Of a DNA stretch of 64,000 nucleotides, positions 1 through 64,000 are shown piece by piece; positions within the stretch are counted from its first letter, which is position 1, and every line of letters starts with the position of its first letter. A model generated the notes under the pieces. The model was not told the DNA's origin and did no database searches. It saw only the letters and a list, made by a program, of their open reading frames with translations. The stretch comes from Candidatus Sungiibacteriota bacterium. Its GTDB lineage: Bacteria; Patescibacteriota; Minisyncoccia; Sungbacterales; JACQCQ01. A program made the position numbers and the translations under genes. Where the stretch lies: positions 10,187 through 74,186 of the forward strand of contig JACQCQ010000012.1 of NCBI GenBank assembly GCA_016201505.1, in the 5' to 3' direction.

Positions 1-590
1 ATCGGATACTGGAGTGCTACGGCATTCGGCGTTAAGCGATCAAGAATTGAGCCAAGTGAACGCTCAAACGAAGCGCCCGTGCGGTCAAGCTTGTTAATAA
101 AACAAATGCGCGGCACGCGATAATCATCGGCGTACCTCCAGTTGGTTTCGGACTGCGGCTCGACCCCGGCGACGCCGTCAAAAATCACGACTGCGCCGTC
201 TAAAACCCGGAGGGACCGTTTTACTTCAACGGTAAAATCAATGTGGCCCGGCGTGTCGATGATGTTGATGCGGTATTCGCCAGTTTTCTTCAAATTTTTA
301 ATTTGATCAGAAAACTGAGCGTCCGCCAAAGCACTATGCGAGGGCGGACTTCCACTGGGATAAAGATAACTTGGTGTCCAAAAGGTGTTCGTCGCGGCCG
401 AGGTAATCGTAATACCGCGTTCCCGTTCTTGCTCCATCCAGTCCATTACCGTATCGCCCTCATGCACTTCGCCGATTTTATGCGAAACGCCGGTATAGAA
501 CAGAATGCGCTCGGACACGGTCGTTTTACCCGCGTCAATGTGGGCAATGATCCCGATATTCCGCGTGCGTTCAAGTGGGTATTCTCTCAT
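1..590 (-). CDS. fusA: elongation factor G (N-terminal GTPase part; gene continues beyond window start)
   Basis: rc translation from ATG at 590-588 gives [35 protein letters not shown]...[12 protein letters not shown], the G1/G3 GTPase motifs of EF-G. Position downstream of rpsG in the str-operon order. Confidence 0.85.
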
Positions 591-632
591 ATATCAACGA
601 ATAACGAATTCTGTACGAATAAACGAATCTAC

Positions 633-1031
633 TCAACCTTCGAAATTGATAATTCTTTTAAACTTCACTCCGGATTTCGCAAAATTAGCTAAAATCGCCA
701 ATTTTAGATTTGTACTTTTTAAATATTGTAATACTTGATCAATATGTCGCTTCGAAAAATTATCTCCCTTCTTCAATTCCAAAACAATCTTTTCATCAAC
801 TAGAAAATCAAGCTGATATCGGCCGATAAGCGCTGTTCTAAATTTTAAAGGAAAAGATACTTGCTCTTTAAATGGGAGTTTAATTTCTCGCAAAGCTTGA
901 GCTACGCTTCTTTGGTAATATCGCTCATGATGTCCCGGCCCCAGCTCATTGTATACAGAAAATAGGATACCGATGATTTGATAACTTAATTGAGGAAAAA
1001 TTAGATCAGGCCTCCGTACGCTGTTAACCAT
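633..1031 (-). CDS. GxxExxY family protein (PDDEXK-like), inserted between fusA and rpsG
   Basis: 132-aa ORF with ...GPGHHERYYQ... matching the GxxExxY signature. Confidence 0.55.
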   Translation of the reverse strand: MVNSVRRPDLIFPQLSYQIIGILFSVYNELGPGHHERYYQRSVAQALREIKLPFKEQVSFPLKFRTALIGRYQLDFLVDEKIVLELKKGDNFSKRHIDQVLQYLKSTNLKLAILANFAKSGVKFKRIINFEG

Positions 1032-1068
1032 TCGTTTATTCCTTTAAGATTCGATATTCGTTGATGAA

Positions 1069-1536
1069 TCACCAAGCGAAATGAGCAAAAGCTTTATTGG
1101 CCTCGGCCATTCTGTGCGTATCCATTTTTTTCTTGACGGCGTTGCCTTCATTTTTGGTGGCCAGCAGGAGCTCTTCCGCCAATTTTTTGGACATGGATCT
1201 GCCCTTGCCTTTTCTAGCCGCATCTAAGACCCAGCGAAAGGCCAGTGCGACGCGCCGCTCGCCTCTTACTTCACGCGGCACTTGGTAGTTGGCGCCGCCG
1301 ATACGCCGCGATTTAACCTCCACCACCGGCTGAATATTTCGCATGGCTTCTTCGAAAATTTCGATGGCTGGCTTCTTTTCTCTTTTCTCTAAAATATCAA
1401 ATGCGTCATAAACAATCTTCCGGGCAATTGATTTTTTCCCCTCCTTCATGACGTAGTTAATTAATTTCTCAACGGTTACATTTTGAAACTTCACGTCGGG
1501 CGCAATATCTCGTTTTACATTTCGCTTTCGCCGCAT
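1069..1536 (-). CDS. rpsG: 30S ribosomal protein S7
   Basis: 155-aa ORF: MRRKRNVKRDIAPD...GGANYQVPREVRGERRVALAFRWVLDAARKGKGRSM, classic S7. Confidence 0.95.
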   Translation of the reverse strand: MRRKRNVKRDIAPDVKFQNVTVEKLINYVMKEGKKSIARKIVYDAFDILEKREKKPAIEIFEEAMRNIQPVVEVKSRRIGGANYQVPREVRGERRVALAFRWVLDAARKGKGRSMSKKLAEELLLATKNEGNAVKKKMDTHRMAEANKAFAHFAW

Positions 1537-1671
1537 GCCAAATTCTAAATTCTAAATTCTAATATCGAAATCATAAACAAATTCAAAACTCTAAATTCCA
1601 ATGTTCGAAAAGCGTGTTTTGATTTTTGAATTTTTGTCATTTGGATTTTTTTCGGATTTAGGATTTCGTGC

Positions 1672-2085
1672 TTAGGATTTAGGCCTTTTAGCTCCATATT
1701 TCGACCTCTGCTGTTTTCGGTTGGTGACACCGGTTGTATCCAGAACGCCGCGCACGATGTGGTATCTAACGCCTGGCAGGTCTTTGACGCGGCCGCCGCG
1801 GATCATGACGACCGAATGCTCCTGCAGAGTGTGCCCCTCGCCGCCGATATAGGCGGTAACCTCCATGCCGTTGGTGAGCCGCACCCGAGCCACCTTACGC
1901 AACGCCGAGTTTGGCTTTTTGGGCGTCATCGTGGTTACTTTGATGCAGACTCCGCGCTTAAACGGCGAAGGATAATAAGCCGGCCGATTTTTCAAGACGT
2001 TAAAACCCCGCTGCAGAGCGGGCGATTTGGACTTCGTTTTTCCGGGATGCCTGCCGTATTTTGTCAGCTGATGGATTGTGGGCAG
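1672..2085 (-). CDS. rpsL: 30S ribosomal protein S12 (roughly 13-aa insertion after the SPAL motif; start uncertain)
   Basis: Track ORF 1672..1995 (TTG start) matches the S12 core: [52 protein letters not shown]. In-frame upstream sequence to about 2085 encodes [25 protein letters not shown], the canonical S12 N-terminus. The only candidate start there is CTG, with a stop at 2098-2100. Confidence 0.8.
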
Positions 2086-2266
2086 AGTTTTCTCGCCTCA
2101 AATTTTTCTGCGCCTTAATTGTATATAGCCCTACGGGCTGGAAATGATCCCACCGCGAGCCCGACAGAAAAACTTTTAGGCTTCGTTTTTAAACTTTTTT
2201 AAAGCCAGCCCTTCCGGGCTTTTAGGAGAACCTAAAAAGTATACCTATACGGGCTTAGGCAGTCAA

Positions 2267-2869
2267 TTAACGAAAGATTCTGCCCGCCAGAGTCCAAATA
2301 AAGAATATAAAAGCCATCAAGATCAAAAACCCGTATCGCTCCAGAAAGATTTGCGCCTTGATAAGCCGGCCGCCGAGCAAGGCAAAGAGTATCTTTGATC
2401 CGTCCAGCGGCGGGATAGGGAAGAGATTAAATACACCGAGCACTATATTAATTTGAACAATCGTGCCGAGGATGGCTAAAAATCGCTGGAGCATTAAGGG
2501 GGCAAGCAACGGCCCGAGCCCTAAAAGGTGCGTCGCGAGCACCAAGCCGAAAATCAGGGCCATGAGAAAATTGGCGCCGACGCCGGCAATGGCCACGAAA
2601 AACGTGCCCTGCCGAATATTTTTAAAATACATCGGGTTGAAGGGAACAGGCTTGGCCATGCCAACCAGCGGCCCGCCGACAAGATACATAAAGAACGGCA
2701 GCAAAATACTGCCGAAGGGATCGATGTGAGACAGTGGGTTCAAGGTGAGCCTGCCCGCATCTTTGGCCGTCGGGTCTCCCAGTGAATAGGCAACCAGTCC
2801 ATGCGCGACCTCATGGACAATAACCGAAAACAAAAGAATTAACGCAAAAAATATTATATCAATGGCCAT
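2267..2869 (-). CDS. peptidase M50 / site-2 protease family membrane metalloprotease
   Basis: 200-aa multi-TM ORF with HEVAHG (HExxH) in TM1 and a downstream LDG motif. Confidence 0.75.
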   Translation of the reverse strand: MAIDIIFFALILLFSVIVHEVAHGLVAYSLGDPTAKDAGRLTLNPLSHIDPFGSILLPFFMYLVGGPLVGMAKPVPFNPMYFKNIRQGTFFVAIAGVGANFLMALIFGLVLATHLLGLGPLLAPLMLQRFLAILGTIVQINIVLGVFNLFPIPPLDGSKILFALLGGRLIKAQIFLERYGFLILMAFIFFIWTLAGRIFR

Positions 2870-2953
2870 AGGTTTGCGGGAGGTATATTTCTATGCTAGG
2901 GTACAAAATGCATTTTACCTCTATACGAGAAAAACGCTAGCAAATAAATACTC

Positions 2954-3145
2954 ATGAAAGCCTGTGCCATTTGCGGCAAAACTTCGTCACAAAAGGGCGT
3001 GCGCGCCCTGCTACGCGGCCACTATAATCCGACAACGACTGTTCGTGTCTACCCTAATTTGCAATGGGTAAGACTGCCAAACTCGCCTTCGCGCGTCAAA
3101 GCCTGCGCGAAGTGCATCAAGGCGCTCGCGAAGCAGAAAAAGTAA
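2954..3145 (+). CDS. rpmB: 50S ribosomal protein L28
   Basis: 63-aa ORF: MKACAICGKT..., C-x2-C...C-x2-C and basic; matches L28. Confidence 0.85.
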   Translation: MKACAICGKTSSQKGVRALLRGHYNPTTTVRVYPNLQWVRLPNSPSRVKACAKCIKALAKQKK

Positions 3146-3160
3146 CTCGGGAATTTCCTA

Positions 3161-3204
3161 AAACTCAAAAGCTCCCGCAGGCGGGAGCTTTTGAGTTTTA
3201 GTCG
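3161..3204 (+). terminator. rho-independent terminator after rpmB
   Basis: Perfect hairpin aaaactcaaaagctcccgc agg cgggagcttttgagtttt followed by T-rich sequence. Confidence 0.7.
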
Positions 3205-3509
3205 CGTATTCTGAATTTAGCGCGAACCCATTTTGAACGAAATTGCTGATGCAATTTCGCAAACCTTTCCCAAATCGGGAATGGATAAAATCAAGCAGTG
3301 AAGCCGAAATTAACCAAAAACTCCAAAATTATCACGAGCTAAAACAAGTTGCGGAAAAAATTGGAACGAACCGCCTCATCCTCAACCGGAAAGTCCAAAT
3401 GGATTTTTCCGAACCGTGGGGATTTGCCGCTTTGCGCCTTGCGCAAAGCGGAGACGCCGAGGGGCGAAGCCCCGAGGCAACCTCTTCCGAAAATTTGACT
3501 TGTCTTGAA

Positions 3510-3583
3510 TGGTCGGGGCGCGGGGAATCGAACCCCGTCTACAAGACCCCCAGCCTTGCGTACTGCCGTTATACGACGCCCCG
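3510..3583 (-). tRNA. tRNA-Pro (anticodon GGG)
   Basis: rc gives CGGGGCG..TCGTATAACGGCAGTAC..CAAGGCTGGGGGTCTTG..CGGGGTTCGATTCCCCG CGCCCCG ACCA. It has a 7-bp acceptor, a GTTCGATTCC T-arm and a CU-GGG-GG anticodon loop, and the CCA is encoded. A TATAAT box lies about 10 nt upstream on the minus strand (3593-3598). Confidence 0.85.
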
Positions 3584-3628
3584 GATGGGGTCATTATACG
3601 AGCAAAAGTAAAACGGGGCTATACCTAT

Positions 3629-3910
3629 TTAATCTTTTATCATCCACTTGCGAAAACGCCGGCGCTCAACGTATAAAACTTGCCACCAATACTTCCCCTC
3701 GAAAAAACCAAAAATCGCGCCGATAACCACCGCGCCAATAAATCCATAAGAGCCAACGAGAATCCAGGCATCCCAAGAAAAGCCCAGACTATAACGGACA
3801 AAATCTAACGTGAGAAAATATGAATACCAAATTTCCGCCAGGCCGAATATCATCGAAACTAAAAGCGTGCCGAGGAGACTAAATAACAAGATGTAAATTT
3901 TTTGTTTCAT
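3629..3910 (-). CDS. small hydrophobic membrane protein (93 aa), hypothetical
   Basis: ORF with 2-3 predicted TM segments and no recognisable SD. It sits immediately downstream (on the minus strand) of a terminator-like hairpin and a long structured leader. Confidence 0.45.
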   Translation of the reverse strand: MKQKIYILLFSLLGTLLVSMIFGLAEIWYSYFLTLDFVRYSLGFSWDAWILVGSYGFIGAVVIGAIFGFFEGKYWWQVLYVERRRFRKWMIKD

Positions 3911-3924
3911 CTTATTCTAGTATA

Positions 3925-3958
3925 CCAAAACACCCTGCCGTATGGCGGGGTGTTTTGG
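3925..3958. terminator. symmetric hairpin flanked by A-run/T-run (bidirectional terminator or attenuator)
   Basis: ccaaaacaccctgcc gtat ggcggggtgttttgg. On the minus strand it reads hairpin plus UUUUGG, followed 17 nt later by the ATG of the 3629..3910 gene. Confidence 0.6.
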
Positions 3959-3959
3959 T

Positions 3960-4719
3960 ATTAGGAATTGATGGAACCTGAGGACCGCTACGAAGCCCGG
4001 CGAGGGACTTTTAGTCCTCAAGCGGAGGGAGCTGGAGTGTTTCGCAAATATCCAAGTGGGTGACGAGATGTCGTGTAAAGCGACATTTGGGCTGTCCCCT
4101 CGTAAAATGTGATTCAGTCGAAACTAGCCATATCTCCCCCCGCTTGAGGGCTAAAATTGTTGAAAGCGCAGTGGAGAACTTTTTCAGTTCTCATATAGAG
4201 GGGATGGTGCGTTTCGCAAGAATCCAAGGTGGGTGACGTGAATGCCGGCAAGCGGCATCTGCTGTCCCCTAGTAAAGTGATTTGGGAAAGCCCAAGCCCC
4301 TCTATATAAAAACTAAAAAGAACTTTAAAAAGTAACGCATGAGCGGGAAAAAGGAACCAAGGGAACCAAAAGCCGCCGGATCATGCCCACTCTTTCAGTC
4401 TCCCGTATCTGATTGTACCTACCGCGAGTCGCGGGCTTGATCTCTCTAGGCGATGAGAATCTCGGTCATGCAGTGAGCCGCTAGCTGACAGTCATTCACC
4501 CAACTCTGCAACTCCATTATACAGGCAGAGGGCCAGTCGCTGGGGATACGATGTGGACAGGCCGTGAATGAAGCCTAGGAAAAGTGTCGAGCAAAAATGC
4601 CTTTTGGCTTTATAGTAACGAGGCGAGCCGGTTAGTCACACTTGCCCCTTGACAAATTTATTTGGCAGCGAAACTGATACTCAAAAAGATTTTAAAAGCG
4701 CGAAAAAATTCGCCAAATT
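3960..4719. ncRNA. unclassified structured noncoding region containing two tandem paralogous RNA domains (4016-4150 and 4194-4308)
   Basis: About 800 nt with no credible ORF. The two domains share gtttcgcaa(a/g)(t/a)atccaag(g)tgggtgacg...gctgtcccct(c/a)gtaaa. Each is closed by its own 11-15 bp long-range stem (cctcaagcggaggg/ccccccgcttgaggg, and tatagagggg/cccctctata). The inner hairpin shows compensatory changes: atgtcg..cgacat in copy A versus atgccg..cggcat in copy B. Confidence 0.35.
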
Positions 4720-5202
4720 CTAGAGGAGTTTAGCGACTTGGGCGAGCTCTTCGTAAATTCCTTCGATCAAATCATAGGACCGGGCTGCCTCGAGCGTCAC
4801 CCAGGCGGAATCAACAATATCCGGATCATGCAATACCACCTCACCGGATTGATATCGCGCCCAAAACGAGAGTCCGTGTACCCAAACGTTGTGCACCGGG
4901 TGACGGAAGACGTAACTAGTAAGATAGCGCAGCGTGTCGATTGCAAGACCCGTCTCCTCCATGACTTCACGCTGGATGGCTGGCTCCAGGGCGCCGTACC
5001 AGCACTGGTAGGATTTTGTGGTTGGCGGCTTTTTTACAAAATCATCTTCTTCAAACTTCCCGCCGGGAACTGTCCAAAGACCAGGGAACGCGCCTGCAGT
5101 TTCCGATCGCTTCACGATCAGCATTCTCCCATCCTCGCGCACGATAATTGCGGTCACGGGATTGATGAACAGTCGTTTTACAAGCTTATCCGAGATTTCC
5201 AT
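4720..5202 (-). CDS. NUDIX hydrolase
   Basis: Nudix box GGKFEEDDF...REVMEETGL (Gx5Ex7REUxEExGU). Start taken at the internal Met MEISDKL (5202), which leaves an 18-nt gap to ndk. Confidence 0.8.
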   Translation of the reverse strand: MEISDKLVKRLFINPVTAIIVREDGRMLIVKRSETAGAFPGLWTVPGGKFEEDDFVKKPPTTKSYQCWYGALEPAIQREVMEETGLAIDTLRYLTSYVFRHPVHNVWVHGLSFWARYQSGEVVLHDPDIVDSAWVTLEAARSYDLIEGIYEELAQVAKLL

Positions 5203-5219
5203 GAAAGAGCCCCCTCTGG

Positions 5220-5816
5220 TTAAAACATAACATCCTCTTCTGATCGGGTATATGCATGAATCTGGTTCCGGCGAAACCACATGCGGAGTTCATGCGCGGC
5301 TTCTGCAGAATTACCCGACGCATGAATGATATTTCGGACAGCCCGTTTTCTGCCGTTCGCCAGTGCCGGCGAATCAATCGAGTAGTCCCCGCGGATTGTT
5401 CCCATTTCAGCCAATGCCGGAATTGTGGGACCGACGATTTTTCGCACCATTTTGATTGCGTGTACACCCTGGATCGCCATTTTTACCACTGGTCCGGAAG
5501 TCATAAAATCAACTAGCCACTTACGGACCCGCAAGCCGATTTTATACGGATCAGCCGAGCCGTATTCTTTTTTGAAATTAACCGGAATTTTAAATTCGGT
5601 GTAGCCGCGGATGGTGTTTGTCCCGAGTCCTGTAATCCAAGCCTTATCTTTCGGATAATGCAGATCCATTTCTTTGGCGGTCGCCCAAATCATTTCAAGT
5701 GCTACAATTTTAAGTCCGCGCTGTTCAATGCGGCGAATAATCTCACCGGAGAGGCCGCGCTTTACGCCGTCTGGTTTTACAATGACGAATGTCGTCTCTT
5801 CGTGAAGTTTTGGCAT
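5220..5816 (-). CDS. ndk: nucleoside diphosphate kinase with roughly 35-40 aa internal insertion
   Basis: TFVIVKPDGVKRGL..., ...DFMTSGPVV..., NIIHASGNSAEAAHELRMWF with the catalytic His. Start taken at MPKLHEE (5816). Confidence 0.85.
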   Translation of the reverse strand: MPKLHEETTFVIVKPDGVKRGLSGEIIRRIEQRGLKIVALEMIWATAKEMDLHYPKDKAWITGLGTNTIRGYTEFKIPVNFKKEYGSADPYKIGLRVRKWLVDFMTSGPVVKMAIQGVHAIKMVRKIVGPTIPALAEMGTIRGDYSIDSPALANGRKRAVRNIIHASGNSAEAAHELRMWFRRNQIHAYTRSEEDVMF

Positions 5817-5859
5817 ATAAGACTTCAAAATCGTACCAAGGAAAATGGTCCTCGGCAAA

Positions 5860-6300
5860 TGAAAAGTCCTCGGGCGCGCGAGCGCCCAAGGACCGAAGAA
5901 GCGGCACTGCTCACTTCTTCTTTTTCGGCGGAGGGTGGAGGACGTGCCGCCCGTTCGCTGAAACGCGGACGTCGTCCGGCCGCCTGACCAATCGGTTATC
6001 CCGGCTGCACCGCTGGGGTAGTAAAGACCAGTCGCGGCCGGGCAATTCCCGGTTGGACTTCATGTCACTGCGCCTGCCTGTCGGCATGTTCACCTCGATT
6101 CTCGATGTGCACTTCACACCTTATGAAACTATCTACGGAGTCGGGCAGAACTTCTTGGCCTTAGGTAACAAGGCTGAAGTCTGGGCAGTTATGGTGGCCA
6201 GCCGTGGCGAACCCCGCATCTCCGTAGAACGAAAGCTGGCCTCTTAAGAGGTCAGCGGAAAGTTCGAACGTGTGTCTAGACTGCTTTCTCACCCCTCTCA
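5860..6300 (+). ncRNA. GC-rich structured noncoding block; candidate housekeeping ncRNA (possibly RNase P RNA-like), unverified
   Basis: About 60% GC against about 49% locally, with many local hairpins and only low-complexity ORFs (none credible). It contains GNRA-capped gggcgc gcga gcgccc, gaagaagcggcactgctcacttcttc, ggccgc...gcggcc and ccgggcaattcccgg. It also contains GGCGGAGGGUGGAGGA, close to the conserved P2/P4 junction GGCGGAGGGGAGGAAAG of bacterial RNase P RNA, plus GAAAAGUCC and GGGCAGAAC...GGCCUUA islands in the right 5'-to-3' order. I could not build a convincing P4 pairing by eye. Confidence 0.3.
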
Positions 6301-6416
6301 TTCTTGGTTCGCCAAAATCTCAAGACCAATCAGTCCGAGGAGGACGACGAGGAGATTTGTTAGTAACATCGCCTGCATGCTTATCAATATGGTAGCCGAC
6401 CGATTTAGGTCGGTCA

Positions 6417-6521
6417 ATCCCGTTAGAAATTAAACTAAAGTTTGAAAGGGCACAGAAGATAGTACATAGAATATGCTTATAAGCCGAGCAAAAATTAAAT
6501 TAACCAATTTTCTAACGGGAT
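6417..6521. repeat. TIR-bounded element (13-nt terminal inverted repeat atcccgttagaa / ttctaacgggat), copy 1, abutting the comEC stop
   Basis: Perfect 13-bp terminal inverted repeats enclose about 80 nt of AT-rich sequence. The same TIR bounds two elements at 24014-24382. The 3' TIR overlaps the comEC stop codon (tca at 6521-6523). Confidence 0.55.
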
Positions 6522-7960
6522 CACTTAGGCCAATGTCGAGAAACGAGCCGCTGATAAAAATAAACGGAGGCGAATAAAAATGGAACCAGGCCGAAAGCCA
6601 GGGCATATGGCCCGGAAAGATTGAGCGAGGCGAAAGGAATTTTAGCGGTCAATGTAATCACACCGAGTTCATACGAAATCAGGACACGCGCCGCGAGGCC
6701 AACCAGAAACCCAAGCCAGGGGATGAGAATACCGACGGCCGCGGCGATAAAGCCAAACAACATGGTGAGCGGGATCAGGGGCAGAACGAGCAGATTCGTA
6801 ATGGGACTAATTAGTGAGACCACGCCGAAGTGCCAGGAGATGAGCGGCAAGACAAAAATTTCGGCCGAAAGCGTGGCGGCGACTGTACCACGCAAATCAA
6901 ATCCTGCGGGGATCCAGGCTAAGTATGGCTGAAGGATGGGAGTCATAATGACCAGTCCCAGTGTGGCTAAAAATGAAAGTTGAAAGGATAAATTAAAAAT
7001 GAGGAGCGAGGGATCAAGCGCCAGCATGCAAACCGCGGCGAATAAAAGCGCGTTCGTCATCTCGAAAATCCGGCCTCGGCTTTTGGCAAGGAGTCCCAGA
7101 AATCCCATGATGGCGGCGCGAACGCCGGAAGCACCGCCGGAGGCGATGAAAATAAATATTAAAATACCAAGTACCCCGCCGAGAAATCGTACCCGCGGAG
7201 AGGCGTGGAACCATAACAGGAGCCATGAAATTGAAATGGCCACAATCGTAATGTTGTAGCCGGAGAGGGCCACAATATGCGCGGTGCCGGTTTTTGAAAG
7301 CGCACCTTTCAGCGACGTCGGAAGAGAAGTTTTTTCACCGAGCAAAAGGCCGGCCATATACGCGGCAGCGGGTTCAGCAAAAATCGCATGCAGCGAACGC
7401 GTGAAGCGCTGACGGATCAAATCGGCGAGTCGAACAAATGACCAGCCGACGGATTTAACTTCAATAGTTTTAGGAAAATAAATTTCCGCTTGAGGACCGC
7501 CCGGCGAAGTATATTTTGCGGGAATATCTTTTAGTGTGCCACTCACCAAAATCTCATCGCCGCGCTGCAGTTCGGGAGCCGGAGACGAAACCAACAGAAT
7601 TTGAGCCGGTAACGATTCATCACGAACTGAAATGAGCGTTCGCTGTGCGGTGGCGGTTTTAGAGAGCGTATCCTGCACGGTCGCAAAAACGTGCACCGAC
7701 TTTGCCTCGATGCGAGCCGCCGGCAAAAAGGCAAAGTCGGCGCGCAGCGCTCCGAGAGAAAGCGCCAAAAGAAAAAATCCCAGCAGGATCAAACGGCGGC
7801 GGCGCAAAAATCCATCTATCAGTAAAAAGGCCGAAAGAACGAATGCGGCAAAGACTATGCTAAGAGAAATAAACCCAACTGACCCGATGCCAATGCCGCC
7901 AATAATCCCCGCAAATGTTGCGAGTCCGAGTCGCGAGGGAGAGATAATCAGACTATTCAT
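6521..7960 (-). CDS. comEC: ComEC/Rec2 family DNA internalisation channel (competence domain only; no beta-lactamase domain)
   Basis: Poly-TM protein with ...TAHIVALSGYNITIV..., similar to the ComEC THLLAVSGLH motif. The track ORF extends to 8065; start taken at the internal Met MNSLIISP. Confidence 0.75.
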   Translation of the reverse strand: MNSLIISPSRLGLATFAGIIGGIGIGSVGFISLSIVFAAFVLSAFLLIDGFLRRRRLILLGFFLLALSLGALRADFAFLPAARIEAKSVHVFATVQDTLSKTATAQRTLISVRDESLPAQILLVSSPAPELQRGDEILVSGTLKDIPAKYTSPGGPQAEIYFPKTIEVKSVGWSFVRLADLIRQRFTRSLHAIFAEPAAAYMAGLLLGEKTSLPTSLKGALSKTGTAHIVALSGYNITIVAISISWLLLWFHASPRVRFLGGVLGILIFIFIASGGASGVRAAIMGFLGLLAKSRGRIFEMTNALLFAAVCMLALDPSLLIFNLSFQLSFLATLGLVIMTPILQPYLAWIPAGFDLRGTVAATLSAEIFVLPLISWHFGVVSLISPITNLLVLPLIPLTMLFGFIAAAVGILIPWLGFLVGLAARVLISYELGVITLTAKIPFASLNLSGPYALAFGLVPFLFASVYFYQRLVSRHWPK

Positions 7961-8141
7961 AAAAACGGACAGAAGCGCAAAGCGCCACCTCAAGTAAGCC
8001 CCAAGCGAAGATACCTTTTCTCGAAACGCTCGTCCGACAAGCTGGCATGGTATTTGTCGAAGCAAATCAGCGAGGAGGACGGCGAGTATAAAAATCTCGC
8101 CGAGATTTTTATACGCTTTCGAAAAAGGTATCGAGCGTCTT

Positions 8142-8660
8142 TCAGTATTCTATCCCCCGCTTGCCTTTAATGCCCGCTTGATACGGATGCTTCACCTCTT
8201 TCATTTCAGTAATTAAATCGGCGCGTCGTATCACTTCTTTGTCTGCATCCCTGCCGGTCAAAACTAAATGCTTGTCTTTAGGGAACGCGTCAATAAATCG
8301 AAGCACACTCTCAAGCGAAATTAAATTAAGAGCGAGGGCATTGTTGATTTCATCTAAAATGAGCATATCCCAATTGGCTTCCTTTGTTTCTTTCTCCGCC
8401 ATGAGAAGAGCCTCACGAGCGGCAGTTTCATGCGCTTCTCGCGGCAGCGAGTCACCCAGGATGCCGACAAATCCCCTGCCCATTTTGCGCAACAGAAAAT
8501 TAGGCGCGAGTAATTTAGCTGACTCATCCTCGCCCGATTTCCAGGGGCCTTTGATAAACTGAATCATCAAAACTTTTTTCCCCTCACCGACCGCCCGCAA
8601 GGCTTGACCCAAGGCGGCGGTGGTTTTTCCTTTGCCGTTTCCAGTGTTTACGATGATCAT
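8142..8660 (-). CDS. btuR: cob(I)yrinic acid a,c-diamide / corrinoid adenosyltransferase (CobA/BtuR/CobO family)
   Basis: MIIVNTGNGKGKTTAALG P-loop and a 172-aa length typical of the CobA family. Confidence 0.85.
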   Translation of the reverse strand: MIIVNTGNGKGKTTAALGQALRAVGEGKKVLMIQFIKGPWKSGEDESAKLLAPNFLLRKMGRGFVGILGDSLPREAHETAAREALLMAEKETKEANWDMLILDEINNALALNLISLESVLRFIDAFPKDKHLVLTGRDADKEVIRRADLITEMKEVKHPYQAGIKGKRGIEY

Positions 8661-8908
8661 AATTTTAAACTAAAGGCGCGATCTGTATGAGATCACGCCC
8701 CTCCCAAGCCCGCCTAAATCTTTACCAAAAAAACTTAGGCGGACCAAGGAAATTTTTTATTTAAACAAAGCACAGAGCGTCACCTTGAGAAAGCCTCAAG
8801 CGAAGGATAGATTTTTCTTCATCGGGCTGGCGGCGGGATCATATGCCTAGCTCGCCTTGGCGAGCATCTAGCAATATAGGCGTGAAGAAAAATTTGTCCG
8901 AGCGTCCT

Positions 8909-11647
8909 TCAGCAGCCGCCGGAGGCCATCCCGCATTGCAGACACGTCTTGCAACTTCCGGTCTGCACCATCATGCCGCCGCACATCCGGCAGACCGTAT
9001 CGGAGAACACAATACGCACGTGAGATTTTTCAGCGGCGTGAATTTCATCCCTTATTTTCGTAATGGGTGCGAGCGTCGCCAGCGGTTCGCTCGCCGCCGC
9101 CTGGTGCTCTTCGGCTGTTCGAGTATCAATACCCAGTTCAAACCAACTCTCTTTCGGCAGAAATCGATAGGCCAGATAACGGAAAATATAATCGGTGATT
9201 GACAAAGCCACGGGAATATCGGGATTTTCGGTGACACCCGCCGGCTCATAGCGGCCGTAAATATATTTCGAAGCCAGCTCTTTTAATGGCACGCCATATC
9301 TCAGCGCAATCGAAATCGAGAGCGCGAATACGTCAAGCAGTCCGGCGAGCGTCGAGCCCTGCTTGGCAATGCGGATAAAAATTTCAGCCAGCGTCCCGTC
9401 TTCGAACATCGAATAGGTTAAATACCCATCGTGCCCGGCGATCGAGAACTTATGCGTTTCGGATTGCCTCGTCGTCGGGAGCGCCCTTTTTTGCGGCTCG
9501 AGTTTCAAGGTCTGCTGGCCGCCTTTACCCGAGATAGTGGCGAGAGGTTGAGCGCCTTTTGACCCGTCACGGTAGATGGCGAAGGCTTTAATCCCCATCT
9601 TCCAAGCCATGACATATGAGTCCATGATTTCTTCCGGTGTCGTTTCATACGGCATGTTAAATGTTTTGGAAATGGCGCCGGAAATAAATGACTGGGCAGC
9701 GGCCACGACGCGAACATGTCCTGGCCAGGCAATGGAACGCTTGCCGTTACCCGGAGCGACGGCCGCGTCAAAAATCGGGAGATGCGAATCTTTCAAATGC
9801 GGCGCGCCCTCAATCGTTCCTTTTTCTTCCACCCAATGAAGCATGTCTTCAATTTCGCCCGCCGAGTATCCCAGAGTTTTTAAGGCCCGCGGCACCACAC
9901 GATTTACAATCTTCATATACCCGCCGCCGACTAATTGCTTCATGGCGATATGGGCGAATACCGGTTCGATGCCCGTCGTGTCGCAGTCCATCATAAATGA
10001 AATCGTGCCGGTCGGCGCAATCACCGTCGCCTGCGCATTGCGAACGCCATACTGCTTCCCCAGTTTTACGGCCTCGTCCCAGACTTCTTTCGCCGCGCGA
10101 AAGACGTTCTGGTCATGGATTTTTTCTTTTTTAACTTTGGCCAGTTCCGCGCGATGCTTCTCAAGCACCCGCAGCATCGGTTTTTTGTTTATCTCAAATC
10201 CGGCGAACGGCCCCACCCGCGAGGCGAGCACCGCCGACTGCCGATAGGCTTCACCCGTCATAATGGCGGTTAATGCGCCTGTCCAGGCAACGGATTCTTC
10301 CGAATCATAGGCGTATCCCATCGACATCAGGAGTGCGCCGAGATTGGCATAGCCGAGGCCGAGTTGTCTAAAATCGTGCGTATTTTTAGCAATCGCTTCG
10401 GTCGGGTACGACGAGCCGTCCACCAGAATTTCTTGCGCCGAAATCATGATGCGAATGGTGTGGCGGTAGAGATCCGCATTAAAAGTGTTATCGTCGCGCA
10501 AATATTTCAGCAGATTAATCGAAGCCAAATTGCAGGCCGAATTATCAATGTGCTGATACTCGGCGCAGGGGTTGGTGGCGTTAATCCGGGCGGTATTGGC
10601 GGCGGTATTCCAGTCGTTGGCCGTATCGTCAAACATCATGCCGGGATCCCCCGAGCCCCAAGCGGCTTCGGCAATCAGCTGCATTAAGTCACGGGCGCGA
10701 TGGGTATCGGCAATTTCGCCCGTGGTGCGGTATTTCGTATGGAATTCGCCGTCAACTTCAAAAGCCCGCATGAATTCATCCGTGACACGCACCGAGTTAT
10801 TGGCATTCTGGTACTGAATCGAATTCCAGGCCTCATGATTTAAGTCAGCCATATCGTAACCCGCAGCCGACAGCGCCCGGACTTTCTTTTCTTCCTCGGC
10901 TTTGCTTTTTATAAATTCAACGATATCCGGATGATCAATATTTAAAATCACCATTTTGGCAGCCCTACGTGTGGTACCGCCCGACTTAATCATGCCGGCC
11001 ACCGAGTCCGCGCCGCGCATAAATGACATCGGCCCTGAACTGCGTCCGCCCTTGGATAAAGGCTCGCGGGATGATCGCAATTGAGATAGGTTCACGCCTG
11101 ACCCGGAACCCATTTTAAAAATCATGCCCTCGGTTCTAATCCACTCCAGAATGGATTCCATCGAGTCATCCACTTTCAAAATGAAACAGGCCGAACATTG
11201 CGGTTTTTCATAAATGCCGAGGTTAAACCAAACCGGCGAATTAAATGCGGCGTGCTGATGCAATAAAATGTAGGTCAGCTCATCGCCAAAAATTTTGGCT
11301 TCCTCTTTGCTTTTAAAATGTCCGAAAGACTGGCCCCAGCCGACAATGGTACGCACCACGCGATCAATTAATTGTTTTAAAGATTTTTCGCGGGTTGCCG
11401 TATCGGCTTTGCCTTTAAAATATTTTGTGACTGCAATTTGGACCGCGTTGTCCGACCAAAAATCAGGAAATTCATTTTCCGTTTCGACTGTGGTGCCATC
11501 GGCTTTCTTCATCGTCACTTTTTTCCAGACCCAACCGACTTCATCGTAGGGATGCGCGCCCTCTTTGGTATACACACGCAAAAAGCGCGCGGCGGGCAGG
11601 TCGAGTGAAGACCGATTTTCATCGGTGCGGACTTTAGTTTGGGGCAT
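8909..11647 (-). CDS. nrdJ: ribonucleoside-diphosphate/triphosphate reductase, class II (adenosylcobalamin-dependent)
   Basis: 912 aa with ...NPCAEYQHIDNSACNLASINL... active-site cysteine region and a C-terminal CxxC...CxxC tail. Long RNR alpha chain with no NrdAB/EF partner. Confidence 0.9.
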   Translation of the reverse strand: MPQTKVRTDENRSSLDLPAARFLRVYTKEGAHPYDEVGWVWKKVTMKKADGTTVETENEFPDFWSDNAVQIAVTKYFKGKADTATREKSLKQLIDRVVRTIVGWGQSFGHFKSKEEAKIFGDELTYILLHQHAAFNSPVWFNLGIYEKPQCSACFILKVDDSMESILEWIRTEGMIFKMGSGSGVNLSQLRSSREPLSKGGRSSGPMSFMRGADSVAGMIKSGGTTRRAAKMVILNIDHPDIVEFIKSKAEEEKKVRALSAAGYDMADLNHEAWNSIQYQNANNSVRVTDEFMRAFEVDGEFHTKYRTTGEIADTHRARDLMQLIAEAAWGSGDPGMMFDDTANDWNTAANTARINATNPCAEYQHIDNSACNLASINLLKYLRDDNTFNADLYRHTIRIMISAQEILVDGSSYPTEAIAKNTHDFRQLGLGYANLGALLMSMGYAYDSEESVAWTGALTAIMTGEAYRQSAVLASRVGPFAGFEINKKPMLRVLEKHRAELAKVKKEKIHDQNVFRAAKEVWDEAVKLGKQYGVRNAQATVIAPTGTISFMMDCDTTGIEPVFAHIAMKQLVGGGYMKIVNRVVPRALKTLGYSAGEIEDMLHWVEEKGTIEGAPHLKDSHLPIFDAAVAPGNGKRSIAWPGHVRVVAAAQSFISGAISKTFNMPYETTPEEIMDSYVMAWKMGIKAFAIYRDGSKGAQPLATISGKGGQQTLKLEPQKRALPTTRQSETHKFSIAGHDGYLTYSMFEDGTLAEIFIRIAKQGSTLAGLLDVFALSISIALRYGVPLKELASKYIYGRYEPAGVTENPDIPVALSITDYIFRYLAYRFLPKESWFELGIDTRTAEEHQAAASEPLATLAPITKIRDEIHAAEKSHVRIVFSDTVCRMCGGMMVQTGSCKTCLQCGMASGGC

Positions 11648-11943
11648 AGGTTAAAAATTCTGCAGTGGATACGATCCGGCGGGTATTTTTTAGATAAAAA
11701 AACACCATCAGGCGATGAGTCTTGATCTTCATCGAACAAAATTGGTGTGTCTCCATCATAATCGTGAATCTTTTTTCTTGAATCCGACCTTCCAAAAAAT
11801 TTGCGACTCGCCGAACCTACGACACGAACGCTTCACTGCCAACTGTAAAAGAATAATGAAAAGGTATAGGTATGATACGCCGATGACCCCGGCCGGCAAT
11901 CGGCCTTATCCACAGAAAAATTCATACAAGTATGAAAAATCTA

Positions 11944-11983
11944 GCTCCAAAACAAAAATACCCCGCCGCGGCGGGGTATTTTT
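11944..11983. terminator. rho-independent terminator downstream of ftsZ
   Basis: caaaaataccccgccgc ggcggggtatttttg, a perfect GC stem flanked by A-run and T-run. Confidence 0.75.
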
Positions 11984-11989
11984 GTTAAA

Positions 11990-13090
11990 TCACTTCTTTC
12001 TCCGCAAGAATGCCGGCACGGCGTCCCACTCGTCTTGTTTTTCTTCAGTCGCCTCTTGGCGCACCTCGCGTTTTTGCAAATCGGTGGCAAACATCGGCAT
12101 GCGGCGCATCTCGGCCTTCTCTTCGCGACGCGCCTCAGACGGAAAACCGGTGGCGATCACCGTAATCTTCACTTCTCCCTTCTTTAATCTCTCATCATGC
12201 ACCGCACCAAAGATGATTTTTGCCTCTTTGTCTACATTTTCTGTAATGACTTTGGCGGCGTCGTTAATTTCCCACATCGTAAGGTCCTGATTTCCCGCAA
12301 TATTGAATACCACACCCCGCGCACCATCAATTGACATATCGAGTAGGGGCGAATTGATGGCATTTTTGGCGGCCTCAACCGCGCGATCGTCTCCCGAGGC
12401 CGTCCCCACACCCATCAACGCCGAACCGGCGTCATGCAGTACTGCGCGAATGTCGGCAAAATCAAGATTTACAATTCCCGGCAACGTAATCAAATCCGAA
12501 ATTCCCTGAACGGCCTGTCGCAAAACTTCATCGCACATATCGAAGGCGGTCAGCAGCGAAGTCTCCCGCGTAATAATTTTTAACAAATTATCGTTCTTGA
12601 TGGTGATTAAGGCATCCACACGCTCTTTTAATTGAGCAATGCCTTCTTCCGCCACGCGCATTCTTTGCGCTCCTTCAAAAGCAAAGGGTGTCGTTGTCAC
12701 TCCAATCGTCAGTGCGCCCGACTGCTTGGCCACATCGGCGATGACCGGACCGCATCCGGTGAATGTTCCGCCGCCCATGCCGCCGACGACAAAAACCATG
12801 TCGGCTCCCTTCATGACTTCGTGAATCTCATCGCGATTTTCTTCTGCGGCTTGGCGGCCGCGATCCGGATCCATGCCGGTGCCAAGACCTCTGGTTAAAT
12901 TTTTTCCGATGTGGATTTTTTTATTGGCTTTGGTGTGATGCAAATCCTGCGCATCAGTATTAATCGCAATAAACTGAACGCCCTGCAGCTTATGCTCCAC
13001 CATGCGAGTCACGGCCTTGCCGCCGGAGCCTCCAGCTCCCACCACTTTAATACGGGCGGACGTCTCTAAATCTGGTTTTGTTTGTGGCAT
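11990..13090 (-). CDS. ftsZ: cell division GTPase FtsZ
   Basis: IKVVGAGGSGGKAV, FIAINTDAQDL, GGMGGGTFTG tubulin signature. Confidence 0.95.
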   Translation of the reverse strand: MPQTKPDLETSARIKVVGAGGSGGKAVTRMVEHKLQGVQFIAINTDAQDLHHTKANKKIHIGKNLTRGLGTGMDPDRGRQAAEENRDEIHEVMKGADMVFVVGGMGGGTFTGCGPVIADVAKQSGALTIGVTTTPFAFEGAQRMRVAEEGIAQLKERVDALITIKNDNLLKIITRETSLLTAFDMCDEVLRQAVQGISDLITLPGIVNLDFADIRAVLHDAGSALMGVGTASGDDRAVEAAKNAINSPLLDMSIDGARGVVFNIAGNQDLTMWEINDAAKVITENVDKEAKIIFGAVHDERLKKGEVKITVIATGFPSEARREEKAEMRRMPMFATDLQKREVRQEATEEKQDEWDAVPAFLRRKK

Positions 13091-13284
13091 ATAAAAAATA
13101 AAAGCCCCTTGACAGAGCCTGATAGAAGTTATCTGATATCGGCTCCGAAAGCCCTTTTCTCTGAATGCTAAAGATACCCCACCTTAGCACACCCGGCTTT
13201 ATGTCTGCAACGATCTCGGCGGTCATGCTCTATCTCTATATGAAGCCAAATCAAGCCGTTATCCACAAAAAAGTAACAGCCCAG

Positions 13285-14517
13285 CTAGGGAAATAACAGG
13301 CTGTAGAGCTTCTTTAACCATGAGGGAGCCCCGCCACCTTCCACGTCGGCCAGCGATAGGAGAGATTCACTGCTTTTTGTGCGTCTCCATTCGAGTAGTC
13401 CAATGGCGGTGGCCAGTTGTGCACGGTCTCGCTCATGGACATATTCGGAAAAACTCTTTAAATCGCCAAGCTCGCAGGGTAGATGCAACTCGCGTTTGGC
13501 AATCTGCAAAACACCAGGGATGCGCGACCCTCCGCCAATTAACACCGCGCCCGCCGGCAATAACTGTGTTTTATTTATTTTTTTAATTTCTTTATTGACT
13601 AATTCAAAAATATCGGAAAATCTGGCCTCAATAATTTCCGCAATCTCGCGGCGCGGAAATACGGCGTCATCTTCTGCGACGAATTCAGATAAGTGAATCG
13701 ATTCCTTTTTTGAAATTTCTTCGGGGATAGCGTGGCCGTATTTTAATTTAATCAATTCGGCAACATCCACGCGCGTCTGCAGGACGATGGCAATGTCATT
13801 GGTAATGTGCGCCGTGCCGTAGGGAAATCCGCCGGCATGCACCAACCTGCCTTCTTCAAAGACAGCGAAGTTTGTCGTCCCCCCGCCGATGTCAATTAAA
13901 ATGACGCCAAGTTCCTTCTGCCGTTTTGAGAGCACCGCGGCTGCCGAGGCGAGAGGAGAGAAAACAAATTCCGTAATTTTACATCCCGCCGCCTCGATGC
14001 ATTTTGATAAATTACGAATGGCAGAAACGGACGCATCAACAATCAAGGCGTCGACCTCAAGCCGCACGCCGTTCATGCCCACTGGATCTTTAATTCCGCC
14101 CTCATTATCAACCCGGAATTCTCTAGGGATAATATGCAAAATTTCTCGATTGGGATTTTTCGGAATAAAGGTCTCGGCGGCCGAAAGCACGCGCCGTACA
14201 TCTTCCTCCGAGACGTCGCCATCAGCCCGCGAAACAGCCACCACTCCGCGAGAAGAGGAAACCAAGAGATGCGGCCCGCCGATGGAAACAAAGCAAGACT
14301 TGGGGGACAGGCCAGCTTCTTTGGCAGCCTCATAGAGGGCCACTTTAATCGAGTGTCCGGCTTCATCTAGGTCAATCACCGCTCCCTTTCTGATACCGGC
14401 TGCCGGCGCAATGCCGATGCCTAAAATGCGCGGCGTCTCATCCGGCTTACATTCAGCAATCAGGGCATGCACCATCGACGTACCCACATCGAGGGCGAGA
14501 ACTATATCCCGTGGCAT
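13285..14517 (-). CDS. ftsA: cell division protein FtsA
   Basis: Actin-like ATPase: DVGTSMVHALIAE..., DIGGGTTNFAVF, LIGGGSRIPG. It lies upstream of ftsZ and ends with a TAG stop. Confidence 0.9.
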   Translation of the reverse strand: MPRDIVLALDVGTSMVHALIAECKPDETPRILGIGIAPAAGIRKGAVIDLDEAGHSIKVALYEAAKEAGLSPKSCFVSIGGPHLLVSSSRGVVAVSRADGDVSEEDVRRVLSAAETFIPKNPNREILHIIPREFRVDNEGGIKDPVGMNGVRLEVDALIVDASVSAIRNLSKCIEAAGCKITEFVFSPLASAAAVLSKRQKELGVILIDIGGGTTNFAVFEEGRLVHAGGFPYGTAHITNDIAIVLQTRVDVAELIKLKYGHAIPEEISKKESIHLSEFVAEDDAVFPRREIAEIIEARFSDIFELVNKEIKKINKTQLLPAGAVLIGGGSRIPGVLQIAKRELHLPCELGDLKSFSEYVHERDRAQLATAIGLLEWRRTKSSESLLSLADVEGGGAPSWLKKLYSLLFP

Positions 14518-14526
14518 AGCAGAAGT

Positions 14527-15015
14527 CTACGTCCGGCGGGCGAGAATCCGGTTTTCCAGCGCCTCCATCTGCTTTTTTCCCCGCGCCCCTCGCTCGTGGT
14601 CGTAGCCTAATGTATGCAGAATACCATGGAGCGTAGTCCAGAAGAACTGTTGATAAAAGCTATTTTTAAACTTTTCGGCGTCTGTTTTCACGACCGCGGG
14701 AGCAATCACCATATCTCCTAAGTCGATGGTGCTCGGTGATGACGCGATGGCTTTTTGATCTTTATATTCAGCAAAAGATAAAACGTTGGTTGGTTTTTTT
14801 ATACGGCGGTATGTTTTATTTAATTGTTGAATTTCTGAATTTTTAACGAGTGAAATGCTGATCAGAATCTTCTTTTTTTTATGTAAAAAATGGAACTCCG
14901 GTTCATGCGCCAGTTCGCGAAAAATTGATCGAGCCATGCGGCGCGCAGTACGCGCGAGTCCGGGATTTCGGCACCGGTCAAAAATAGCAGCCGAAATGAT
15001 CATGCTATATGCCAA
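14527..15015 (-). CDS. ybeY: rRNA maturation endoribonuclease YbeY
   Basis: HGILHTLGYDHE metal-binding motif. Confidence 0.85.
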   Translation of the reverse strand: MAYSMIISAAIFDRCRNPGLARTARRMARSIFRELAHEPEFHFLHKKKKILISISLVKNSEIQQLNKTYRRIKKPTNVLSFAEYKDQKAIASSPSTIDLGDMVIAPAVVKTDAEKFKNSFYQQFFWTTLHGILHTLGYDHERGARGKKQMEALENRILARRT

Positions 15016-15481
15016 GCGCTGATTTCACGGCTTTTTGCACATGGTCGCCGGATGCGCGCCCGGCAAGCTTTTTCATCACGAGTCCCATGACTTTCCCAAA
15101 TTGTTTTTGGTCCGCGCCAATTTCATGAATCACTTCGCGGACATATTGTTCTACTTCGGCATCATCGGCTTCTTTCGGAAGATACGCCCGCAGGAGCTCT
15201 GCCTCCTCTAACTCTTTTTGGGCGAGCTCTGGGCGCGCGCCTTTTTCATATGCTTCGGCCGACTCTTTTCGTTTTTTGACTTCGGTGCGCAACGCAGTCA
15301 CCACTTCCTCATCAGAAAGCGCGGCGTCTTCGGCCGGACCGCCGGCTTTGACCTGGGCGGCGCGTTTTTTGAGCGCTTTATTTTTGAGCACCGACTGGGC
15401 GAGACGCAATGTCGAGAGTAAAAACGCATTCCTGGCTTTCAGCGCCGCCTTTATATCGAGACTAATTTTTTCTTCAAGCAT
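15005..15481 (-). CDS. GatB/YqeY domain protein
   Basis: MLEEKISLDIKAALKARNAFLLSTLRL...QVKAGG..., typical YqeY. Start taken at the internal Met. Confidence 0.7.
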   Translation of the reverse strand: MLEEKISLDIKAALKARNAFLLSTLRLAQSVLKNKALKKRAAQVKAGGPAEDAALSDEEVVTALRTEVKKRKESAEAYEKGARPELAQKELEEAELLRAYLPKEADDAEVEQYVREVIHEIGADQKQFGKVMGLVMKKLAGRASGDHVQKAVKSALGI

Positions 15482-15500
15482 GGAAAACCAAAAATCGGAA

Positions 15501-15737
15501 TTACCTCCCGACTTTCTTTTCATCCTTTAATTTTCCCAATTTTTCTAATTTCGAGCGTTCTTTTCTCTTTTGCAGACGGCGCAGAGCGCTGTCGCGTTTT
15601 TTAATTTTCGTCGGGGGCTTGGCGTAAAATCGAGTCTTGCGGGCATCTTTTAAAACACCGGACATCTGCACCCGGCGGGTAAATCGGCGCAGCAGCGCGC
15701 CAAACGTTTCCTTTTCTTTTCTGCGTACCTCTACCAT
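15501..15737 (-). CDS. rpsU: 30S ribosomal protein S21
   Basis: MVEVRRKEKETFGALLRRFTRRVQMSGVL...RFYAKPPTKIKK aligns to S21. The track ORF extends further upstream, but homology begins at MVEV. Confidence 0.85.
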   Translation of the reverse strand: MVEVRRKEKETFGALLRRFTRRVQMSGVLKDARKTRFYAKPPTKIKKRDSALRRLQKRKERSKLEKLGKLKDEKKVGR

Positions 15738-15765
15738 GAGTATTTTGTTCTTTGTATGCTGGTTT

Positions 15766-16122
15766 TTATTCTTTAAACGGAGCAACGGCATCAGGCGAAC
15801 CGCCCTCCCAGCCGCCGAGTAAATGCAGATGCAAATGATCAACGACTTGGCCGCCTTCGCGGCCGACATTAAATAGAAGTTTATAGCCCTTTAAGCGCTC
15901 GGAGGTTGCGATGTCTTTGGCCGTATAAACGAGCTTTGAGATGAGCGAGGCTTCGGCGGATTCAATATGATGGATCGAGTCTATGTGCTTTTTCGGGATA
16001 ATCAGCACATGCACCGGGGCCTTGGGGTGTATATCGCGAAAGGCCAAAACTTCGTTATCGGCGAATACCGTGTCCGATGGTAGCTCACTTTTTGAAATTT
16101 TGCAAAAGATGCAATCGGTCAT
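15766..16122 (-). CDS. HIT family (histidine triad) protein
   Basis: HxHxHxx motif: VDHLHLHLLGG. Confidence 0.85.
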   Translation of the reverse strand: MTDCIFCKISKSELPSDTVFADNEVLAFRDIHPKAPVHVLIIPKKHIDSIHHIESAEASLISKLVYTAKDIATSERLKGYKLLFNVGREGGQVVDHLHLHLLGGWEGGSPDAVAPFKE

Positions 16123-16217
16123 GCGTACATCATCGAATAACTAATCTTTTGCGAATATGCGAATTCGTTTATTCGTTTGAGATTCGAGATTCGCTGATAC
16201 TTATCACTAATAGCGTA

Positions 16218-17534
16218 TCACTTCTTCAATCTCTTTTTAAGTAAATCGATCAACTTATCCTGCGGAATAATTTCCTGAATGCCCGAATCCATTTCACGCA
16301 CCATCACCGTCCCGTCGATGGCTTCTTTTTGGCCGATAATCAGTCCAATCTCGGCCGAAACTTTTTGCGACAGGTGCAGCTGGGATTTAATACTATCTTT
16401 CCCGAGCGATTCATAAACCAGAATACCGGCTTTCCTAAGCTCTTCCATCAAAGATAAACTTTTTCTTTTCGCCAAGTCACCTAACTGAATTAAAATCACT
16501 TTCGGCTTGCTCGTATTAATCACCCGAATGCCCCGCTCGCGGATAACCTGCATGACGCGCTGAATGCCGATGGTCCCGCCGACTGCTGGCGTCGGAACGC
16601 CGCCCAATGTCTCAATTAAATCATCATACCGGCCGCCCGAGCCGATGGCCAAAACTTCTGAATCTTTGCGCGGCTCTTGGGCGTTCGGATCTTCAGCCAC
16701 AAATATTTCAAACAGCGTCCGGGTGTAATAATCAACGCCCTTTACCAAATATGGATTTAAAATATAGGGAATCTTGGACTCATCCAGAAATTCAAGTACC
16801 TGTTTAAAATGCGATTTACAGGGTTGGCATAAGTGATCAATGATGTTGGGTGCCTGTTCCTTTAAAATCGCGCACTTTTCATCGCGGCATTCGAGTACTT
16901 TTAACGGATTGTCTTTTAACTTGACACGACAGGAGCGGCAGATTTTAGCGACTTTGGGCCGATAATAATTGCCGAGCTGCGCTCGGATGATGCCCCGGCA
17001 TTCGCGGCATCCCAGACTGTTGATATGGATGAAAATATCGCGGATGCCGATTTCGGCCAGCAAAACAAACAGCACCTGCATGATGGTCGCATCTCCCACT
17101 GGCGATCCTTCGCCCAGCATTTCAAGCCCCCATTGATGAAATTCACGAAACCAGCCGCGCTCGATGACATCGTGCCGGAACATGGAACCTTGATAGGTCA
17201 ATTTCACCGGCTGCGGCAAATGGGCGAAATCATTTTGAATATACGATCGCGCCGCCGAAATACGCGCATCGGGTCGCAACGATAAGGTTTCGCCGTCTTT
17301 GGTCTTTAAAATGTAGAGCTGTTTTTTGGCGAGATCGCTTCTCTTGCCTAAGCCGGTAAGAAACAGCGCCGGATCTTCGATATGGGGAAACTCGACATGC
17401 TCAAAACCATAGAATTGAGAAATGGCTCTCGCCATCGACATAATACGATCCCACAGCCGCACGTCATCACCGTAAAAATCTTTGGTCCCGCGAAGCGCCA
17501 GAAATTCCTTTTGTTTTTTTGCGGATTGCGCCAT
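16218..17534 (-). CDS. hisS: histidyl-tRNA synthetase
   Basis: Class II aaRS with the HisRS N-terminus (LRGTKDFYGDD, GFEHVEFPHIE, RYDDL...) and a C-terminal anticodon-binding domain. Confidence 0.95.
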   Translation of the reverse strand: MAQSAKKQKEFLALRGTKDFYGDDVRLWDRIMSMARAISQFYGFEHVEFPHIEDPALFLTGLGKRSDLAKKQLYILKTKDGETLSLRPDARISAARSYIQNDFAHLPQPVKLTYQGSMFRHDVIERGWFREFHQWGLEMLGEGSPVGDATIMQVLFVLLAEIGIRDIFIHINSLGCRECRGIIRAQLGNYYRPKVAKICRSCRVKLKDNPLKVLECRDEKCAILKEQAPNIIDHLCQPCKSHFKQVLEFLDESKIPYILNPYLVKGVDYYTRTLFEIFVAEDPNAQEPRKDSEVLAIGSGGRYDDLIETLGGVPTPAVGGTIGIQRVMQVIRERGIRVINTSKPKVILIQLGDLAKRKSLSLMEELRKAGILVYESLGKDSIKSQLHLSQKVSAEIGLIIGQKEAIDGTVMVREMDSGIQEIIPQDKLIDLLKKRLKK

Positions 17535-17537
17535 AAA

Positions 17538-18125
17538 TTAATAAGCAGGCGTATGCACCAGGCCGGCTTCAGAAACAGGCCAGGCGCGAAGCGCCGCGCG
17601 GCCGGTAATTAAATCTCCGGGTAACACGCCCCATTTTCGCGAATCGAGTGAAAATGTTCGATTATCGCCCATCACGAAATATTGATCTGGGCCAAGCGTT
17701 ATTGAAGTCAAATCGCTGATGGTCGAAAGCCCCTTCGGCAAATACGGCTCACCCAACTCTTTGGGCACCCTGGATCCCGGCTCGGTAATAAAAACTTTCC
17801 CGCCGGCAATCGTTACGGTTTCCCCGGGCAGACCAATCACGCGTTTAATAAAATACTGCGACTCATCAAGCGGGAATTTAAACACAACCACATCGCCTCG
17901 CGCGGGCGCGTGCAGATGATAGCTCAACTCATCAATGATCAAGTAATTGCTCTCCTGAAAATTCGGCTCCATCGAGGCACCTTTTACAATAAACGGCTGG
18001 GCAACGAAATAGCGAATGGGAATCACAATCACCACCGCCACAATCAAAATTTTTACAAAATCCCAGGCTTCGCGAACTACACTTTTCCCATTCGAGGCCG
18101 CTTCTTCAGGCTCTTTTTCATCCAT
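17538..18125 (-). CDS. lepB: signal peptidase I
   Basis: GASMEPNF (Ser box), FIKRVIGLPGETV, GDNRTFSLDSR. Confidence 0.85.
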   Translation of the reverse strand: MDEKEPEEAASNGKSVVREAWDFVKILIVAVVIVIPIRYFVAQPFIVKGASMEPNFQESNYLIIDELSYHLHAPARGDVVVFKFPLDESQYFIKRVIGLPGETVTIAGGKVFITEPGSRVPKELGEPYLPKGLSTISDLTSITLGPDQYFVMGDNRTFSLDSRKWGVLPGDLITGRAALRAWPVSEAGLVHTPAY

Positions 18126-18435
18126 ACCCGGTCAGTGAAACCCAGCAGTAGAGCATATGCTCACCACTGGGCAAGCTTCAAATTATGATTAAATAAGTAT
18201 TTACACCCCGGCGTGAGAAGCGAAGCCCAGTATGATACGAAGTATTCGTGCTGGGGTTTCCCTGCCGGGCATAAAATCTAAAGGATAAGCTATAGTAACC
18301 CGAAAATGGCCTCATTTCAAGCCCCAGGGCAGAAATAAGAAGCAGGAATGAGGCATTAAGACGGCGGCACGAAACGCGTATTTTCTATTATTTGTTCTTC
18401 CTTGTTTCTTATACTTTATTCTTTATTCTTAATTC

Positions 18436-19047
18436 ATGATTCTTTTAATTGGCCTAGGGAATCCCGGCAAGGCTTACGAAGGAACACGGCATAATGTGGG
18501 CCGCGAAATTGTTTTGGCCTTCGCTAAAAAGCATGAGGTCAACGCCTTCGCCCCGCATAAAAAAATAAAGGGACTTGTGACTGAATGCAAGATTCAAAAA
18601 GAAAATTACGCTTTGGTTCTGCCGGAAACGTTTATGAACAAATCCGGCCAAGCCGCTAAAGAGGCCAAGCTGGTTTTTAAAACGGAACCCGAAAAAATTT
18701 TTGTGGTGCATGATGATGCCGATATTGAGTTGGGGCGCACCAAACTCCTATTCGGCCGCGATTCGGCGGGACATAAAGGTGTTGAATCCGTGATGCGGGC
18801 GCTCGCCACCAAAGACTTTTGGCGCTTTCGCATCGGTATTGGCGGGGAAAGACCAAGACTGGAACTGGACCTTAGGCGAAGATCAGGTAAAAAAATAAAA
18901 CACGTCGCCGCCGAGTCCCTTGTCTTAAAAAAATTCTCGCCGGCCGAAGAAGCGCTGATGAAAAAAGTCCGCGCTAAAACCATCGGGGCGCTTGGCGATC
19001 TTGCCAATACCCCGCCCGAGCATGTAATGAATCACTATAACAAGTGA
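18436..19047 (+). CDS. pth: peptidyl-tRNA hydrolase
   Basis: MILLIGLGNPGKAYEGTRHNVG..., the Pth N-terminal signature. Confidence 0.9.
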   Translation: MILLIGLGNPGKAYEGTRHNVGREIVLAFAKKHEVNAFAPHKKIKGLVTECKIQKENYALVLPETFMNKSGQAAKEAKLVFKTEPEKIFVVHDDADIELGRTKLLFGRDSAGHKGVESVMRALATKDFWRFRIGIGGERPRLELDLRRRSGKKIKHVAAESLVLKKFSPAEEALMKKVRAKTIGALGDLANTPPEHVMNHYNK

Positions 19048-19243
19048 GGTTGTAAAAGATTTAATATATGAAACAGAATTCTAAATCCTTAGCATGTAAC
19101 CCTTTCGAAGCTTCGAGCGTAGGAGGGTCATGAACCACTATAATAAGTAAGAGCCACCTCCTGCCACCTGATCCGCGACTGTTGGTCAGTCTTCGATGAA
19201 ATAATGGGAAGAAAGCTTCTACTAAGTTAAATAAGTTAAAAAC

Positions 19244-19279
19244 ATACCCTATCCCACGCTATAGCGTGGGATAGGGTAT
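19244..19279. repeat. 16-bp perfect palindrome ataccctatcccacgc tata gcgtgggatagggtat (core cgctatagcg)
   Basis: Perfect inverted repeat in the pth-mfd spacer. On the minus strand it is followed by TTTTT, giving terminator geometry. A related palindrome, tctacgctatagcgtaga, occurs at 61323-61340. Confidence 0.5.
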
Positions 19280-19440
19280 GCCGTCTCGATTTGGTAAATC
19301 ACGCCCGCTTATCCCCGCCACCGATTAAGAGATCGCTGGCTTCTGATCTTTTGAGAAAGTGACGTGAGTAAAAAGACTCTCACTACTTGCCTAATCGGTT
19401 TGCCATGGGCTAATGTATTAAGGCGGCCGAATGATGGTCA

Positions 19441-21441
19441 ATGAACGAAATTAAGGAGTTACAAACAGTTCTGATCGCGGCAGTCACCCCCACTTTTTTA
19501 GAACGGGGGGGTTTGTGGTTCGCTGAAAACGAAGAAAAGATTCTACGTGCCGCCAAATCTCAAGCCTGGTGGGGCGATCACATTTTGGTCCTCGAAAAAG
19601 ATCGCGAGATGAAACTCTCTAGGCTCGCTCGCCGGCTCACCGATCTGGGATATCAAAAAACACATGCCATCGTCTCGCCGGGCGAATTCTCGCAACTCGG
19701 CGACACGCTCCGCATTGCCGCAATCAACTACGAAACCATTGTCCGCATCGAATTCTTGGGAAACAAGATTGAGCGCATTGAAAGAGAAGCGTTCCGCGTC
19801 GAACCGCAACCCTTAAAACCAAAAGACAAACGACATCAATTTCGCGAGGGCGACTACGTGGTTCATTTAGACCACGGCATCGGCATCTACAAAGGTGAAA
19901 TCCGAAATCCTAAATCCGAAGCACGAAATAAATCTGAAGCACAAAATTCAGAAAATCTAGAATTTGGGGATTTGAATTTAGAGCTTTACCACGTAGTGGA
20001 ATACGCGCCGCCGCGAAAAGGAGGCGCTCCCGATCGACTGCTGGTTCCACTTGATCAGGAGAAAAAATTATCACTGTATATCGGATTTGATCGCCCGACT
20101 ATTCACCGACTTGGCGGGACAGTGTGGTTTACCACAAAAAGAAAACTGCGCGAATCAGCCGAGAATTTCGCGCGTGAATTGCTCAAAATTTATGCCGCGC
20201 GCGAAGGGGTAACGCGTCCGCCGTTTTACGGCGACCCGACAATCGAACAAGCCTTTGCTGACGCCTTCCCCTTTGTCGAGACTCTCTCGCAGTCGCGCGC
20301 CATTGATGAAATTTTGCGTGATCTCGAAAAACCGACCCCCATGGACCGCGTCCTCGTCGGCGATGTCGGATTTGGCAAGACTGAAGTCGCGATGCGGGCG
20401 GCACTCCGTGTTGTGCTCTCCGGCAAACAGGTGGCACTTCTTGCCCCCACCACCATTCTCGCCGATCAGCACGAGCGCACGTTTAAAGAGCGATTCAAGG
20501 ATCTTCCTATCACTATCAACTCGCTCTCACGACTAACACCCAAAAACGAGGCAAAGCATATCGTTGAAAAAGTAAATCAGGGAGCCGTTGATATTTTTAT
20601 CGGTACGCATCGCATCTTATCAAAAGATATCGTCTTACTGAAACTCGGGATGCTGATCATCGATGAGGAACAGAAATTTGGTGTCTTACATAAAGAACAC
20701 TTTAAAAAGTTGCGCTCGGAAATTGATATTCTATCGATTTCGGCAACCCCGATTCCCCGGACGCTTTCGCTCACCATGGCGAATCTGCGATCCATCTCTG
20801 AAGTGAACGACCCGCCGCCCGAGCGTGTGGCCGTTAAAAATTTCGTCCTGCCCTACCGCGACTCGATTGTAAAAGAAGCCATCGAAGCAGAATTAAAACG
20901 AAAGGGCCAAGTCTATCTACTCCACAATCGAGTCGAGACGATTGGCTCGGCTGCGCGATTGCTGCAAGCATTAATTCCCCAGGTTTCGATCGGCGTGATC
21001 CACGGCCGTATGGATGAGCCTGCGCTGATTAAAACGCTGGCCGAATTCAGAAATAAGAAAATTGATATTTTGGTGGCCACAACCATCATCGAAAACGGAC
21101 TCGATTTTTCAAACGTAAATACATTGGTGGTGGAAAACGCCACGCGGCTCGGGCTTGCCCAAAGCTATCAAATCCGCGGCCGCATTGGGAGAAGCGACCG
21201 TGCGGCCTACGCCTACTTTTTGTACCCTGCCCAACATCTAACGCCGGAGGCGCGTGAGCGACTCGAAACACTTGAATCATTTGAAGCGCTCGGCTCGGGC
21301 TACCAAATCGCGCTCCGCGATCTCGAGATGCGCGGCGCCGGCGCAATCCTTGGTAAAGATCAATCCGGCGCCATTCAAAAAGGCGGACTTAATTTATACT
21401 GTCAGCTCTTGGCTGAAGCATTGGAGGTACTGAAATCATAA
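19441..21441 (+). CDS. mfd: Mfd-like transcription-repair coupling factor, short form (RNAP-interacting plus SF2 translocase modules only)
   Basis: DEAD/RecG-like helicase motifs (VGDVGFGKTEVAMRAA; LIIDEEQKFGV; SATPIPRTL), then the TRCF C-terminal domain. At 666 aa it lacks the UvrB-homology N-terminal domains, and it carries a low-complexity insert (KSEARNKSEAQNSENLEFGD). Confidence 0.75.
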   Translation: MNEIKELQTVLIAAVTPTFLERGGLWFAENEEKILRAAKSQAWWGDHILVLEKDREMKLSRLARRLTDLGYQKTHAIVSPGEFSQLGDTLRIAAINYETIVRIEFLGNKIERIEREAFRVEPQPLKPKDKRHQFREGDYVVHLDHGIGIYKGEIRNPKSEARNKSEAQNSENLEFGDLNLELYHVVEYAPPRKGGAPDRLLVPLDQEKKLSLYIGFDRPTIHRLGGTVWFTTKRKLRESAENFARELLKIYAAREGVTRPPFYGDPTIEQAFADAFPFVETLSQSRAIDEILRDLEKPTPMDRVLVGDVGFGKTEVAMRAALRVVLSGKQVALLAPTTILADQHERTFKERFKDLPITINSLSRLTPKNEAKHIVEKVNQGAVDIFIGTHRILSKDIVLLKLGMLIIDEEQKFGVLHKEHFKKLRSEIDILSISATPIPRTLSLTMANLRSISEVNDPPPERVAVKNFVLPYRDSIVKEAIEAELKRKGQVYLLHNRVETIGSAARLLQALIPQVSIGVIHGRMDEPALIKTLAEFRNKKIDILVATTIIENGLDFSNVNTLVVENATRLGLAQSYQIRGRIGRSDRAAYAYFLYPAQHLTPEARERLETLESFEALGSGYQIALRDLEMRGAGAILGKDQSGAIQKGGLNLYCQLLAEALEVLKS

Positions 21442-21508
21442 TTGACGCCCGCGGAATCATACGGTACTAATATCCCAGGCGGTTCACTAACAACAGAGGA
21501 GGATCATC

Positions 21509-22285
21509 ATGCTACATTCGCCGATCTTTATAGCCCAGGATAACATGGAACTCTCGGCCTCTGTGGATCTCGTTTCCAAGCTCAAAGGTCATCATGCGGC
21601 CGGTTTCAAGGTCAACGACTTCTGGGACAACTACGGCCGCGCAGGCCTGGAAAAGCTTCGTGAAGCAGGAGCATACGAGCTTTGGGTCGATGTCAAAGTA
21701 AAAGATACCCCGAACACCGTCGCAAACCGCATCGCGAGCATTTCGCAAGCTGGCGTCAGCTACATCACCGTCATGGCGGATGGTGAAGTTGACATGATGA
21801 TGGGGGCCGTCAAAGCAAGAACTGACTTTCTGAAGAAAGAAGCTATATCGCTCGACATCGACGGGGATGGCATACCAGCCATAGGCCCGGGCATCATTGC
21901 TGTGACAGTCCTCACCTCACTCACCGAAGAGCAGACTCACCTGACATACGGGCAGCCGGTGAAAGCCGCGGCTCTCTATCTCGCGCGGCTCGCAAAACTG
22001 TCAGGCATCGATATCATTGTCTGCTCCCCCCAGGAAGTCAGCTTGCTTTCGAAGCGTCCCGAACTGTCTGGCATGAGTTTCTTCACCCCTGGCATTCGTC
22101 CAACTTGGAAAAAACCAACCGACCAGAAGCGAATCGATACGCCGCGCGCCGCTATATTGGCGGGAGTCACAAGCATCGTTGTCGGCCGAGCTATCACCGA
22201 GGCCCAAGATCCGGTAGCGGCATTCGATGTCATCTACAAAGAGGTGGGACTTGCGCTTCGCGAGCGGCAAAGAGGTAGGTCATGA
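21509..22285 (+). CDS. pyrF: orotidine 5'-phosphate decarboxylase
   Basis: VDVKVKDTPNTV and VGRAI motifs, with the catalytic K/D pattern of OMPdecase. Confidence 0.85.
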   Translation: MLHSPIFIAQDNMELSASVDLVSKLKGHHAAGFKVNDFWDNYGRAGLEKLREAGAYELWVDVKVKDTPNTVANRIASISQAGVSYITVMADGEVDMMMGAVKARTDFLKKEAISLDIDGDGIPAIGPGIIAVTVLTSLTEEQTHLTYGQPVKAAALYLARLAKLSGIDIIVCSPQEVSLLSKRPELSGMSFFTPGIRPTWKKPTDQKRIDTPRAAILAGVTSIVVGRAITEAQDPVAAFDVIYKEVGLALRERQRGRS

Positions 22286-22917
22286 GCCAAATGACTGAAT
22301 CAGAGGTGCTCAAGCTCTACAAGTCGAAAGATGCGGTCTAGTTCTTCAACTACGATGGAGACCAAGCGGCGCCTCACGCGCTTCTCACATCGGGGAAGCA
22401 TTCCGACGGATACATCAACTCGACTCCGGTGCTACAGGACCCGCAGTCGGTCTTAATGCTGGCGGATGCACTTTCGTACAAAGTGAAAGCAGTCGTCGCG
22501 TATGCCGACTGGATCGTTGGCTCGCCGATGGCGGCGATCACGCTCTCCTTCAAGCTCGCCGAGATCATGGAAACATCTCACGGTTTCGCCGAAAAAGACG
22601 GCGAGCGGATGAAGTTCAAGCGCTTCGTCATCCCGCGGCACTCGACAGTTCTGCGTTGTGAAGAGCTCATCACCACCTCGAAGACAACCGAACAGGTGGC
22701 GGAGGCGATCGAGCGCGACAACCCCCATCGCGTGACGATTCTCGGCCAGGTGGCAACGGCCATCTGGAGACCGGAAATGAATGACAAAAGACGCTGGGAG
22801 CCGATTTACCTGGCCAGATGGATCGTCCGAAACTGGGATGCCGCAGACTGCGCGCTCTGCAAACAGGGGTCATCGGCTTTGAAGCCGAAGGAGCATTGGA
22901 GAGAGTTCGCACGATGA
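22282..22917 (+). pseudogene. pyrE: orotate phosphoribosyltransferase-like gene interrupted by an in-frame TAG at 22339-22341
   Basis: ATG at 22282 (ATGA overlap with the pyrF stop) encodes MSQMTESEVLKLYKSKDAV, then TAG. The same frame continues as FFNYDGDQAAPHALLTSGKHSDGYINSTPVLQD...ML ADALSYKV..., which aligns with the OPRTase N-terminus on both sides of the stop. Confidence 0.55.
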
Positions 22918-22986
22918 CCGGCATAGCCCGCGGAGTTTTAAGAAAACTCCGCGGGCTGTATTTTTTTCATGCTAGAGTAAACCTTA

Positions 22987-24009
22987 ATGGACAAATCGAT
23001 CACGTATCTTCACGCCTTGCATCTCGCCGGAAAAGGAGAACCGAAAACGCTTTTAAAAAATTTGGGGCAGTATGATTCGCCCGAAGCCGCCTGGGAACAT
23101 TTAAAAGTTGCGACAATTAATCCAGACGATGAATTTAAAAAATTGGAACGGCTCGACATTTGGGCGATATCCAAAGACTCGCTGCACTATCCCCCGCTAC
23201 TTAGAGAAACCCATGACGCACCGGTAATTTTATACGGCCGCGGCGTGATAGATCCCGATCAATTTTTCCTGGCCATGGTGGGAACGAGAAAACCGACCGA
23301 ATACGGCAAAACCGTGGCCAAAAATTTTGCCGCGGATTTTGCGCAAGCCGGTATTAGCATCGTCTCCGGCGGGGCTTACGGCATCGATAAGGAGTCGCAC
23401 GCTGGAGCCTTACGATCCGGCGGCAAAACGATCATGGTCATCGGCTCGGGACTGGACAGGGCATCGTTTTATCCCGGCGCCCATTGGAACTTAGCCGAGG
23501 AGATTGTACAAAACGGCGGCGCCGTTATTTCCGAGTACCCGCCTGGCACAAAAGTTTTGCAGCATCACTTTCCCGAACGAAACCGCATCATCGCCGGCAT
23601 GTCACGCGGTCTCATCGTGGTCGAAGCCCAGATGAAAAGCGGGGCTTCGATTACCGCGCGGCTCGCAGTATCGGAAAATCGCGACGTGTTTGTCGTCCCA
23701 GGGTCAATTTACTCACCAACTTCAGACCTTCCCAACTCGCTATTAAAGGAGGGTGCTGCGCCTCTCCTAGCGCCTAGCGACTTGCTTGAGGCTTATGGCT
23801 TTAAGTTGCTGGCCGAAGCCAAAGGCGAGACGTTCGGCGAGTTTGAGACTGTTATAATAGAAGCGCTGCGAAATCCCTGTACGCTGGATGATCTTTCCAG
23901 AGAAGTTAAGGGCGGAATTCATGCGCTCCAGTCTTCATTAACGGCACTCGAACTGGCCGGGAAAATTATGGAAATCGAGCCTGGAAGGTACCAAGTAATA
24001 GGATCATAA
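22987..24009 (+). CDS. dprA: DNA processing protein DprA (Smf)
   Basis: Rossmann-like DprA core: MVGTRKPTEYG...GISIVSGGAYGIDKESHAGAL...GSGLD...ERNRIIAG. Confidence 0.85.
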   Translation: MDKSITYLHALHLAGKGEPKTLLKNLGQYDSPEAAWEHLKVATINPDDEFKKLERLDIWAISKDSLHYPPLLRETHDAPVILYGRGVIDPDQFFLAMVGTRKPTEYGKTVAKNFAADFAQAGISIVSGGAYGIDKESHAGALRSGGKTIMVIGSGLDRASFYPGAHWNLAEEIVQNGGAVISEYPPGTKVLQHHFPERNRIIAGMSRGLIVVEAQMKSGASITARLAVSENRDVFVVPGSIYSPTSDLPNSLLKEGAAPLLAPSDLLEAYGFKLLAEAKGETFGEFETVIIEALRNPCTLDDLSREVKGGIHALQSSLTALELAGKIMEIEPGRYQVIGS

Positions 24010-24013
24010 TTTG

Positions 24014-24177
24014 ATCCCGTTAGAGGCAGACCTGCCTGCCGGTCGCATGTCGCCAAAGGCTATGGCCGACGGAGCGCAGGCAGGATCGCGATCGAGCATG
24101 AATTCATATATGATTCGTACTTATAAATATCTTCACATCTTTTCGCACAATTTCGCGATCGCGGCCTCTAACGGGAT
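24014..24177. repeat. TIR-bounded element, copy 2 (164 bp)
   Basis: Bounded by atcccgttagagg ... cctctaacgggat. The 5' 80 nt form a GC-rich hairpin module, and the 3' half is AT-rich. Confidence 0.55.
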
Positions 24178-24211
24178 TGACAATGTATTGTATCCTGTGA
24201 TTAGTAGTATT

Positions 24212-24382
24212 GTCCCGTTAGAAGCAGACCCGCCTGCCGGTCGCACGTCGCCAAAGGCTATGGCCGACGGAGCGCAGGCAGGATCGCGATCATTCGCGTT
24301 TTCTTTGAAATTAATCTATTCATTTTTAAAAACCTCGTAACATTGAAAATCTCGTACTTGCGATCGCGGCTTCTAACGGGAT
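24212..24382. repeat. TIR-bounded element, copy 3 (171 bp), ending 5 nt before the topA ATG
   Basis: Bounded by gtcccgttagaag ... cttctaacgggat. Its first 80 nt are about 95% identical to copy 2, and its 3' half differs. Confidence 0.55.
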
Positions 24383-24387
24383 GAATT

Positions 24388-26490
24388 ATGAACGAAACGA
24401 CGACCGAATCGAAGAAAAAATCAAAAGGCAAACAACTGGTCATTGTTGAAAGCCCAACCAAGGCCCGCACGATCGCTGGATTTCTCGGGCGCGATTTTGT
24501 GATTGAATCCAGCTACGGACACGTGCGGGACTTGCCCAAATCCAAAATCGGCATTGACTTCGAAAACAACTTTGAGCCGCACTATATCGTGCCGCTGAAG
24601 GCCAAACCAAATGTAAAAAAATTAAAGGAGATTGCCAAACGGGCCAAAAAAATAATCTTAGCCACTGACGAGGACCGCGAGGGCGAGGCCATCGCCTGGC
24701 ATTTAATTTCAGCACTCGGTCTTGAAAATAAACCAGGCGATCAGATTGAGCGCATTGTATTTCATGAAATTACCGAGTCGGCCATTAAGGACGCTCTCGC
24801 CAACCCTCGGGCTCTTGATCTAAAACGCGTCAACGCCCAACAAGCCCGGCGCATCTTGGACCGCATCGTGGGTTATAAGCTTTCGCCATTTTTATGGAAG
24901 AAAGTTGCGCGAGGGTTATCTGCCGGCCGTGTGCAGTCAGTCACTGTGCGGCTCGTGGTCGAGCGCGAACGTGAGATTGAAAAATTCAAGCCCGAAGAGT
25001 ATTGGACGATCGAAGCCGATGTGGAAACGAAGAAAAAAGCAAGGTTCCGCGTATTCCTTTCTAAAAATGAAGGGAGGTCTGTCGGCAAGTTTGATATTAA
25101 AAATGAAACTGGCGCCAAAAAATTAGTCGAGGCCGTAAGAGATAAAACCTGGATTGTCGAATCGGTTGAAAAAAAAGCGTCTGCAAAATCCCCGCTTCCG
25201 CCATTTACGACTTCAACGCTCCAGCAAGAGGCCTCGAGCCGCCTCGGGTTTTCAGCCAAGCAAACGATGGTTTTGGCGCAACAGCTCTATGAAGGTATCC
25301 GTATTGACCTGGGCCAAGTCGGGTTGATTACGTATATGCGCACCGACTCGGTGAATCTTGCGGCCTCTTCGGTCGCAGCAGCCGCCAAAACCATCGGCGA
25401 TTTGTTTGGCGCTGCATACGTATTGTCAAAACCGCGATTTTTCAAAACGAAATCAAAGGGCGCCCAAGAAGCGCATGAAGCCATTCGGCCGGCAAACTCC
25501 GCGGTCACGCCTGACTCAATCAAACAGTATTTGGATCGGCGCCAATTAAAACTCTATGATTTGATTTGGCGCCGGTTCATGGCCACTCAAATGCCCCAGG
25601 CGATTTTTGATGCCACGACCATTGATGTAGCCGCCGGTGAGGCCCTCTTTCGGGCGAACGGCCAGATTTTAAAATTCGACGGATTCTTAAAAGTCTATCA
25701 AGCCAAAACCGAAGATGTCTTACTGCCTGACGTTCTCCCCAAAGAGGAAGTCAAACCAATTTCGATCGATCCGCTCCAGCATTTTACCGAGCCGCCGCCG
25801 CGATATACCGATGCCTCACTGATTAAGACGCTCGAAAAAGCTGGCGTGGGCCGACCTTCCACTTATGCGCCGACTCTCACGACGATTCAAAACCGCGGCT
25901 ATGTCGAAAAAGATGAGCGCAAGAGATATAAGCCGACCGATATGGGCATGATGGTAAATGATCTCTTGGTTCGACACTTCCCCGAAGTCGTCGACATGGA
26001 GTTTACCGCGCGTATGGAAGGGGAATTAGATGAAGTGGCCGAAGGCACCAAAGAATGGCAGCAGCCGATTCGCGAATTTTACGAACCGTTTGCCAAGCAC
26101 TTAGAGACGAAGTACGACGAAGTCGAAAAGCAAACCACCGATGAAGCCACATCTGAAATCTGCGAGAAGTGCGCGAAGCCTATGGTGATTAAATTCGGCC
26201 GCTTTGGCCGCTTCATGGCCTGCTCTGGTTTCCCCGAGTGCAAAAATACCAAGAACATCCAAAAAGAAGTCATTTCAACTGGCGTCCAATGTCCCAAGTG
26301 CAACCAGGCCGAACTAGTCCAGCGATTTACCAGGAAAAAGCGGCTCTTTTTTGGTTGCGCACGATACCCCGACTGCGACTTTGCCACTTGGACCAATCCG
26401 AGAGTAAAAGCGCCGGTCTATGATCCCGCGGCCGAAGCCGAATTTAAAGCCGCCGAAGAAAAAAAACGAAGCGCCACGGCAAAGCCGTGA
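24388..26490 (+). CDS. topA: DNA topoisomerase I
   Basis: TOPRIM start (LVIVESPTKARTIAGFLG), catalytic Tyr region, and C-terminal zinc ribbons (CEKCAKPM..., CPKCNQ...). Confidence 0.95.
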   Translation: MNETTTESKKKSKGKQLVIVESPTKARTIAGFLGRDFVIESSYGHVRDLPKSKIGIDFENNFEPHYIVPLKAKPNVKKLKEIAKRAKKIILATDEDREGEAIAWHLISALGLENKPGDQIERIVFHEITESAIKDALANPRALDLKRVNAQQARRILDRIVGYKLSPFLWKKVARGLSAGRVQSVTVRLVVEREREIEKFKPEEYWTIEADVETKKKARFRVFLSKNEGRSVGKFDIKNETGAKKLVEAVRDKTWIVESVEKKASAKSPLPPFTTSTLQQEASSRLGFSAKQTMVLAQQLYEGIRIDLGQVGLITYMRTDSVNLAASSVAAAAKTIGDLFGAAYVLSKPRFFKTKSKGAQEAHEAIRPANSAVTPDSIKQYLDRRQLKLYDLIWRRFMATQMPQAIFDATTIDVAAGEALFRANGQILKFDGFLKVYQAKTEDVLLPDVLPKEEVKPISIDPLQHFTEPPPRYTDASLIKTLEKAGVGRPSTYAPTLTTIQNRGYVEKDERKRYKPTDMGMMVNDLLVRHFPEVVDMEFTARMEGELDEVAEGTKEWQQPIREFYEPFAKHLETKYDEVEKQTTDEATSEICEKCAKPMVIKFGRFGRFMACSGFPECKNTKNIQKEVISTGVQCPKCNQAELVQRFTRKKRLFFGCARYPDCDFATWTNPRVKAPVYDPAAEAEFKAAEEKKRSATAKP

Positions 26491-26729
26491 ACATCTCGCA
26501 TTTTTCTGATAGGCAAACTCTTGCGAGATGCCACGAAGTCCGCCAAAGCATCCCTGTGAAGAAGTTGGGATTGAGATTTCTAACCTTTTCAATAGAGCGG
26601 AGAAGCTATCAATGAGTCTCTGCGTCGGCGGAAAAACAAAAACAGTCGCCTGACGCGCTCTTTTTATTACGTGACAAACGTTTCAATCTCTGGTAAAAAT
26701 CCCTTGGATCTTTAAGGCAAGGAGACTTG

Positions 26730-26966
26730 ATGACTCGCGAACAACATCGCGCAGAATTCGAGAAACGACACGGCGCAGGGTCTGTTGAACGATTCATCGC
26801 TCGCGGACGAGAAGTTGCTTTTGAGGCTCTCGCAAAAGAATTCAATTTCCCATCGCGCGGTCTCGCAGCCTATTACTGGTATAAGTTTTCTCGAACACTG
26901 CGATTTCCCATCGTTCGAAAACCGGCGAGAAAAATGGGACCAAAACGCCGCTACCTTGGCAGGTAG
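26730..26966 (+). CDS. hypothetical small protein (78 aa)
   Basis: ATG preceded by a strong SD (aaggagacttg). I could not assign a family. Confidence 0.4.
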   Translation: MTREQHRAEFEKRHGAGSVERFIARGREVAFEALAKEFNFPSRGLAAYYWYKFSRTLRFPIVRKPARKMGPKRRYLGR

Positions 26967-27018
26967 CCGGCGTTTTTAATCACTTGCGGTCAATTACTGG
27001 ATGTATTATGACTAGCGC

Positions 27019-28740
27019 ATGTCATTTGCCGATCTGAAACAAAAAATTGAGCCGCTGTTTGGAGCTGACCAAATCTCGCTGGTTGAGCGCGCCTATCAAT
27101 TCGCCGAAAAGGCGCATGCGGGGCAAACACGGAAATCCGGCGAACCCTACCTCGTGCATCCACTTTTCATCGCCTTAAAACTGGCGGAATTAAAAATGGA
27201 CCAGGCGACGATCGCGGCCGCCTTACTGCATGACGTGGTCGAGGATTCAGGCGTGCTGCTTTCTACGATTGAGGCGGAATTCGGCAGTGATGTCGCCTTT
27301 CTCGTCGACGGGGTAACGAAACTCGGCAAACTGAAATACCGCGGCATCGAACGCATGGCCGAGTCTCTTCGTAAAATGGTGCTGGCCACCGCCGAGGATG
27401 TCCGCGTCGTCTTGATTAAATTAAATGATCGGCTCCACAACATGGAGACCTTAAAAGCTCTACCGGAAGAAAAACACCGGCGTATTGCTTTGGAGACACT
27501 TGAAATTTACGCGCCGCTCGCCGATCGCTTGGGTCTTGGAAGCTTAAAGGCTAGGCTTGAGGATCTGGCATTTCCCTACGTCTATCCGGAAGAACACTCC
27601 TGGCTTTCAAGAAATGTGCGAGACGCATTTGAAGAACGATCAGAATACTTGAAGCAGTTGGCGCCCGAAATCGAAAAAGTACTGCGCGAAGAGGCAGTGC
27701 CAATCATCGCCATGGACGCGCGGGCCAAACACCAATACAGCCTCTGGCGGAAGCTCATGAAGTTCGACATGGATATTGCTAAAATCCATGACCTGATTGC
27801 GCTCCGGGTTATTGTGCCGACGGTGGCCGACTGCTACCAGGCGCTCGGGGTGATTCATGCGCACTGGCGGCCGCTCCCCGGAAAAATCAAAGATTACATC
27901 GCACTGCCAAAACCCAACGGTTATAAGTCGCTGCATACGACGGTCTTCGGGCCCGATGGCAAAATTGCTGAAATTCAGATCCGCACAATCGCCATGCATG
28001 AAGAAGCTGAACACGGCATTGCGGCGCACTGGAAATACAGCCAGACAAAACAAACAAAGCTCTATCATGAGAATGTCGCCTCCAAAGCCGACAAAAAAGA
28101 AATCAGCTGGGTAAAAGATCTGCGCGACTGGCAAAAGGATGTTTCGGATTCGGATGAATTTCTGCAAACGCTCAAAATCGATTTTTTCAAAAATCGGATC
28201 TTCGCGCTGACGCCGAAAGGTGACGCGGTTGATTTGCCCGAAGGCGCAACGGCGCTTGACTTTGCCTATCACGTACACTCGCAAATCGGGAACAGCGCCT
28301 CCGGCGCCCGGGTCAACGGCAAAATGGTGCCGCTGGATCACGAGATTAGCAACTTCGATGTGGTTGAAATCATTACGCAGAAAAATAAAAAACCGGCTGC
28401 TGATTGGCTGGAATTTGTAAAAACCTCGATGGCGCGAAAACACATCACTTCAAGACTGCGCCGTGACGCAGAACAAAAACGTTTCGGGACAAAGCCGGGC
28501 GGCCTTTTAGTTGAGCTCCGTGTCACCGCGCGCGACCGCATTGGCCTTTTAAACGATCTGACCTCGGCCATTCGGGCATTTCGCATCAATATCCGCGATC
28601 ATAAAACGGAAACCGCCCACCGTTCTCACCCACTCATCATTTTGACATGCGCCATAAAATCAAGCGACGAACTGCGAAAACTCCTTATGAAATTAAAGAG
28701 CGTAAAAGGTGTCGAAGAAGTCAACTACAAGATTTTGTAA
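27019..28740 (+). CDS. rel: bifunctional (p)ppGpp synthetase/hydrolase, RelA/SpoT homologue (short form)
   Basis: HD hydrolase motif (HDVVEDS), a RelA_SpoT synthetase region (RVIVPTVADCYQALGVIH...KDYIALPKPNGYKSLHT), then TGS and ACT-like tails. Confidence 0.9.
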   Translation: MSFADLKQKIEPLFGADQISLVERAYQFAEKAHAGQTRKSGEPYLVHPLFIALKLAELKMDQATIAAALLHDVVEDSGVLLSTIEAEFGSDVAFLVDGVTKLGKLKYRGIERMAESLRKMVLATAEDVRVVLIKLNDRLHNMETLKALPEEKHRRIALETLEIYAPLADRLGLGSLKARLEDLAFPYVYPEEHSWLSRNVRDAFEERSEYLKQLAPEIEKVLREEAVPIIAMDARAKHQYSLWRKLMKFDMDIAKIHDLIALRVIVPTVADCYQALGVIHAHWRPLPGKIKDYIALPKPNGYKSLHTTVFGPDGKIAEIQIRTIAMHEEAEHGIAAHWKYSQTKQTKLYHENVASKADKKEISWVKDLRDWQKDVSDSDEFLQTLKIDFFKNRIFALTPKGDAVDLPEGATALDFAYHVHSQIGNSASGARVNGKMVPLDHEISNFDVVEIITQKNKKPAADWLEFVKTSMARKHITSRLRRDAEQKRFGTKPGGLLVELRVTARDRIGLLNDLTSAIRAFRINIRDHKTETAHRSHPLIILTCAIKSSDELRKLLMKLKSVKGVEEVNYKIL

Positions 28741-28799
28741 AAATTCCGTAGGTAAACGAACCTTAATTTTGTACTCCCCTGCTCTATGTATCCGATTTG

Positions 28800-28835
28800 C
28801 TTTATTCTCATATTCTTGAGAATATGAGAATAAAG
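28800..28835. promoter_or_regulatory. 16-bp palindromic operator-like site upstream of the ArsR-family gene
   Basis: ctttattctcatattc ttga gaatatgagaataaag, a perfect inverted repeat 35 nt upstream of the regulator's ATG. Confidence 0.55.
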
Positions 28836-28869
28836 CGCATGATCGTCTGTCGCAAATCATTTTTTAGCC

Positions 28870-29139
28870 ATGAGGTCATTTAAGCAACTTGAGAAAATCG
28901 CAAAGGGATTCTCAAATCATCGAAGAATCCAGATTTTAGATCTTCTGCAAAAATACCCCGAGCTATCCGTCGCCGATATCGCGGAAGCCCTCGGAGTAAA
29001 CTTCAAGACCATATCGGAGCATATTCGCCGCCTGGCCGAAGCCGGACTGGTCCTCAAACGTTATGAGGCACAAACCGTGAGACATAAGCTGACACCACGG
29101 GGAATAGGTATTCTTAAATTCTTGAGAATATTAGAATAA
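28870..29139 (+). CDS. ArsR/SmtB-family winged-helix transcriptional regulator
   Basis: 89 aa: ...RRIQILDLLQKYPELSVADIAEALGVNFKTISEHIRRLAEAGLV..., an HTH_5-type motif. Confidence 0.8.
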   Translation: MRSFKQLEKIAKGFSNHRRIQILDLLQKYPELSVADIAEALGVNFKTISEHIRRLAEAGLVLKRYEAQTVRHKLTPRGIGILKFLRILE

Positions 29140-29140
29140 A
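29109..29140. promoter_or_regulatory. second copy of the operator-like repeat (overlaps the regulator's last codons); a third partial copy lies at 29170-29185
   Basis: tattcttaaattcttgagaatattagaataaa is a 22/24 match to aattcttgagaatatgagaataaa upstream; tattcttgagatag recurs at 29170. Confidence 0.5.
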
Positions 29141-29598
29141 CGTCGATAAAACTAAATTCTTTTTGTGCAGTATTCTTGAGATAGTTCGAACCCTCGTTCG
29201 CTAAAGCTATAGACGGGCAAAGCGCATTTCGCCGCCGCAGGCGGCGAGAAACCCCCCGCGAATCCGCCAGCTGGCGGACGGAAAGGCGGCGGCTCGTACT
29301 GAGCGAAGTCGAAGTGAGCCGCACCGACTTGTCCGCCGAAGTTTTACTGTGTCCTGCCGAAGCCATAGGCGAAGGAGGAACGAAGGCGGATGACAATTTC
29401 AAGTTTTTGAATGATTTAAGCATAAATCATTCCAGTAAATTTTTCAATGAAAAATGATTGAAAAATTTACTGCTTTGGCGGCAAATTCTTTTATGAAAAT
29501 ACAATCTCAAAATTTAATAAAAAAGAAAGGAGCCGTACCCGTAGGTCGTGCTCCTGATGGCTGGGGCTCGTCGCTTGGCCGACGGAACTGGTGGGGCG

Positions 29599-29820
29599 TT
29601 ACCCCTCGTCTTCGTTGTCATCCTTCACCGTAGCAACGAACTCATGATCGCACTTCGGGCACTTGGCATTGATGGTCGAAGGTCTCGTATAGAACAGAAA
29701 CAAGAGACCCAGAAATGCCCACAGGCTGTGAGTGAACCAAAGGGCGAACCCAACGAGTGCGACGATACCCAGGTTCATCAGGGCCCACGGCCAGTTACTA
29801 CCATGTGTTTTGTCTGCCAT
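29599..29820 (-). CDS. small membrane protein with C-terminal CPKC...H zinc-ribbon-like tail (73 aa), hypothetical
   Basis: Strong SD (aaaggagggag) 6 nt upstream of the ATG; one or two TM helices. Confidence 0.5.
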   Translation of the reverse strand: MADKTHGSNWPWALMNLGIVALVGFALWFTHSLWAFLGLLFLFYTRPSTINAKCPKCDHEFVATVKDDNEDEG

Positions 29821-30054
29821 TGTTTCTCCCTCCTTTCAAGTTACGGTTTGCTTCCATCCAAAGCGATTCATTCAAAGATAGCATTTTATGCCATAAAAGT
29901 CAAGAGGCGGCAAGCTCCGCCTCTTGGGAGTGTTCGAAAAATTTTTCTTTTCTGCTTTTAACGGAATCGGGAATTTCTTTTTGCCCCGAAAAATCCATAC
30001 GATTTGGTCGCCGAGCGCGGGCTTTGCCCGCGCGAGGCATTGACTTTTCCAACG

Positions 30055-30139
30055 TGGTGCCGGGAGAGGGAGTCGAACCCTCATGAGCTTGCGCTCGCAG
30101 GATTTTGAGTCCTGTGTGTCTGCCAGTTCCACCACCCCG
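30055..30139 (-). tRNA. tRNA-Leu (anticodon CAA), type II with long variable arm
   Basis: rc gives GCCGGGG TGGTGGAACTGGCAGACAC..CAGGACTCAAAATCCTG..(long variable arm)..GGGTTCGACTCCCTC..CCCGGC ACCA. Confidence 0.85.
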
Positions 30140-30321
30140 GCAAAATGATACGGGGCAAATCTGCCAGCCCGCCCCGCACTAATTCCCACAAATTACTTGC
30201 AAACTATATCAAAAGCTAGCTCTAGATGCTACTCGGCATATGAGAATTACATAATCGGAATTTAGTGCGGAGTTCCGCCACCGCGGCATTACAACGCGCA
30301 TACTATTTATACAATCCTCGT

Positions 30322-30356
30322 TTGTCAACGAAAAAAGCCTGCGGTATTCTAATGAC
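30322..30356 (+). promoter_or_regulatory. sigma70-like promoter placing the TSS at the parB ATG (candidate leaderless mRNA)
   Basis: TTGTCA, a 17-nt spacer, TATTCT, then 6 nt, then ATG at 30357. There is no SD. Confidence 0.35.
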
Positions 30357-31331
30357 ATGGATGAACCAACTCCGAACCAGAATGGAGAAAACGACGCCGA
30401 AATAAAACCAAGAGCAGAAGCCTCCCCCATCGCCCCCCCCATCGGATTTACGAGACCCGAGGATGAAAAGCCCTTAGCCGTTCCTTTAACCGAACGGCGC
30501 GCACATGAGAGCATTTTTTGGATTGAGCGAGTCCTGATTGAGCCCAATCCCTATCAGCCGCGGCGGGAGTTTGACCCAAAGGCCCTCGAAGATTTAGCCG
30601 AATCGTTAAAAACGCACGGTATGCTCCAGCCGATTTTGGTCTCTCGCGTCGAGATAGAAACGCCGCGGGGCTGGGAAACAAGATATCAATTGATCGCCGG
30701 TGAGAGGAGGTGGCGAGCCGCGGGGCTTGCTAATATGGAGCAGATTCCGGTGATCATCAAGAAAGAGCCGACGAATCGGATGAAGTTGGAGCTGGCACTG
30801 ATTGAAAATGTCCAGCGCGAGGATTTAAATGCGATTGACCGCGCCAAAGCCTTCCGCCAATTGATTGATGATTTTAAATTAATGCAGCGGGAAGTTGCCG
30901 AACGCATCGGGAAATCGCGTGAAATGGTGGCAAACTCATTGCGGCTGCTCTCACTTCCGCCCGATATGCAGGAGGCGCTTTCCAGAGGCGAAATCGCCGA
31001 AGGGCATGCGCGGGCAATTTTAATGGCGGGCGATAATCCGGAACTGCAGCGTCAACTTTTTAATGAAATCGTAACCTACAAATTAAATGTCCGCGAAGCG
31101 GAAAACGCAGCGCGCCGCATCTCCGGTAAAACTTTAACGCCGCGGCGCCGCTTGGGATCATCGGGTGATCCGGAGACTCAAGACTGGCAAACAAGGCTTC
31201 AGGAGATGTTTGGCACCAAAGTTCAGGTTCAGAAAGTCGGTGACCGAGGAAAAATCGTCATCGAATTCTACTCCGACGAAGAGCTTCGTGGGATCATCGA
31301 TAAAGTCCTCCGCGACCGTGGTGCGCTTTAG
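30357..31331 (+). CDS. parB: chromosome partitioning protein ParB/Spo0J
   Basis: ParB box: IEPNPYQPRREFDPKALEDLAESLKTHGMLQPILV...GERRWRAA, with an HTH following. Confidence 0.85.
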   Translation: MDEPTPNQNGENDAEIKPRAEASPIAPPIGFTRPEDEKPLAVPLTERRAHESIFWIERVLIEPNPYQPRREFDPKALEDLAESLKTHGMLQPILVSRVEIETPRGWETRYQLIAGERRWRAAGLANMEQIPVIIKKEPTNRMKLELALIENVQREDLNAIDRAKAFRQLIDDFKLMQREVAERIGKSREMVANSLRLLSLPPDMQEALSRGEIAEGHARAILMAGDNPELQRQLFNEIVTYKLNVREAENAARRISGKTLTPRRRLGSSGDPETQDWQTRLQEMFGTKVQVQKVGDRGKIVIEFYSDEELRGIIDKVLRDRGAL

Positions 31332-31365
31332 GTATTTTTGAAACTGGACACTGTAGTAACTGAGA

Positions 31366-31791
31366 CTATTTTTTCTTAAATGGCGGGATTTGGATCACTT
31401 CGAACTCATGTTGATTTAGATTAAAGACAACTTTATAAAATTCAAAAAACCCATTCTGGCCTAGTAAAGCAGTCGTCTTAAGGTCAGGGATTATAAATGC
31501 TTTTATGTTGAATTCTAAATTATCCTGCGCAAGCTTCAAGATTAAATCGCAACGATATGTTTTTGTCTTAGGGCCTACGATTCCCTGTGTCAAGTCTTCT
31601 TCGCAATCCTCTAATTTTATTCCGAGGGCATCTGCAATCTGACCATTGATATAAGTATCGGTCGCGCCAGAATCTACTAGCGCTTTGATTTTTAGTGATA
31701 GTTGATTTTCGGGATTTTTGAAGACAACATCAATCAGGGGATAATGATTATACTTGTCTTTCCCCATAGCACTGGCATATTGAAACTTCAT
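31366..31791 (-). CDS. retropepsin-like (clan AA) aspartic peptidase
   Basis: VDSGATDTYI (D-S/T-G-A motif) in a 141-aa protein. Local GC is about 36%. Confidence 0.55.
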   Translation of the reverse strand: MKFQYASAMGKDKYNHYPLIDVVFKNPENQLSLKIKALVDSGATDTYINGQIADALGIKLEDCEEDLTQGIVGPKTKTYRCDLILKLAQDNLEFNIKAFIIPDLKTTALLGQNGFFEFYKVVFNLNQHEFEVIQIPPFKKK

Positions 31792-31798
31792 TTATCAA

Positions 31799-31987
31799 TT
31801 ACGACAGAGGCGCTAAACCAACATTTTCTTCAGGCACAAGGAACAAAGAGTAATCTCTACTTTTTTTATCAGCAATTTCTTTTACTTCTTTCACAGAATT
31901 TCCAACAGCAATTACATCATCATCTTCCAGCGCAACCCATTTCTTTTGATGATTCTTAACTAGAGTGGTGATGTCTCCAATATTCAT
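31799..31987 (-). CDS. small DUF-type protein (62 aa) co-oriented 7 nt upstream of the aspartic peptidase
   Basis: KKWVALEDDDVIAVGNSVKEVKEIA pattern. It resembles the small partner protein often found next to retropepsin-like genes in prokaryotes (DUF5678-like; recalled from memory, not verified). Confidence 0.4.
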   Translation of the reverse strand: MNIGDITTLVKNHQKKWVALEDDDVIAVGNSVKEVKEIADKKSRDYSLFLVPEENVGLAPLS

Positions 31988-32258
31988 GGTTTTAGTATAA
32001 CCCGTAACTCTATATTAGTTACATTTCTGCAAATGAATGTCAACATGACAAGTCATTAAGCCTAAAATTTTACTTAGTTCCAGATTCTCTAGTTTCCACT
32101 ATGAAAGCACCCTTCCTGAACTCACCCGCGTAATTTGACTACAGCGTAAATCCAAGCGACCGCGGCGCGGTTTAGATTTTCTTAAACTAATTTAATTATA
32201 TTAATTTTTTTGTTGGGTAGGGCATATCTATTTTACTTTTGTCTTTTCCAAAGACGGT

Positions 32259-32816
32259 TTAACTTTCATTTTTAGATTTCTTTGAGATTCTTTTCCTTAA
32301 GAACTCTATTCCAATTGAAGTGAGAATGCCGATGATGGCGCCGCCTGCAATGTCGGAGGGCCAGTGGACGCCGGCCGAGACGCGGGCGAGACAGATGATG
32401 GCAGTGAGGCCAAACAAATACCAGCCGAATTTTTTGTTATAAAACCAAATGGACATGGCGAGCGCAAAGAAAAAAACGGCGTGGCCCGAAGGAAAACTGC
32501 CCGAGGTTTCGTGGGGGATTAAGGGATTAAAATGAAGCGCCATAAAGGGTCGCGGGCGGTAGTATACAAAGCGAATGATCTCGGTAATACCAAAGCGGGC
32601 GATAACTCCTGAAAAAAAAGCGTAGAAAATGACCCCCATCTTGGACAACCGCTGTTTGCCGTCTATATCAATTAAGATAAACGGCAAAATGAGAACGGCG
32701 GCGGCAACAAGATACGGCAGAGTAGATCCTATAAAAACAATCAAAAAATCGAGAAGACGATTGACCCCAGCAAGTGAATGAAAAAAATAAAGTAGAGCTA
32801 AATCAAAACCCATCAC
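32259..32816 (-). CDS. PAP2 family membrane phosphatase (undecaprenyl-diphosphatase-like)
   Basis: KxxxxxxRP...PSGH...SRxxxxxHxxxD pattern: YRPRP, SFPSGHA, ARVSAGVHWPSD. Confidence 0.8.
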   Translation of the reverse strand: MMGFDLALLYFFHSLAGVNRLLDFLIVFIGSTLPYLVAAAVLILPFILIDIDGKQRLSKMGVIFYAFFSGVIARFGITEIIRFVYYRPRPFMALHFNPLIPHETSGSFPSGHAVFFFALAMSIWFYNKKFGWYLFGLTAIICLARVSAGVHWPSDIAGGAIIGILTSIGIEFLRKRISKKSKNES

Positions 32817-33631
32817 TGTAGCCCTTTTAGTATAGTCAGATTCTTGAATACATGCATGACCGTAAGCGGCCCTATACCGCCGGGGACGGGAGTCAGCCAG
32901 CCGTCTTTGCCTTCCATACTCTTTCGGTCTACATCCCCCGACAGATTCCCTTCTTCAATTGATATGCCGCAGTCGAATAGTATTGTGCCGTCTTTCACCA
33001 TCTCGGCATGAATCAAATTCGGTCGTCCCGTGCCCGTAAAAATAATATCCGCATCTTTTAAATTCAGTGCTTGTTCGCTTGAGTGATAGGTATAGACGGA
33101 AAATGGCAGATCTGAATTGGTAAGCCAGTGAATAATGGGGCGTCCCACGAGCCGCCCGGCACCAACAACGGCAATCTCCTTTCCCTCGAGCTCTATCTGG
33201 CGGCTCTTTAAAATCGTATCAATCGCGGCAATAACCGGCGGGAGAATGGGTGATCTCCCGACGGCAAAAGCCCCGACATTCTTTTGATTTAAGCAGTCAA
33301 CGTCTTTCATTTCCGGGATTGAATTTAAAATGTATTGTGTGTTTAATCCTTCGGGCAATGGCAACTGGATGATGTACCCATCGCGGTCAGTCTTTTTTAT
33401 GAGATCCGTGATGGCGCGGCGCACATGTTTTGAAGTGCCCTCTGGAATTTGATAGGTTCGTACCTCAATCCCCAATTCCTGGCCCTTTTTCTTTTTTTGT
33501 TCGATAAATTTTTGCGAGACCAGATCCTGGCCAATCGAAATTATGCCAAGCGAAAGATTGTGGCCAGCCACGCGTGTCTTAACCTCTTCGCCAATTTTCT
33601 CGGCCAACGCCTTGCCGTCAATTAAGTTCAC
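32813..33631 (-). CDS. folD: bifunctional methylene-THF dehydrogenase/cyclohydrolase
   Basis: Typical FolD N-terminus and Rossmann motif: MNLIDGKALAEKIGEEV...GRSPILPPVIAAI...VVGAGRLVGRPI. Confidence 0.9.
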   Translation of the reverse strand: MNLIDGKALAEKIGEEVKTRVAGHNLSLGIISIGQDLVSQKFIEQKKKKGQELGIEVRTYQIPEGTSKHVRRAITDLIKKTDRDGYIIQLPLPEGLNTQYILNSIPEMKDVDCLNQKNVGAFAVGRSPILPPVIAAIDTILKSRQIELEGKEIAVVGAGRLVGRPIIHWLTNSDLPFSVYTYHSSEQALNLKDADIIFTGTGRPNLIHAEMVKDGTILFDCGISIEEGNLSGDVDRKSMEGKDGWLTPVPGGIGPLTVMHVFKNLTILKGLQ

Positions 33632-34842
33632 ACCGGAAACTTTTTTAAGAATGACTTAATCTCTCGACTGATCGAAGCCGGATTTTCTTTATCAATCACC
33701 GCCCTTCGTATCCATTCGGCTACTTGCCTCATGTCTCGAACTCCCATGCCCCGCGTGGTGACAGCTGGAGTCCCCATGCGAATGCCTGATGGATTGAAGG
33801 CTTTTTCGTCTCCCGGAACGGTGTTGCGATTCGCGATAATGCTTGACTTTTCAAGTCTCGTCTCGGCATCTTTCCCTGTCATTCCCAGCGGCGAGAGATC
33901 AATCAGCAAAAGATGATTATCTGTCCCGCCAGTGACTAAGCTAAACCCTTCTTTTTTCAGTGCATGGGCGAGGACATTGGCATTGGCTACAACTTTTTTA
34001 GCATACACTTTATACCTTGGTTCGGCTGCGGCCTTTAGTGTATAGGCAATCGCGGCAGTCGTATTATCATGCGGGCCGCCTTGGATTCCCGGAAATACGG
34101 CTCTATTAATTTTTTCGGCCAAGTTTGATTTTGCAAATATAACAGCGCCGCGCGGCCCGCGCAAAATTTTATGCGTCGTCATCGTTACCACATCGGCATA
34201 GGGAAACGGCGAGACGTGAAGACCGGCAGCCACGAGCCCGGCAATATGCGAGATATCGGCAAGATGCAAGGCTCTGACATCCGCCGCAATCTCGCCAAAT
34301 TTTTTAAAATCAATCGTCCGCGGGTAGGCCGTAAGTCCCGAGATAATAATTTTTGGCTTTACGCGGCGCGCGATTTTTAAAATTTCATTATAATCGAGCA
34401 AATCTGTTTTGGAATCCACTCCGTACGAAACGCTTTTATACGCCATACCCGAAAAATTCACCTTATGCCCATGGGTTAAATGGCCGCCGGCCGATAACTG
34501 CATACCCAAAATAGTATCACCGAAATTTAAGAGGCCAAGATAGACCGCCATATTGGCGGGAGAGCCGGAATACGGCTGAACGTTTACATGCCAAGCACCA
34601 CGTAATTTAAATAATTTCTTGGCTCGATTTTGTGCGAGCAACTCGATTTGATCGATGATTGCGTTCCCCGGATAATAGCGCCTCCCGGGATAGCCCTCGG
34701 AGTATTTATTCATTAAAACGGAGCTAACAATTTCACGGACCGCCAACGGCGCCAGATTTTCCGATGGGATAAGATCAATCGTCGTCGCTTGGCGATATTT
34801 TTCGGCAGCAATTAACTTTTCGAGCTCCTTGTCGTGTTTCAT
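33628..34842 (-). CDS. glyA: serine hydroxymethyltransferase
   Basis: PLP lysine region TTHKILRGPRGAVIF; whole-length SHMT similarity. Confidence 0.95.
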   Translation of the reverse strand: MKHDKELEKLIAAEKYRQATTIDLIPSENLAPLAVREIVSSVLMNKYSEGYPGRRYYPGNAIIDQIELLAQNRAKKLFKLRGAWHVNVQPYSGSPANMAVYLGLLNFGDTILGMQLSAGGHLTHGHKVNFSGMAYKSVSYGVDSKTDLLDYNEILKIARRVKPKIIISGLTAYPRTIDFKKFGEIAADVRALHLADISHIAGLVAAGLHVSPFPYADVVTMTTHKILRGPRGAVIFAKSNLAEKINRAVFPGIQGGPHDNTTAAIAYTLKAAAEPRYKVYAKKVVANANVLAHALKKEGFSLVTGGTDNHLLLIDLSPLGMTGKDAETRLEKSSIIANRNTVPGDEKAFNPSGIRMGTPAVTTRGMGVRDMRQVAEWIRRAVIDKENPASISREIKSFLKKFPV

Positions 34843-35483
34843 AGCGGTCGCTCCAGTAATTCTTCTAACTGTGATTTAGTCACAACGCCTTTTCGCAGAA
34901 TGACGGGGTTCTTTCGATTGGTTACATCCAGAATGGTTGAGGGTTCGGTGTCTTGCAATTCGCCGGCGTTGATGATTAAATCCGGTTTTTCGTTTCTGTC
35001 TCTTAAATCTTTTAAAAATTCGTCGAGCGACTTGGGGTGTGCGGCCCCAGAACGGTTGGCTGATGTGCCAATCAAAGGAAAATCTATTTGGCGAAACAAT
35101 TCGGCCATAAACGGATGGGCCGAGACGCGGATGGCAATGGTATCGCGTCCGCCCGAAATTATATCCGGGACAACATCTTTTTTATGCAGAATGACCGAGA
35201 CCGCGCCCGGCCAGATTTGGCCGAGCAGTTCCTCCGTCCACATGTCGATATAGGCATATTTACGCGCCATTTTGACGTCGCGCACCAAAATCGGCATGCC
35301 TTTTTCTTTAAGGCGCGCTTTAATCCTTATAACGCGCTTGGCCACACCCGCGAGCTCGGCATTTCCGCCGATACCGTAAATCGTATCGGTCGGAAAAACA
35401 ATCACCCCGCCCCTTTTTACGATCTGAACAGCCGCAAAAAGTGCCCCAGGAAGCGAGTCTTTTGTAAGCGTGATGATTTCCAT
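34839..35483 (-). CDS. tsaC: L-threonylcarbamoyladenylate synthase (YrdC/Sua5 family)
   Basis: VIVFPTDTIYGIGGNA and the rest of the YrdC fold. Confidence 0.85.
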   Translation of the reverse strand: MEIITLTKDSLPGALFAAVQIVKRGGVIVFPTDTIYGIGGNAELAGVAKRVIRIKARLKEKGMPILVRDVKMARKYAYIDMWTEELLGQIWPGAVSVILHKKDVVPDIISGGRDTIAIRVSAHPFMAELFRQIDFPLIGTSANRSGAAHPKSLDEFLKDLRDRNEKPDLIINAGELQDTEPSTILDVTNRKNPVILRKGVVTKSQLEELLERPL

Positions 35484-35484
35484 G

Positions 35485-38211
35485 TTATATCACAAAGTTA
35501 ATCAATCTGCCCGGGATGAAGACCACTTTTTTGGGCGGGGCAATAAAGAATTTGGCGAGCGCATTGTTTTTCGCGAGACTGGCGCTGATTCCGGCCTCGG
35601 AAATATTTCTGGGGAACTCAAGTATCGCGCGGGTTTTGCCGTTTATCTGAATGATAAATTCTGCCGTGTCGCTTGCTTTTTCAACCCTTGCCTCCGGCCA
35701 GCGGCTGTGATGAATCGTTCCCTTTTGTTTCCAGATACTCCAAAGCTCCTCGGTTATAAACGGTGCGAGCGGGCTAAGCAACTTGAGAAACTGCATTCGG
35801 TCTTCTTTGGAGACATTTTCTGGGGATTTCTCAAATCCGCTCATTGCAATCATGAGCGCCGAAATTGCCGTATTGTATTGCAGATTTTGAATGTCGCGAC
35901 TGACTTTTTGAATCGTCTGACTGACCAGTTTTTGGATCTTCTCGTCCGAAACACGCGCCAGTTTTATTTTTGGATCCTGGTAGAAATTCCAAACACGCAT
36001 CAGAAATCGAGTAATGCCGCGAATGCCCGAATCGCGAAAATCGCCGCCTTCGGTAAGGGGTGCCAAAAAAGCCAGATACAGGCGAATCGCGTCTACACCA
36101 TAGGCTTTCATATAACTATCCGGACTTACAATGTTACCCTTTGATTTTGACATCTTGGCGCCGTTTTTCGTGATCAGGCCGTGGGCGCGGAAGGTCGCAA
36201 AAGGTTCCTCAAAGTGGACCAGGCCCCAATCATGCAAAGCCATCGTCATAAATCGCGAATAGAGAAGATGAAGCACCGAGTGCTCGGCGCCGCCGATATA
36301 CATATCAACTGGCAGCCAGCGCCGTGTAATCTCCTGATCCCACGGAATTTCTAATTTCGAAATTTTGGCATGGACCGATGGATATCTCAAGAAATACCAA
36401 GCGGAATCAAAAAATGTATCCGAGACATCGGTTTCGCGCCGCGCCCGGCCTTGGCACTTGGGGCATTTAACTTGATGGAAAGATTTAACCGAGGCCAGCG
36501 GCGAAGCGCCCGTCCCCGTCGGCCGAAATTCCCTTATAAAAGGCAGCTTGACCGGCAGATCTTTATCCGGCACCGGTTGCCACCCACAGTCATTACAAAA
36601 AATCATGGGAATCGGCGGCCCCCAATAGCGCTGGCGCGAAATCAGCCAGTCGCGCAGCCGATACTGAACTTTTTTCTCTCCACCCACGGCCTTCGTGATC
36701 GCCCATTTGGCCTCTTCTGATTTCAGGCCGTTGAATTTCCCAGAGTTTATCAAAACGCCTTCCCCAATATAAGCTGCGTAAACATCACTAAAATCTAATT
36801 GTTCTTTTTTTATCTCAATTTTAATCCCAAACTCGTAGGCTTTTCTAAATTCGTCTTTGTTACCCCAATCAAATCGTTCGTTTTTCCCGTCAGCTGCATG
36901 TAACAAGATTTTCTTAACAGGACCTTCACTATGGATATACCACGGTCCGCTAGTAAAATTTTTTTCTGCAATATCAAAAACTTTTCCTACCTCTTCTGTA
37001 TAGATAAGATTAAGACCATTCCACGTTCCAGTACCTGGCGTAACTTTTGCAAATTTCTGAATCTGTTCGTAGAAATTCTTGTTGAGAGACCGACTAATTA
37101 CAACTATAAAACTCGAGTTTGGCTCTATGACCTGCAAAATTGGCAATTTAAATTTCTTGGCGAATTCAAAGTCGCGTTCATCGTGCGCCGGCACGGCCAT
37201 GATGGCGCCCGTTCCATACGTCGCAAGAACATAATCCGAAATCCAGATCGGAATTGCCTCTTGGTTTGCGGGGTTGACGGCACTCACCCCTTTTACCTCA
37301 ATGCCGGTTTTTTCTTTTCCTGCGGCTGTTCTTTCAATCTCCGATTTTTGTGCTGCAGCTTGAATGTACTTCTCTACTGCCTCCCTATTTGCCATTTGCA
37401 ATGTGCTATTTGCAAGCAACGGATGTTCCGGCGCCAGAACCATATAGGTCGCGCCAAACAAGGTGTCTGGCCGCGTCGTAAACACTTTTATGCTTGATTC
37501 ATGATTCTTGATTCTAAATTCCAGCTCGGCTCCTTCTGATTTTCCGATCCAATTACGCTGTGCAGTTTTGATAGGGTCTGACCAATCGAGTTTCTCAATA
37601 TTGGCAAGCAACCGCTCGGCATAGTCCGTGATTTTGAAAAACCACTGCTCGAGATCTTTTTTGACGACCGGCGTTCCGCAGCGCTCGCACTTGCCGGCAA
37701 TCACCTGTTCATCGGCGAGCACGGTCAGGCACGACGGGCACCAATTGACTTTGGCTTTTTTTCGATAGGCGAGGTTGTGCTTAAACATCTGGATAAACAG
37801 CCATTGGGTGTGTTGGTAGTATGCGGGGTCGTAGGTTTCGAGCCGCTCACGCCAGGCAAACGCGTTTCCAATTTCGGAGAGCTGGCGATAGAAATTTTTT
37901 TCGGTAACCTTGGCTAATTTCATCGGATGCTGATTAATTCTTAAGGCGTAGTTTTCCGAGTGAATGCCGAAGCCATCCAGTCCAATCGGCTCGAAGACGT
38001 CGTGGCCCTGCATACGCTTGAAACGGCCGTAAATATCAACACCAGTGAATGTCCTGACACTCCCGATATGCAGGCCCTCCGCCGAGGGATAGGGAAACAT
38101 CATCAGGTTGTAGTAGGGATTTTTGGCCCGCACCAAATCTGGCTCGTAGGTTTTCTCTTTAAACCACTTTTTACGCCATTTTTTCTCGATTTTGGCCGGG
38201 TTATAGCGCAT
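35485..38211 (-). CDS. leuS: leucyl-tRNA synthetase
   Basis: Class I aaRS with a HIGH-like region, a CP1 editing domain, KMSKS and the LeuRS C-terminus. Confidence 0.95.
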   Translation of the reverse strand: MRYNPAKIEKKWRKKWFKEKTYEPDLVRAKNPYYNLMMFPYPSAEGLHIGSVRTFTGVDIYGRFKRMQGHDVFEPIGLDGFGIHSENYALRINQHPMKLAKVTEKNFYRQLSEIGNAFAWRERLETYDPAYYQHTQWLFIQMFKHNLAYRKKAKVNWCPSCLTVLADEQVIAGKCERCGTPVVKKDLEQWFFKITDYAERLLANIEKLDWSDPIKTAQRNWIGKSEGAELEFRIKNHESSIKVFTTRPDTLFGATYMVLAPEHPLLANSTLQMANREAVEKYIQAAAQKSEIERTAAGKEKTGIEVKGVSAVNPANQEAIPIWISDYVLATYGTGAIMAVPAHDERDFEFAKKFKLPILQVIEPNSSFIVVISRSLNKNFYEQIQKFAKVTPGTGTWNGLNLIYTEEVGKVFDIAEKNFTSGPWYIHSEGPVKKILLHAADGKNERFDWGNKDEFRKAYEFGIKIEIKKEQLDFSDVYAAYIGEGVLINSGKFNGLKSEEAKWAITKAVGGEKKVQYRLRDWLISRQRYWGPPIPMIFCNDCGWQPVPDKDLPVKLPFIREFRPTGTGASPLASVKSFHQVKCPKCQGRARRETDVSDTFFDSAWYFLRYPSVHAKISKLEIPWDQEITRRWLPVDMYIGGAEHSVLHLLYSRFMTMALHDWGLVHFEEPFATFRAHGLITKNGAKMSKSKGNIVSPDSYMKAYGVDAIRLYLAFLAPLTEGGDFRDSGIRGITRFLMRVWNFYQDPKIKLARVSDEKIQKLVSQTIQKVSRDIQNLQYNTAISALMIAMSGFEKSPENVSKEDRMQFLKLLSPLAPFITEELWSIWKQKGTIHHSRWPEARVEKASDTAEFIIQINGKTRAILEFPRNISEAGISASLAKNNALAKFFIAPPKKVVFIPGRLINFVI

Positions 38212-38266
38212 GTATACTTAAGTACTATACAGACGGTTTTGACCCGCTACAAGCTTATAAATAAAT

Positions 38267-38298
38267 TTACGCCGCACAGCAGATGCTGTGCGGCGTAA
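38267..38298 (-). terminator. terminator for the GC-rich hypothetical gene
   Basis: ttacgccgcacagc agat gctgtgcggcgtaa, a 14-bp stem. On the minus strand it is followed by AAUUUAUUUAU. Confidence 0.65.
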
Positions 38299-38323
38299 GT
38301 GAAAAAGAACGAAGGTTGAAGGG

Positions 38324-39058
38324 TTACGAAACTGCTTGACGGGAACGGAGAAGCGAAAGCGAGTCCCCGGGAGGCGTCCAGTAGACCCGCATGCACCCCC
38401 CGCGCCAGTGCACCCGCGGGACGTCACCGCCCGGTCCCCGTGAACCGGAGCAGAGGGTTACGTTATCGATGTCGAGGTGTCCCCCCGTCTTCCAGTGGTA
38501 CCAGAGTTCGAGGATGAGCCGCTCGAGGAGTGTGACGCCGGAGATCTTCTCGCGAGTGAGATCGTTCGCCGACTTCGAATTCAACTCGTTGTCGGCCTCG
38601 ACGCGATCGCGGAGACGGACGGCGTAGGTTTTCGTCGGCTCGCGGTCGTTCCGGCCGCGGGTCGCTTCATCAAGGTCCTCGGCGTGGCACCAGCAGGAAA
38701 ATCTCTTCTCGCACTCGGCGTAGGCGCGATTGGGCGTCAGGCCTGCGGCGACGACGATGAGCCAGTTGAAGCCCTTCGGCTTTTGGGGCAGGACGAGACC
38801 GGCGAGATCGAGCTCAAGCGAGAAGACCTCGCGGTAGAAGCGAGTCCACTCGCTCGTCTCGTCCTCCGACTGCTTCGTGCCCTTCGGCTTTTTGGGCAGG
38901 ACGAGCGCAACGATCTCGCGGAAACGCTCCTCGTCGTGGGCGAGGATCGCCCAGAATTCCTCTCCGGCGCCGACTTTGCGGCCGGTGATGACGGCTTCGT
39001 GAATCAGCCCGTGGTCTTTTCCGAACTCGATCGCGGGACGCACCATGGATTCGTCCAT
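38324..39058 (-). CDS. hypothetical protein, compositionally foreign (about 63% GC), with an internal LVLP(K/Q)KPKG tandem repeat
   Basis: Excellent SD (aaggagggtgtgtc ATG), its own terminator, and GC far above its neighbours. Motifs AHDEER, CWCHAEDLDE and HWKTGGHLDIDN are present. I could not assign a family. Confidence 0.6.
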   Translation of the reverse strand: MDESMVRPAIEFGKDHGLIHEAVITGRKVGAGEEFWAILAHDEERFREIVALVLPKKPKGTKQSEDETSEWTRFYREVFSLELDLAGLVLPQKPKGFNWLIVVAAGLTPNRAYAECEKRFSCWCHAEDLDEATRGRNDREPTKTYAVRLRDRVEADNELNSKSANDLTREKISGVTLLERLILELWYHWKTGGHLDIDNVTLCSGSRGPGGDVPRVHWRGGCMRVYWTPPGDSLSLLRSRQAVS

Positions 39059-39141
39059 GACACACCCTCCTTCTTGTAAATTAGCTCTATTTCAGGCAAA
39101 CAAAGTGTAGCATCAATAGTCTTTACTGTCAAATCCAGTTG

Positions 39142-39969
39142 CTAAATTTGAAAGAGTCTTCGGCAGTTTTGAGTTGTTGCTTCGGCCACTGCCTCAAGCG
39201 AAACTCCTTGCCACTCGGCCAGTTTTTTGGCTGTGGCTTCGATATAGAAAGGTTCATTCCGTTTGCCGCGATACGGGACGGGTGCGACATACGGCGCGTC
39301 GGTTTCTAAAAGTATCTTTTGAAGCGGAACCTGCGAGACGATGTCATAATAGCTTTTGGCAAATGTAATTACGCCGCCAAAGCCGATATAAAAGCCCAAA
39401 TCCATGAGAGCGCTGGCCTCGGCGGCCGTGCCGCTGAAAAAATGGACCACGCCCATAGGTCTAGAATTAGGAATTAAGAAGTAGGAATTAAGGATTTCGA
39501 TGAGGTCGCCGAACGCTTCCCGACAATGGATGATCAATGGTTTCCCGACTGCTTTTGCAACTTCTATTTGAGACTTAAAAATTCTTTTTTGTTCTGCCTT
39601 AATTCGTAATTCATCACTCTGGATTCTATAATAATCGAGGCCGCACTCGCCTATACTGACGACCTTCGCATGCGAGCCTAATTCGAGAAACGTAGCCGCA
39701 TCAAATACTTCGGCGCTCGCCTGCTCTTTCTCCCATTCGTCGTGATAACTTTTAACCGCGTGCGTCGGATGAAATCCGACTGAAGCATACACACCTTCAG
39801 CATATTTTTCGGCAAGTAAAATTGCCTCCCTCGAAGTTGATGCTTGTGTTCCGATATTTATCATCCAAATGCCGGCCTCGAGAGATCGCTGAATAACAGC
39901 CTCACGATCATCTTTGAACACCGGAAACTGGACGTGCGTATGCGAATCAATCAGTTTGGGGTTCGACAT
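39142..39969 (-). CDS. tatD: TatD family metal-dependent DNase/hydrolase
   Basis: IDSHTHVQF start, with TatD His/Asp/Glu metal ligands throughout. Confidence 0.85.
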   Translation of the reverse strand: MSNPKLIDSHTHVQFPVFKDDREAVIQRSLEAGIWMINIGTQASTSREAILLAEKYAEGVYASVGFHPTHAVKSYHDEWEKEQASAEVFDAATFLELGSHAKVVSIGECGLDYYRIQSDELRIKAEQKRIFKSQIEVAKAVGKPLIIHCREAFGDLIEILNSYFLIPNSRPMGVVHFFSGTAAEASALMDLGFYIGFGGVITFAKSYYDIVSQVPLQKILLETDAPYVAPVPYRGKRNEPFYIEATAKKLAEWQGVSLEAVAEATTQNCRRLFQI

Positions 39970-40009
39970 AGGAGAAAAACTGTGTTAGACAACAAATACG
40001 GAGGAGCCC

Positions 40010-40204
40010 ATGCCCGACATAGCTGTTTTCTACCTGAAGGGTGAGAACGGTGAGTACAAGTTGACGCTCGCGCATCATGGATGCTACACCATTTTCCGGA
40101 TCAAGCACCCGCGCGAAGTAATGGGAACGCCAAAGATCTTTTTGAATTCAGGCAACATCCCCAACTGCCCCATTCACAATGGTGAGCGCACCATGGCGAT
40201 CTAA
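40010..40204 (+). CDS. hypothetical small protein (64 aa)
   Basis: SD (ggaggagcc) before the ATG. Its end overlaps the 3' end of the convergent metG gene. No family assigned. Confidence 0.3.
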   Translation: MPDIAVFYLKGENGEYKLTLAHHGCYTIFRIKHPREVMGTPKIFLNSGNIPNCPIHNGERTMAI

Positions 40205-41640
40205 CCGAGGCGCGGAAATAAATTCGCGCCTCGTTCTATTTTTAACTCGGCCGCACCCCAGGGGTTGGTGCCTTTGGTAAGCCCCAGTGAGCCAAACACC
40301 GTATCCGCCGTTTTCGGCATAAAGGGACCGGCGCAGCCGATGAGAGCGACCGTCATACCGAGACAATTTCTCAAGACTTTTTTCTTTTCACCACCTTCAA
40401 GTGTCCAGGGCTTTTTCTCGTTTAAATACTGATCAAGATGCTTTACCATCTCCTGAATAATTCCCGTGGCCCTGAAAAAGTCGAGCTCTGACATATACGC
40501 GCGATATTTCGTATGCAGTCCGCTAAATACTTTTTCAAATTCCGGATCGGCACCCAAAATGATCCCGTTGACCCCCACCGCCAAGGTGGTAATGCGAGAA
40601 ACCGCATTGCCGATGCCATTTGCCAGATCGGCATTATATTTTTCTGCCATGCGCGACCAGTCAAAATCGCCATCAACGCCAAAGGGAAATGAGGAAAGCA
40701 AGAGATAGCGGGAAGCCTCAACGCCGAATGTTTCGATAAGTTGATGCGGCGTAATGACATTGCCCAAGGTTTTTGACATTTTTTGGCCGCCGATCGTAAA
40801 AAAACCGTGGGCGAATATTTTTTTCGGCAAGTCTTCATCAACGGCAAGCAGCATAGCGGGCCAGACGATGGCATGAAACCAAAGTATGTCTTTCCCGATG
40901 AGATGCAAATCCGCCGGCCAGGCGCCGGTTGGTTGGCCGTAGGTGTAGTAGTTTATTAAAGCCTCAATCCAGACGTAACAGGTGTGCGACGGATCAAAGG
41001 GCAATGGGATGCCCCAGGAAACGCTCTTCCGAGAAATCGAAATGTCCTCGAGCCCTTGGCGCAATTTGCCCACGACTTCATTTTTCCGCTCGAGAGGCCG
41101 AATTTCAAGCTCATTCGATTCAATGACGTTAATTAATTTTTTTTCGAATTGAGAGAGCTTGAAAAAATAATTTTCCTCTTTATAGGGCAGCGCGGGTTTT
41201 GCGTGATCAGGACAGATCCCGTTGACCAGCTCTTCGGGCGACATAAATTTCTCATGCCCTAGGCAATAGAGCCCCTCATAGATGCCTTTCGTAATATAGC
41301 CGCGATCAAATAATTTCTGCAGAAAATCTTTCGCGGTACTTTCATGGTCTGGATCGGTCGTTCTGATAAATCGATCGTACGCAATTTCAAGCTTCTCCCA
41401 GGCATCTTTAAATCCGACTACAATCTCATCAACGTATTCTTTGGGATTTTTGTTGTGAATTGAGGCCGCCTCGGCGATTTTGGCGCCATGTTCGTCAGTA
41501 CCGACCAGCAGAAGGGCCGTCTCGCCAGACTGTCTTTTAAACCGAACCAAAACGTCCGCGGCCACGGTCGTATAAGCATGCCCGATGTGCGGCAGATCAT
41601 TTACGTAATAAATCGGCGTCGTTACAAAAAACGGCTTCAT
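40201..41640 (-). CDS. metG: methionyl-tRNA synthetase (short form)
   Basis: PIYYVNDLPHIGHAYTTV (HIGH) and KMSKTLGN (KMSKS). Confidence 0.95.
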   Translation of the reverse strand: MKPFFVTTPIYYVNDLPHIGHAYTTVAADVLVRFKRQSGETALLLVGTDEHGAKIAEAASIHNKNPKEYVDEIVVGFKDAWEKLEIAYDRFIRTTDPDHESTAKDFLQKLFDRGYITKGIYEGLYCLGHEKFMSPEELVNGICPDHAKPALPYKEENYFFKLSQFEKKLINVIESNELEIRPLERKNEVVGKLRQGLEDISISRKSVSWGIPLPFDPSHTCYVWIEALINYYTYGQPTGAWPADLHLIGKDILWFHAIVWPAMLLAVDEDLPKKIFAHGFFTIGGQKMSKTLGNVITPHQLIETFGVEASRYLLLSSFPFGVDGDFDWSRMAEKYNADLANGIGNAVSRITTLAVGVNGIILGADPEFEKVFSGLHTKYRAYMSELDFFRATGIIQEMVKHLDQYLNEKKPWTLEGGEKKKVLRNCLGMTVALIGCAGPFMPKTADTVFGSLGLTKGTNPWGAAELKIERGANLFPRLG

Positions 41641-41691
41641 ACGGTGTCCCTACTATAGAGAATGTTGGATAAAGAGCAACTGAAATTTAGT

Positions 41692-42726
41692 TTAGCCGCG
41701 ACGCCGCTTCTTGTGGTCCATGTCGTTTAAAAGCTCAACCACAACGGATGCCATGGGAACGGCCAGCAGCAAGCCCACGATGCCGGCAAGTTCGGCGCCA
41801 ACGAGCAGCGATATTACGACCACGATCGGCGGAATGCCGATGGCGGTTCTCATCACCAGCGGAACGATGACGTGCGATTCTAATTGCTGGACGATCACAA
41901 AGAGAATGACCACCATCAGCGCTAAAAACGGACTCTGCAAAAATGCGACCATAACGGCGGGAATGGCCGCCAACACCGGACCAACAATCGGGACTAACTC
42001 CAAAATCGCGGCGATAAAGGCAAAAACCAGAGCGTACTTTACGTGCAGCAGCGTGAGTCCGAGAAATATGAAAGCGCCGATCAACAGTCCCAGTAAAATT
42101 TGCGCCCGCAGCCACTGGCCCATCTTCCGTTGCGACCGGCTCCATAAATCAACGGCGTATTCTTCGTGCTCTAAAGGAATAATGATGCGAATAAAATCTT
42201 CAATCCCTCTTTCACGAGCCGTCAAATAAAATGAAACGACGATAATAATGACACCCGAGAATACGCCGCCGAAAAAATTAGAGGTAAAGGACAAAACCCC
42301 GCCGGTGAATCCTGAGATATAGCGGGCGGGCTGGGAGAGCGCATCGCGCAAATTGGCGGAGAGAAAATCGGCAAAAGGGACATTACCGATATTTTCAATC
42401 TCGCGCAGGACTTGGCGCTCAAATACCGGATAGGACAAGGTGAATCCCTGAAAATCCTGCGAGATTAAAGGTATGATCAGATAGACGGCCAGCGACAAAA
42501 CCCCGATAACCGAAAGAAAAATCAGAATCGTGCCTAAAATTCGCGGGACTTTTCTTTTTTGCAACCAGCGAATCGCCGGCTCCATGGACGAGGCTACAAC
42601 GACGGCAAATAAAATTACGGCGATCGTCTGGCGCAAAACATAGAAGAGCAGAAAGCCAAGCAAGACCGCAAATACCCGGAAAATGGTCCCGGTTGAGATA
42701 TCGATCATCTGTCGTGTTTGGTTCAT
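41692..42726 (-). CDS. AI-2E family transporter (PerM/YhhT-like permease)
   Basis: Eight-TM topology with the conserved AI-2E central loop. Confidence 0.75.
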   Translation of the reverse strand: MNQTRQMIDISTGTIFRVFAVLLGFLLFYVLRQTIAVILFAVVVASSMEPAIRWLQKRKVPRILGTILIFLSVIGVLSLAVYLIIPLISQDFQGFTLSYPVFERQVLREIENIGNVPFADFLSANLRDALSQPARYISGFTGGVLSFTSNFFGGVFSGVIIIVVSFYLTARERGIEDFIRIIIPLEHEEYAVDLWSRSQRKMGQWLRAQILLGLLIGAFIFLGLTLLHVKYALVFAFIAAILELVPIVGPVLAAIPAVMVAFLQSPFLALMVVILFVIVQQLESHVIVPLVMRTAIGIPPIVVVISLLVGAELAGIVGLLLAVPMASVVVELLNDMDHKKRRRG

Positions 42727-43991
42727 TCTAGTTTTAGGAGCCGTCTGAATTTCGCTTCATCCTTATGGGGCCCAATAAGCGCCAGATTCAGTCGTTCCGG
42801 CCGAAATAGACGGCGCGCCACGCGTTGGATGTCGCGAGCGCTGACTTTCTCAATCTTAGCAAAAACTTCATCAATCGTCAGGGGTTTATGCGTTAAAACT
42901 TCTTCCACGCCGATGAAACTCGCGACCGCATTCGAAGCCTCCAAACCAATCAAAGAAATTCCTCTGACATAATCCTTCGTGCGGGCGAGCTCCCGCGCAC
43001 TGACCAAAGACCGCGTGATCCGGCCGTATTCCTGCATGACAGCAGTGATGGCTTTCTCAACATTTCCGTGCGCCACGCCCGCATAGGTTGTCAAATGGCC
43101 GCGATTCGTATAGGCATCGTTGGAGGTGTGAACGGTATAAGCCAGTCCCAGTCGATCTCGCACCCTATCCCAGATCCTAGAGGACCAGCTACCCCCGAGT
43201 ATGGCCGCTAAAAGCTCGGCGGCATAGCGTTCCCGATCTGAAATCGTTAGTCCTTTAAAACCGACCAGGATATGCGATTGGTCAGTTTCTTTAGCATGAA
43301 GCTTTATACCGAGGGCTTTGGGGGATTCCTTAAATAGTCCTTTAGATCTCGGCCGTGAGGCGCGAACACGGCCGAACAACTTTTTAATTTTAGCGATGAC
43401 TTTAGCTTCCGTAAAATTACCTGCTACAATCACCGCCGTGTTTTCGGCAGTGTACTGATTTTTAAAATAGCCGCGAAACTGCTCCGGTGTGAACGTGCGG
43501 ATATTTTTTTCTGTGCCGATGATCTCCCAACCGGCGTTCTGATCGCCGTATAACAGCCTCTCATAGACATCCCAGACATACCGATCCGGCGTGTCGAGAT
43601 ATTTATGCATCTCTTCGATGATCACCTGACGTTCACGATTAATTTCTTTAGGATCTAACAGCGAGTTGGTGTACACATCGGCCAAAAGATCAAGCGCGGG
43701 ATCCAGATACACATGACCGGCTTTAATGAAATACCCAGTGTATTCGTGACTGGTAAACGCGTTTGAAATGCTCCCCATTGAATCTAATTCATGCTTGATG
43801 GTTTGCGGCGTGGGGCGCCGTTTCGTGCCTTTAAAAAACATGTGTTCCAAAAAGTGAGAAATGCCGCTTTCTTTCCCCGTCTCGTTGTCCGAACCCGTTT
43901 CGCACATAACCAAAACGGTCACCGTATTCGTGCCCTGCATGGGGGCGGTGAGAATCCTAAGCTTGTTGGGCAAAATGGTTTTCTTAAACAT
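42723..43991 (-). CDS. M16 family zinc peptidase (insulinase-like)
   Basis: Inverted zinc motif HFLEHMFFKGT (HxxEH). Confidence 0.85.
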   Translation of the reverse strand: MFKKTILPNKLRILTAPMQGTNTVTVLVMCETGSDNETGKESGISHFLEHMFFKGTKRRPTPQTIKHELDSMGSISNAFTSHEYTGYFIKAGHVYLDPALDLLADVYTNSLLDPKEINRERQVIIEEMHKYLDTPDRYVWDVYERLLYGDQNAGWEIIGTEKNIRTFTPEQFRGYFKNQYTAENTAVIVAGNFTEAKVIAKIKKLFGRVRASRPRSKGLFKESPKALGIKLHAKETDQSHILVGFKGLTISDRERYAAELLAAILGGSWSSRIWDRVRDRLGLAYTVHTSNDAYTNRGHLTTYAGVAHGNVEKAITAVMQEYGRITRSLVSARELARTKDYVRGISLIGLEASNAVASFIGVEEVLTHKPLTIDEVFAKIEKVSARDIQRVARRLFRPERLNLALIGPHKDEAKFRRLLKLE

Positions 43992-44030
43992 AAGAAGTGA
44001 GAAGTTGGGGGTTGGAAATGAGAACCATAG

Positions 44031-45338
44031 TTAAGCGATTTTGGTTCTCAAGTATTCGGCGAGTTCTGTTTCATTGACGCGTTCCTGCTGCATCGAGTCG
44101 CGGTCGCGGACGGTTACCGATCCGTCTTCTAGGGTCTCAAAATCGACCGTGATGGCGTAGGGCGTTCCGATTTCATCCTGCCGGCGGTAACGCTTGCCGA
44201 TATTGCCGATATCATCCCAAGCGACTGCGAGTGAAGACTTAAGGCCCTGATAAATTTCTCTCGCGCGTAAGACCAGCTCGGGCTTATTTGAAAGCAAGGG
44301 GAAGACTGCCGCCGTATAGGGAGCGAGGTTCGGCTTTAGCTTGAGCACGGTGCGCGTTCCCTCCTTATCCGGCTCTGTGGCATAGGCAGAAAGTAAAAGG
44401 GCTAAAATCGTGCGATCAACGCCGAAGGTCGGCTCAATCACATGCGGGACGATGCGTTCTTTTGTGGCCTCATCAAAATAATACAGATCCTTGCCGGAAA
44501 ACTTCGTATGGTTTTGCAGATCATAATCCCCTCGATAGGCGAGGCCGTAGAGCTCATCCTGCCCAAAGGGATATGAAAAATTAAAATCGATAGTCCGTTT
44601 TGAATAAAATGCGCGCTCTGGCGCTGGCACCTCGATCTCTTGCAGACGCAGTCCGAGGGCTTCCCCCCAGGCATTGATATTGGTCCGCCATGCTTCAAAA
44701 TATTTTTCCCAATCATGGGGCCTTACGAAATACTCAATTTCCATTTGACTAAACTCGCGCAGGCGAAATAGCATATTGCCGGGTGTAATTTCATTGCGAA
44801 AGGCTTTGCCGATTTGGGCGATCCCAAACGGCAGGGCGGGATGAAACGAGTCAATGACATTTTTAAAATTTAAAAAAATGCCCTGCGCCGTTTCGGGACG
44901 CAAATAGGTCTCCGCGGCCGAGTCTTCGACCGCGCCGACAAATGTTTTAAACATCATGTGAAAGGGACGGACCTCGCTAAAGTCGTGACTGCTGCAATCA
45001 GGACAGCCGAGCGAGACATCAATTTGATCCGCGCGAAAACGCGACTGGCATTTCTTGCAGTCAATCAGCGGATCAGCAAACGAAGCCACATGCCCCGAGG
45101 CTTTCCAGACGTCGGGGTGTGTAATGACGGACGAATCAAGCCCATACATATCTTCCCGATTTTCAACAAACATTCTCCACCACAGTTTTTCGACGTTTTG
45201 TTTTAAGCGCAGGCCGAGCGGACCGTAATCCCACATGCCGGAAATCCCGCCGTAAATTTCGGAGCCAGGATACATAAAACCTCTCTGCTTAGAAAGCGAG
45301 ATGATGGCCTGCATCAGATTTTCCGTCTTTGCTTTCAT
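44031..45338 (-). CDS. glyQS: glycyl-tRNA synthetase (alpha2 dimeric type)
   Basis: Class II motifs and an anticodon-binding C-terminus; 435 aa. Confidence 0.9.
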   Translation of the reverse strand: MKAKTENLMQAIISLSKQRGFMYPGSEIYGGISGMWDYGPLGLRLKQNVEKLWWRMFVENREDMYGLDSSVITHPDVWKASGHVASFADPLIDCKKCQSRFRADQIDVSLGCPDCSSHDFSEVRPFHMMFKTFVGAVEDSAAETYLRPETAQGIFLNFKNVIDSFHPALPFGIAQIGKAFRNEITPGNMLFRLREFSQMEIEYFVRPHDWEKYFEAWRTNINAWGEALGLRLQEIEVPAPERAFYSKRTIDFNFSYPFGQDELYGLAYRGDYDLQNHTKFSGKDLYYFDEATKERIVPHVIEPTFGVDRTILALLLSAYATEPDKEGTRTVLKLKPNLAPYTAAVFPLLSNKPELVLRAREIYQGLKSSLAVAWDDIGNIGKRYRRQDEIGTPYAITVDFETLEDGSVTVRDRDSMQQERVNETELAEYLRTKIA

Positions 45339-47225
45339 TTAGCGAACGACATGCCAGTCTTTATCGCTCGTCAGCGCGTCACTTTTTAATTCCGTGGTGA
45401 GATCTTCAGAAGTTACTGTAAGCAGTTCGCCCGTAAACATATCGTTCGCACTGACGTTAACCCCGCTTGCGAGAGTTACCGCCCTCGATACGGCATTCTC
45501 TCCCGGTGTTAAAGTCACCCGAAACGCCGCGTACGGCGATGGTTTGGATATACCTGCGCCTGCTTGAACTTTCCCGACTGGCCAGATAATGGCGCCCGAA
45601 GCGCTGTCATAGGAGAGCGAATTTCCCGCCGGAGACGTGGCGTTCTCCCAGGAAACACCCGGGGCTAACCTAGCACGAACGACTACCCCGGACAAATCAT
45701 TCGTCGTATTGGCAAGCTGCCAGACGATGACATAGCTTGTCGTTTGTCCGACCCGCGGCGGTAGTGGGCCGGCAGTTTCTAGATACGAGTTGTGATAGAG
45801 TGAGCGCGCAGAAAGCACGAGACGAGAAGAAACTTTGGCAGTTGAGACATCTTCAGCCGACAAGTCAACGCCTTCAAAACCGACTGGCGTGTCGGCGGCT
45901 TTTATTCTGGCGTCTACCTGAAAGCTCACCTGACGCGTGTCAGAGGTAAAATTGGGCAGCGTTTTTATGCTGAATGAGAGATTGCCTTCAGCATGCGCGG
46001 GAAGTGAATTAAACTGCGGGAATGACCCCGGGTTCCAGATCACTTGACCGGAACTGCCGTCATAGGCGCCGCTTTCTACTAGAAGAGAGCTTTTATCAAT
46101 CCCTTCGCTTGGTAAGGACGCGAGCACCGAAATATTTTTTAGGGGCAGATCCAAATTATTTTTAAAATGGAGCACGGCATGCAGATCGTCTCCGGCGTGA
46201 ATAACCCCGTCATGCGCGCCGTTTAGACTGGCTTCAATGGAAAGCAGCGGGACAAGGATATGGGCATTTTTAGTTGTCGCTTGATACGGAGTCCACTCTT
46301 TGGCGAAAACATTGTATAAACCGACTTTGGCCGTAAAGGGTTTCGATTCAGCTGGAGAACCCTGGATAATGCCTTTAATTGAAATTTTTCCTGAATCTCC
46401 GGGCGAGAGCGTCCCGATTGACCAGATGTTCGTGTCAATCGAAGGCTTGGGATCGGCCGATGCAAATTGGAACCCGGCCGGATACTCTACGCCGAGGTAT
46501 TGATTTTCAAATGGCGCCTCGGCATCCGATGAATATTCGATCGTAAATGCCACCTCTTGGCGCGAAACAAGGTTATCCGGCACGTTCAGCGTGACGACAA
46601 GCGGCACGCGCACAATCGTTACATTTACGCGAGCCTTGTCGACAAAGCGAGCCGAGGAGGATGCGGGACGGTAGAGTATCGAAGCCTCGGCGGTTTTTAT
46701 GTCATTCTCGGCGCCGAAAATTCGGGCATCAATTTCAATTGAGGCTTTCTGCCCCGGCGCTAGATCAACCAGCGTAATCCGCGTATGCGGCGGATTGCCG
46801 CCTGCTCCCTCTTCGCGGAGCGGCGAGGCGCCCACGGGATAGGTAAAATCAAGTTGCATATCTTTTAACGTTTCGCGGCTGCCGTTTTGATAAGACAGCG
46901 TGTAGGTCACGCGCTCGCCCGATTCAATGCGGTCTTTGACGATGAGCGCCATCGAGAGGTCGTGGCGCGCAAATCCGTAGAAAAACAAGAGCACAACCGC
47001 CAGCACCCCGATGGCAAATATCAGCGTGGCCAGTACCGAAAGACGCAGAAATCGCCGACGTTTTTCCCTCGCGGGTGCTTCTATCTTCTCCGCCTCTTCC
47101 ACCTCGCCCCAGGCTGTTTTTATCTCTTCGGGCTTTGATTTGATGACCTCAAAAAAACGCGGGTCTTTGGCTCGCTCCGGTTCATTTTTATAGAGATCGC
47201 GCCGAATATCATCGAGTTTCCCCAT
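45339..47225 (-). CDS. membrane-anchored surface protein with repeated beta-rich (DUF11/CARDB-like) domains, hypothetical
   Basis: N-terminal cytoplasmic segment plus one TM (LSVLATLIFAIGVLAVVLLFF), then about 550 aa of Ser/Thr/Asn-rich repeats. Confidence 0.5.
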   Translation of the reverse strand: MGKLDDIRRDLYKNEPERAKDPRFFEVIKSKPEEIKTAWGEVEEAEKIEAPAREKRRRFLRLSVLATLIFAIGVLAVVLLFFYGFARHDLSMALIVKDRIESGERVTYTLSYQNGSRETLKDMQLDFTYPVGASPLREEGAGGNPPHTRITLVDLAPGQKASIEIDARIFGAENDIKTAEASILYRPASSSARFVDKARVNVTIVRVPLVVTLNVPDNLVSRQEVAFTIEYSSDAEAPFENQYLGVEYPAGFQFASADPKPSIDTNIWSIGTLSPGDSGKISIKGIIQGSPAESKPFTAKVGLYNVFAKEWTPYQATTKNAHILVPLLSIEASLNGAHDGVIHAGDDLHAVLHFKNNLDLPLKNISVLASLPSEGIDKSSLLVESGAYDGSSGQVIWNPGSFPQFNSLPAHAEGNLSFSIKTLPNFTSDTRQVSFQVDARIKAADTPVGFEGVDLSAEDVSTAKVSSRLVLSARSLYHNSYLETAGPLPPRVGQTTSYVIVWQLANTTNDLSGVVVRARLAPGVSWENATSPAGNSLSYDSASGAIIWPVGKVQAGAGISKPSPYAAFRVTLTPGENAVSRAVTLASGVNVSANDMFTGELLTVTSEDLTTELKSDALTSDKDWHVVR

Positions 47226-47240
47226 ACTCTTCCAAGTATA

Positions 47241-47909
47241 TCACGCGGCACTTGGTGGTTTTATCGCCCAACGTCTTAAAAAATTATTGGTTAAAAAAAG
47301 AAAACGCAGTGAAAAATGCATTTCAAATGAGCGGGCAATGGCGGCAAAGGCAGAGGCAATGATCTGGGTTTTAGAGTCTTTTCTGATGTCATTCCATTCG
47401 CGCTCTTCCCAATGCAAAAAGAGATCACGCAGTTCGCGGGTCTTTACAATTTCTTCGTCGGCGGAAAGCCGATAGCCGGAATGGTTTAAAAAGCGGACCA
47501 AAGCCCAGAGCAAAATTCTCGGGGGTTCGTCAGAATCCTGCGCATCCTTAAGCAAGGTAAAAAAAGAAAAAGAGAGATCCCAAAGGCCTGAATCTTCTGC
47601 CTCAAAAGCCGTGTTTCGTATAACCGAGACGAAGGCTTCGGCGGCTTTCAGTTTTTCCTCCGAGCCAATAATCGAGGCCGGCCAGGAGATGAGGCTCGCA
47701 ACTGTTAAACGGTAGCCGTGTCGTGCTTCCACCAATACGAGGTCGGCCAGAGAATATGGCTCCAGATGCCCCTTTAATTTTGCGCCCGGTTTTCTGACTC
47801 CTTGGGCGGTCGCGTGAACCAGACCGAGGTGCTCGGTAAAAATAGTGAACACCAAATCAGCCTCATTTCGTTCCTGCCGCGCCAAAACGAATCCGCGCGT
47901 TCGTGGCAT
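47241..47909 (-). CDS. recO: DNA repair protein RecO
   Basis: OB-fold N-terminus (RGFVLARQERNEADLVFTIFTEHLGLV) followed by a helical C-terminus. Start taken at MPRTRG (47909), 1 nt from the ileS stop. Confidence 0.7.
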   Translation of the reverse strand: MPRTRGFVLARQERNEADLVFTIFTEHLGLVHATAQGVRKPGAKLKGHLEPYSLADLVLVEARHGYRLTVASLISWPASIIGSEEKLKAAEAFVSVIRNTAFEAEDSGLWDLSFSFFTLLKDAQDSDEPPRILLWALVRFLNHSGYRLSADEEIVKTRELRDLFLHWEEREWNDIRKDSKTQIIASAFAAIARSFEMHFSLRFLFLTNNFLRRWAIKPPSAA

Positions 47910-47910
47910 A

Positions 47911-50900
47911 TCAGCGAATACCAATCCAGAGACGCTCGCTTCCGCCAACTGGAATTTCACGCTCGATTTTAAAATTCTTTTTGCCGCCAAGAATGACTTT
48001 TTTGGCGCCGACGTCTCGTTTAATCTGCCCCTGCCATTCTTTTAAGATGCGCTTCGATTTTTCTCCGGCCAGAAACTGAAGGTTAATGGCATCTTGCGGC
48101 AAAAGGCCGAGATCGCGTCGCAATTCCTGGATGTTGCGGACAATTTCCCGAGCCAGCCCCTCGCGCCGCAGCCCCTCTGTCAATGTCGTATCGAGAATAA
48201 TTTTCGGTCCTTTGGCTACCTGCGGTAAAATAATAATCTTTTTGACATTGACCTCGTCTTCCAAGAGACGCTGCATTTCCTTTTTGCGGGAAAACTCCTT
48301 ATGCCGTATGGCAAGAGCAGCCAGCGGCTGGCGAACTTTAATGCCCGCCGCCGCGCGGGCTTTTAGGGCCTCGGCGGCAATCAGCCGAAGTGTTTCCATT
48401 TTTTTCTCGAGCACCGGTCGCATACGCGCGCGCGAGGCAATGGGCCAGTCTCTTAAATGAACGCTTTCTTCCTTGAAGACAAACTTTTTTGAAAGTTCGC
48501 GGTAGATGGCGTCCGCGATATAGGGGGTAAAGGGAGCCACCAATGCCAAGAGAGTCAGAAGAACTTCGCGCGTGGTGCCGGCAACTTCAGCTTTTTCTTT
48601 TTTTGAGCTGGGGCGCTGAAATCTCCTGCGCGATCGGCGCAAATACCAATTGGAAAAATCTTCGACCGTAAACGTCTCGACAAGACGGGCTGCCGAGACC
48701 ACGTCATAGGCTTCCAGATGGCGCGTTACGTCTTGAATCAGATTTTGCAGGCGCGATAGAATCCAGCGATCAAGCAGGGAACCAGATTTCCTCGCGAGAG
48801 AAACTTTGCCCTGCGTATAGGTGTCGAATAACACCCACGAGTTCCAGAGTGTCCCCAAGAATCCGCGCAGTTTCGCCGCCAGATCCTTCTCGTCAAATTT
48901 TTTGGGATCTCCCGGGGCGTTGACCGTATAAAAATACCAGCGAATGGCGTCAACCCCGTAGGTATCAATCATGGCCCAGGGATTTACGATGTTGCCGCGG
49001 GATTTGGACATTTTATGTCCATGCTTATCCAAGACATGGCCCAGCGAAATGACATTTTTATAGGGCGCGCCTTTGGCCAGTAAGGTCGATTCGGCCAGCA
49101 AGGTATAAAACCAGCCTCGTGTCTGATCAACCGCTTCGCAAATATAATCCGCCGGAAAATTTTTGCGCTTTTCAATCAGATCGACGTTTTCAAATGGATA
49201 ATGGATCGCAGCGAACGGCATGGCGCCTGAATCAAACCAGACATCGGCCACTTCCGGGATGCGAGCTTTAACCCCGCCGCAGGAACATCGCATTTTAATT
49301 TCATCAACGTACGGTCGATGCAGATCGATTTCGCCTTCAACGTTTCGCGGCAGGGGTTTTGGTTCAAAAATTTCAAATTCACCCGGCGCAATATACTCGC
49401 CCTGCTTCGGCCAAAGAGCAGCAGACTCTTTCCAAGACTCGCCTTTGATGGTGGCTACTAACATCCAGATCGGGTCGGCGTGCGTAATGATTAAAATAGT
49501 TTTCCCGCGGTATTTTGCCTCAAGCTCCCGAAAGAAAGACAGCATGCGCCGGCGCACGTCTTGTAAGGATTCGCCGTTTGGCGGCTTAGTCTCATATTTT
49601 TCGAGCCGATTTTTAAAAAAGGCGCGGTAGTTTCCGGCGGGGCCCCCATTAAAGTCCCCCGTATCGATTTCGCGCAATCGTTCATCAAAGATAATCTCTT
49701 TGTCGCCTAACATATTTTTTAGAACCTCCAGTGTTTCTTTGGTGCGCACTAAATCGGAGGCCATCACGACGTCAATCCTCTCGGCTACGAGCCGCGGGCC
49801 GGCGCGTTCTACATCGGCGCGCCCTTTTTCGGTGAGATGCGCGGGACTCGTCTCCGGCCACGAAGAAATATAATCTTTGGTTAAATTCTCGGCCTCGCCG
49901 TGCCGCATCAAAATGTAGCGATTGCCTGACGACATCGCGCGCGAGGACAATTCCTCGACCGAAGAAACAGCCGCGACGGCTCCGCAGGCATTGCACTTCC
50001 ACAACGGCAACGTGGTGCCCCAATAACGCTCGCGCGAGAAGGCCCAATCTTTTTCTTCTTTTAGCCATTCCCCGAATCGGCCATGTTTTAAATGCGACGG
50101 AACCCAATGAATGGTCTCGTTATTGCGCATTACGTCTTTGCGCACCGCATTCACCCGGAGCCACCAGGAAGTCCGTGCATAATAGAGTATCGGCGTGTCG
50201 CAGCGCCAGCAAAATGGGTAGTCATGCTCGTAGGCTTCTTCGCGGAATAAGGACCCGATCTTCTGCAGATGCTGTAAAATAAAAAGATCAGTTTCTTTGG
50301 CTTTGACATACTTCCCGCCCAGCCCATTCCCCAGTGCGGCCACAAATTTGCCGTTATCGGAGACGGTGTGAATTGCGGGAAGCCCAACTTTTTTCCCAAG
50401 CCGGTAATCGTCTTCTCCATACATGACTGCCGTATGGACCACACCCGTGCCTTCAGTCCCCAAGACAAAATCGGCAGCGTAAATTTTATATGAATTGTTG
50501 GTCACCAATTCCGGCACATCGAAAAGCGGCTGGTACGTAAGCCCAACGAGTTCTTTCCCAAGAAAGGGCACACTCGCTTTTGAATCTTTCGGCAAGACGC
50601 CGCGTTTTACGAGAATAGAGAAATTATCCTGGCCCACCACAACCCAATTACCTTTTTTTTCAGGATCGGGCACTCGGACATACTGCATGCCTTCCGATAC
50701 CGCGAGCGCCACATTCCCCGGCAATGTCCAGGGCGTTGTGGTCCAGGACAAAATGGCCACGTTCTTCCATTTGGGATCTTGGCTCGTCAATTTAAATCGA
50801 ATGTAAACTGAAGTATCAACAATTGACTTATACCCCAGCGCAATTTCGTGCGATGAAAGACCGGTGCCGCATCTCGTACACCAGGGCAAGACCTTAAAAT

Positions 50901-51516
50901 CCTGATAAAGCAATTTTTTCTTCCAAAATTCAGCAATCATCCACCACAGAGATTCCATATAGGATTTTTCGTAGGTGATGTAAGGACGGGCCATATCCAG
51001 CCAAAAAGCGATGCGTTCAGTAAGATTCTCCCAGTCCTTCACGTACTGCCAAACAGCCTTTCGGCATTGTTCGTTAAAGGCCGCGATGCCGTATTGTTCG
51101 ATGTCTTGTTTTGATTTAAACCCCAACGCTTTTTCTACTTGAATTTCAACCGGCAGCCCATGCGTATCCCAGCCGCCGCGGCGCGGCACATAGTATCCCT
51201 GCATCGATTTAAATCGCGGAATAACGTCTTTAAATGAGCGCGCTTCTATATGATGAAAGCCGGGCGCGGCGTTCGCGGTCGGCGGGCCTTCATAAAAAAT
51301 GAAAGGTTTGCCGCTGGCACGCGCTTTAACCGATTTTTCGAATATTGAATGATCTTTCCAGAATTGAAGAACTTGCTCCTCACGCAAAACTGGCTCTGAT
51401 TTGGGAGTTATTTGGGGCTGGGGTTTTATCATTGGCACGCCCAACTCGACGAGATCTTCGCCCCGTTTTAGCTGGGAGACTGATTTTTTAGCGGTTTTGC
51501 CTTTCTCGGTTGGCAT
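47911..51516 (-). CDS. ileS: isoleucyl-tRNA synthetase with an inserted histidine-phosphatase (PGAM-like) domain (about aa 528-712; nt about 49381-49935)
   Basis: HIGH-like region, CP1 editing domain, WAFSRERYWGTTLP, KMSKSRGN and a C-terminal zinc/junction domain. Between ...SVEELSSRA and ...DLHRPYVDEIK lie about 185 aa carrying RHGEAENL, SDLVRTKET and ILIITHADP, the His-phosphatase branch-1 motifs. Confidence 0.9.
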   Translation of the reverse strand: MPTEKGKTAKKSVSQLKRGEDLVELGVPMIKPQPQITPKSEPVLREEQVLQFWKDHSIFEKSVKARASGKPFIFYEGPPTANAAPGFHHIEARSFKDVIPRFKSMQGYYVPRRGGWDTHGLPVEIQVEKALGFKSKQDIEQYGIAAFNEQCRKAVWQYVKDWENLTERIAFWLDMARPYITYEKSYMESLWWMIAEFWKKKLLYQDFKVLPWCTRCGTGLSSHEIALGYKSIVDTSVYIRFKLTSQDPKWKNVAILSWTTTPWTLPGNVALAVSEGMQYVRVPDPEKKGNWVVVGQDNFSILVKRGVLPKDSKASVPFLGKELVGLTYQPLFDVPELVTNNSYKIYAADFVLGTEGTGVVHTAVMYGEDDYRLGKKVGLPAIHTVSDNGKFVAALGNGLGGKYVKAKETDLFILQHLQKIGSLFREEAYEHDYPFCWRCDTPILYYARTSWWLRVNAVRKDVMRNNETIHWVPSHLKHGRFGEWLKEEKDWAFSRERYWGTTLPLWKCNACGAVAAVSSVEELSSRAMSSGNRYILMRHGEAENLTKDYISSWPETSPAHLTEKGRADVERAGPRLVAERIDVVMASDLVRTKETLEVLKNMLGDKEIIFDERLREIDTGDFNGGPAGNYRAFFKNRLEKYETKPPNGESLQDVRRRMLSFFRELEAKYRGKTILIITHADPIWMLVATIKGESWKESAALWPKQGEYIAPGEFEIFEPKPLPRNVEGEIDLHRPYVDEIKMRCSCGGVKARIPEVADVWFDSGAMPFAAIHYPFENVDLIEKRKNFPADYICEAVDQTRGWFYTLLAESTLLAKGAPYKNVISLGHVLDKHGHKMSKSRGNIVNPWAMIDTYGVDAIRWYFYTVNAPGDPKKFDEKDLAAKLRGFLGTLWNSWVLFDTYTQGKVSLARKSGSLLDRWILSRLQNLIQDVTRHLEAYDVVSAARLVETFTVEDFSNWYLRRSRRRFQRPSSKKEKAEVAGTTREVLLTLLALVAPFTPYIADAIYRELSKKFVFKEESVHLRDWPIASRARMRPVLEKKMETLRLIAAEALKARAAAGIKVRQPLAALAIRHKEFSRKKEMQRLLEDEVNVKKIIILPQVAKGPKIILDTTLTEGLRREGLAREIVRNIQELRRDLGLLPQDAINLQFLAGEKSKRILKEWQGQIKRDVGAKKVILGGKKNFKIEREIPVGGSERLWIGIR

Positions 51517-51590
51517 CTAAAGCTGATTACAGGCTATTGTCTACAGGCTACAGCTGATGCGGTAGTCTGTGGTCGGTAGTCTGTGAGCTT
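51517..51590 (-). promoter_or_regulatory. ileS 5' leader with repeated GGTAGTCTGT / CTGTAG motif family
   Basis: Minus-strand leader reads CACAGACUACCGACCACAGACUACCGCAUCAGCUGUAGCCUGUAGAC...UUUAG AUG, with no SD. A similar motif block lies in the infC-rpmI spacer. Confidence 0.4.
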
Positions 51591-51731
51591 TTTAATAGGT
51601 GTCTCATTCTAGCTGAAAAAATGCCCCCTGCCAAGAGCTTCTTTCACTATCCACTTGTGGAATAAGGCGGGCTCGACTAAGGTGAGAACGGCAAAAATGA
51701 AGGCGCGAAAGTTTTTTGAGGCGAGCGTCCG

Positions 51732-53348
51732 CTACATTTCTTCGGGAGCGGAAATCCCCAAAAGATCCAATGATTTTTTTAAAACAATTTGAGTGGCCCT
51801 CGCTAATTGAAGCCGCGATTTTTTAATATCGGCTGCTGCATCCAAGATGCGTTCTGTCTCATAGAACACATGAAAGTTATGCGCGAGCTCGTAAGCATAG
51901 CGGATGAGTCTCGAAACGCGATAATCCGCGGCAATGTCACGCAGCACATCCGGAAAATCAATTAATTTCCAAATTAAACGATCCTCCGATTCTGAAGCCA
52001 GGAGCGAGACATCGAAATCAGATTTTTCATACGGCTCTTTTATGAAAATCGAACAAAGGCGTGCGTGCGCATACTGAATATAGAAGACCGGATTTTCTTT
52101 GGATCTTTTTTTAGCCAGATCCAAATCAAAATCAATATGCGTCTCGTGATTTTTTTCTAAAAAGAAATACCGCGCCTGATCGAGACCGACTTCATCAATC
52201 AATTCATCAATGGTGACGTATACTCCTGTGCGTTTGGACATCCGCCGCTCAACGCCATTTTCCATCAAACGAACAAGCTGCATTACGATCACTTCAGATT
52301 TCGCCATCCCGATAATTTTCGCTACTGCCTGAATCCTGGAAACGTAACCATGATGATCGGCACCCAAAATATTGATTTTGTGATTAAAACCTCGTTTCTT
52401 GGTTTCTAAATAGTGAGCAGCATCAATAAAAAAGTACGTCGGGAGTCGGTCAGAGGTGACTAGAACTCGATCTTTATCATCTCCATATTTTTTCGTTTTT
52501 AACCATCTGGCACCATCCCTGTCAAAAATAAGATCAGGGGAAATAGATTTCGCAAGCTGTTCAAATTCGATAGTTAAAGGCGGCCGGCTTTGGCGAATAT
52601 CTCGTTGTTCGGATGTCCACCTATCAAAATTGATTTTCATTTTTTTCTCAATTACCGGTCGAATGAGATTTTTAACAAAATCATTTGCAACATATATCCC
52701 GAGAAGCTGAGGATCTTTTAAATAAAGATCCCAGTTCAATGTTTGTTTAGAGTCAAGCCATTCTTTCAAATAATCCCCATGATAATATTTCTCGTCATCT
52801 AGCACCTTGCCCGCTATAGCTAAAATTGAAAGTCCAAGTGTTGTGATCTGGTTCCCGGAATCATTGATATAATATTCACGTTCAACCTCAAAACCCTGCG
52901 AGGCCAGAACGCGAGAAAGCACGTCGCCCAAGAATCCGCCGCGGCCGTTGGCAAGTGTTAAAGGACCGGTTGGATTGGCTGAAATAAACTCGACTTGGAT
53001 TTTTTCGTTGAGGCGACTCTGATTCCCGTAGCGCTCTTTTCCATCTAAGATTCGTGTAAATTCTTTTTTTACTTCAGACTCGGAAATTTGGAAATTCAGG
53101 AATCCCGGAGGAGAAAACGTAATCGTGGCAATGGCCGGATCGATAATTTTTCGCATTAACATCTCGGCCACATCTTGAGGTTGCTTTTTTTCAAGGCCCG
53201 CCAAAACGAGAGGTAAATTGGTGGCATAGTCACCGAGTTCGGCCCTTGGCGGGTGTTCAACCGAAAATGAAACCCCCCCTGGAATCTCCACATTTTTTCG
53301 CAAGATTTCTATAATTCTTTCTCTCATGCCTATGATGTATCTTATCAT
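51732..53348 (-). CDS. argS: arginyl-tRNA synthetase
   Basis: Class I aaRS with N-terminal Add-1, a HIGH region (ANPTGPLTLANGRG), MSKR and a DALR anticodon-binding domain. Confidence 0.9.
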   Translation of the reverse strand: MIRYIIGMRERIIEILRKNVEIPGGVSFSVEHPPRAELGDYATNLPLVLAGLEKKQPQDVAEMLMRKIIDPAIATITFSPPGFLNFQISESEVKKEFTRILDGKERYGNQSRLNEKIQVEFISANPTGPLTLANGRGGFLGDVLSRVLASQGFEVEREYYINDSGNQITTLGLSILAIAGKVLDDEKYYHGDYLKEWLDSKQTLNWDLYLKDPQLLGIYVANDFVKNLIRPVIEKKMKINFDRWTSEQRDIRQSRPPLTIEFEQLAKSISPDLIFDRDGARWLKTKKYGDDKDRVLVTSDRLPTYFFIDAAHYLETKKRGFNHKINILGADHHGYVSRIQAVAKIIGMAKSEVIVMQLVRLMENGVERRMSKRTGVYVTIDELIDEVGLDQARYFFLEKNHETHIDFDLDLAKKRSKENPVFYIQYAHARLCSIFIKEPYEKSDFDVSLLASESEDRLIWKLIDFPDVLRDIAADYRVSRLIRYAYELAHNFHVFYETERILDAAADIKKSRLQLARATQIVLKKSLDLLGISAPEEM

Positions 53349-53608
53349 CTGTCAAAAAACTGGGCGGCGGCGCCCCGTAACGGTGGACGTTTTTCCTGTG
53401 AGTATTGCTAGAACCATCGCCGTATCCAGCGCCATACAGCCGATTATGATGGCTGCCGATTTGCTCTCCGGCGTCTCGAGGGAAATACCTTCGAACAAAG
53501 GCTGACGAAGGCCATAAACCAGATCCACATCGCCCGCCTCCTGTCTCGAAAAAACTGCAGGCTGTGGTACTTTGAACGTAGCACGTGAGTCTTGAAAAGC
53601 AATAACTG

Positions 53609-54052
53609 ATGCCGACCTACGTCGAAAACAAACGAGCGCACTTCGACTATTACATCCTCGAAACCTACGAGGCGGGAATAGAGTTAATTGGTTTTGAGGT
53701 AAAAGCCATTCGTGGCGGGCATATGAATCTAATGGGCGCCTTTGTCGTGCCGCGCGCGAATGAACTCTATTTAACAAACGCCACCGTCAGCCGCTACCAG
53801 CCGCAAAATACGCCGCGCGACTATAACCCTGAAAGGTCCAGGCGACTCTTGCTCCATAGGAACGAGATCGCGACCTTAATCGGCAAATCACGTGAATCAG
53901 GCTTGACCTTGATCCCTATCCGCGTATATAGTAAGCGTCGACATATAAAACTTCTCCTCGGCGTCGCACGGCGCAAGAAAAAACTAGACAAGCGCGAAGC
54001 GATTAAAAAACGCTATAGTGAACGGGAGATCCAGAAGGCCACTAGCCACTAG
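53609..54052 (+). CDS. smpB: SsrA-binding protein
   Basis: AHFDYYILETYEAGIELIGFEVKAIR..., the SmpB fold with a basic C-terminal tail. Confidence 0.9.
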   Translation: MPTYVENKRAHFDYYILETYEAGIELIGFEVKAIRGGHMNLMGAFVVPRANELYLTNATVSRYQPQNTPRDYNPERSRRLLLHRNEIATLIGKSRESGLTLIPIRVYSKRRHIKLLLGVARRKKKLDKREAIKKRYSEREIQKATSH

Positions 54053-54110
54053 AAGTCAGCCATTAGTTTTTTAACTAGTTGCTAGTGGCTAGTTGCTAAG
54101 CAACTAGTTC

Positions 54111-54528
54111 GGGGACGCATTTGATTCGACGGATCATTTACATTTAGGCGAAACGCAGACCGAGAAGTTCGGCCAACTCGCTTGCCCTTCCATAGCCCTT
54201 GGCGAAGGAGGGTAAAAGTTCCGAACAATAATACGTGCAAACGTATTCAAATTTGATGGTGCTTTGGCACCCGCTATGGCGTAAGTTATAGCTGCTTCCT
54301 TGCGAAAGAATCGCAAGCATCGGACCATGATGCCTCTTGGTGGGTTCCCGGTGTTATATCGAGGCTGGACTCTCGCCAACCGGTAACGGGAGCGACGAAT
54401 ACCGGAAACGATCGCTGAGTATGTTGCAGGATGTGAAGCTCGCGATTCGTACATAATCCTGCTATGTCTGTAATCATCGTTTTGTTTAGATGAAGATTCG
54501 GACGAGGAGTCACTCTCCTCCGTCTCCA
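54111..54528 (+). ncRNA. ssrA: tmRNA (transfer-messenger RNA)
   Basis: 5' GGGGACGCAUUUGAUUCGACGG matches the tmRNA 5' consensus. Acceptor GGGGACG/CGUCUCC has a G3:U70 wobble. T-arm GAGGA GUCACUC UCCUC, then discriminator A; CCA is not encoded. An internal reading frame GCA AAC GUA UUC AAA UUU GAU GGU GCU UUG GCA CCC GCU AUG GCG UAA gives tag ANVFKFDGALAPAMA. It lies immediately downstream of smpB. Confidence 0.8.
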
Positions 54529-54633
54529 TTAGAACGAATGCAAAAATTAAAGGGCAAAATGCAAAATTTAGGTATCGCCTCGCGATGATTTTTAAATTGT
54601 CATTTTAATTTTTGATATTTAAACTCTAATTTT

Positions 54634-55143
54634 ATTCAGAAACGCTACCGCACAAACGAATATATCAGATCTCCCGAACTGCGGGTGATTACCGGCGACG
54701 GCAAGAGTCTTGGCGTTTTGACATTGGCGGAAGCTCTCGCAAAAGCACGGGCCATGGGACTCGATCTGATTGAAATCGCGCCAACGGCGAACCCGCCCGT
54801 CGCCAAAATCATGGATTTTGGCAAGTTTAAATATGAGCGTGAGCGCGGCGAACGGGAGCATCGGCCGAAAAAAACCGGTGGCGAAGTAAAAAGCATCCGC
54901 ATCGGATTTAAAACCGGCAAGCATGACCTGGAGGTGAGAGCACTGCAAGCCAAAAAATTTTTAGAGCGCGGCGATATGGTCAACGTGCTGCTGGCGCTTC
55001 GTGGCCGCGAAAAAGCGCACCGGCCTCTCGCCCAAACCAAATTCCAGGAGTTCTTGAAATTAATCCCGATTGATATTACACTCGACGGGTCTCCCAGGAG
55101 CATCCCGCAAGGCATTCTGGGGATGATTCGCAGGGCCTCGTAA
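54634..55143 (+). CDS. infC: translation initiation factor IF-3 (probable AUU start)
   Basis: Track ORF starts at GTG 54685. In-frame upstream codons encode ...RTNEYIRSPELR, which aligns to the IF3 N-domain. ATT at 54634 is the first in-frame candidate after a TGA stop. Confidence 0.8.
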   Translation: MQKRYRTNEYIRSPELRVITGDGKSLGVLTLAEALAKARAMGLDLIEIAPTANPPVAKIMDFGKFKYERERGEREHRPKKTGGEVKSIRIGFKTGKHDLEVRALQAKKFLERGDMVNVLLALRGREKAHRPLAQTKFQEFLKLIPIDITLDGSPRSIPQGILGMIRRAS

Positions 55144-55215
55144 AAGACTACAGTCCACAGTCTACTGACTACCACACGCTGTAGACCGTAGTCGGTAGTC
55201 TGTAGTCATCAAGAA
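55144..55215 (+). promoter_or_regulatory. infC-rpmI spacer with inverted-repeat motif block (gactacag ... ctgtagtc; GGTAGTCTGT family)
   Basis: gactacagtccacagtctactgactacc acacgc tgtagaccgtagtcggtagtctgtagtc, a long-range inverted repeat related to the ileS leader motif. Confidence 0.4.
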
Positions 55216-55407
55216 ATGAAAACCAGAAAATCCATCGCGAAGCGCATCAAAGTGACTTCGACCGGCAAATACTTGCGGCGCACTTCGCGCATCAATCATT
55301 TTAATGCCAAAAAGCGCAGTCGCACCCAACAGCGCGGCAAAGTCTCTCGTCCCATCGGCGTTGTCCATGAGCGCTATATCCGCCAAGCCATCGCGGCTCG
55401 GGCATAA
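55216..55407 (+). CDS. rpmI: 50S ribosomal protein L35
   Basis: 63 aa, highly basic: MKTRKSIAKRIKVTSTGKYLRR... Confidence 0.85.
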   Translation: MKTRKSIAKRIKVTSTGKYLRRTSRINHFNAKKRSRTQQRGKVSRPIGVVHERYIRQAIAARA

Positions 55408-55408
55408 C

Positions 55409-55446
55409 TATTTCCTATTTCCCATTTCCCATTTCCTATTTCCTAA
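55409..55446 (+). repeat. pyrimidine-rich microsatellite (ATTTCCY)n immediately upstream of rplT
   Basis: tatttcctatttcccatttcccatttcctatttcct; there is no purine-rich SD before the rplT ATG at 55450. Confidence 0.6.
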
Positions 55447-55449
55447 ACT

Positions 55450-55800
55450 ATGGTTCGAGTAAAACGCGGCACAATCGCCCATAAGAAACGCGAGAAGCTT
55501 CTTCGGTACGCCAAAGGCTACCGCTGGGGCCGGAAAAATAAAGAGCGGCAAGCGCGCGAGGCTTTGCTGCATGCTTGGACCTATTCATTCCAGCATCGAA
55601 AAAAGAAAAAGGGTGAATTCAGAGCCCTCTGGAACGCCAAAATTTCGGCGGCACTCGACGGCTCCGAGGTATCATACAGCCAATTTATCGGCGCGCTCGG
55701 CAAGAAAAAAATAGGTCTCAATCGCAAGATGCTGGCCACCATCGCCGAACATCATCCCGAGACATTTAAGCAAATCCTGGCTGAAGTCGCCAGAACCTAA
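55450..55800 (+). CDS. rplT: 50S ribosomal protein L20
   Basis: MVRVKRGTIAHKKREKLLRYAKGYRWGRKN..., a clear L20 match. Confidence 0.9.
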   Translation: MVRVKRGTIAHKKREKLLRYAKGYRWGRKNKERQAREALLHAWTYSFQHRKKKKGEFRALWNAKISAALDGSEVSYSQFIGALGKKKIGLNRKMLATIAEHHPETFKQILAEVART

Positions 55801-55802
55801 AA

Positions 55803-55830
55803 AGCCTCTCACGAGGCTTTTTAGGTTCAG
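55803..55830 (+). terminator. rho-independent terminator after rplT
   Basis: aaaagcctc tcac gaggcttttt. Confidence 0.7.
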
Positions 55831-55844
55831 TGCTATAATTAGAT
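55828..55844 (+). promoter_or_regulatory. extended -10 promoter (TGcTATAAT) 5 nt upstream of the guaA ATG (candidate leaderless transcript)
   Basis: gtgcTATAATtagatATG. Confidence 0.35.
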
Positions 55845-57377
55845 ATGATCACAGTACTCAACTTTGGCAGTCAGTTTGCACATCTTATCGCGCGAAGAAT
55901 CAGAAATTTCGGGGTCGCCTCCGAGATTTTGCCTTTCGATGCCCCCGTTGAGACAATTCTTGGCCTCAACCCGAGCGGAATTATATTATCCGGCAGTCCT
56001 GCATCGGTTTTGGAAAGCGGCGGTCCCCTCCCCGCTAAAAGAATCTTTGAACTTGGCATCCCGATTCTCGGCATTTGCTACGGCGAGCAATTGATAGCTC
56101 ATATGTTAAAAGGAAAAGTAGTAAAAGGCGCCCATCGAGAATTTGGCAAAGAAATGTTAATGATCCGAAAGAGAAGTAGCCTTTTTCAAGGTCTCTCGAA
56201 AACCGAAACAGTATGGTTTTCGCATGGCGATCAGGTCGCAAAAATGCCGCCGGGATTTATGAATACAGCAAGCACTAAAGGATGTGCCTACGCGGCATTT
56301 GAAGACCCCGAACGAAAATTATTTGGCATCCAATTCCATCCTGAAGTGACGCACACCAGGCACGGCAATCAAATTTTAGAGAATTTCGTATTCAAAATTT
56401 GCAAGGCAAGAAAAAACTGGAAACTAGAATCAGTAATTAAGGAGATAACTAAGAAAATAAAAGTGGGGGTCGGCACTTCCCACGTCGTTATTGGCATCTC
56501 CGGCGGCGTTGACTCGCTGGTGGCGGCAACACTTCTCTATCGCGCCATCGGAGATCAACTTCATGCGGTATTCGTGGATACAGGACTTCTTCGAAAGAAC
56601 GAAGTTGGTGAGGTCTCAACGACTCTCAAAAATCAGGGATTTAGAAATCTTCATGTCATTGATGCAAGTAAAATATTCCTAAAAAGGTTGTATGGAATCA
56701 AAGACCCAGAACAGAAAAGAAAAATCATTGGGCACACCTTTATCGAGATTTTTGAAAGAACCATTCAAACTAAATTAAAAAAATTCTCCATCAAATACTT
56801 AGCACAGGGAACAATCTACCCGGACCGGATTGAGTCAGCTCAAACTTCAAAATCAGCGGCAAAAATTAAAAGTCATCACAATCTGACGTTGCCGGAAAAA
56901 TTACACGTAAAAATCTTGGAGCCCCTAAAAGACTTATACAAAGATGAGGTGCGGGGAGTTGGACGTGAGATGCGCCTACCGCATGTCCTGTTATGGCGTC
57001 ACCCTTTTCCCGGACCGGGGCTTGGTATCCGCATTGTCGGCGAGATTACAAAAGCACGGCTCGAGATTTTACGCGAAGCCGACGCTATTTTTCTTAAAAT
57101 TTTGCAAGAAACCGGCGAATATCAAAAAATCTGGCAGGCGTTTGCCGTGCTGCTGCCGATAAAAACCGTCGGTGTGATGGGAGACGCCCGAACCTATGAG
57201 TATATGATCGCGCTCCGCGCCGTTGATTCGGTCGATGGCATGAGTGCCGATTGGCATAAAATCCCAAATGAAATTCTGGAGAAAATTTCATCGGCAATTG
57301 TCGGCAAAGTCCGCGGCGTCAACCGCGTGGTCTACGACATCACCCAAAAACCGCCGGCCACGATTGAGTATGAGTAA
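55845..57377 (+). CDS. guaA: GMP synthase (glutamine-hydrolysing)
   Basis: N-terminal GATase domain and C-terminal ATP-PPase with the SGGVDS motif. Confidence 0.95.
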   Translation: MITVLNFGSQFAHLIARRIRNFGVASEILPFDAPVETILGLNPSGIILSGSPASVLESGGPLPAKRIFELGIPILGICYGEQLIAHMLKGKVVKGAHREFGKEMLMIRKRSSLFQGLSKTETVWFSHGDQVAKMPPGFMNTASTKGCAYAAFEDPERKLFGIQFHPEVTHTRHGNQILENFVFKICKARKNWKLESVIKEITKKIKVGVGTSHVVIGISGGVDSLVAATLLYRAIGDQLHAVFVDTGLLRKNEVGEVSTTLKNQGFRNLHVIDASKIFLKRLYGIKDPEQKRKIIGHTFIEIFERTIQTKLKKFSIKYLAQGTIYPDRIESAQTSKSAAKIKSHHNLTLPEKLHVKILEPLKDLYKDEVRGVGREMRLPHVLLWRHPFPGPGLGIRIVGEITKARLEILREADAIFLKILQETGEYQKIWQAFAVLLPIKTVGVMGDARTYEYMIALRAVDSVDGMSADWHKIPNEILEKISSAIVGKVRGVNRVVYDITQKPPATIEYE

Positions 57378-57379
57378 GT

Positions 57380-58165
57380 TTAAATCGGCTTTCGAAAAAT
57401 AAGAGTTAAAAGAAAAATCGCCACACTTGAAAGAATCACCGCCGGGCCGGAGGCGATATGCATAAAATAAACGGCGGCCATGCCGAGCATAACCGAGATG
57501 GCCGCAAATATGACTGAAGCCGCGCCAAATTGCAGCAGGGTCCGCGCGATATTTTTGGCTGACGCCGCGGGAATAATGGTGAGGGTCCCCATTAAAAGTG
57601 TCCCCACAAATCGGATCCCGAGCGCCACAGAGCCCGCGAGCATGATGAGAAAAATCAGATTCGCGGTTTTCATTCTCCGTTCAGATACGTGGCCCAAATC
57701 GGGTGCCACAATTAAGAAAATCAGATTGCGCGAAAGAACAATCGTAACAAGCATCATAACGATTGAGGCGGCGACGATGATCCAGGCCTCAAGGGCGGTA
57801 ATTTGGGTTAGATTTCCGAACAAGGCTTCGAGTAAATCCGGTTCTGGCGTAAGCAATACCCCGGCGGCCAGACTGGCCGAAAACAAAACGCCGACAATGG
57901 CATCAGTCGGCAAATCCGTTCGACGTTCAATGCCGGAAATTAAAAAAGCGGCAAACAACAAAAAGGCGAAGGCCCCGACAAACGGATTAAGGTTAAAGAT
58001 AATGGCCAGCGCGACACCGGGAAGCGCAACATGCGACAGGGCGTCCGAGACGAGCGTCATGCGCCGCATGACCATGAACATCCCAAGAAATCCCGCGGCA
58101 ATGGCTACGGCCAGCCCGGCAATCAAACTATAGAAAAATCCGGAAGTTAAAAATTCAGTGCTCAT
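57380..58165 (-). CDS. metal (Zn/Mn) ABC transporter permease, ABC-3 family
   Basis: Eight-TM ZnuB/MntB-like ORF adjacent to an ABC ATPase. Confidence 0.8.
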   Translation of the reverse strand: MSTEFLTSGFFYSLIAGLAVAIAAGFLGMFMVMRRMTLVSDALSHVALPGVALAIIFNLNPFVGAFAFLLFAAFLISGIERRTDLPTDAIVGVLFSASLAAGVLLTPEPDLLEALFGNLTQITALEAWIIVAASIVMMLVTIVLSRNLIFLIVAPDLGHVSERRMKTANLIFLIMLAGSVALGIRFVGTLLMGTLTIIPAASAKNIARTLLQFGAASVIFAAISVMLGMAAVYFMHIASGPAVILSSVAIFLLTLIFRKPI

Positions 58166-58279
58166 ACCTGTCTAAGTTTTTGTTATTTTTGATCTAGTAT
58201 TTTTTATACGATCGTGAATAGATTACTAGCTGGGAAAAATGATTTGAATAAATACCGCCTAACAAAAATCTTTCGCGGG

Positions 58280-59002
58280 TCATACTTCATTCTCGTGTCC
58301 ATGCAAATGATGGTAATAGGTCGCCTCACCATACAATTTCTCAAGCTGCGCTTGCGTTAGCGTATCATGCGGCGCACCGGCGCAAATTAATTTCCTATTT
58401 AAGCAAAGGACTTTGGTCGCATATTTAAAGACTATATTTAACTCATGCGAAACAAGCAGAATGGTAATGCCCAGTTGATCCTGCAAGGAGTGCAGCAAAT
58501 TATAAATCGTCTGCTCACCGGCAACATCCACCCCGGCGGTTGGTTCATCAAACAGCAAAACATTCGGCCCGTCATAAATCGCCCAGCCAATTAAAGCGCG
58601 CTGCAGCTCGCCCCCGGAAAGTGTCCCAAGCCGCTCATCAATCGTTGACTCGGGCAGCTCCACCATCTTCAAATATTTTTTGATTTCTACATCAGCATTC
58701 GAAAATAAAAAATTGCCTTCATGCAGTTGGAAAAACTCACGGACACTTATCGGCGTCGTCCGATCAATCTGAAATCTCTGCGGCACATAGCCAATCGTTA
58801 CTCCTTTCCGCCAACGAATCTCGCCTTCATAGCGCATGAGACCCAAAAGGCATTTAAACAAAACCGTCTTCCCGGCCCCATTCGGCCCAATAATCGCCGC
58901 CGCGTCTCCTTCCTCAATCGAAAAGGAAATGTCCGAGAGTATCGCCTCTTTTAGAATCGTGACGTTTAAGTTTTTTACTTCCAAAATCGGCTCTTTATCC
59001 AT
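58280..59002 (-). CDS. metal ABC transporter ATP-binding protein (ZnuC-like)
   Basis: Walker A GPNGAGKT, the LSGGE signature and Walker B. Start taken at MDKEPILEV (59002). Confidence 0.8.
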   Translation of the reverse strand: MDKEPILEVKNLNVTILKEAILSDISFSIEEGDAAAIIGPNGAGKTVLFKCLLGLMRYEGEIRWRKGVTIGYVPQRFQIDRTTPISVREFFQLHEGNFLFSNADVEIKKYLKMVELPESTIDERLGTLSGGELQRALIGWAIYDGPNVLLFDEPTAGVDVAGEQTIYNLLHSLQDQLGITILLVSHELNIVFKYATKVLCLNRKLICAGAPHDTLTQAQLEKLYGEATYYHHLHGHENEV

Positions 59003-59501
59003 AGAATCTTGAATCAATCTTATCCTGAATATTCTTTTGAAAATAGCCTCGGTATTTTTCTTGAAGTTCCGGCAATTTCCAGTCGTTGCCGGTGATGACA
59101 CCTCGGCAATTTTTAGCTCCACAAAGGCATTCCATTGAATAATTAGGATCGTCATCAAACGTCCCATAATCAATTGTGACTTCTTCTCCGGGCAATATGT
59201 CTTGTAATGTCACTGACTCGTGGATAGAGAGTAACGAGGCAGTATTTGGATCGCATGAGTGATTTGTTAGCCATTCAGCCGAAGGATGATCGAAATCCTT
59301 CGGACAAAGGCAGTGATTTTCATCTATTTGAAAGCAGAGATCATAGCCGCGCTGGCCGGCGGCTTCAATTTCTTTGTTGGTTCGTATCACACCGTCAGGA
59401 ATATGAAAATGTTCACCTTTCTTAACTAACTCTTTGGCAAATACGCCCTGCCCTTTTTCTCCCGCATTACGAACTTCCATTTTGTAGTTTGAGTATTTCA
59501 T
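58995..59501 (-). CDS. SET domain protein (putative lysine methyltransferase)
   Basis: NHSCDPN and EEVTIDYG motifs, with a post-SET cysteine cluster CLCGAKNCRG. Confidence 0.75.
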   Translation of the reverse strand: MKYSNYKMEVRNAGEKGQGVFAKELVKKGEHFHIPDGVIRTNKEIEAAGQRGYDLCFQIDENHCLCPKDFDHPSAEWLTNHSCDPNTASLLSIHESVTLQDILPGEEVTIDYGTFDDDPNYSMECLCGAKNCRGVITGNDWKLPELQEKYRGYFQKNIQDKIDSRFYG

Positions 59502-61222
59502 TTCAGTATTTTCAGCATCTTCTCATACGGCAGTGTATTAATGATATGCTTTTTCTCGCACCAGCCGCGGCGGGCTTGGGCGATGCCATACTCCAATAGA
59601 CCGAAGTGACTGACAGCATGTGCGTCAGAATCAATCGAAAATAAAACTCCGGCCTCACGGGCTTTCATTATATGCTCGTCTTTTAAATCAAGCCGGTCGG
59701 GATAGCTGTTAATTTCTAAAATTGTTTTAGTTCGTTTAGCCGCTTTTATGATTGCCTCGATATCCAAATCAATCGGCTCGCGTTTTTGAATCAACCGCCC
59801 AGTCGGGTGAAACAATACATCAATATGCGGACTTTCCATGGCACGAATGAGACGTTTTGTTTGCTCAACTCGCGAAAGTTTGAAATGTGAATGAACGGCG
59901 GCCCCGACGCAATCGAGTTTTGCCAAAATTTCGTCTTTAATATCCAATCTTCCATCCGCCAAAATATTCACCTCCGCACCTTTTAAGACTTTGAACTTCA
60001 CGCTGCGACTTTGGAGCTCTTTATTTACCTTATCAATCTCCGCCATTTGTTTTAGAAGCTTCTTTTCATCCGACCCGCCGGTCATGGCGAGCGTTTTTGT
60101 GTGATCGGTAATCGCAATATACTCAAGTCCGCGCGTATGTGCCGCGAGCGCCATATCCAAAATCGAATCTTTGCCATCCGTCCAATCAGTTTGCGTCTGC
60201 AAATCACCCTTCAGGTCACCGTAACCAACGAGTTTTGGAAGTCTATGCCGGATGGCTACATCAATCTCGCCCAAATCCTCGCGCATCTCCGGCTCGACGT
60301 AGTCCATACCGAGTTTTTTATATAAATCCTCTTCTGTTCTGCCTGCGATTTGGTTTTTCGCTTTAAACAAGCCGTATTCGTTTAACTTCCAGCCTTTCTT
60401 GATGGCGATCTGACGCAAATGCACGTTATGGGCTTTCGAGCCCGTAAAATAATTGAGCGCGGCGCCGAATGATTTCTCTGGCACAACGCGAATATCGACT
60501 TGAATCCCGTTTTGCATAACAACTGATGACTTTGTCTCGCCATGGGCTAAAACATTGCGGACTTCAGGCAGGCCGACAACATAATCCATCACTTTCTTTG
60601 GTTCTTTTGAGACCACAAGCATATCCAGGTCGCCAATCGTCTCTTTCCATCTTCGGGCCGAGCCTGCAATCTCGACCCGATCAACTTCTTTTCGCTTCTC
60701 GAGTAAAATTTTAAGTCCCCGCGCATAGGGCAGCATATCACCCAATCGAAAACGTTTGCCCGACCCTTTTAAAAACTCGATGCCCTTTAGAATTTTCTCT
60801 TCCGATTTCTGGCCGAATCTCGGAAGCTTGGCAATTTTTCCGGCCCGCGCGGCTTTTTCCAAATCCGCCACATTTTTAATACGCAACTTCTGCCATAAAA
60901 CTTTGATGGCTTTTGGCCCAACGCCTTCGATCTCCCTCAAGGCCGAAATATCAGCCGGCAGTTTTTTCTTCATCCGTTCGTATTCACGAACGCGCCCCGT
61001 CTTTAAATACTCCTCCAGCTTGTCGGCGATGGCCTGGCCCACGCCGGGGATTTCAAGCAAGGCTTTCCTGCCGCCACGTTTGTATATATCGCTCAAATCC
61101 TCACCAAGCGCATTCACCGACTCATAGGCCCGCATATAGGCGCGCGGCTTAAACGGCACATCATCGGCCTCGAGCAATTCCGCGATCTCATATAAAATCT
61201 TCGACACTTCGCGATTTGCCAT
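59498..61222 (-). CDS. polX: family X DNA polymerase with C-terminal PHP phosphoesterase domain
   Basis: N-terminal HhH/Pol-beta-like region (GVGQAIADKL..., GSARR...GDLD) and a C-terminal PHP domain. Confidence 0.85.
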   Translation of the reverse strand: MANREVSKILYEIAELLEADDVPFKPRAYMRAYESVNALGEDLSDIYKRGGRKALLEIPGVGQAIADKLEEYLKTGRVREYERMKKKLPADISALREIEGVGPKAIKVLWQKLRIKNVADLEKAARAGKIAKLPRFGQKSEEKILKGIEFLKGSGKRFRLGDMLPYARGLKILLEKRKEVDRVEIAGSARRWKETIGDLDMLVVSKEPKKVMDYVVGLPEVRNVLAHGETKSSVVMQNGIQVDIRVVPEKSFGAALNYFTGSKAHNVHLRQIAIKKGWKLNEYGLFKAKNQIAGRTEEDLYKKLGMDYVEPEMREDLGEIDVAIRHRLPKLVGYGDLKGDLQTQTDWTDGKDSILDMALAAHTRGLEYIAITDHTKTLAMTGGSDEKKLLKQMAEIDKVNKELQSRSVKFKVLKGAEVNILADGRLDIKDEILAKLDCVGAAVHSHFKLSRVEQTKRLIRAMESPHIDVLFHPTGRLIQKREPIDLDIEAIIKAAKRTKTILEINSYPDRLDLKDEHIMKAREAGVLFSIDSDAHAVSHFGLLEYGIAQARRGWCEKKHIINTLPYEKMLKILK

Positions 61223-61376
61223 AGCTCTATGGTATCAACTTTTCTCCCCCTAAAAACAGCCGACCCACTGTTGACGGACTTCGCAAACGGCGGGTCGCGG
61301 TCAATTGTCATGTTGTCTCAACTCTACGCTATAGCGTAGAATGCATACAGTCGATCCAAAAAAAACGCGGGGCTCT

Positions 61377-62021
61377 TTAAAACAGCGACTGCATCGGCGG
61401 AGGTTCTTTTTTCTTTTCCGGGATTTTCTCTGGTTCGGCTGTGGCAGAAATTGTCGGTCCGCCAGCTGGCGGATGGCCGGTAATTAAATCCGGCAATCTT
61501 TTGAAACTCTCCTCTAATGTTTTCATAAACGCGCCTTGGCGGAGGGCGGCAGCGGGATGCAGCATAGGAATTACTTTTCGCCCTTGATATATAAAAACTC
61601 TTCCTTGGTCGCGCGAGATTTTGGCCTCGGGTAGAAAATAGTTCATCGAAAACCGGCCAAGCGGCACAATGGCTTTCGGATTTATGATTTCAATTTGGCG
61701 CGCCAGATATGGCTTGTAGGCCGCAATTTCTTCCGGCAGAGGATCGCGATTCTCCGGCGGCCGGCGTTTTACAATATTTGAAATATAAACATCTTTTCTA
61801 TCCCAGCCGACCATCGTAAGTAACTTATCAAGCAGTTTTCCCGCCATGCCGACAAACGGGCGGCCCAGGCGATCTTCATGGAATCCGGGCGCTTCGCCGA
61901 TAAACATGACTTCGGCGTCAGGACTGCCTTCGCCAAACACTAAGTTCGATTCACGAAGCGGCAAATTCCTATCGGCTGCGATTTCGGCCTCTAAATTTTT
62001 TAATTCATCGAGTTTCGCCAT
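61377..62021 (-). CDS. uracil-DNA glycosylase, family 4
   Basis: [23 protein letters not shown] and HPAA motifs. Confidence 0.85.
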
Positions 62022-63151
62022 TATTTTAAAATTAATCCATACATCAGACCGAAAACAAACAAACCTATCAGCGCATCAGACAGAATCGAGTCATAGTGTT
62101 TCGGGATAATCGAGACGTGACGCAGACGTTTCCAGAGATATACGATGAAAATCCCTTCGGCGGCGATGGTAAACGACCCGATAAAACTGACAACCCGGAC
62201 AAAATCCGAGATGCCGATACCGTAGAGTAAAAATGGGGCAACGGCGGCCAAAAGCCAGGCGGATCGTTTTGGCAGGCCAAAATCAAATTGCAAGAGGCCG
62301 CGAAATGAAAGGCCGACGCCGCAATAAGCCGTTGAAGTGGATAAAAATCCAACCAGTGCTCCAAGCATGACGACACCGCTGCCGAACGTTGCGGCCAGAC
62401 CCGAAATCGCATCCCTTGAGACGCCATGCGGTGAAGCGCCGATGATTGAAAGAACAAATAAAAAATAAACGATGGCGGGAATAATGGTCCCGATGATAAG
62501 CACCTGTTTTAAATGAGTTTTATTTCTCCCCAGTGTGCGGGCCACGCGAGGGATGACGGAGACACCCGTCAGGGCAAATAAAATTGGGCCATACGGGGTG
62601 AGAATATTTGAAAGATTGATTTTGGCGATAAAATTAAAATCGGCATGCGTGAGACCGAGAATAATCAGAACCGCCATGAATATCAGGAGTAGAGTTGCCA
62701 GCGCACTGTCAATTTCTGTCGCCACCGCGGAATCATAGAAAAAGACGAAGAGCCCGAGGGTAAAATAAAACAGCAGTGCCGCCACTTCGGCTTGTGCGGG
62801 GAAAAACTGCGAGATCAAAAGGCCTAAGAATTTAGTGCCGAGAATGACGTAGACGACGAGGGCTCCCAACAGATTGAAGGTTGAGATGATAGACCCGAGG
62901 CGCACCCACTTCTTGCCCAAAATCATCTTTGCATAACCGGGCAACTGGTGCGAGCCTTGAACCGCCAGAATGACATCACCATACATGAGACTAATGGCTA
63001 TGACCGCGACAGTTAAAACCAAAAGCTCAATTGAGCCGAGCAAAAAACCCGCTTCAGAAAATACAAACGGCAGCGCAAAAACGCCAACACCGATGATGCT
63101 GCCGATGAATAATGCCAAAGCCTGAATAAATCGGCTCATACCCGGTGCCAC
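62021..63151 (-). CDS. amino acid permease (aromatic/Trp-Tyr permease-like), hypothetical
   Basis: 11-12 TM ORF with a transporter-like N-terminus; family assignment tentative. Confidence 0.55.
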
Positions 63152-63293
63152 AACTTTGAACAGTCGCCAAAAGCGACCGAGCAGGAGTGATCAACAATAA
63201 ACTGCACTAACCTTTTTTCTCGCATAGCCGTTGTTCACGAACGATTACTTTACATTCGAAGTTGCGGCGACCGGGCATGCGAAAAATAAAAAC

Positions 63294-63872
63294 TTACACC
63301 GCAGCCGCCTTGTCTTTTTGAATCAACTCCACCACGCGGCTAAGCAGTCGTTTGGGATCACTGTCGTAGACAATTTTGCCCGGCCCGCGATGCGATTTTT
63401 TAACAATCTCTTCAATTTCATCCGCCGCGCCGCCGGTGCCGGTGAGCACGCCGATGGGCTTATTATCTTCAAAGACGTCGGTAAATTCATTTAGGGTGCC
63501 GATGCGGCCGCAGGAAATTAGGACTGCGTCCGCGGTTCGCGTCATCAACAAGTTGCGTCCGGAGTAGCCGAATCCGGTGTACATAATCAGATCATGGAAC
63601 TCCATCGGCAATTTATATTTTTCTACATGCTCCCGTTCGGTTGAGGCCGGCGAAATGCCGACAACCAGCCCGTCCGCCTCTTTGGCCCCAATGGCGGCCC
63701 AAAAAGGTGCGCCGGTTGTCGCCCCGGTTATTAAAATATAGCCGCGAGAGGCGATCTCGTGACCCAAGCCTTTGGTTTTTTCGAGCGCATCCGGTGCGCA
63801 GTACCCCGTGTCCGCCGCCCCCGAGACAGCAATTTTCAATTTAACTTCCGACCGCGGTTTTGGTTCATCCAT
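63294..63872 (-). CDS. LOG/TIGR00725-like Rossmann-fold protein (SLOG superfamily)
   Basis: KIAVSGAADTG..., ILITGATTG...GR and VLTGTGGAADE patterns. Start taken at MDEPKP. Confidence 0.55.
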   Translation of the reverse strand: MDEPKPRSEVKLKIAVSGAADTGYCAPDALEKTKGLGHEIASRGYILITGATTGAPFWAAIGAKEADGLVVGISPASTEREHVEKYKLPMEFHDLIMYTGFGYSGRNLLMTRTADAVLISCGRIGTLNEFTDVFEDNKPIGVLTGTGGAADEIEEIVKKSHRGPGKIVYDSDPKRLLSRVVELIQKDKAAAV

Positions 63873-64000
63873 ATCGTTCTTACTATACCATACCAAAATG
63901 CTCCTCAACGTCGAACCACTATGCGATAAGATTTCGTTGCTTCAAGCGGGGCAGAACTTCTCCGCCAAAAATTGAGCCGATCTTCAGTTGATCGGGCGGG

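Follow-up and report, generated by a model that had tools for sequence, protein, structure and literature searches.

The 64-kb stretch of DNA analysed in this study (the window) contains a gap between a NUDIX gene (4720-5202/5280, minus strand) and a gene for a 93-aa membrane protein (3629-3910, minus strand), in which the longest ORF on either strand does not exceed 58 aa. This agrees with the initial annotation, which had described an ORF-free region of about 800 nt holding two paralogous units. Units A (4016-4149) and B (4189-4311) are indeed paralogous copies of one RNA fold. A repeat finder detected shared blocks of 79-92% identity in A and B, located at 4028-4056 and 4200-4228 (79%), 4056-4068 and 4229-4241 (92%), and 4091-4109 and 4261-4279 (89%), respectively, and the window contains two occurrences of the block GCTGTCCCCTNGTAAA, where 0.07 would be expected by chance. 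The long-range closing stems that had been proposed around each unit were confirmed by complementarity, which amounts to 91% over 23 nt in unit A (4009-4031/4134-4156) and to 79% over 33 nt in unit B (4181-4213/4287-4319). The compensatory change reported for the internal hairpin is likewise present in the sequence (ATGTCG/CGACAT in A, ATGCCG/CGGCAT in B). Compared to shuffled sequences, the fold of region 3915-4330 gave z-scores of -8.05 for the plus strand and -9.83 for the minus strand, and a covariance-model search of the 64 kb with filters switched off revealed no copies beyond units A and B. On the minus strand, the gap would thus hold two tandem copies of a small RNA with a strong fold that has not been described before.

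The assignment to the window's minus strand, which the initial annotation had left undecided, follows from the excess of G.U pairs, the tetraloops, the TATAAT box and the terminators. Read on this strand, the pair cells comprise 24 G.U as against 8 A.C. Stable tetraloops are found in minus orientation only, namely C(UUCG)G in the related locus L009, C(UCCG)G in L030 and GGGA in L035, and the same orientation is the only one in which the upstream TATAAT and the downstream terminators read correctly.

Each unit forms an irregular rod of approximately 115-135 nt. The outermost helix, P1, is a long purine/pyrimidine closing helix (AGAGGGG/CCCCUCU) that encloses P2 (GUUUCG/CGAAAC). Beyond P2 lies an asymmetric internal loop composed of an A/U-rich 5' strand, variable in sequence and length, and a 3' strand conserved as AC(C)UUGGAUNCUUG among close relatives. 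An extra pairing, P2a, is probable between alignment columns 39-41 and 121-123, followed by an open loop of about 9 x 6 nt. P3 has the form GGG-NNN/NNN-A-CCC with a conserved bulged A, and P4 is a variable apical hairpin with stable loop caps. In unit B, the first in the transcript (4189-4311; covariance-model match of 100.3 bits, E = 1e-18; all helices on the minus strand), P1 is formed by 4297-4308/4192-4203, P2 by 4286-4291/4209-4215, P3 with its bulged A by 4264-4269/4231-4237 and the P4 hairpin by 4253-4259/4241-4247, and positions 4217-4230 make up the conserved 3' side of the internal loop. Unit A, the second in the transcript, adopts the same fold, also on the minus strand (4016-4149; 99.2 bits, E = 2e-18), with P1 at 4134-4150/4016-4031, P2 at 4119-4124/4039-4044, P3 at 4094-4099/4058-4064 and P4 at 4081-4087/4067-4073.

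Units are often followed by a further short hairpin, P5. By inspection, it was found 3' of unit B as GAGAAC-loop-GUUCUC (4174-4192, minus strand) and 3' of units in L009, L011, L010 and L025, and it covaries, with AGGCC/GGCCU in L035 and GAGGAC/GUCCCUC after unit A. The sequence of this latter P5-like hairpin is GAGGACU-AAA-AGUCCCUC (4002-4019, minus strand). It competes with the outward extension of P1 proposed in the initial annotation, and this rival extension (4009-4017/4148-4156) contains an A.C mismatch on the minus strand.

In total, 13 copies of the unit were found, distributed over 8 related lineages of uncultured Sungbacteria-like (CPR) bacteria, and every copy lies just 3' of an orthologous NUDIX gene and on the NUDIX strand. 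All 8 lineages were recovered via this NUDIX synteny, and other genomic contexts were outside its view. At the unit-bearing loci (L009, L010, L025, L011-14, L035, L029 and L030-34), the identity of the NUDIX orthologue is 54% or higher. In a NUDIX clade at 51% identity (L018-23) neither a gap nor a unit was present. Copy number among the relatives is one or two, with a single unit per locus in L011, L035, L029 and L030. In the most distant relatives, the locus consists of a promoter, a single unit and a U-tract and spans about 150 nt, and in L029 and L030 a run of U lies directly 3' of P1. The link between the RNA and the NUDIX enzyme consists in synteny alone, among fairly close relatives. 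In an attempt to assign the NUDIX protein to a subfamily, all NCBIfam matches were far below the cut-offs, the best partial one being NAD+ diphosphatase.

When all 12 units were aligned with MAFFT, P1 was misaligned and a consensus fold was not obtained, and an alignment fitted to the covariance model was used instead. The model was built from 9 units, excluding L035, and matched L035 with E = 1e-11, L029 with E = 0.0016 and L030 with E = 0.14. Standard pairs occupy 92.6% of the pair cells, as opposed to 44-57% when the partners are slid, and changes on both sides of a pair that preserve pairing occur in 15 of 33 pairs, as opposed to 3-7 in the slid controls, a value reached by none of 500 shuffles. 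RNAalifold independently predicted the same helices. When the distant units are included, up to four pair types occur per pair, for example GC5/AT4/CG2/TA1 and GC6/CG5. The view that this is a conserved RNA fold rather than coding or junk DNA is therefore upheld, since the compensatory changes seen between A and B extend to the 13 copies from 8 lineages. A conserved structured core with covariation is common to structured RNAs of every kind and cannot tell one family from another.

The initial annotation had also assumed further structured sequence between 4719 and 4310. This part of the gap turned out to be unstructured: its fold z-scores are -0.84 and +0.49, and the consensus fold of the leader in the relatives has an energy of -0.93 kcal/mol. 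The region 4312-4719 constitutes a promoter and an unstructured leader of variable length, not additional RNA domains. Directly after the NUDIX stop codon, a weak hairpin followed by a U-run (GGCGAAUUUUUUCGCGCUUUU, 4694-4714, minus strand, -6.3 kcal/mol) is likely to be the NUDIX terminator, which would keep the NUDIX transcript apart from the RNA; the equivalent hairpin in the L009 sequence is much stronger. Further downstream on the minus strand, the alignment revealed a conserved TTGTCAAG box (4645-4656), whose TGTCAAG is invariant across the window, L009, L010 and L025 and was found in L011 too. A comparison of the promoter regions of nine loci identified a TATAAT -10 box (4516-4521, minus strand), which is present as TATAAT in 8 of the 9 loci and as TATAAG in the ninth, as well as a conserved ATCCCCAGC block (4539-4547, minus strand), situated 17-18 nt 5' of the -10 box at the -35 position and unlike TTGACA. 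The promoter of L030 reads GTGACA-N16-TATAAT and lies about 12 nt 5' of the unit, and across seven other loci the distance from TATAAT to the first unit ranges from about 30 to 290 nt. Transcription in the window would thus start near 4509. The leader following this start (4312-4509, minus strand) comprises about 200 nt without conserved structure and includes a pyrimidine-rich tract at 4343-4372. Homologues of the leader were not found outside the two-unit genomes, nor is it homologous to the second ORF-poor region of L029. A decayed third unit was rejected given the absence of a covariance-model match at E<=10 in the leader, and a conserved small ORF or leader peptide in units or leader given the unconserved start codons.

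At the other end of the gap, an intrinsic-terminator-like hairpin made up of an A-tract, a GC-rich stem and a U-tract occupies 3922-3961 (minus strand, -29 kcal/mol, z = -7.65). Its arms (3922-3939/3944-3961) are 94% complementary; on the minus strand, UUUUGGUAU comes directly after their GC core (CACCCCGCC/GGCAGGGUG). The hairpin and the U-tract described in the initial annotation are present, but the U-run forms the 3' part of the extended arm, and the distance from the hairpin to the ATG of the membrane-protein gene is 11 rather than 17 nt. A simple terminator scan missed this hairpin because its A-tract and U-tract also pair. Judged from the GC-rich stem-loop and the U-run on the transcribed strand, it would qualify as a rho-independent terminator. 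Similar hairpins end the RNA locus in L009, L010, L011 and L035, that is, in five lineages together with the window. The 3'-end of the RNA therefore presumably lies near 3922-3961, and the predicted minus-strand transcript, for which the locus would supply both a promoter and an intrinsic terminator, would cover about 590 nt (about 4509 to 3922).

No known family accounts for the units, as was established by the covariance-model check that the initial annotation had called for. Searching Rfam 15 with the whole window at gathering threshold yielded the tmRNA and two tRNAs only. With 3500-5000 as query and E<=10, only terminator-hairpin noise was obtained (12-25 bits versus cut-offs of 42-289), 4005-4320 alone (316 nt) gave two chance matches of 17-19 bits, and the seven homologous loci at E<=1 gave one tRNA and two chance matches outside the units. 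ykkC/guanidine-I, which has a CUAGGG in common with the units and of which subtype 2c is NUDIX-linked, was rejected because its model did not match and because the RNA lies downstream, not upstream, of the NUDIX gene. Resemblances to fluoride riboswitches, SRP 4.5S RNA, the T-box UGGN, the K-turn and the 11-nt tetraloop receptor were compared by eye and rejected. A search of the literature on ncRNA or 6S RNA in CPR, Patescibacteria or Sungbacteria found nothing relevant. Pattern scans of sequence collections gave only chance matches: 6 for GTTTCGCAANNATCCAAG on viral contigs, 2 for CCCAN{0,1}CTTGGATNYTTGCGAAA on GTDB genomes, both in coding regions, and 3 for the same pattern on JGI metagenomes. 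The pattern CTTGGATNYTTGCGAAAN{6,20}CCCTCT had no match on viral contigs, on which a NUDIX-based search found relatives at about 30% identity only. The chance-only results for GTDB genomes and JGI metagenomes imply that the family is very narrow or fast-evolving.

Taken together, we consider it probable, at roughly 60%, that the units belong to a new family of stand-alone, rod-shaped structured sRNAs that presumably bind protein and act in trans. The stand-alone ncRNA that the initial annotation had offered as a second choice comes closer to this interpretation, but not as a read-out of the NUDIX gene, considering the hairpin and U-run after the NUDIX stop codon and the TATAAT box in 8 of 9 loci. 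The functional gene would be one unit, whose sRNA may serve in trans as a protein-binding scaffold or decoy recognized through the conserved internal loops and the bulged A, and tandem duplication would provide a higher dose or valency. Across the units, conservation is seen in the internal loops and in the bulged A, whereas the apical loops are free to vary, which in our judgement is the pattern typical of protein-binding RNAs. Y RNA/YrlA and the SRP 4.5S RNA are comparable in that their 5'- and 3'-ends pair in a long helix; the conserved bulges and loops of the units could be protein-recognition sites as in these RNAs, and the 3' U-run of L029 and L030 is a further parallel. In contrast to these RNAs, the units show no sequence or model similarity to them and lack a tRNA-like module, and their apical loop is unconserved whereas SRP RNA requires a GNAR apical loop. 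More speculatively, the unit might be the RNA subunit of a so far undescribed regulatory ribonucleoprotein confined to this CPR lineage, either a mini 6S analogue titrating RNA polymerase in these ultrasmall bacteria or another global-regulator decoy, with a dosage tuned by tandem copies, a specific proposal to which we attach little confidence.

The gene downstream of the RNA bears on the interpretation preferred in the initial annotation, a tandem-aptamer riboswitch or attenuator. Its product is a predicted 2-TM protein without any match in Pfam or NCBIfam. An extended -10-like box (TGGTATACT, 3919-3927, minus strand) overlaps the 3' arm of the terminator 8 nt before the ATG, and L035 carries TTGTATACA at the equivalent place before a homologous membrane gene. 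This box and the absence of a Shine-Dalgarno sequence before the 93-aa gene suggest a separate, leaderless transcript for the membrane protein. Read-through from the RNA may occur in the window and in L035, where the gene begins about 10-35 nt past the terminator. If the units were ligand aptamers and 3922-3961 a regulated terminator for the 93-aa protein, the geometry shared by these two loci, with units, terminator and a 2-TM gene (41% identity), would be as expected. Furthermore, conserved internal-loop nucleotides combined with variable peripheral hairpins are also typical of aptamers, and there are precedents for aptamers in tandem, such as the glycine riboswitch, which like the NAD+-I riboswitch (nadA motif) places two adjacent homologous domains in one transcript. 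The wider comparison nevertheless makes this function unlikely. One unit is enough in four lineages (L011, L035, L029, L030), and no conserved class of regulated gene lies downstream across the loci: only the window and L035 share the 2-TM gene, and the downstream gene encodes an unrelated 1-TM protein in L009, is convergent and different from that of the window in L029, and encodes a DksA/TraR-type protein in L030. In L011 the unit and terminator face only a convergent tRNA. Inspection revealed no expression platform and no mutually exclusive terminator/antiterminator pairing overlapping P1, whose 3' strand lies 54 nt from the 3922-3961 hairpin, and for either terminator arm the repeat table lists just one upstream partner, with a weak match of 79% over 14 nt. 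The 5' strand of the main internal loop varies in both length and sequence. A separate -10-like box precedes the membrane gene, which has virtually no 5'-UTR, and no riboswitch family matched at E<=10.

Similarly unlikely is a miniature 6S-like RNA, in which the rod and its asymmetric loop would mimic an open promoter and sequester the RNA polymerase holoenzyme. 6S RNA (ssrS; RF00013 and relatives) reportedly forms a rod of about 150-200 nt in which stable helices flank a large central bubble, and its divergence is said to be too rapid for sequence-based detection in many phyla. The likeness to the units lies in the stand-alone gene of abundant type, here with a strong -10 box and adjoining tRNA genes, in the irregular rod closed by its own 5'- and 3'-ends, in the asymmetric internal loop flanked by stable, G-C-rich helices, in the little sequence conservation outside the loops and in an apical stem free to vary. 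Yet the Rfam 6S models found no match to the 316-nt query at E<=10, and the units are 20-40% shorter than known 6S RNAs. Their open loop, about 9 x 6 nt once the probable P2a is formed, is much smaller, and with about 13-17 bp the apical arm would be a short mimic of the -35 region. Moreover, the distribution appears limited to one small clade, and we know of no tandem 6S copies.

Slightly less plausible still is a base-pairing sRNA, whose anti-Shine-Dalgarno-like CCCAC(C)UU or P1 CCCCUCU would pair with ribosome-binding sites of targets. C-rich seeds directed against Shine-Dalgarno sequences are common in Gram-positive sRNAs, the gene is of the stand-alone type with a terminator, and ACCCAC(C)U is kept in nearly all units, with small departures in unit 2 of L009 and in L011. 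However, both candidate seeds are engaged in helices, the CCC of CCCAC(C)UU in P3 and CCCCUCU in P1, and the remaining loop strand is unconserved in the distant L029, L030 and L035. Complementary sites in the window are unconvincing (3 versus 1.4 expected, one being the locus itself), and structural conservation is far above that usual for seed-type sRNAs. PrrF1/PrrF2, Qrr and OmrA/OmrB are short seed-plus-terminator RNAs encoded in head-to-tail paralogous copies, each with its own promoter. The units resemble them in their head-to-tail arrangement and in a copy number variable between genomes, but are five-helix rods of 120-135 nt that apparently share one promoter and one terminator.

Very improbable is a DNA-level or selfish element, that is, a MITE/REP/ERIC-like palindrome or a type III toxin-antitoxin-like array before a toxin gene: although the units are tandem long imperfect inverted repeats and the order of promoter, tandem RNA repeats, terminator and a small gene immediately downstream recalls ToxIN-type loci, the 64 kb contain two copies only (model filters off) instead of many unrelated sites, the identical syntenic site is occupied in all relatives (found via NUDIX synteny), constraint is strand-specific (24:8 G.U excess, UNCG and GNRA loops on one strand), the 115-135-nt units in 1-2 copies differ from the repeats of ToxIN (about 36 nt, 2-5.5 copies) and of type III antitoxins in general (34-45 nt), and the downstream gene encodes a 2-TM protein without Pfam or NCBIfam match, not an endoribonuclease, and is absent from most relatives.

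The stand-alone, rod-shaped sRNA proposed here would be a new RNA family that is absent from Rfam 15, and its recognition sets right an annotation error that is easily made, namely that of a riboswitch controlling a transporter-like gene. Its value is limited for now by a narrow distribution, here comprising 8 metagenomic lineages. The genomes of Patescibacteria (CPR) are tiny, and hardly anything has been learned about RNA-based regulation in this group. Since the covariation is clear, the strand is settled, the gene boundaries are defined and variants with one copy and with two copies occur naturally, the RNA offers a concrete target for metatranscriptomics and biochemistry in these bacteria.

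The gap between the NUDIX gene (4720-5202, minus strand) and the gene of a 93-aa membrane protein (3629-3910, minus strand) holds no ORF longer than 58 aa, in agreement with the initial annotation, and harbors two paralogous RNA units, A (4016-4149) and B (4189-4311). A repeat finder recovered the shared blocks that had been noted in the two units (4028-4056/4200-4228, 4056-4068/4229-4241 and 4091-4109/4261-4279), both long closing stems (4009-4031/4134-4156 and 4181-4213/4287-4319), and the hairpin at 3922-3961. Chance alone would yield 0.07 occurrences of the block GCTGTCCCCTNGTAAA in the window, which contains two. Folding of 3915-4330 was much better than that of shuffled sequences (z = -8.05 on the plus and -9.83 on the minus strand); the upstream half, 4300-4725, folded no better than shuffles (z = -0.84 and +0.49 on the two strands). 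A filter-free covariance-model search of the whole 64-kb window found no copies beyond A and B. Along 1.6 kb, two Logan contigs show the same sequence as the window.

Scanning viral contigs, GTDB genomes and JGI metagenomes for exact patterns yielded chance matches only, with a strict pattern in the two large collection scans. Homologues were recovered via synteny from contigs of related lineages (designated L009 to L035) encoding NUDIX orthologues of 54-66% identity. A gene-free stretch follows the NUDIX gene in all of these except L015, which ends just after this gene, and L024, whose downstream sequence is limited to ~240 nt and hence to the beginning of a unit. In this stretch nhmmer and the covariance model identified the same unit, in every case on the strand of the NUDIX gene (the minus strand in the window). 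Two units are present in the window, L009, L010 and L025, one in L011-14 and L035, one more divergent unit in L029 and L030-34, and a partial unit in L024. The L035 unit, which was left out of model building, was found with E = 1e-11, those of L029 and L030 with E = 0.0016 and 0.14. Copies from the same genome share 61-68% identity, and copies from different genomes 53-68% if the near-identical pair L010 and L025 is not counted. The unit is conserved downstream of NUDIX in related genomes with 13 copies in 8 lineages, all reached via one syntenic anchor. The next NUDIX clade (51% identity) has neither the gap nor the unit.

The NUDIX protein of the window matches a database protein from Candidatus Sungbacteria with 100% identity. 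Since subfamily assignment of the enzyme gave no result, its association with the RNA is one of synteny only, among fairly close relatives. Its mechanically derived ORF starts at GTG 5280 (minus strand; 186 aa). In the database protein and in every orthologue the start is ATG 5202 (160 aa), with AGAGGGGG in front of it.

RNAalifold predicted a closing helix P1, the inward helices P2 and P3, and an apical hairpin P4 from 9 units, and the same helices plus a 3-bp helix P2a from a model-fitted alignment of 10 units. In the latter, which is biased in favor of the structure to which it was fitted, 92.6% of the cells are standard pairs, compared to 44-57% if the 3' partners are slid by 1-3 columns; 15 of 33 pairs (slid, 3-7) and 30 cells (slid, 5-9) are changed on both sides. 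None of 500 shuffles reached the observed pair values, and the slid controls and the independent, MAFFT-based prediction from the 9 units agree, which substantiates the conserved RNA fold proposed initially. Once distant units are included, single pairs alternate between GC, CG, AT and TA, e.g. the outermost pair of P2 (GC 6, CG 5) and one pair of P3 (GC 5, AT 4, CG 2, TA 1). The compensatory hairpin difference already noticed between the two window units (AUGUCG/CGACAU versus AUGCCG/CGGCAU) is one instance of this family-wide alternation. The unit forms a rod of five helices with variable apical loops; its constant elements are the internal loops, the G-C pairs in P1 and P3, and a bulged A (GUC-A-CCC). 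Many units are followed by a short hairpin P5 (GAGAAC/GUUCUC), which covaries (AGGCC/GGCCU in L035, GAGGAC/GUCCCUC after unit A).

The strand of the RNA, previously left unsettled, is the window minus strand. On the NUDIX strand the helices contain 24 G.U cells versus 8 A.C cells, the latter being G.U if read on the other strand. The P4 loops C(UUCG)G of L009 unit 1, C(UCCG)G of L030 and GGGA of L035 are stable tetraloops in this orientation only. Unit 2 of L010 has AUGCCG/UGGCGU with two wobble pairs; the closely related L025 is perfectly paired at these positions. Promoter and terminator signals fit the same orientation.

A hairpin with a U-run directly follows the NUDIX stop codon (4714-4694 in the window, -6.3 kcal/mol; much stronger in L009). 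Upstream of the first unit, eight of nine loci have TATAAT (window 4521-4516, minus strand); the ninth, L029, has TATAAG. A conserved ATCCCCAGC block lies 17-18 nt upstream of TATAAT in L009, L010, L025, L024 and L011 (window 4539-4547, minus strand); although located at the -35 position it is unlike TTGACA, and it could represent either a promoter element specific to this lineage or the binding site of a regulator. In L030, a near-consensus GTGACA-N16-TATAAT is located only ~12 nt before the unit; elsewhere this distance reaches ~290 nt. Long leaders are restricted to two-unit genomes. As they have neither a consensus structure (-0.93 kcal/mol) nor a homologue elsewhere, 4310-4719 is regarded as promoter and leader rather than the further structured sequence suggested before. 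A hairpin composed of A-tract, GC stem and U-tract closes every locus with enough sequence, and in L029 and L030 a run of U directly follows P1.

Further features were observed around these loci. A conserved pyrimidine-rich tract (UUUUC...UUUUUUCCG) closes the long leader right before unit 1 in two-unit genomes (window 4343-4372, minus strand; L010 ~4410-4440; L025; L009 ~1925-1950), and is unlike a terminator because no convincing hairpin precedes it. A conserved TTGTCAAG box (window 4645-4656, minus strand; also L009, L010, L025 and L011) is situated shortly after the NUDIX terminator, ~130 nt before the promoter of the RNA, with no correctly spaced -10 box. In L029 (~6700-7350) a second TATAAT (GGGGGGATATAATGG) follows the single unit, succeeded by ~600 nt without a called gene that include ORFs of 97-171 aa and share no similarity with the window leader. 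In L010, unannotated sequence with long inverted repeats (CCGGTTAGTGAAAACTCGAT ... ATCGAGTTTCTACTACCGGG) lies downstream of the RNA terminator, at 4940-5180, where the contig ends. L009 has a longer gap, to which an uncalled 94-aa ORF may contribute; this ORF is located between unit 2 and the terminator, on the other strand (2374-2658, minus strand). A perfect A-tract/GC-stem/U-tract hairpin aaaactcaaaagctcccgcaggcgggagcttttgagtttt at 3158-3200 of the window, after an L28-like gene (2954-3145, plus strand), probably is a bidirectional terminator.

Searching the window against Rfam 15 at gathering thresholds only detected a tmRNA (54111-54531, plus strand, 62 bits), confirming the ssrA call at 54111, and two tRNAs (30058-30141, minus strand; tRNA-Pro(GGG), 3510-3583, minus strand). 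At E<=10 the unit region gave nothing beyond low-scoring noise at the terminator hairpin. The two units alone produced two chance matches; in the homologous loci a single tRNA was detected, along with two matches due to chance that lie outside the units. In full-text literature searches, no account of a comparable RNA from CPR bacteria turned up. The earlier impression that no known family applies therefore holds. In L011, a tRNA-like 3' half (2722-2790; acceptor and T-arm like the window tRNA-Pro), broken by ~30 nt, adjoins an intact tRNA (2797-2867; anticodon Pro(GGG), read by eye) and might represent a decayed tRNA or one with an intron. Group I introns have been reported in tRNAs of Patescibacteria (PMC13011429).

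The unit has its own putative promoter, and the locus adjoins tRNA genes. Variable apical loops combined with constant internal loops characterize protein-binding RNAs, e.g. 6S, SRP and Y RNAs, and distinguish them from seed-type sRNAs. Because the conservation pattern of the units resembles the former, we favor a trans-acting protein-binding scaffold or decoy. A base-pairing sRNA acting through CCCAC(C)UU is possible, although this segment is largely helical and the window is not enriched in complementary sites. The most concrete form of the protein-binding reading, a 6S-like RNA, is opposed by the shortness of the unit, the small open loop, the short apical arm and the lack of covariance-model similarity in Rfam 15.

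A tandem riboswitch controlling the membrane protein, as put forward initially, was not supported: the downstream genes vary, inspection revealed no pairing by which P1 could control the terminator, and a single unit is enough in four lineages, so that cooperative sensing by tandem units does not define the family. A homologous two-transmembrane protein is encoded downstream only in the window and in L035 (41% identity). An unrelated small protein with one transmembrane segment follows in L009, a DksA/TraR-type protein in L030, and a convergent gene in L029. In L011 only a convergent tRNA and then a convergent L28-like gene follow, and the RNA thus would be the sole product of its transcription unit. 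The membrane protein gene of the window has no Shine-Dalgarno sequence, and an extended -10-like box TGGTATACT (3927-3919, minus strand), overlapping the RNA terminator, lies 8 nt before its ATG; L035 carries TTGTATACA at the equivalent place (~985-995). These signals suggest that the gene probably is transcribed independently as a leaderless mRNA.

The proposed RNA family is new; its general kind, that of stand-alone structured bacterial sRNAs, is familiar. As a protein-binding scaffold or decoy its units would act in trans, and tandem copies would increase dose or valency.

Follow-up and report, generated by a model that had tools for sequence, protein, structure and literature searches.

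A probable family of short, hairpin-forming, MITE-like elements of Patescibacteria found mostly in start codons

Three inverted-repeat elements near comEC, dprA and topA

The window, that is the whole 64-kb stretch of DNA analysed here, which belongs to a Candidatus Sungbacteria MAG, carries a comEC-like gene, dprA and topA, and beside them three short elements, which the sequence-only reading had placed at 6417-6521, 24014-24177 and 24212-24382 and all of which are indeed present there (Table 1). Their motif TCTAACGGGAT is not random, as it occurs six times in the window with at most one mismatch against 0.67 expected, a count reached by 0 of 100 shuffles, and relaxed matching revealed no further copy in the 64 kb. 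The GC-rich module reported to be common to copies 2 and 3 was recovered as 79 nt with 96% identity. The copies are not the artefact of assembly duplication that the same reading had considered: the other halves of these two differ, and independent short-read contigs that encode an identical DprA end within the module common to both, which is the behaviour expected of a true repeat. Folding is better than that of shuffled sequences in all three copies (-73.2 kcal/mol with z -6.1, -67.3 with z -5.3 and about -26 with z -3.2). The bare 20-nt palindrome of the nested hairpin, CCTGCCTGCCGGCAGGCAGG, is found alone in other CPR loci.

Table 1. Features at the two element-bearing loci of the window
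Feature	Position	Strand	Description
TCAA, left flank of copy 1	6414..6417	.	pairs with right flank TCAC 6521-6524; target duplication 3/4
Copy 1	6418..6520	-	short class, 103 nt, without subterminal hairpin; termini TCCCGTTAGA / TCTAACGGGA plus covarying extension
comEC-like gene	6521..8065	-	Competence domain and DUF4131; stop TGA 6521-6523 abuts copy 1
dprA	22987..24009	+	protein 100% identical to NCBI 'Candidatus Sungbacteria' MAG protein
TTGA, left half of the copy 2 target duplication (4 bp, perfect)	24011..24014	.	right half 24177-24180
Open-frame chain bridging dprA-topA	24011..24384	+	TTG ORF 24011-24340, then TTG ORF 24343-24384; gaps 1, 2, 3 nt
Copy 2	24015..24176	-	long class, 'GCAGATCGCGATC...GCGATCGCGGC' subtype, nested GC-rich hairpin
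Nested GC-rich hairpin CCTGCCTGCC...GGCAGGCAGG in copy 2	24031..24084	.	same module in copy 3 at 24229-24282
Promoter-like block upstream of topA, TTGACA-N15-TGATTAGTA	24177..24206	+	conserved in alignment with three other Sungbacteria
Copy 3	24213..24381	-	subtype as copy 2; between topA promoter-like block and topA ATG
topA	24388..26490	+	also directly behind family members in loci L004 and L012

Copy 1 follows immediately on the comEC stop codon, copy 2 lies at the -35 box of topA, and copy 3 between the topA -10 box and ATG. On the minus strand the flanks of copy 1 read GTGA and TTGA, with the comEC stop TGA contained in the GTGA copy; the overlap with this stop codon described earlier involves only the outermost base of the repeat as drawn then, a flank base. 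The polarity of copy 1 was set by its similarity to the folD-associated copy L122:19059-19163, which belongs to the same subfamily (extension AAAATTAA...). The TTGA of the topA promoter-like block is itself the right duplicate of the copy 2 target; copy 2 sits in the TTGA of the -35 box, and the target duplication restores that box. No clean target duplication is present at copy 3, whose flanks are ATTG and TGAA, and in locus L124 a remnant (CCCCGTTAAGAAGCC) occupies the equivalent position. The 5-nt gap to topA given earlier is right from the end coordinate used then, but counted from base 24381, the last of the element, the distance to the topA start is 6 nt. Two of the three window copies, copies 2 and 3, stand in the minority orientation relative to the downstream gene. 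The open-frame chain between dprA and topA contains a 109-codon open run, which is only suggestive (P ~0.03 against block shuffles). The window copies are atypical in that none shows the start-codon arrangement described below, and their sites are non-canonical but still harmless T-N-N-A.

Termini, target duplications and start codons across the family

Species-representative genomes were scanned for the terminal pair with a pattern that forced the A...T flank bases and a spacing of 83-143 nt, because of which both the consensus of the target and the range of lengths are in part a product of ascertainment. At least 119 loci match, nearly all of them in Patescibacteria, and the few non-patescibacterial matches, among those listed, are from Omnitrophota, WOR-3 and Planctomycetota MAGs; a second, independent sample of copies was drawn from metagenomes, and viral contigs gave no family match. 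The 64-kb window has three copies and many loci have two to four per 8-21 kb, and tandem and nested copies exist. Within one genome, the interiors of copies have mostly diverged as far as between genomes (median 0.61 vs 0.58), which is unlike a recent MITE burst. An autonomous copy or a transposase was found neither in approximately 1 Mb of family loci nor between metagenome terminus pairs spaced 517-577 nt.

The element proper is (T/C)CCCGTTAGA...TCTAACGGG(A/G) in about 140 copies, is short (about 100-125 bp as a family, with elements of 100-170 bp), non-coding and bounded by terminal inverted repeats. What had been described as a perfect 13-nt repeat owes its length to an invariant 10-nt terminus (TCCCGTTAGA) followed by three covarying pairs, but the outermost A...T counted with it is flanking duplicated target DNA and is G in copy 3. 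The 10-nt termini are perfect in 142/142 copies, as the search required, while at stem positions 11-13 three to four pair types each are observed with 92-96% Watson-Crick pairing, and compensatory terminus variants exist. A covarying hairpin (AC-GG...CC-T) is set one base away from the 13-bp outer stem at the end nearer the gene, being gene-proximal in 62 copies and distal in 4; such local subterminal hairpins comprise 31 distinct stems among 47. The same polarity is seen in the GGGA motif, present on the sense strand of 49 interiors and on the antisense strand of 8. That the termini covary suggests that a hairpin, as single-stranded DNA or RNA, is under selection, and for such a hairpin a classical double-strand transposase model has no need.

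The target-site duplication that the sequence-only reading proposed to look for is found family-wide, as a 4-bp T-N-N-A flanking the element, with TTGA/TTGA at copy 2. The flank pattern (A/G/T)TG..T on the left with ATG on the right occurs in 118/146 copies, T at flank position -4 and A at +4 in 110/142, and the two variable bases agree between left and right flank in 96/104 copies (z ~12), the matches of variable bases amounting to 226/245 vs 173 +/- 4.3 when flanks are re-paired. Duplications without an ATG (TAAA, TTGA and TCAA) are observed as well, and so are variant termini CCCC..GGGG with TCAA/TCAA flanks. In the independent metagenome sample, the 4-bp duplication is perfect in 20/32 copies.

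Two sites, folD and the dprA-topA spacer, have an empty orthologous counterpart. At folD, the empty site of L124 reads CCAA(TGAA)TCTTTTTGACGG and the occupied site of L122 reads GCCA(TGAA), a 105-nt element and (TGAA)TCTCTTTGACGG, with the FolD N-terminus MNLFDGK in both. The dprA-topA spacer is occupied by copy 2 in the window, empty in L126/L127 (...AATT(TGA)CATG) and decayed in L122 and L124. The MITE-like architecture of conserved termini around a variable interior, proposed from the window alone, is thus strengthened by duplications, empty sites and hundreds of relatives.

Placement at gene ends, as the window had suggested, does not hold for the family, whose typical site is the start codon. 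In about 80% of copies the arrangement is A/TGNA...element...A/TGNA-gene, where the terminal A of the element and the duplicated TG form a new ATG of an intact gene and the old ATG is left upstream as a remnant. Downstream proteins start with canonical N-termini (MKLVIVESPAK in TopA, MKILLTGGGTGGH in MurG and MKISLNWL in PheT), which indicates that the new starts are authentic. A -10-like hexamer is present in 47/98 copies vs 15% at random positions, and a Shine-Dalgarno-like motif in 11%, the same as at random; about half of the targeted genes, having a -10 box 4-9 nt upstream of the remnant ATG, hence appear leaderless. The 123 genes that immediately follow family members are housekeeping genes of diverse kinds (pheT, pilC, topA, murG, typA, glyS, ribosomal protein genes, folD and others), with functions that include translation, cell wall, DNA topology and glycolysis. 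Beyond the reach of the earlier reading were the duplication of 4 bp, the rebuilt ATG, the phylum-wide spread, the strict polarity and the read-through frame treated next.

A read-through frame and the competing explanations

In 37/100 copies no stop codon interrupts the frame of the remnant ATG (M-x-P-V-R...) anywhere along the element, vs 9.7 +/- 2.8 with shuffled interiors, as compared to 4 and 0 copies for the other two sense frames and 15 for elements flipped in silico. The stop of this frame is a TAA within the right terminus, 4 nt short of the rebuilt ATG, or a TGA that overlaps the ATG. Upstream ORFs that start with ATG, span 10 codons or more and end at this terminal stop (TAA, or overlapping TGA) are found in 62/100 copies vs 23 +/- 4 in shuffled ones, element lengths are distributed modulo 3 as 48/27/25 (p = 0.008), and the frame is open in 6/18 copies of the independent sample. 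The read-through ORF is carried by only 37-62% of copies. This layout fits that of a translationally coupled ORF, with re-initiation itself putative.

Taken together, the three repeats are probably members of a family of short, non-coding, hairpin-forming, MITE-like transposable elements, spread across Patescibacteria (CPR) and residing mostly in start codons, which ribosomes are inferred to read through. Translation would begin at the old ATG or at an internal one, and the ribosomes would proceed across the element, melting its hairpin, stop at the element terminus and then re-initiate on the downstream gene; insertion into an essential and often leaderless gene would therefore be nearly harmless. 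The mobilising enzyme would be a transposase with a 4-bp stagger. A more far-reaching proposal, which we regard as doubtful, is that the family represents a new kind of 'translation-riding' transposon that colonises the start codons of essential leaderless genes without killing, in the most gene-dense bacteria. Host promoter and start codon would then drive an ORF entering the left end (M-x-P-V-R...), the same ORF would be the transposase in a hypothetical autonomous member, and the right end, bearing the stop codon and the A of the new ATG, would return the ribosome to the host gene.

The strong folding, the covariation of outer stem and subterminal hairpin, the pairing of the A and U of the start codon within the stem and the retention of structure while interiors diverged could also be explained by a host-encoded structured RNA in 5' or 3' UTRs, serving as a stabiliser, an RNase processing site or a translational switch and kept by need of the cell without being mobile. 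Such an RNA is improbable, given the 4-bp duplications with clean empty sites, the copies decayed at an orthologous site in related genomes, the tandem and nested copies and the mutually unrelated neighbouring genes. Nor is there a match to an Rfam family, as the window at the gathering threshold returned only tmRNA and two tRNAs and permissive scans only chance-level matches, and the sense strand shows no bias of G.U over A.C, which would prove selection at the RNA level. After insertion, the elements may have a secondary role at the RNA level.

Inversion by a site-specific recombinase, flipping the AT-rich interior between the repeats and so turning the downstream gene on or off, is very improbable. 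Like such invertons, the elements have perfect 13-bp inverted repeats enclosing an AT-rich stretch of approximately 95 bp, with -10-like hexamers just ahead of genes, a minority of copies (window copies 2 and 3 among them) have the opposite orientation, and recombination could keep the repeats identical. However, duplicated targets and empty sites are signs of insertion, the genes downstream are essential housekeeping genes, -10-like hexamers are equally frequent on both strands, the open reading frame is anchored on an external ATG, and no recombinase gene is seen in the annotated loci of relatives. Least credible of all is a binding site for a competence-linked regulator or nuclease. In its favour, comEC and dprA are each touched by one of the three window copies and pilC or pilB follows the element in 5/123 other loci, but the 123 downstream genes are functionally diverse, and the copy on the dprA side is really an insertion in the topA promoter that other Sungbacteria with the same dprA-topA synteny lack or have in decayed form; the link to DNA-uptake genes suspected earlier is a coincidence of position, and with it a tempting false lead is removed.

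Patescibacteria constitute a large share of bacterial diversity and have tiny, densely packed genomes thought to be poor in mobile elements. The transposable family proposed here is present in well over a hundred species-level genomes, in start codons of such core genes as topA, pheT, murG and ribosomal protein genes. If read-through and re-initiation are true, they would constitute a new mode of coexistence between transposon and host. The elements could serve as a marker of leaderless gene starts in CPR and as a natural and portable cassette for 'insulated' insertion in Saccharibacteria, which have newly become tractable, and would explain contig breaks and mis-called starts in MAGs.

Comparison with known repeat and mobile elements

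No published description of the family was found, and it is apparently undescribed. Correia elements (NEMIS/CREE) of Neisseria and ERIC/IRU of enterobacteria are similarly about 100-150 bp long, non-coding, bounded by terminal inverted repeats and dispersed beside genes; they are co-transcribed, can bear signals for expression and form long hairpins. The duplication made by Correia elements is TA, and their range is a single genus, whereas the present family duplicates T-N-N-A, spans a phylum-level radiation and lies in start codons, and we know of no description of ATG rebuilding, a read-through frame or start-codon siting for either Correia or ERIC. Rickettsia palindromic elements are likewise small, palindromic, mobile, compatible with translation and found in reduced genomes, but insert in frame into genes and become part of the protein, whereas the present elements stay outside the gene with a separate upstream ORF ending 4 nt before its ATG.

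With piggyBac and IS1380 the family shares a 4-bp duplication of the T-N-N-A type (TTAA in piggyBac) and CCC-initial termini. The piggyBac terminus is CCCTAGAAAG, as compared to (T)CCCGTTAGAAA in the present family. This resemblance is short and would be a lead rather than a sign of membership. IS1380 transposases have been used as the prokaryotic outgroup of piggyBac (PMC10813416).

REP/BIME and REPIN sequences, associated with RAYT transposases, are also intergenic hairpin repeats whose structure is kept by compensatory change; membership was rejected, as REPs are 20-40 nt long, have a GTAG head, lack target duplication and are species-specific, while the present termini differ and a 4-bp duplication is present. 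Integron attC sites (57-141 nt) share a variable interior and an outer stem formed by the hexamers GTTAGA / TCTAAC. The earlier exclusion of CRISPR stands, and so does that of attC, since every copy reads 5'-GTTAGA...TCTAAC-3' on both strands as opposed to the attC polarity 5'-RYYYAAC...GTTRRRY-3', and the present elements have duplicated flanks and no cassette arrays. Eukaryotic introner elements are MITE-like too, and in them element end and target duplication recreate a signal needed by the host, so that insertion is tolerated; this signal is a splice site there and start and stop codons here, and with hosts of different domains the likeness is an analogy only. Among the features by which bacterial MITEs are recognised, the present family has short non-coding sequence with inverted repeats, a fixed-length duplication, occupied and empty sites, and several dispersed copies per genome.

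Insertion signature and start codons

The elements, short hairpin-forming repeats with inverted termini of which the window holds three copies, target and rebuild start codons. One genome per GTDB species was scanned with the pattern ATCCCGTTAGA, 83-143 nt, TCTAACGGGAT, and at least 119 loci were recovered. In the direction of the gene, a typical copy reads ...ATGNN-T-CCCGTTAGA...TCTAACGGG-ATGNN-gene with direct repeats as flanks, a remnant ATG of the old start codon being left upstream and a new ATG being composed of the terminal A of the element and a duplicated TG. Among the copies listed, 118 of 146 fit this scheme, with the target consensus in part ascertained since both the spacing and the A...T of the flanks were preset by the scan pattern. 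Free of this ascertainment are the final G of the ATG, which is present in 84 of 92 oriented copies, an independent metagenome sample and the duplicated inner bases: both variable flank bases are equal on the two sides in 96 of 104 copies, and 226 of 245 comparisons match versus 173 +/- 4.3 with flanks re-paired (among the copies listed). In a symmetric reading the element becomes TCCCGTTAGA...TCTAACGGGA with a 4-bp T-N-N-A duplication, and this pattern is kept by non-ATG copies (TAAA, TTGA, and TCAA beside CCCC/GGGG termini). Target-site duplications, for which the sequence-only reading had proposed to look, are indeed present, and they are perfect over 4 bp in 20 of 32 copies from the independent metagenome contigs. 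These duplications, together with two orthologous empty sites, show that its designation of the family as MITE-like was right in kind.

The folD site is empty in one related locus (L124, CCAA[TGAA]TCTTTTTGACGG) and occupied in another (L122, GCCA[TGAA]-element-[TGAA]TCTCTTTGACGG), with FolD starting MNLFDGK in both; in the window the site is empty, glyA and folD overlapping in GTGA with GTG as the folD start (33625-33640, minus strand). In the dprA-topA spacer, a block TTGACA-N15-TG(G/A)TTAGTA, a likely topA promoter whose -10 region is unusual, is found in all Sungbacteria examined, representing four lineages. This spacer is without insertion in L126/L127 (...AATT[TGA]CATG), copy 2 of the window lies between two TTGA, and decayed copies of another subfamily occupy the exact copy 2 junction in L122 and L124. 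Such occupied, empty and decayed sites argue that copies insert and decay, and that the same site is hit again. Re-insertion into a rebuilt target site is evident as well, from tandem copies with exactly one TGAA, common to both neighbours, between them and from copies nested in one another (L062:5472-5712, L017:7673-7896, L014:5898-6280, L030:3211-3380, L061:1170-1280). Between the promoter block and topA, at the place equivalent to copy 3, L126/L127 carry a different hairpin of ~120 nt (10905-11030, arms AACCGTCTTTTCAAAAACG / CGTTTTGAAAAGAGGTT), which may belong to another element family in the same niche.

The rebuilt ATG is the real start, the proteins beginning there with canonical N-termini, as for TopA, MurG, PheT, TypA, GlyS, L17, L9, RRF, Adk, FolD and others. 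Among the matches listed, the 123 genes downstream of elements represent a wide range of core genes, with pheT (four times), pilC (four times) and topA (twice, besides the window) as recurrent targets across lineages; murG was hit twice, with syntenic flanks 66-68% identical and differing element subfamilies. A link to DNA-uptake genes had been proposed from the neighbours of the window copies, but competence genes are not singled out among these 123, and the comEC/dprA association is a coincidence. A -10-like hexamer is located 4-9 nt ahead of the remnant ATG in 47 of 98 copies versus 15% at random positions, and a Shine-Dalgarno-like motif in 11%, equal to random positions, because of which many targets look like leaderless genes. 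About 40% of the targets among the copies listed lie directly behind another gene.

Copies in the window

The three elements delimited by the sequence-only reading were re-found in the window sequence, and the identities it gave to the neighbouring genes (comEC-like, dprA and topA) were borne out. Allowing at most one mismatch, TCTAACGGGAT has six matches in the window, all as inward-facing pairs, where 0.67 are expected and no shuffle yielded six; relaxed-matching searches of the window revealed no copy beyond the three. Each of the three folds far better than shuffled sequence. Copies 2 and 3 have a 79-nt module in common (96% identity), and the suspicion of an assembly duplication artefact could be ruled out, since short-read contigs encoding an identical DprA end 69 nt past its stop, inside this module, as at a genuine repeat. 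For the window DprA, an NCBI 'Candidatus Sungbacteria' MAG has a protein at 100% identity, and the next relative reaches only 56%. Identities as CRISPR, attC, REP/RAYT, DNA-uptake sequence or operator pair were considered and rejected.

None of the three window copies is located in a start codon. Copy 1 is flanked on the minus strand as AAG[TGA]-element-T[TGA]CC, hence a duplication of three of the four bases, while the TTGA duplication at copy 2 restores the TTGACA box ahead of topA, and L124 retains an element remnant at the place equivalent to copy 3. The comEC homologue yielded matches to the Competence and DUF4131 domains only, with no metallo-beta-lactamase domain detected. Directly after the copy 1 element, on the minus strand in the 6298-6417 region, lies a stem-loop GACCGACC-TAAA-TCGGTCGG. 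Rfam matched nothing in the window other than a standard one-piece tmRNA and two tRNA genes.

Features of the window and of equivalent sites in related loci
Feature	Position	Strand	Remark
Copy 1	6418-6520		directly after comEC stop
Copy 2	24015-24176		perfect TTGA duplication
Copy 3	24213-24381		between TGATTAGTA box and topA ATG; without clean duplication
comEC-like gene	6521-8065	minus	514 aa, counted from first possible start
dprA	22987-24009		
topA	24388-26490		
TTGACA-N15-TG(G/A)TTAGTA block	24177-24206; L122:11150-11190; L124:6245-6275; L126:10863-10895		upstream of topA
Spacer frames	24011-24340; 24343-24384		open frames between dprA and topA
39-codon candidate ORF	6298-6417	minus	hydrophobic C-terminal half; starts at TTG of the duplicated flank of copy 1
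TATTCTCATATTCTTGAGAATATGAGAATAAA	28803-28834; 29109-29140		306 nt apart
ATTCGTTTATTCGTTT-type repeat	592-628; 1030-1065; 16163-16199		
Perfect 21-bp palindrome	3158-3201		downstream of 3145
One-piece tmRNA	54111-54531		
tRNA genes	30058-30141; 3513-3583		

Architecture and distribution

The outermost 10 nt are invariant from either end, in part as a product of the search design, and positions 11-13 are variable yet complementary (among the copies listed, 3-4 pair types at each position and Watson-Crick pairing in 92-96%). Terminus variants such as CCCC...GGGG and TCACGTTAGA...TCTAACGTGA are compensated on both arms. In the long class, a 5-9 bp hairpin separated by one unpaired T from the outer stem confers polarity; it is perfect in 47 of the copies listed, with 31 distinct stems that are mostly AC-GG...CC-T, and in a variant of this class the same hairpin 3' arm pairs with a partner beside the opposite terminus. 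The short class, which includes copy 1, is without the subterminal hairpin. Copies 2 and 3 represent a 'GCAGATCGCGATC...GCGATCGCGGC' subtype with an inserted 54-nt GC-rich hairpin, whose stem CCTGCCTGCC/GGCAGGCAGG is also found alone in other CPR loci as a 20-nt palindrome. The GC-rich palindrome CCTGCCTGCCGG(C/T)AGGCAGG occurs in unrelated CPR genomes (L004:2446, L057:3681 and 4449, L122:4960, L040:5199) and, with a larger loop, nested in copies 2 and 3 (24031-24084, 24229-24282), and may constitute a second small palindromic repeat family. Interiors within one genome are mostly as diverged as those between genomes, with the exceptions of L065 (0.98), L072 (0.96) and the window pair (0.78), which, together with the covariation of the termini, points to the importance of folding of a single strand, whether DNA or RNA, beyond a plain cut-and-paste model. 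A test for RNA-level selection was neutral, with 13 G.U versus 9 A.C mismatches on the sense strand.

Nearly all matches listed are from Patescibacteria, namely Saccharibacteria, Paceibacteria/Parcubacteria lineages, Levyibacteriota and Kerfeldbacteria, with a few from MAGs labelled Omnitrophota, WOR-3, Sedimentisphaerales or Gammaproteobacteria, and their lengths cluster at ~105-108 and ~118-123 nt within a size range partly set by the scan. The terminus pair gave no match when 2.9 million viral contigs were scanned, no Rfam family fits the elements at either gathering or permissive thresholds, and no description of them was found in the literature on full-text search, including the motif itself.

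Orientation, open frames and relation to known elements

The termini are symmetric, yet among the copies listed 62 have the hairpin end towards the gene and only 4 have it on the far side. Interiors are likewise strand-asymmetric, with GGGA on the sense strand in 49 interiors versus 8 on the antisense, ATGAAA in 17 versus 1, and an A-rich sense strand; relative to topA, copies 2 and 3 are both in the minority orientation. The frame of the remnant ATG begins ATG NNT CCC GTT AGA (M-x-P-V-R) and, in 37 of 100 canonical copies, those sitting in start codons, runs from one end of the element to the other without a stop, as compared with 4 and 0 for the other sense frames, 15 after in-silico flipping and 9.7 +/- 2.8 (maximum 18) with shuffled interiors; in the independent metagenome sample it is open in 6 of 18. 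Its stop is either the TAA of the right terminus (TTC TAA CGG G ATG) or a TGA that overlaps the ATG, and element lengths modulo 3 (48, 27, 25; p = 0.008) favour the TAA-using phase. When internal ATGs are counted too, 62 of 100 copies contain an ORF that is 10 or more codons long and ends at the terminal stops, versus 23 +/- 4 in shuffles. The encoded peptides revealed no conservation past the residues encoded by the terminus; selection acts on the openness of the frame and not on a protein.

An internal promoter is unsupported, since -10-like hexamers in a crude scan are present on both strands alike (63 versus 68 of 91 elements), and an upstream -10 box has no link with an open upstream ORF (p = 0.51). 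We infer read-through and re-initiation, in which ribosomes that start at the old ATG, or at one inside the element, would translate through it, melting the stem that would sequester the new AUG, and would then stop 4 nt before this AUG or on it and re-initiate. Such read-through would explain both the tolerance of insertions in essential genes lacking a Shine-Dalgarno motif and the fixed orientation. In the window, the two open frames cover the 378-nt dprA-topA spacer with gaps of 1, 2 and 3 nt from dprA through to topA, and the longer has P ~0.03 against block shuffles, which hints at most at a relay of translation across this spacer too.

As regards the mobilising enzyme, unpaired termini in the recovered loci are truncations or chance matches with no autonomous element, and a metagenome scan for terminus pairs spaced 517-577 nt gave 23 loci with no transposase or long element bearing these termini. 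Most of the 23 consist of a small gene between two ordinary elements, and L141, at least, is a chance match. Element-gene-element arrangements within ~590 nt, with a single gene of ~130-165 codons, were observed in L128, L132, L142, L143, L150 and others. A kinship with piggyBac/IS1380-type elements is a lead, as the 4-bp T-N-N-A duplication, the CCC-initial termini and sites that can look untouched are features in which the two presumably resemble each other. The elements represent a variant of the MITE theme that is phylum-wide and apparently undescribed, and one that seems built to be translated through.

Follow-up and report, generated by a model that had tools for sequence, protein, structure and literature searches.

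An AT-rich islet at the end of parB in Candidatus Sungbacteria carries a DUF5678-retropepsin gene pair that may work like a toxin-antitoxin module

The stretch of DNA under study (the window, 64 kb in length) belongs to a Candidatus Sungbacteria MAG and contains, at the end of the parB gene, an AT-rich insert of about 0.85 kb in which a gene for a small DUF5678 protein is followed by a gene for a retropepsin-like aspartic protease. We favour the view that this insert is a horizontally acquired, self-contained cassette whose protease acts as the effector in the manner of a type II toxin-antitoxin or abortive-infection module, a tentative reading to which we assign a probability of roughly 0.4. 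Two-gene cassettes made of a small protein and a retropepsin are best described as a kind already known, though uncharacterised; what is new here is the quantified and near-obligate linkage of DUF5678 to the protease, the fact that relatives do not have the pair beside their parB, the leftover piece of a parB end at the insertion site and the recurrent duplication of target ends at other loci.

The arrangement of the islet was assembled independently from two sequencing runs. An earlier interpretation made from the DNA letters (the sequence-only reading) had described two open reading frames in a compositionally deviant region, and both observations hold: the frames lie on the minus strand exactly 7 nt apart, and positions 31366-31987, with a GC content of 0.363 where the window averages 0.490 (sd 0.036, 622-nt windows), are the most AT-rich stretch of the 64 kb (within the lowest 0.3% of 622-nt windows). 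The features of the region are the following, in window coordinates and with the basis of each assignment in brackets.

30357-31331, plus strand: parB, the host gene whose 3' end is the insertion target (Pfam ParB_N, HTH_ParB and ParB_C; blastn against relatives)
31312-31345, plus strand: direct-repeat copy 1, the functional parB 3' end (...RDRGAL, stop) with about 14 nt downstream (local alignment)
31366-31791, minus strand: retropepsin-like (clan AA) aspartic protease, 141 aa (Pfam, family alignment, AF2, Foldseek, profile matches)
31792-31798, minus strand: intergenic spacer of 7 nt between the protease and DUF5678 genes (sequence)
31799-31987, minus strand: DUF5678 small protein, 62 aa, upstream co-transcribed partner of the protease (Pfam, AF2 single-sequence)
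31988-32155, minus strand: the cassette's own upstream region, 168 nt (sequence)
32156-32189, plus strand: direct-repeat copy 2, an isolated remnant of a parB 3' end (...SDRGAV, stop, in the frame of its TAG) (local alignment)
32259-32816, minus strand: PAP2-family phosphatase, host gene flanking the cassette on its other side, part of a conserved PAP2-FolD-SHMT backbone (Pfam, synteny)

The 141-residue protein is a member of the clan AA retropepsin-like aspartic proteases, as had been proposed from its motif VDSGATDTYI (residues 39-48). Indeed, all three Pfam families put forward by the sequence-only reading, that of the partner protein included, are matched above cutoff, the protease scoring 33.7 bits with gag-asp_proteas (gathering cutoff 28.2) and 30.8 bits with Asp_protease_2 (gathering cutoff 24.3). 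Its sequence presents both hallmarks of the clan, the catalytic hydrophobic-hydrophobic-D-T/S-G-A and the C-terminal hydrophobic-hydrophobic-Gly motif: a single DSGA (D40, within ALVDSGAT at 37-44) is followed by a flap-like G70-x-x-G73 and by LLGQNGFF at 109-116 (LLGQ, 109-112). An exhaustive HMMER search of 1.84 billion representatives returned only 354 relatives at E<=1e-3, the best with 42% identity, and these have in common the signature hh-D-S/T-G-[ASCT], a Gly-rich flap-like 'GIxG' and hhG[QR]xxFF[DE]x[FY]. Residues D40, G42 and F116 are invariant in an alignment of 41 relatives, and D-S/T-G is retained in essentially all of the 150 best, which argues for selection on catalysis. The AF2 model built on the 41 relatives (mean pLDDT 96.3) has the retropepsin fold, and Foldseek matches it with probability 1.0 and TM values of about 0.5-0.7 to HIV-1 PR, Ddi1, HTLV-1 PR, RSV PR and APRc, the best structural match being this last protein, a membrane-anchored protease of Rickettsia. 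By sequence, the family profile likewise matches Ddi1, Ty3, RSV PR and APRc, with Ddi1 as the best profile-to-sequence match among solved structures (4.5e-6).

Retropepsins with one catalytic aspartate per chain are active only as homodimers. As the window protease has one Asp-Ser-Gly motif per chain, it would have to homodimerise for activity, and by this analogy it should work only as a homodimer with a two-Asp active site. Inspection by eye evidenced no N-terminal hydrophobic signal or transmembrane segment, for which reason the protein is probably cytoplasmic. Within the clan, it is homologous to the small prokaryotic proteases described by TIGR03698 (clan_AA_DTGF) and TIGR02281 (clan_AA_DTGA), with alignments that span most of each model, but the respective scores of 25.1 and 24.5 bits are under the cutoffs of 57.35 and 57.95 and place it outside both subfamilies. 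Ddi1 has in common with it a retroviral-protease-like domain and the overall fold; however, that domain is there part of a larger shuttle protein which also has UBL and UBA domains, whereas the window protease consists of a single domain and is encoded beside a bacterial partner gene. APRc (PDB 5C9B, 5C9F), RimB and RloA resemble it in having the retropepsin fold, a single D-T/S-G per chain and activity as dimers. RloA carries a signal peptide, and RimB and RloA of Pseudomonas are found in operons with ATP-grasp proteins and are involved in polyglutamate cleavage (PMC12239564). In contrast, the window protease has no visible signal or transmembrane segment and is paired with DUF5678 instead; its neighbours are ParB and PAP2, and ATP-grasp is absent from the 25 neighbour families listed for the module at large. 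Membership of the RimB/RloA type was rejected, as there is no ATP-grasp partner.

The 62-residue partner, which contains KKWVALEDDDVIAVGNSVKEVKEIA, is a member of DUF5678 (PF18929): the family guess made from sequence was borne out by Pfam with 42.9 bits against a cutoff of 23.2 (4.2e-11) and 48 of the 49 profile positions covered. A single-sequence AF2 model (pLDDT 77.6) predicts a beta-beta-alpha-beta core at residues 15-52 flanked by disordered tails. Conservation in the family is concentrated at W17, A19, G29 and V51-P52, the hydrophobic-Pro pair being nearly invariant. The window protein is an atypical member, having a net charge of -3 against a family median of +4 and being devoid of the usual G15 and P46. 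Neither a structural nor a sequence relative of DUF5678 was found in the PDB, no HTH, RHH or AbrB-like fold or profile match and no recognisable antitoxin or DNA-binding fold came to light, and a literature search on the family returned nothing relevant.

The sequence-only reading had also suggested that a small protein followed by a retropepsin-like protease is a recurrent arrangement, and in bacteria this is clearly the case. We have carried out two surveys, one anchored on the protease (33 loci in GTDB genomes) and the other on DUF5678 (80 of at least 270 metagenome loci, 74 of which have enough downstream sequence). In these samples, which are biased to LLGQNGFF proteases and CPR-type DUF5678 by the small sub-alignments that seeded the surveys, a small co-oriented DUF5678-like frame (of the WVAL...G.T..A...VP type) lies directly upstream of the protease at 31/33 genome loci, and an intact protease lies directly downstream of DUF5678 at 70/74 metagenome loci, the remaining four comprising two decayed protease remnants and two solo genes. 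When tested individually, 19 of 25 partner frames pass the Pfam model of DUF5678. The two genes are therefore a near-obligate pair in the bacteria surveyed, and the pair has a patchy distribution across phyla: the protease-anchored loci come from Acidobacteriota, several CPR lineages, Omnitrophota, Desantisbacteria and Bacteriovoracaceae. Most often the two genes overlap by 4 nt (34 of 65 gaps), as compared with the 7-nt spacer in the window.

The genes around the pair differ from locus to locus: 143 Pfam families are represented among its 145 immediate neighbours, most of them with housekeeping roles (for example YidD, FtsZ, Hsp70 and tRNA synthetase). Matches to defence models among these neighbours are only scattered, and no third gene recurs beside the module. 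Unrelated neighbours and the lack of a recurrent third gene indicate that the pair behaves as a self-contained two-gene module. The module may also be incomplete or repeated. DUF5678 is intact and the protease broken or missing at six loci (L022, L034, L056, L061, L108 and L112), against a single locus with an intact protease and no partner (L010), an asymmetry of small numbers in a sample biased by collection. The solo DUF5678 at L108 adjoins an MNT/HEPN-like pair, as read from motifs only. At L096 and L097 the module is present in tandem copies, and the alternative description of these two loci as carrying a huge flanking repeat was rejected accordingly.

Examination of the islet boundaries reveals an insertion signature. 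An imperfect direct repeat of 31-35 nt, derived from the 3' end of parB, brackets the islet; its copies align locally with a score of 32, while 1,960 random comparisons averaged 15.9 and never exceeded 28. The second copy overlaps a terminator-like hairpin (32158-32172) and sits between the cassette and the PAP2 stop codon. The ParB proteins of relatives have C-termini of the form ...VLQ(D/E)RG..., which identifies this second copy as a relic of the parB end, and the blastn alignment of parB with relatives reaches to within 8 nt of the stop codon, from which it follows that parB itself is intact. The inserted unit measures about 810 nt (repeat-to-repeat distance 844 nt) and comprises 168 nt of upstream sequence, the two genes and a 23-nt trailer; these two genes are its only ones and no recombinase lies within the repeats. 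Rfam detected no RNA family in the islet or in the spacer. The coding strand of the upstream region carries a TTGACA hexamer at 32043-32038, with no canonical -10 at 16-18 nt after it. By eye, promoter-like hexamers are also seen in the corresponding inner flanks of other units delimited by repeats.

Relatives whose ParB is 73-79% identical have a common backbone around this site (DprA-TopA-RelA/SpoT ... tRNA-Leu/parB ... PAP2-FolD-SHMT-Sua5), and in none of them is the pair found within about 6 kb of parB. Among 5.8 billion proteins, a word-indexed search retrieved nothing but the query itself for either protein, and the 1.84 billion representatives include no homologue above 42% identity. 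Taken together, the low GC, the absence of the pair beside the closest relatives' parB, the lack of a close homologue and the duplication of the parB 3' end support the horizontal acquisition that had been suggested from composition; the pattern expected otherwise, with every relative keeping the pair in this place and at an unchanged GC, is not what was observed. As to remnants of att sites or of an integrase, the former have a counterpart in the direct repeats, whereas no integrase or recombinase family appears among the 25 neighbour families listed, and an integrase-borne island was rejected for lack of an integrase.

The insertion signature of the window is not an isolated case. A direct repeat spanning the module (score >=32) was detected at 12 of 60 non-redundant loci and at 3 of 106 position-shifted controls (20% against 3%; Fisher p=4e-4). 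These flanking repeats are locus-specific, 31-142 nt in length and 77-100% identical, with a repeat-to-repeat spacing of 700-980 nt, and where genes are readable (L031, L032, L050, L091) they are second copies of the 5' or 3' end of a host gene on the flank. The compositional contrast also recurs, the GC of the pair being below that of its flanks at 26 of 31 genome loci. A scan of viral contigs and a tblastn search of plasmids and phages with three family members turned up no relatives. Duplications that are long, variable and often diverged, and that come with no transposase or integrase, are a poor fit to classical transposition. Better suited would be a Campbell-type event in which a circle integrates through short homology, or homology-facilitated illegitimate recombination; possible routes of spread are a single crossover of such a circular intermediate, or illegitimate recombination following natural transformation. 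That the modules constitute an uncharacterised protease-based class of toxin-antitoxin or abortive-infection systems, widespread in CPR bacteria and Acidobacteriota and built as recombinase-free cassettes of about 0.7-1 kb that integrate at host-gene ends and duplicate 30-140 nt, is a wider proposition which we consider rather unlikely as a whole.

In the mechanism that we propose for the window pair, the cassette would have inserted into the last codons of parB, duplicating 31-35 nt of the target and leaving the gene intact, and would from there work like a type II toxin-antitoxin or abortive-infection module. The effector would be the protease homodimer, and DUF5678, made just ahead of it from the same operon, would be a dedicated partner that holds the protease inactive. 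This small protein could block dimerisation; alternatively, its tail could sit in the active-site cleft and perhaps serve there as a pseudo-substrate that is cleavable at V51-P52. Once DUF5678 is lost or displaced, proteolysis would be released. Toxicity, neutralisation, physical interaction and any role in defence are all inferred at this stage. What favours a selfish or defence module of the toxin-antitoxin type is the combination of a small gene first and an enzyme second, frequent overlap, autonomy, patchy spread across phyla and insertion behaviour. Indeed, the layout is that of type II systems, bicistronic, with a small and a larger gene that are tightly linked and horizontally mobile. 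These systems also resemble the module in the upstream position and frequent overlap of the small gene, in the autonomous, patchy spread into chromosomal housekeeping regions and in the occasional orphan small genes and tandem copies. The higher frequency of orphan DUF5678 genes than of orphan proteases points to the same reading, as do the position of L108 beside its MNT/HEPN-like pair and the tandem modules.

A further indication comes from candidate defence systems. About half of the protease family matches the PADLOC models PDC-M52B (23/41, best E 6e-10) and PDC-M08B (20/41, best E 1e-10), which points to a toxin-antitoxin-like or defence role; the window protease itself matches PDC-M08B and PDC-M52B weakly (E 4e-4 and 0.013, respectively). 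PDC-M08 and PDC-M52 are two-gene candidate defence cassettes that occur inside BREX, DISARM or type I RM loci (Payne et al., bioRxiv 10.1101/2024.01.29.577857). They resemble the module in their 'A then B' order with a retropepsin-like B of about 130-140 aa, and differ from it in location, since DUF5678 modules sit among housekeeping genes and not in BREX, DISARM or RM loci. Moreover, neither the window DUF5678 nor 25 partner proteins matched any PADLOC model, A components included, which indicates that the window pair is not a member of PDC-M08 or PDC-M52. A literature search for PDC-M08/M52 by name returned nothing relevant.

Several observations speak against a toxin-antitoxin or defence function. 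DUF5678 has no known antitoxin fold and no PADLOC match, and its window member departs from the family in charge and in the missing G15 and P46; the window protease matches the PADLOC B models weakly, and palindromes upstream of the operon are enriched only weakly. The neighbourhoods are mostly housekeeping ones and not defence islands, and no relatives turned up on the viral contigs, phages and plasmids searched. We know of no characterised toxin-antitoxin family with an aspartic protease as toxin, and none was found in the open-access literature. The main rival to the toxin-antitoxin-like reading is a non-toxic one, in which a dedicated protease is paired with its client: DUF5678 would be a precursor matured by the protease, for example by cleavage at the conserved hydrophobic-Pro bond that releases or removes its C-terminal tail, or else a ClpS-like adaptor that delivers substrates. 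We consider this arrangement possible if on balance unlikely.

Less likely is a switch resembling ImmR/ImmA, in which DUF5678 would be a DNA-binding repressor of cassette or host genes and would be cleaved by the protease upon a signal. The basic character of most DUF5678 proteins is consistent with it, and so is the inverted repeat GTAACT-CTATATT-AGTTAC (N7 loop) at 32004-32022, placed between the TTGACA hexamer and the start codon. This repeat had been singled out by the sequence-only reading: it is indeed present, but a 6-nt arm is attained by 18% of shuffled 82-nt upstream regions, and as a possible operator it lies within chance. Across loci, operator-like palindromes upstream of the operon are weakly enriched (32% vs 18%), with arms of at least 7 nt at 16% of loci and in 5% of shuffles. 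However, no HTH, RHH or AbrB-like fold or profile match was found, the window protein is acidic, and there are no regulated cargo genes beside the pair; we consider a repressor switch quite improbable. Finally, a degraded retroelement remnant (Gag-like plus protease) or a native, vertically inherited AT-rich pair are both very improbable indeed, and the former was rejected: even though the best Pfam models are named after retrotransposon or retroviral proteases and the best single-sequence PDB match is the Ty3 protease, at 100 or more loci the pair has neither a reverse transcriptase nor an integrase in its vicinity and the proteases form a compact bacterial clade with its own hhG[QR]xxFF signature, while absence from the locus in the closest relatives and a target duplication flanking the islet indicate that the pair was not inherited vertically.

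To our knowledge, little has been established about bacterial retropepsins that stand alone, and a dedicated small partner is not known for any of them. The module described here is widespread and nothing about it overturns expectations; nevertheless, the finding that one retropepsin clade has in DUF5678 what amounts to an obligate partner gives a concrete context to a domain of unknown function, and the pair offers a simple two-gene system in which to ask how cells keep a retropepsin in check. In addition, the recurrent duplication of host-gene ends around a cassette that carries no integrase hints at how small modules may move in the reduced genomes of CPR bacteria.

The tRNA-Leu(CAA)/parB unit (window 30055-31331, tRNA-Leu on the minus strand and parB on the plus strand) is kept in the relatives compared, namely at the parB-region loci L003, L005, L007 and L009. 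Comparison with these same loci evidences that in the window genome the unit is inverted with respect to the DprA-TopA-RelA ... PAP2-FolD-SHMT backbone, and it is because of this inversion that the 3' end of parB points here towards PAP2 and not towards RelA/SpoT. The cassette, formed by the DUF5678 gene and the retropepsin-like aspartic protease gene, sits in the window genome at this junction of the parB 3' end and PAP2.

The spacer between the cassette and PAP2 (31988-32258, minus strand) was analyzed by RNA folding and is more structured than its shuffled versions (z = -3.0, with 1 of 200 shuffles folding as well). The predicted fold contains the orphan parB hairpin, a terminator-like structure overlapping a relic copy of the parB 3' end, as well as a hairpin directly past the stop codon of PAP2. 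The spacer has no match in Rfam. Regarding the protein encoded by the window DUF5678 gene (31799-31987), it is an outlier of its family, having a net charge of -3 against a median of +4. Lysine is found at position 15 and tyrosine at position 46; among 103 homologues, 93% show glycine at the former position and 92% proline at the latter. The window protein retains W17, A19, G29 and V51-P52.

At other loci DUF5678 is found in tandem, duplicated or solo. L096 and L097 carry a tandem pair of modules (1669-2701), in which DUF5678 and the protease are followed, 240 nt on, by another DUF5678 where the contig ends. L012 (region 2500-3900) holds a segmental duplication, about 660 nt long, that takes in a copy of DUF5678 and part of the adjoining membrane-protein gene (its 5' end), leaving one DUF5678 without protease directly upstream of a complete module. 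A complete module also lies directly downstream of a solo DUF5678 (2988-3251) and the 60-aa ORF (MGRPLRIEFEDGFYHITSRGNERKKIF...) that follows it in L015 (region 2988-3575); judged by eye, this ORF resembles a truncated IS200/RayT-type Y1 transposase. In L108 (431-1623) a solo DUF5678 precedes a pair that, judged from motifs, looks like a nucleotidyltransferase (MNT) and HEPN toxin-antitoxin system, the RNRVVHRY motif being that of the HEPN-like member.

Two other low-GC patches are present in the window, the second at about 400-1200 (GC 0.375-0.40) and the third at about 52100-52900 (GC around 0.39), the latter within a 538-aa ORF (51732-53348, minus strand). The features of the second patch, and a tmRNA gene elsewhere in the window, are the following:

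633-1031, minus strand, PD-(D/E)XK nuclease family protein (PDDEXK_3), in the second patch
243-692, plus strand, ORF of 149 aa without Pfam match, overlapping or adjoining the PDDEXK_3 gene
54111-54531, plus strand, tmRNA gene (Rfam, 62 bits)

On the strand opposite to the tmRNA gene, a 131-aa ORF at 54134-54529 appears in the mechanical ORF list; this ORF is probably spurious.

Between RelA/SpoT and tRNA-Leu the window carries two ORFs without Pfam match:

29061-29423, minus strand, ORF of 120 aa
29599-29820, minus strand, ORF of 73 aa

By position, this interval corresponds to a stretch whose gene content differs among the relatives. In L003 the gap from PAP2 to tRNA-Leu (1548-5313) is occupied by four ORFs, none with a recorded Pfam match, and a partial tRNA-Leu copy (5625-5661; 37 nt, 97% identical) lies beside the intact tRNA-Leu. 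Together these have the appearance of an element integrated at tRNA-Leu, and the region is therefore regarded as a hot spot.

Follow-up and report, generated by a model that had tools for sequence, protein, structure and literature searches.

The open reading frame at positions 38324-39058 on the reverse strand of the window, i.e., of the whole 64-kb stretch of DNA that was analysed, very probably encodes a variable protein, i.e., the target of a diversity-generating retroelement (DGR), here one of the type specific to Patescibacteria. The gene belongs to a protein family whose homologues are associated with DGRs, its variable repeat (VR) carries an adenine footprint, and it possesses the cis elements of a DGR target; the rest of the cassette is absent from the window. 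In a DGR, the transcript of a template repeat (TR) is copied into cDNA by a reverse transcriptase (RT) that inserts random nucleotides opposite the adenines, and the mutated cDNA replaces the VR. The features of the locus, all on the reverse strand and given in the direction of reading, are the following.

Positions 39104-39132, reverse strand: sigma-70-like promoter match (TTGACA, 17-nt spacer, TG-TACACT; 10 of 12 consensus positions) in the intergenic region between tatD and the target gene
Positions 39065-39072, reverse strand: Shine-Dalgarno sequence AAGGAGGG, 6 nt before the ATG, as read from the sequence
Positions 38324-39058, reverse strand: target-gene CDS, 244 aa, ATG start, probable DGR variable protein
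Residues 1-65 of the protein: N-terminal module, helical and poorly conserved
Residues ~66-244 of the protein: conserved domain with a predicted C-type-lectin fold
Positions 38879-38905, reverse strand: internal direct repeat, copy 1, encoding LVLPKKPKG in the low-confidence linker of the N-terminal module
Positions 38771-38797, reverse strand: internal direct repeat, copy 2, encoding LVLPQKPKG at the start of the conserved domain
Positions 38327-38444, reverse strand: VR, the last 39 codons (S206-S244)
Positions 38327-38351, reverse strand: IMH-like 3' end of the VR, TCTCCGTTCCCGTCAAGCAGTTTCG, 25 nt, differing little from the VR ends in L081 and L083
Positions 38299-38323, reverse strand: pyrimidine-rich spacer CCCTTCAACCTTCGTTCTTTTTCAC between the stop codon and the hairpin
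Positions 38267-38298, reverse strand: GC-rich hairpin with a 14-bp stem (9 GC pairs) and a 4-nt loop, ATCT, followed by T-rich ATTTATTTAT

The family to which the protein belongs is large, with 336 word-index matches and 1,907 clusters at 50% identity, although the 90% identity cluster of the window's protein has a single member. The members are all unnamed proteins without a Pfam assignment, and the entries that come with names derive from Patescibacteria MAGs. The evidence for the role of the family comes from the neighbourhoods of 80 homologous loci from many Patescibacteria lineages, in which the neighbouring genes were clustered. A target-bAvd-RT arrangement was found in about 30 of the 80 loci, the neighbours being identified by Pfam as RVT_1 (E 1e-24) and bAvd (E 7e-16), and about 33 contain TR/VR pairs of 116-133 nt with mismatches almost exclusively at the adenines of the TR (25/25 in L002, 28/28 in L020, 24/24 in L048, 22/22 in L064 and 23/23 in L067). 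The closest cassette-bearing relatives of the window's gene behave in the same way: L081 (P0002), which is 60% identical to the window's protein and has the target-bAvd-RT order, shows 22 of 23 mismatches at adenines, and L083 (P0004), with 62% identity over the conserved domain, 21 of 22. In complete cassettes, the TR of ~120 nt is located 300-450 nt downstream of the target, beside the bAvd and RT genes. The suggestion in the preliminary description to look for a cognate partner elsewhere was the right lead. In these cassettes, the cDNA would rewrite the last ~40 codons of the gene, so that about ten AAY codons on the ligand-binding surface of the C-type-lectin domain are diversified while the scaffold stays constant, and the GC-rich, terminator-like hairpin ~27 nt past the stop codon would mark the 3' side of the target.

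The VR of the window's gene shows the corresponding footprint, albeit relative to the TRs of relatives, as all TRs with which it was compared are heterologous. Mismatches with the TR of L081 occur at 25 of 32 adenine sites and at 14 of 84 other sites (Fisher p 1e-9), those with the TR of L083 at 21 of 29 adenine sites and 11 of 83 other sites (p 7e-9), and those with the TR of L089 at 20 of 27 adenine sites and 10 of 69 other sites. Overall, the VR thus differs at 72-78% of the adenine sites vs. 13-17% of the others. A known active VR compared with a heterologous TR gave similar values (67% vs. 12%), whereas two TRs compared with each other differed at only 1 of 30 adenine sites. When the VR is aligned with the TRs of L081 and L083, the codons that are AAY in the TR, and hence predicted to be diversified, are 208, 212, 215, 217, 219, 224, 226, 232, 234, and 236. 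Because no cognate TR, Avd or RT was found, the action of a DGR on this copy is inferred from its relatives, whose TRs suggest that it underwent adenine mutagenesis in the past. At its 3' end, the VR has an extra A that distinguishes VRs from TRs in this subfamily (CAAG.AG in VRs vs. C-AGAAG in TRs), the TR-type 3' end of the subfamily being ...CCGTC-AGAAGTTTCG. This segment of the VR encodes the conserved C-terminus LRSRQAVS; hence, its conservation could also result from selection at the protein level.

Downstream of the VR, the spacer is followed by the hairpin, which begins 26 nt after the stop codon. At the position of the spacer, related tracts of the CCTTGTACCTTGT type are found across the family. 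The hairpin had been described as a dedicated terminator with a 14-bp stem, and by its appearance it does look like an intrinsic terminator; with its T-rich tail, it may even be only that. However, it also occupies the position of the retrohoming hairpin/cruciform in DGR targets, in which a GC-rich hairpin 4-34 bp downstream of the VR is required (PMC3240598). In a census for stems of at least 8 bp that begin 10-50 nt past the stop codon, such a stem was found in 49 of 73 family loci vs. 47 of 300 control genes. The 49 family stems start at a median distance of 27 nt, have a median length of 12 bp and are followed by a T-run in 42 cases, while the stem sequences vary between loci. Thus, the window's gene retains all target-side elements, i.e., the scaffold, a VR with the adenine footprint and a VR-type end, the spacer, the hairpin, a promoter-like site, which is predicted by consensus match, and a Shine-Dalgarno sequence. 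The latter is strong, as the preliminary description had stated, but its distance to the start codon is 6 rather than 7 nt.

As noted earlier, the protein does not match any annotated family: nothing significant was found in Pfam, NCBIfam, PHROGs, PADLOC or the sequences in the PDB, with zero matches in PADLOC and PHROGs and only sub-threshold noise in Pfam and NCBIfam. Also a profile of the family did not match any PDB sequence, and neither the window's protein nor 40 family members matched Pfam FGE-sulfatase (PF03781) or another named C-type-lectin family. A structure model, in which pLDDT drops below 50 at residues 58-61, nevertheless predicts a C-type-lectin fold that carries the VR and resembles the DGR proteins TvpA, Mtd, and TaqVP, although a Foldseek search of the PDB with the model, a check that had been recommended, yielded no significant match. 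The protein lacks a signal peptide and a transmembrane segment and, therefore, probably either stays inside the cell or leaves it by a non-classical export pathway. As a variable protein with this fold, it would be expected to function as a ligand-binding scaffold. This differs from the earlier proposal of a toxin, a defence protein or a modification enzyme; no defence or toxin model in PADLOC, PHROGs, Pfam or NCBIfam was matched.

That proposal was part of a broader reading, according to which the locus is a recently imported, stand-alone foreign gene for such a toxin, defence protein or enzyme, recognizable by its foreign GC content. The compositional observation itself holds. The GC content of the gene is 63.3% (GC1 64%, GC2 45%, GC3 80%) vs. 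49.0% for the whole window, and it shifts abruptly at both ends of the gene. Among the 44 other window ORFs of at least 150 aa, the mean GC is 49.9% (sd 3.0) and the mean GC3 54.4% (sd 5.3), which puts this ORF 4.4 and 4.9 sd above the mean of these ORFs, respectively, as the most extreme gene of the window. The bin 38501-39000, with a GC fraction of 0.634, is the only 500-bp bin above 0.56, and within the gene the GC content peaks in the VR (0.73 at 38351-38450). The gene is also autonomous, as claimed: it is a transcription unit of its own with no partner gene nearby in the window. It is located between tatD and leuS, its neighbours encoding TatD (Pfam E 2e-75) and a 908-aa LeuS-like class I aminoacyl-tRNA synthetase, and leuS comes directly after the hairpin. 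Furthermore, DGRs as a class do move horizontally (PMC5758913).

However, the GC excess is a trait of the family. In 86% of the 80 loci, the homologue is more than 5 GC points above its own flanks, with a mean difference of +11.7. The excess begins at the start codon, stops at the stop codon, resides at synonymous sites (GC3 +18, GC2 -1) and is equal in cassette-linked and orphan copies; moreover, the GC content of the family genes correlates with that of their hosts (r 0.45-0.57). Being family-wide and CDS-bounded, the excess says nothing about transfer into this genome. In addition, where a cassette is present, its Avd and RT genes have a higher AT content than the host, neither a tRNA, an integrase or another mobility gene nor flanking direct repeats were found around the gene, there is no PADLOC, PHROG, Pfam or NCBIfam match, and the fold and the genomic context point to a binding protein rather than an enzyme. 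A recently acquired genomic island was rejected because the GC excess is not host-specific and the hallmarks of integration are absent. The preliminary description had regarded orthologues at the same locus in relatives as evidence against import, and these were found in part: homologues are located immediately upstream of leuS in three other lineages (L002, L005, and L014), and in L061, the closest available relative (LeuS 64% identical), the homologue is found at the other end of the M16-permease-MetS-TatD-LeuS block, indicating that the position of the gene is not fixed. Although the latter observation would fit import, we consider recent acquisition of a foreign toxin, defence or modification gene very unlikely.

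The abrupt change in GC content at both gene ends might also suggest that a fragment from an organism of higher GC content was chimerically joined during assembly or binning. Yet, the gene and its TatD/LeuS flanks are identical at the DNA level in two Logan assemblies that were made independently from different runs (L090 and L091), which argues against an assembly artefact, and the same CDS-bounded step is seen in dozens of unrelated assemblies. The probability of such an artefact is, therefore, negligible. Another previously reported feature, the internal direct repeat, was confirmed; its two copies of 27 nt, with one mismatch, are in frame and 108 nt apart. As a feature of the family or of DGRs it was rejected, since it is present in only 1 of 70 family genes and is thus specific to the window's gene.

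With the gene interpreted as a DGR target, adenine mutagenesis accounts for no more than the GC peak in the VR. At four-fold sites in the VRs of the family, only A is depleted relative to the host (x0.31), whereas T is hardly affected (x0.95), and the extreme GC content of the VR is a by-product of adenine replacement. The CDS outside the VR has a family-wide excess of 9 points, which is mostly synonymous and mainly due to C. Spill-over of adenine mutagenesis was rejected as its source, because outside the VR the depletion at four-fold sites affects T (x0.76) as much as A (x0.74). Amino-acid composition was rejected as well in view of the difference between GC2 (-1) and GC3 (+18), and the notion that the whole cassette is a GC-rich mobile element is contradicted by the Avd and RT genes, which are 6-7 points AT-richer than their flanks. 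Translational selection for C-ending codons is unsupported, as neither the gene for ribosomal protein S7 nor the window's aminoacyl-tRNA synthetase genes have an unusual composition at four-fold sites. It is conceivable, though we consider it rather improbable, that the enrichment of the scaffold reflects some hitherto undescribed process or constraint that acts on a gene because it is a DGR target. Candidate causes would be selection acting on the DNA or mRNA of the target, either to keep it competent for retrohoming or to protect the scaffold, GC-biased repair accompanying repeated integration of cDNA, or a pool of target genes whose movement between CPR lineages is uncoupled from that of the RT module.

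Neither an RT, an Avd nor a TR is present in the 64 kb; the gene is, therefore, a remote target or, if its cassette was lost, an orphan. A tblastn search of the window with 60 RT and Avd sequences of the family gave no match, and a blastn search (word size 7) with the VR and 29 family TRs did not reveal a TR-like copy. Walking along the contig added ~4 kb past one end of the window and none past the other, without an RT or a TR. Among the best 120 of more than 7,900 matches to the RT of the closest cassette, no protein with an HY220 locus tag was found that could represent the RT of this MAG. A metagenome scan for the TR-type 3' end did not recover a cognate TR but only one unrelated cassette, L088, and the TR of L089 (P0253), the nearest RT relative, belongs to the same subfamily but is cognate to neither the window's VR nor that of the orphan L084.

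These results weigh against an active remote target, i.e., a gene that is still being diversified in trans by an Avd-TR-RT module located elsewhere, be it in the remaining ~25 kb of this contig or on a different one. Besides, DGRs of CPR bacteria tend to have a single, adjacent target, distances of more than 100 kb were seen only in another lineage (PMC5758913), and the protein, the only member of its 90% cluster, and its VR are identical in both samples in which they were found, thus providing no sign of ongoing diversification, although these data are thin. On the other hand, the target-side cis elements are all intact, and the divergence of the VR from the TRs of relatives at non-adenine sites (13-17%) was counted as no greater than that between TRs (12%), indicating that the VR has not visibly decayed. 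Remote targets and the action of Avd-TR-RT in trans are documented (PMC5758913), surveys of metagenomes are blind to such targets (PMC8144416), and several genomes contain two to four copies of the gene with no RT within 10 kb (JAQTMG: L039, L041, L054, and L079). Continued diversification in trans is, therefore, a serious contender that we consider somewhat short of an even chance. We slightly favour an orphan that has lost its cassette and may now function as a binding protein of fixed specificity; this assessment of the present activity is indirect, as it is inferred from the observations above.

With this identification, a family of hypothetical proteins that comprises ~1,900 clusters (50% identity) and lacks a Pfam or NCBIfam model receives a function class, namely that of DGR variable proteins of C-type-lectin fold. 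It further implies that a GC spike over a single gene is an unreliable sign of horizontal transfer in these genomes. Such a spike can instead be used to flag DGR targets, even those that lie apart from their RT and by design escape contig-based surveys. Given that orphan or remote copies lie beside housekeeping genes, one may ask which share of the variable proteins of CPR bacteria is diversified in trans and which is frozen, a question that bears on the tuning of binding specificity in minimal, host-dependent bacteria. The synonymous GC excess of the scaffold constitutes a small but concrete lead for DGR biology.

The window's gene adds a member to an already known class of DGR targets. A DGR clade restricted to Patescibacteria was reportedly first surveyed by Paul et al. 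in 2017. In the CPR-restricted clade 2 of Roux et al. (2021), the targets lack transmembrane segments and other recognizable domains (PMC8144416). Like these targets, the window's protein is encoded by a CPR cell rather than a phage, is small, without a transmembrane segment, a signal peptide or a recognized domain, and carries its VR at the extreme C-terminus. The cassettes of the clade contain bAvd and a DGR RT, and the window's protein is homologous (up to 60% identity) to proteins encoded in such cassettes, whereas the window's copy has no adjacent Avd, TR or RT. With TvpA (2y3c), Mtd (1yu0), and TaqVP (5vf4), it shares the fold in the model but only 10-13% sequence identity; homology to them is not detectable at the sequence level, and Foldseek recovered none of them. 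The window's protein, with its short N-terminal module of helices and without an export signal, differs from both Mtd, a trimer of the phage tail fibre, and the lipoprotein TvpA. The FGE-like fold, as in SUMF2 (1y4j), PvdO, the C-terminal domains of EgtB/OvoA, and PorK, is close, but none of the 40 family members matched FGE-sulfatase.

The gene also resembles known remote DGR targets, e.g., those in Treponema denticola, in having a VR and 3' cis elements away from an RT, and the action of Avd-TR-RT in trans was demonstrated experimentally (PMC5758913). Known remote targets have a TR that matches the VR at all non-adenine positions, whereas for the window's gene none was found in the DNA searched. 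Finally, the hairpins of the family correspond to the DGR hairpin/cruciform described by Guo et al. (2011; PMC3240598) in that the stem is GC-rich and the structure rather than the sequence is conserved, and, at 25-33 nt past the end of the VR, they are within the range of 4-34 bp reported there. They differ in that their stems are longer (median 12 bp, and 14 bp in the window) than the 7-10 bp in that study and their loops, such as ATCT in the window, do not follow the GRNA consensus of phage DGRs (PMC3240598). Since a T-run follows in 42 of the 49 loci, the family hairpin is probably also a genuine terminator, and the terminator-like character of the hairpin in DGR targets was already remarked upon by Guo et al. 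(2011; PMC3240598).

The GC-rich gene at 38324-39058 on the minus strand, which encodes a 244-aa product, is very probably a Patescibacteria-type variable-protein gene of a diversity-generating retroelement (DGR), located apart from its retroelement; such target genes form an already known class. The toxin, defence or modification function guessed at in the preliminary description is not supported. The ORF of outlying GC, the SD sequence, the hairpin and the internal direct repeat that it reported are all present. Elements of the locus:

39132-39104, minus strand: match to a sigma-70-like promoter
39065-39072, minus strand: SD sequence AAGGAGGG, 6 nt upstream of the target ATG
38771-38797 and 38879-38905, minus strand: 27-nt direct repeat with one mismatch, spacing 108 nt, in frame
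38299-38323, minus strand: pyrimidine-rich spacer between the target stop codon and the hairpin
38267-38298, minus strand: hairpin with a 14-bp stem and a T-rich tail
flanking the target gene, both on its strand: TatD gene and LeuS-like synthetase gene

The gene has a GC content of 63.3% (GC1 64%, GC2 45%, GC3 80%) against a window average of 49.0%. No other gene in the window deviates as strongly in composition: it lies 4.4 sd (GC) and 4.9 sd (GC3) from the mean of the 44 other ORFs that reach 150 aa. The leuS start lies 112 nt downstream of its stop codon. Two independent assemblies give identical DNA for the locus, which is, therefore, not a chimera. The 200-aa ORF over the gene on the plus strand (38477-39079) was rightly considered an antisense shadow: similar antisense ORFs occur in 11 other loci, and such a frame is expected from the high GC3 and gives no sign of a second gene.

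Elsewhere in the window, the arginyl-tRNA synthetase gene (51732-53348, minus strand) is the AT-rich outlier (GC 42%, GC3 41%, against means of 50% and 54%). The lowest-GC 500-bp bins, 501-1000 and 31501-32000 (0.37 each), cover, respectively, a PDDEXK_3-family ORF (633-1031) beside the ribosomal protein S7 gene and a segment without a long ORF ~1.4 kb from tRNA-Leu (30055-30141). The second-highest GC3 (0.73; GC 0.58) belongs to a 153-aa ORF without a Pfam match (22456-22917, plus strand), which could be either a spurious frame or a further unusual small gene.

The target protein has no match in Pfam, NCBIfam, PHROGs, PADLOC or PDB sequences. An identical "hypothetical protein" is encoded in a Candidatus Sungbacteria MAG. 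Far from being an orphan, the target protein belongs to a large family, with 336 homologues by word-indexed search and, by exhaustive search, 1,907 clusters at 50% identity. All these proteins are unnamed, and the named source organisms are Patescibacteria MAGs; many loci carry the title 'uncultured Gammaproteobacteria' or 'Saccharibacteria' despite a Parcubacteria-type, CPR-looking gene content. In the family alignment, the N-terminal ~65 residues vary and a C-terminal domain of ~175 residues is well conserved. The AlphaFold model of the target protein is confident, with a pLDDT of 86.7 overall and >90 for residues 70-244. A TM-like segment is absent in 68 of 70 members, including the target protein. 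Links to characterised DGR variable-protein structures were not recovered by Foldseek or profile-sequence searches, and the relationship is, therefore, distant.

The homologous protein P0004 is 62% identical to the target protein over the C-terminal domain (residues 60-244), with an unrelated N-terminus (1-59), and the N-terminal type of the target protein is also found in P0002, P0003, P0005-P0007 and P0009. N-terminal modules are shuffled within the family. The 27-nt repeat, found in the target gene only (1/70 family genes), has one copy in the N-terminal module's disordered linker and the other at the first strand of the conserved domain; given such shuffling, it may, speculatively, be a scar of module exchange.

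Genomic loci of 80 homologues were fetched and all neighbouring ORFs clustered. In ~30 of them, two further genes come after the homologue, encoding a ~122-aa protein, bAvd (PF22296, E 7e-16), and then a ~330-aa one, the reverse transcriptase (RT; PF00078, E 1e-24). In ~33 loci, the homologue's final ~120 nt recur 300-450 nt downstream, and nearly all mismatches are at adenines of the downstream copy (25/25, 28/28, 24/24, 22/22 and 23/23, with similar values in others). Mismatches confined to adenines of the template repeat (TR) are the defining signature of a DGR TR and its variable repeat (VR), and these loci are diversity-generating retroelements. The closest relative of the target protein, P0002 (60% identity), is encoded within a full target-bAvd-RT cassette with 22/23 mismatches at adenines, and the P0004 gene adjoins a TR with 21/22.

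Several genomes contain between two and four paralogues, most of which have no RT closer than 10 kb (L039, L041, L054 and L079 in one MAG, JAQTMG; L055/L062; L003/L006), and tandem pairs are found in L009, L015, L032 and L071. The copies in L071 are 3.8 kb apart and 94% identical over 297 nt covering the VR and the downstream region, with no adenine specificity in their differences, a pattern that points to shared targeting or gene conversion.

The VR of the window's gene, its last 118 nt (38327-38444), was compared by alignment with TRs from three relatives, none of them cognate. It differs at 25/32, 21/29 and 20/27 of the TR-adenine positions and at just 14/84, 11/83 and 10/69 of the other positions (Fisher p 1e-9 and 7e-9 for the first and second TR). 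A like pattern is seen when a VR known to be active is set against a heterologous TR (20/30 adenine sites, 10/84 other sites), and between the TRs of two relatives the adenines are kept (1/30 differ). The TRs carry AAY at ten codons, corresponding to residues 208, 212, 215, 217, 219, 224, 226, 232, 234 and 236 of the target protein. The 3' 25 nt of the VR are nearly identical to the VR ends at the P0002 and P0004 loci (L081 and L083), including the additional A that marks VRs, as opposed to TRs, in this subfamily. The window's gene carries all target-side features of a DGR.

These features extend beyond the stop codon. The ~25-nt spacer contains reiterated CTTG/CCTT units, e.g., CCTTGTACCTTGTTC, and occupies the same position in most family loci. 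This pyrimidine tract is present in active and orphan loci (those without an adjacent cassette) alike, beyond the TR/VR homology, and may act in target recognition or serve to bind a protein or RNA. Stems of 8 bp or more whose start falls 10-50 nt past the stop codon are found in 49/73 family loci versus 47/300 control genes; the stems start at a median of 27 nt, have a median length of 12 bp and unrelated sequences, and are followed by a T-run in 42/49 cases. DGR retrohoming needs a hairpin/cruciform 4-34 bp downstream of the VR, of which the structure and not the sequence of the stem matters (PMC3240598). The family hairpin corresponds to this element, its structure being kept and its stem sequence not; its loops depart from the GRNA consensus of phage DGRs. 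It probably also terminates transcription.

The retroelement itself is missing from this region: no RT, Avd or TR was found anywhere in the 64-kb window or in ~4 kb past one window end. No RT of the MAG's own was recognised among the best 120 of >7,900 matches to the RT of the closest cassette, and no cognate TR was found in a metagenome scan or on L089, the contig carrying the closest RT relative. Slightly favoured is the loss of the cassette, leaving the window's gene as a frozen orphan. Both states are found at equivalent positions: target-Avd-RT-leuS in L002, and target-leuS in L005, L014 and the window. Similarly, a cassette precedes another class I synthetase in L066 and is absent there in L027 and L033. 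Alternatively, the gene might still be diversified in trans by a DGR elsewhere in the genome, which we regard as a tentative but serious possibility. Its cis elements are intact, at non-adenine sites its VR is no more diverged from the relatives' TRs than these are from each other, and both remote targets and action in trans have been described (PMC5758913). However, CPR DGRs are reported to tend to one adjacent target (PMC5758913), no cassette part lies within ~68 kb, and the VR is identical in both samples holding it, its 90% cluster having one member. The gene has moved relative to a conserved housekeeping block. In the closest available relative, L061 (64% identity in LeuS), the M16 peptidase-permease-MetS-TatD-LeuS block of the window is found as well (9776-18526, versus 35485-43991 in the window), with the target upstream of the M16 gene rather than between tatD and leuS; its position is, therefore, not fixed.

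The GC excess, from which a recent acquisition had been proposed, is a property of the family and uninformative on transfer into this genome. Over the 80 loci, the GC of the homologues is on average 11.7 points higher than that of their flanks (maximum +26), and the difference is >5 points in 86% of cases. In a metaprofile, the excess starts at the start codon, stops at the stop codon and is equal in cassette-linked (0.092) and orphan copies (0.095). Only L059 (MICJ01000066, a 'Syntrophobacterales' MAG) has a homologue markedly GC-poorer than its flanks (0.51 vs. 0.59); this non-CPR bin could reflect a mis-binned contig or transfer out of Patescibacteria. Within cassettes, the deviation of the target gene from the flanks is +7 in the N-terminal part, +9 in the core and +22 in the VR. 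At four-fold sites inside the VR, A alone is depleted (x0.31); thus, adenine replacement accounts for the VR peak, including the 73% GC of 38351-38450. Outside the VR, A (x0.74) and T (x0.76) are depleted equally and C is enriched (x1.34), which contradicts spill-over adenine mutagenesis as the source of the excess in this scaffold. Amino-acid composition is contradicted by its location at third positions (GC1 +5, GC2 -1, GC3 +18) and a GC-rich mobile cassette by the AT-richer Avd (-7) and RT (-6), the spacer being at 0 and the TR at +9, whilst translational selection is not supported by four-fold-site composition. None of these explanations fits. Family-wide, the scaffold is ~9 GC points above host genes, and the Avd and RT genes of these cassettes exceed the host in AT by 6-7 points. 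Outside the VR, the regression on host GC has a slope of 0.48 and crosses equality at ~57%.

These results annotate a large unnamed protein family and place the unexplained synonymous GC excess of its scaffold on record, and show that a GC spike bounded by the CDS is a flag for DGR targets in such genomes. In the canonical layout of the Bordetella phage DGR, avd, TR and brt are co-directional. In contrast, bAvd is reversed in cassettes such as L081 (1515-3045), L001, L002 and L007, where the target, TR and RT are on the plus strand and bAvd on the opposite one; independent gene calls for L081 agree with this order. In the lack of recognisable domains, the target family resembles the targets of a CPR-restricted DGR clade (PMC8144416).
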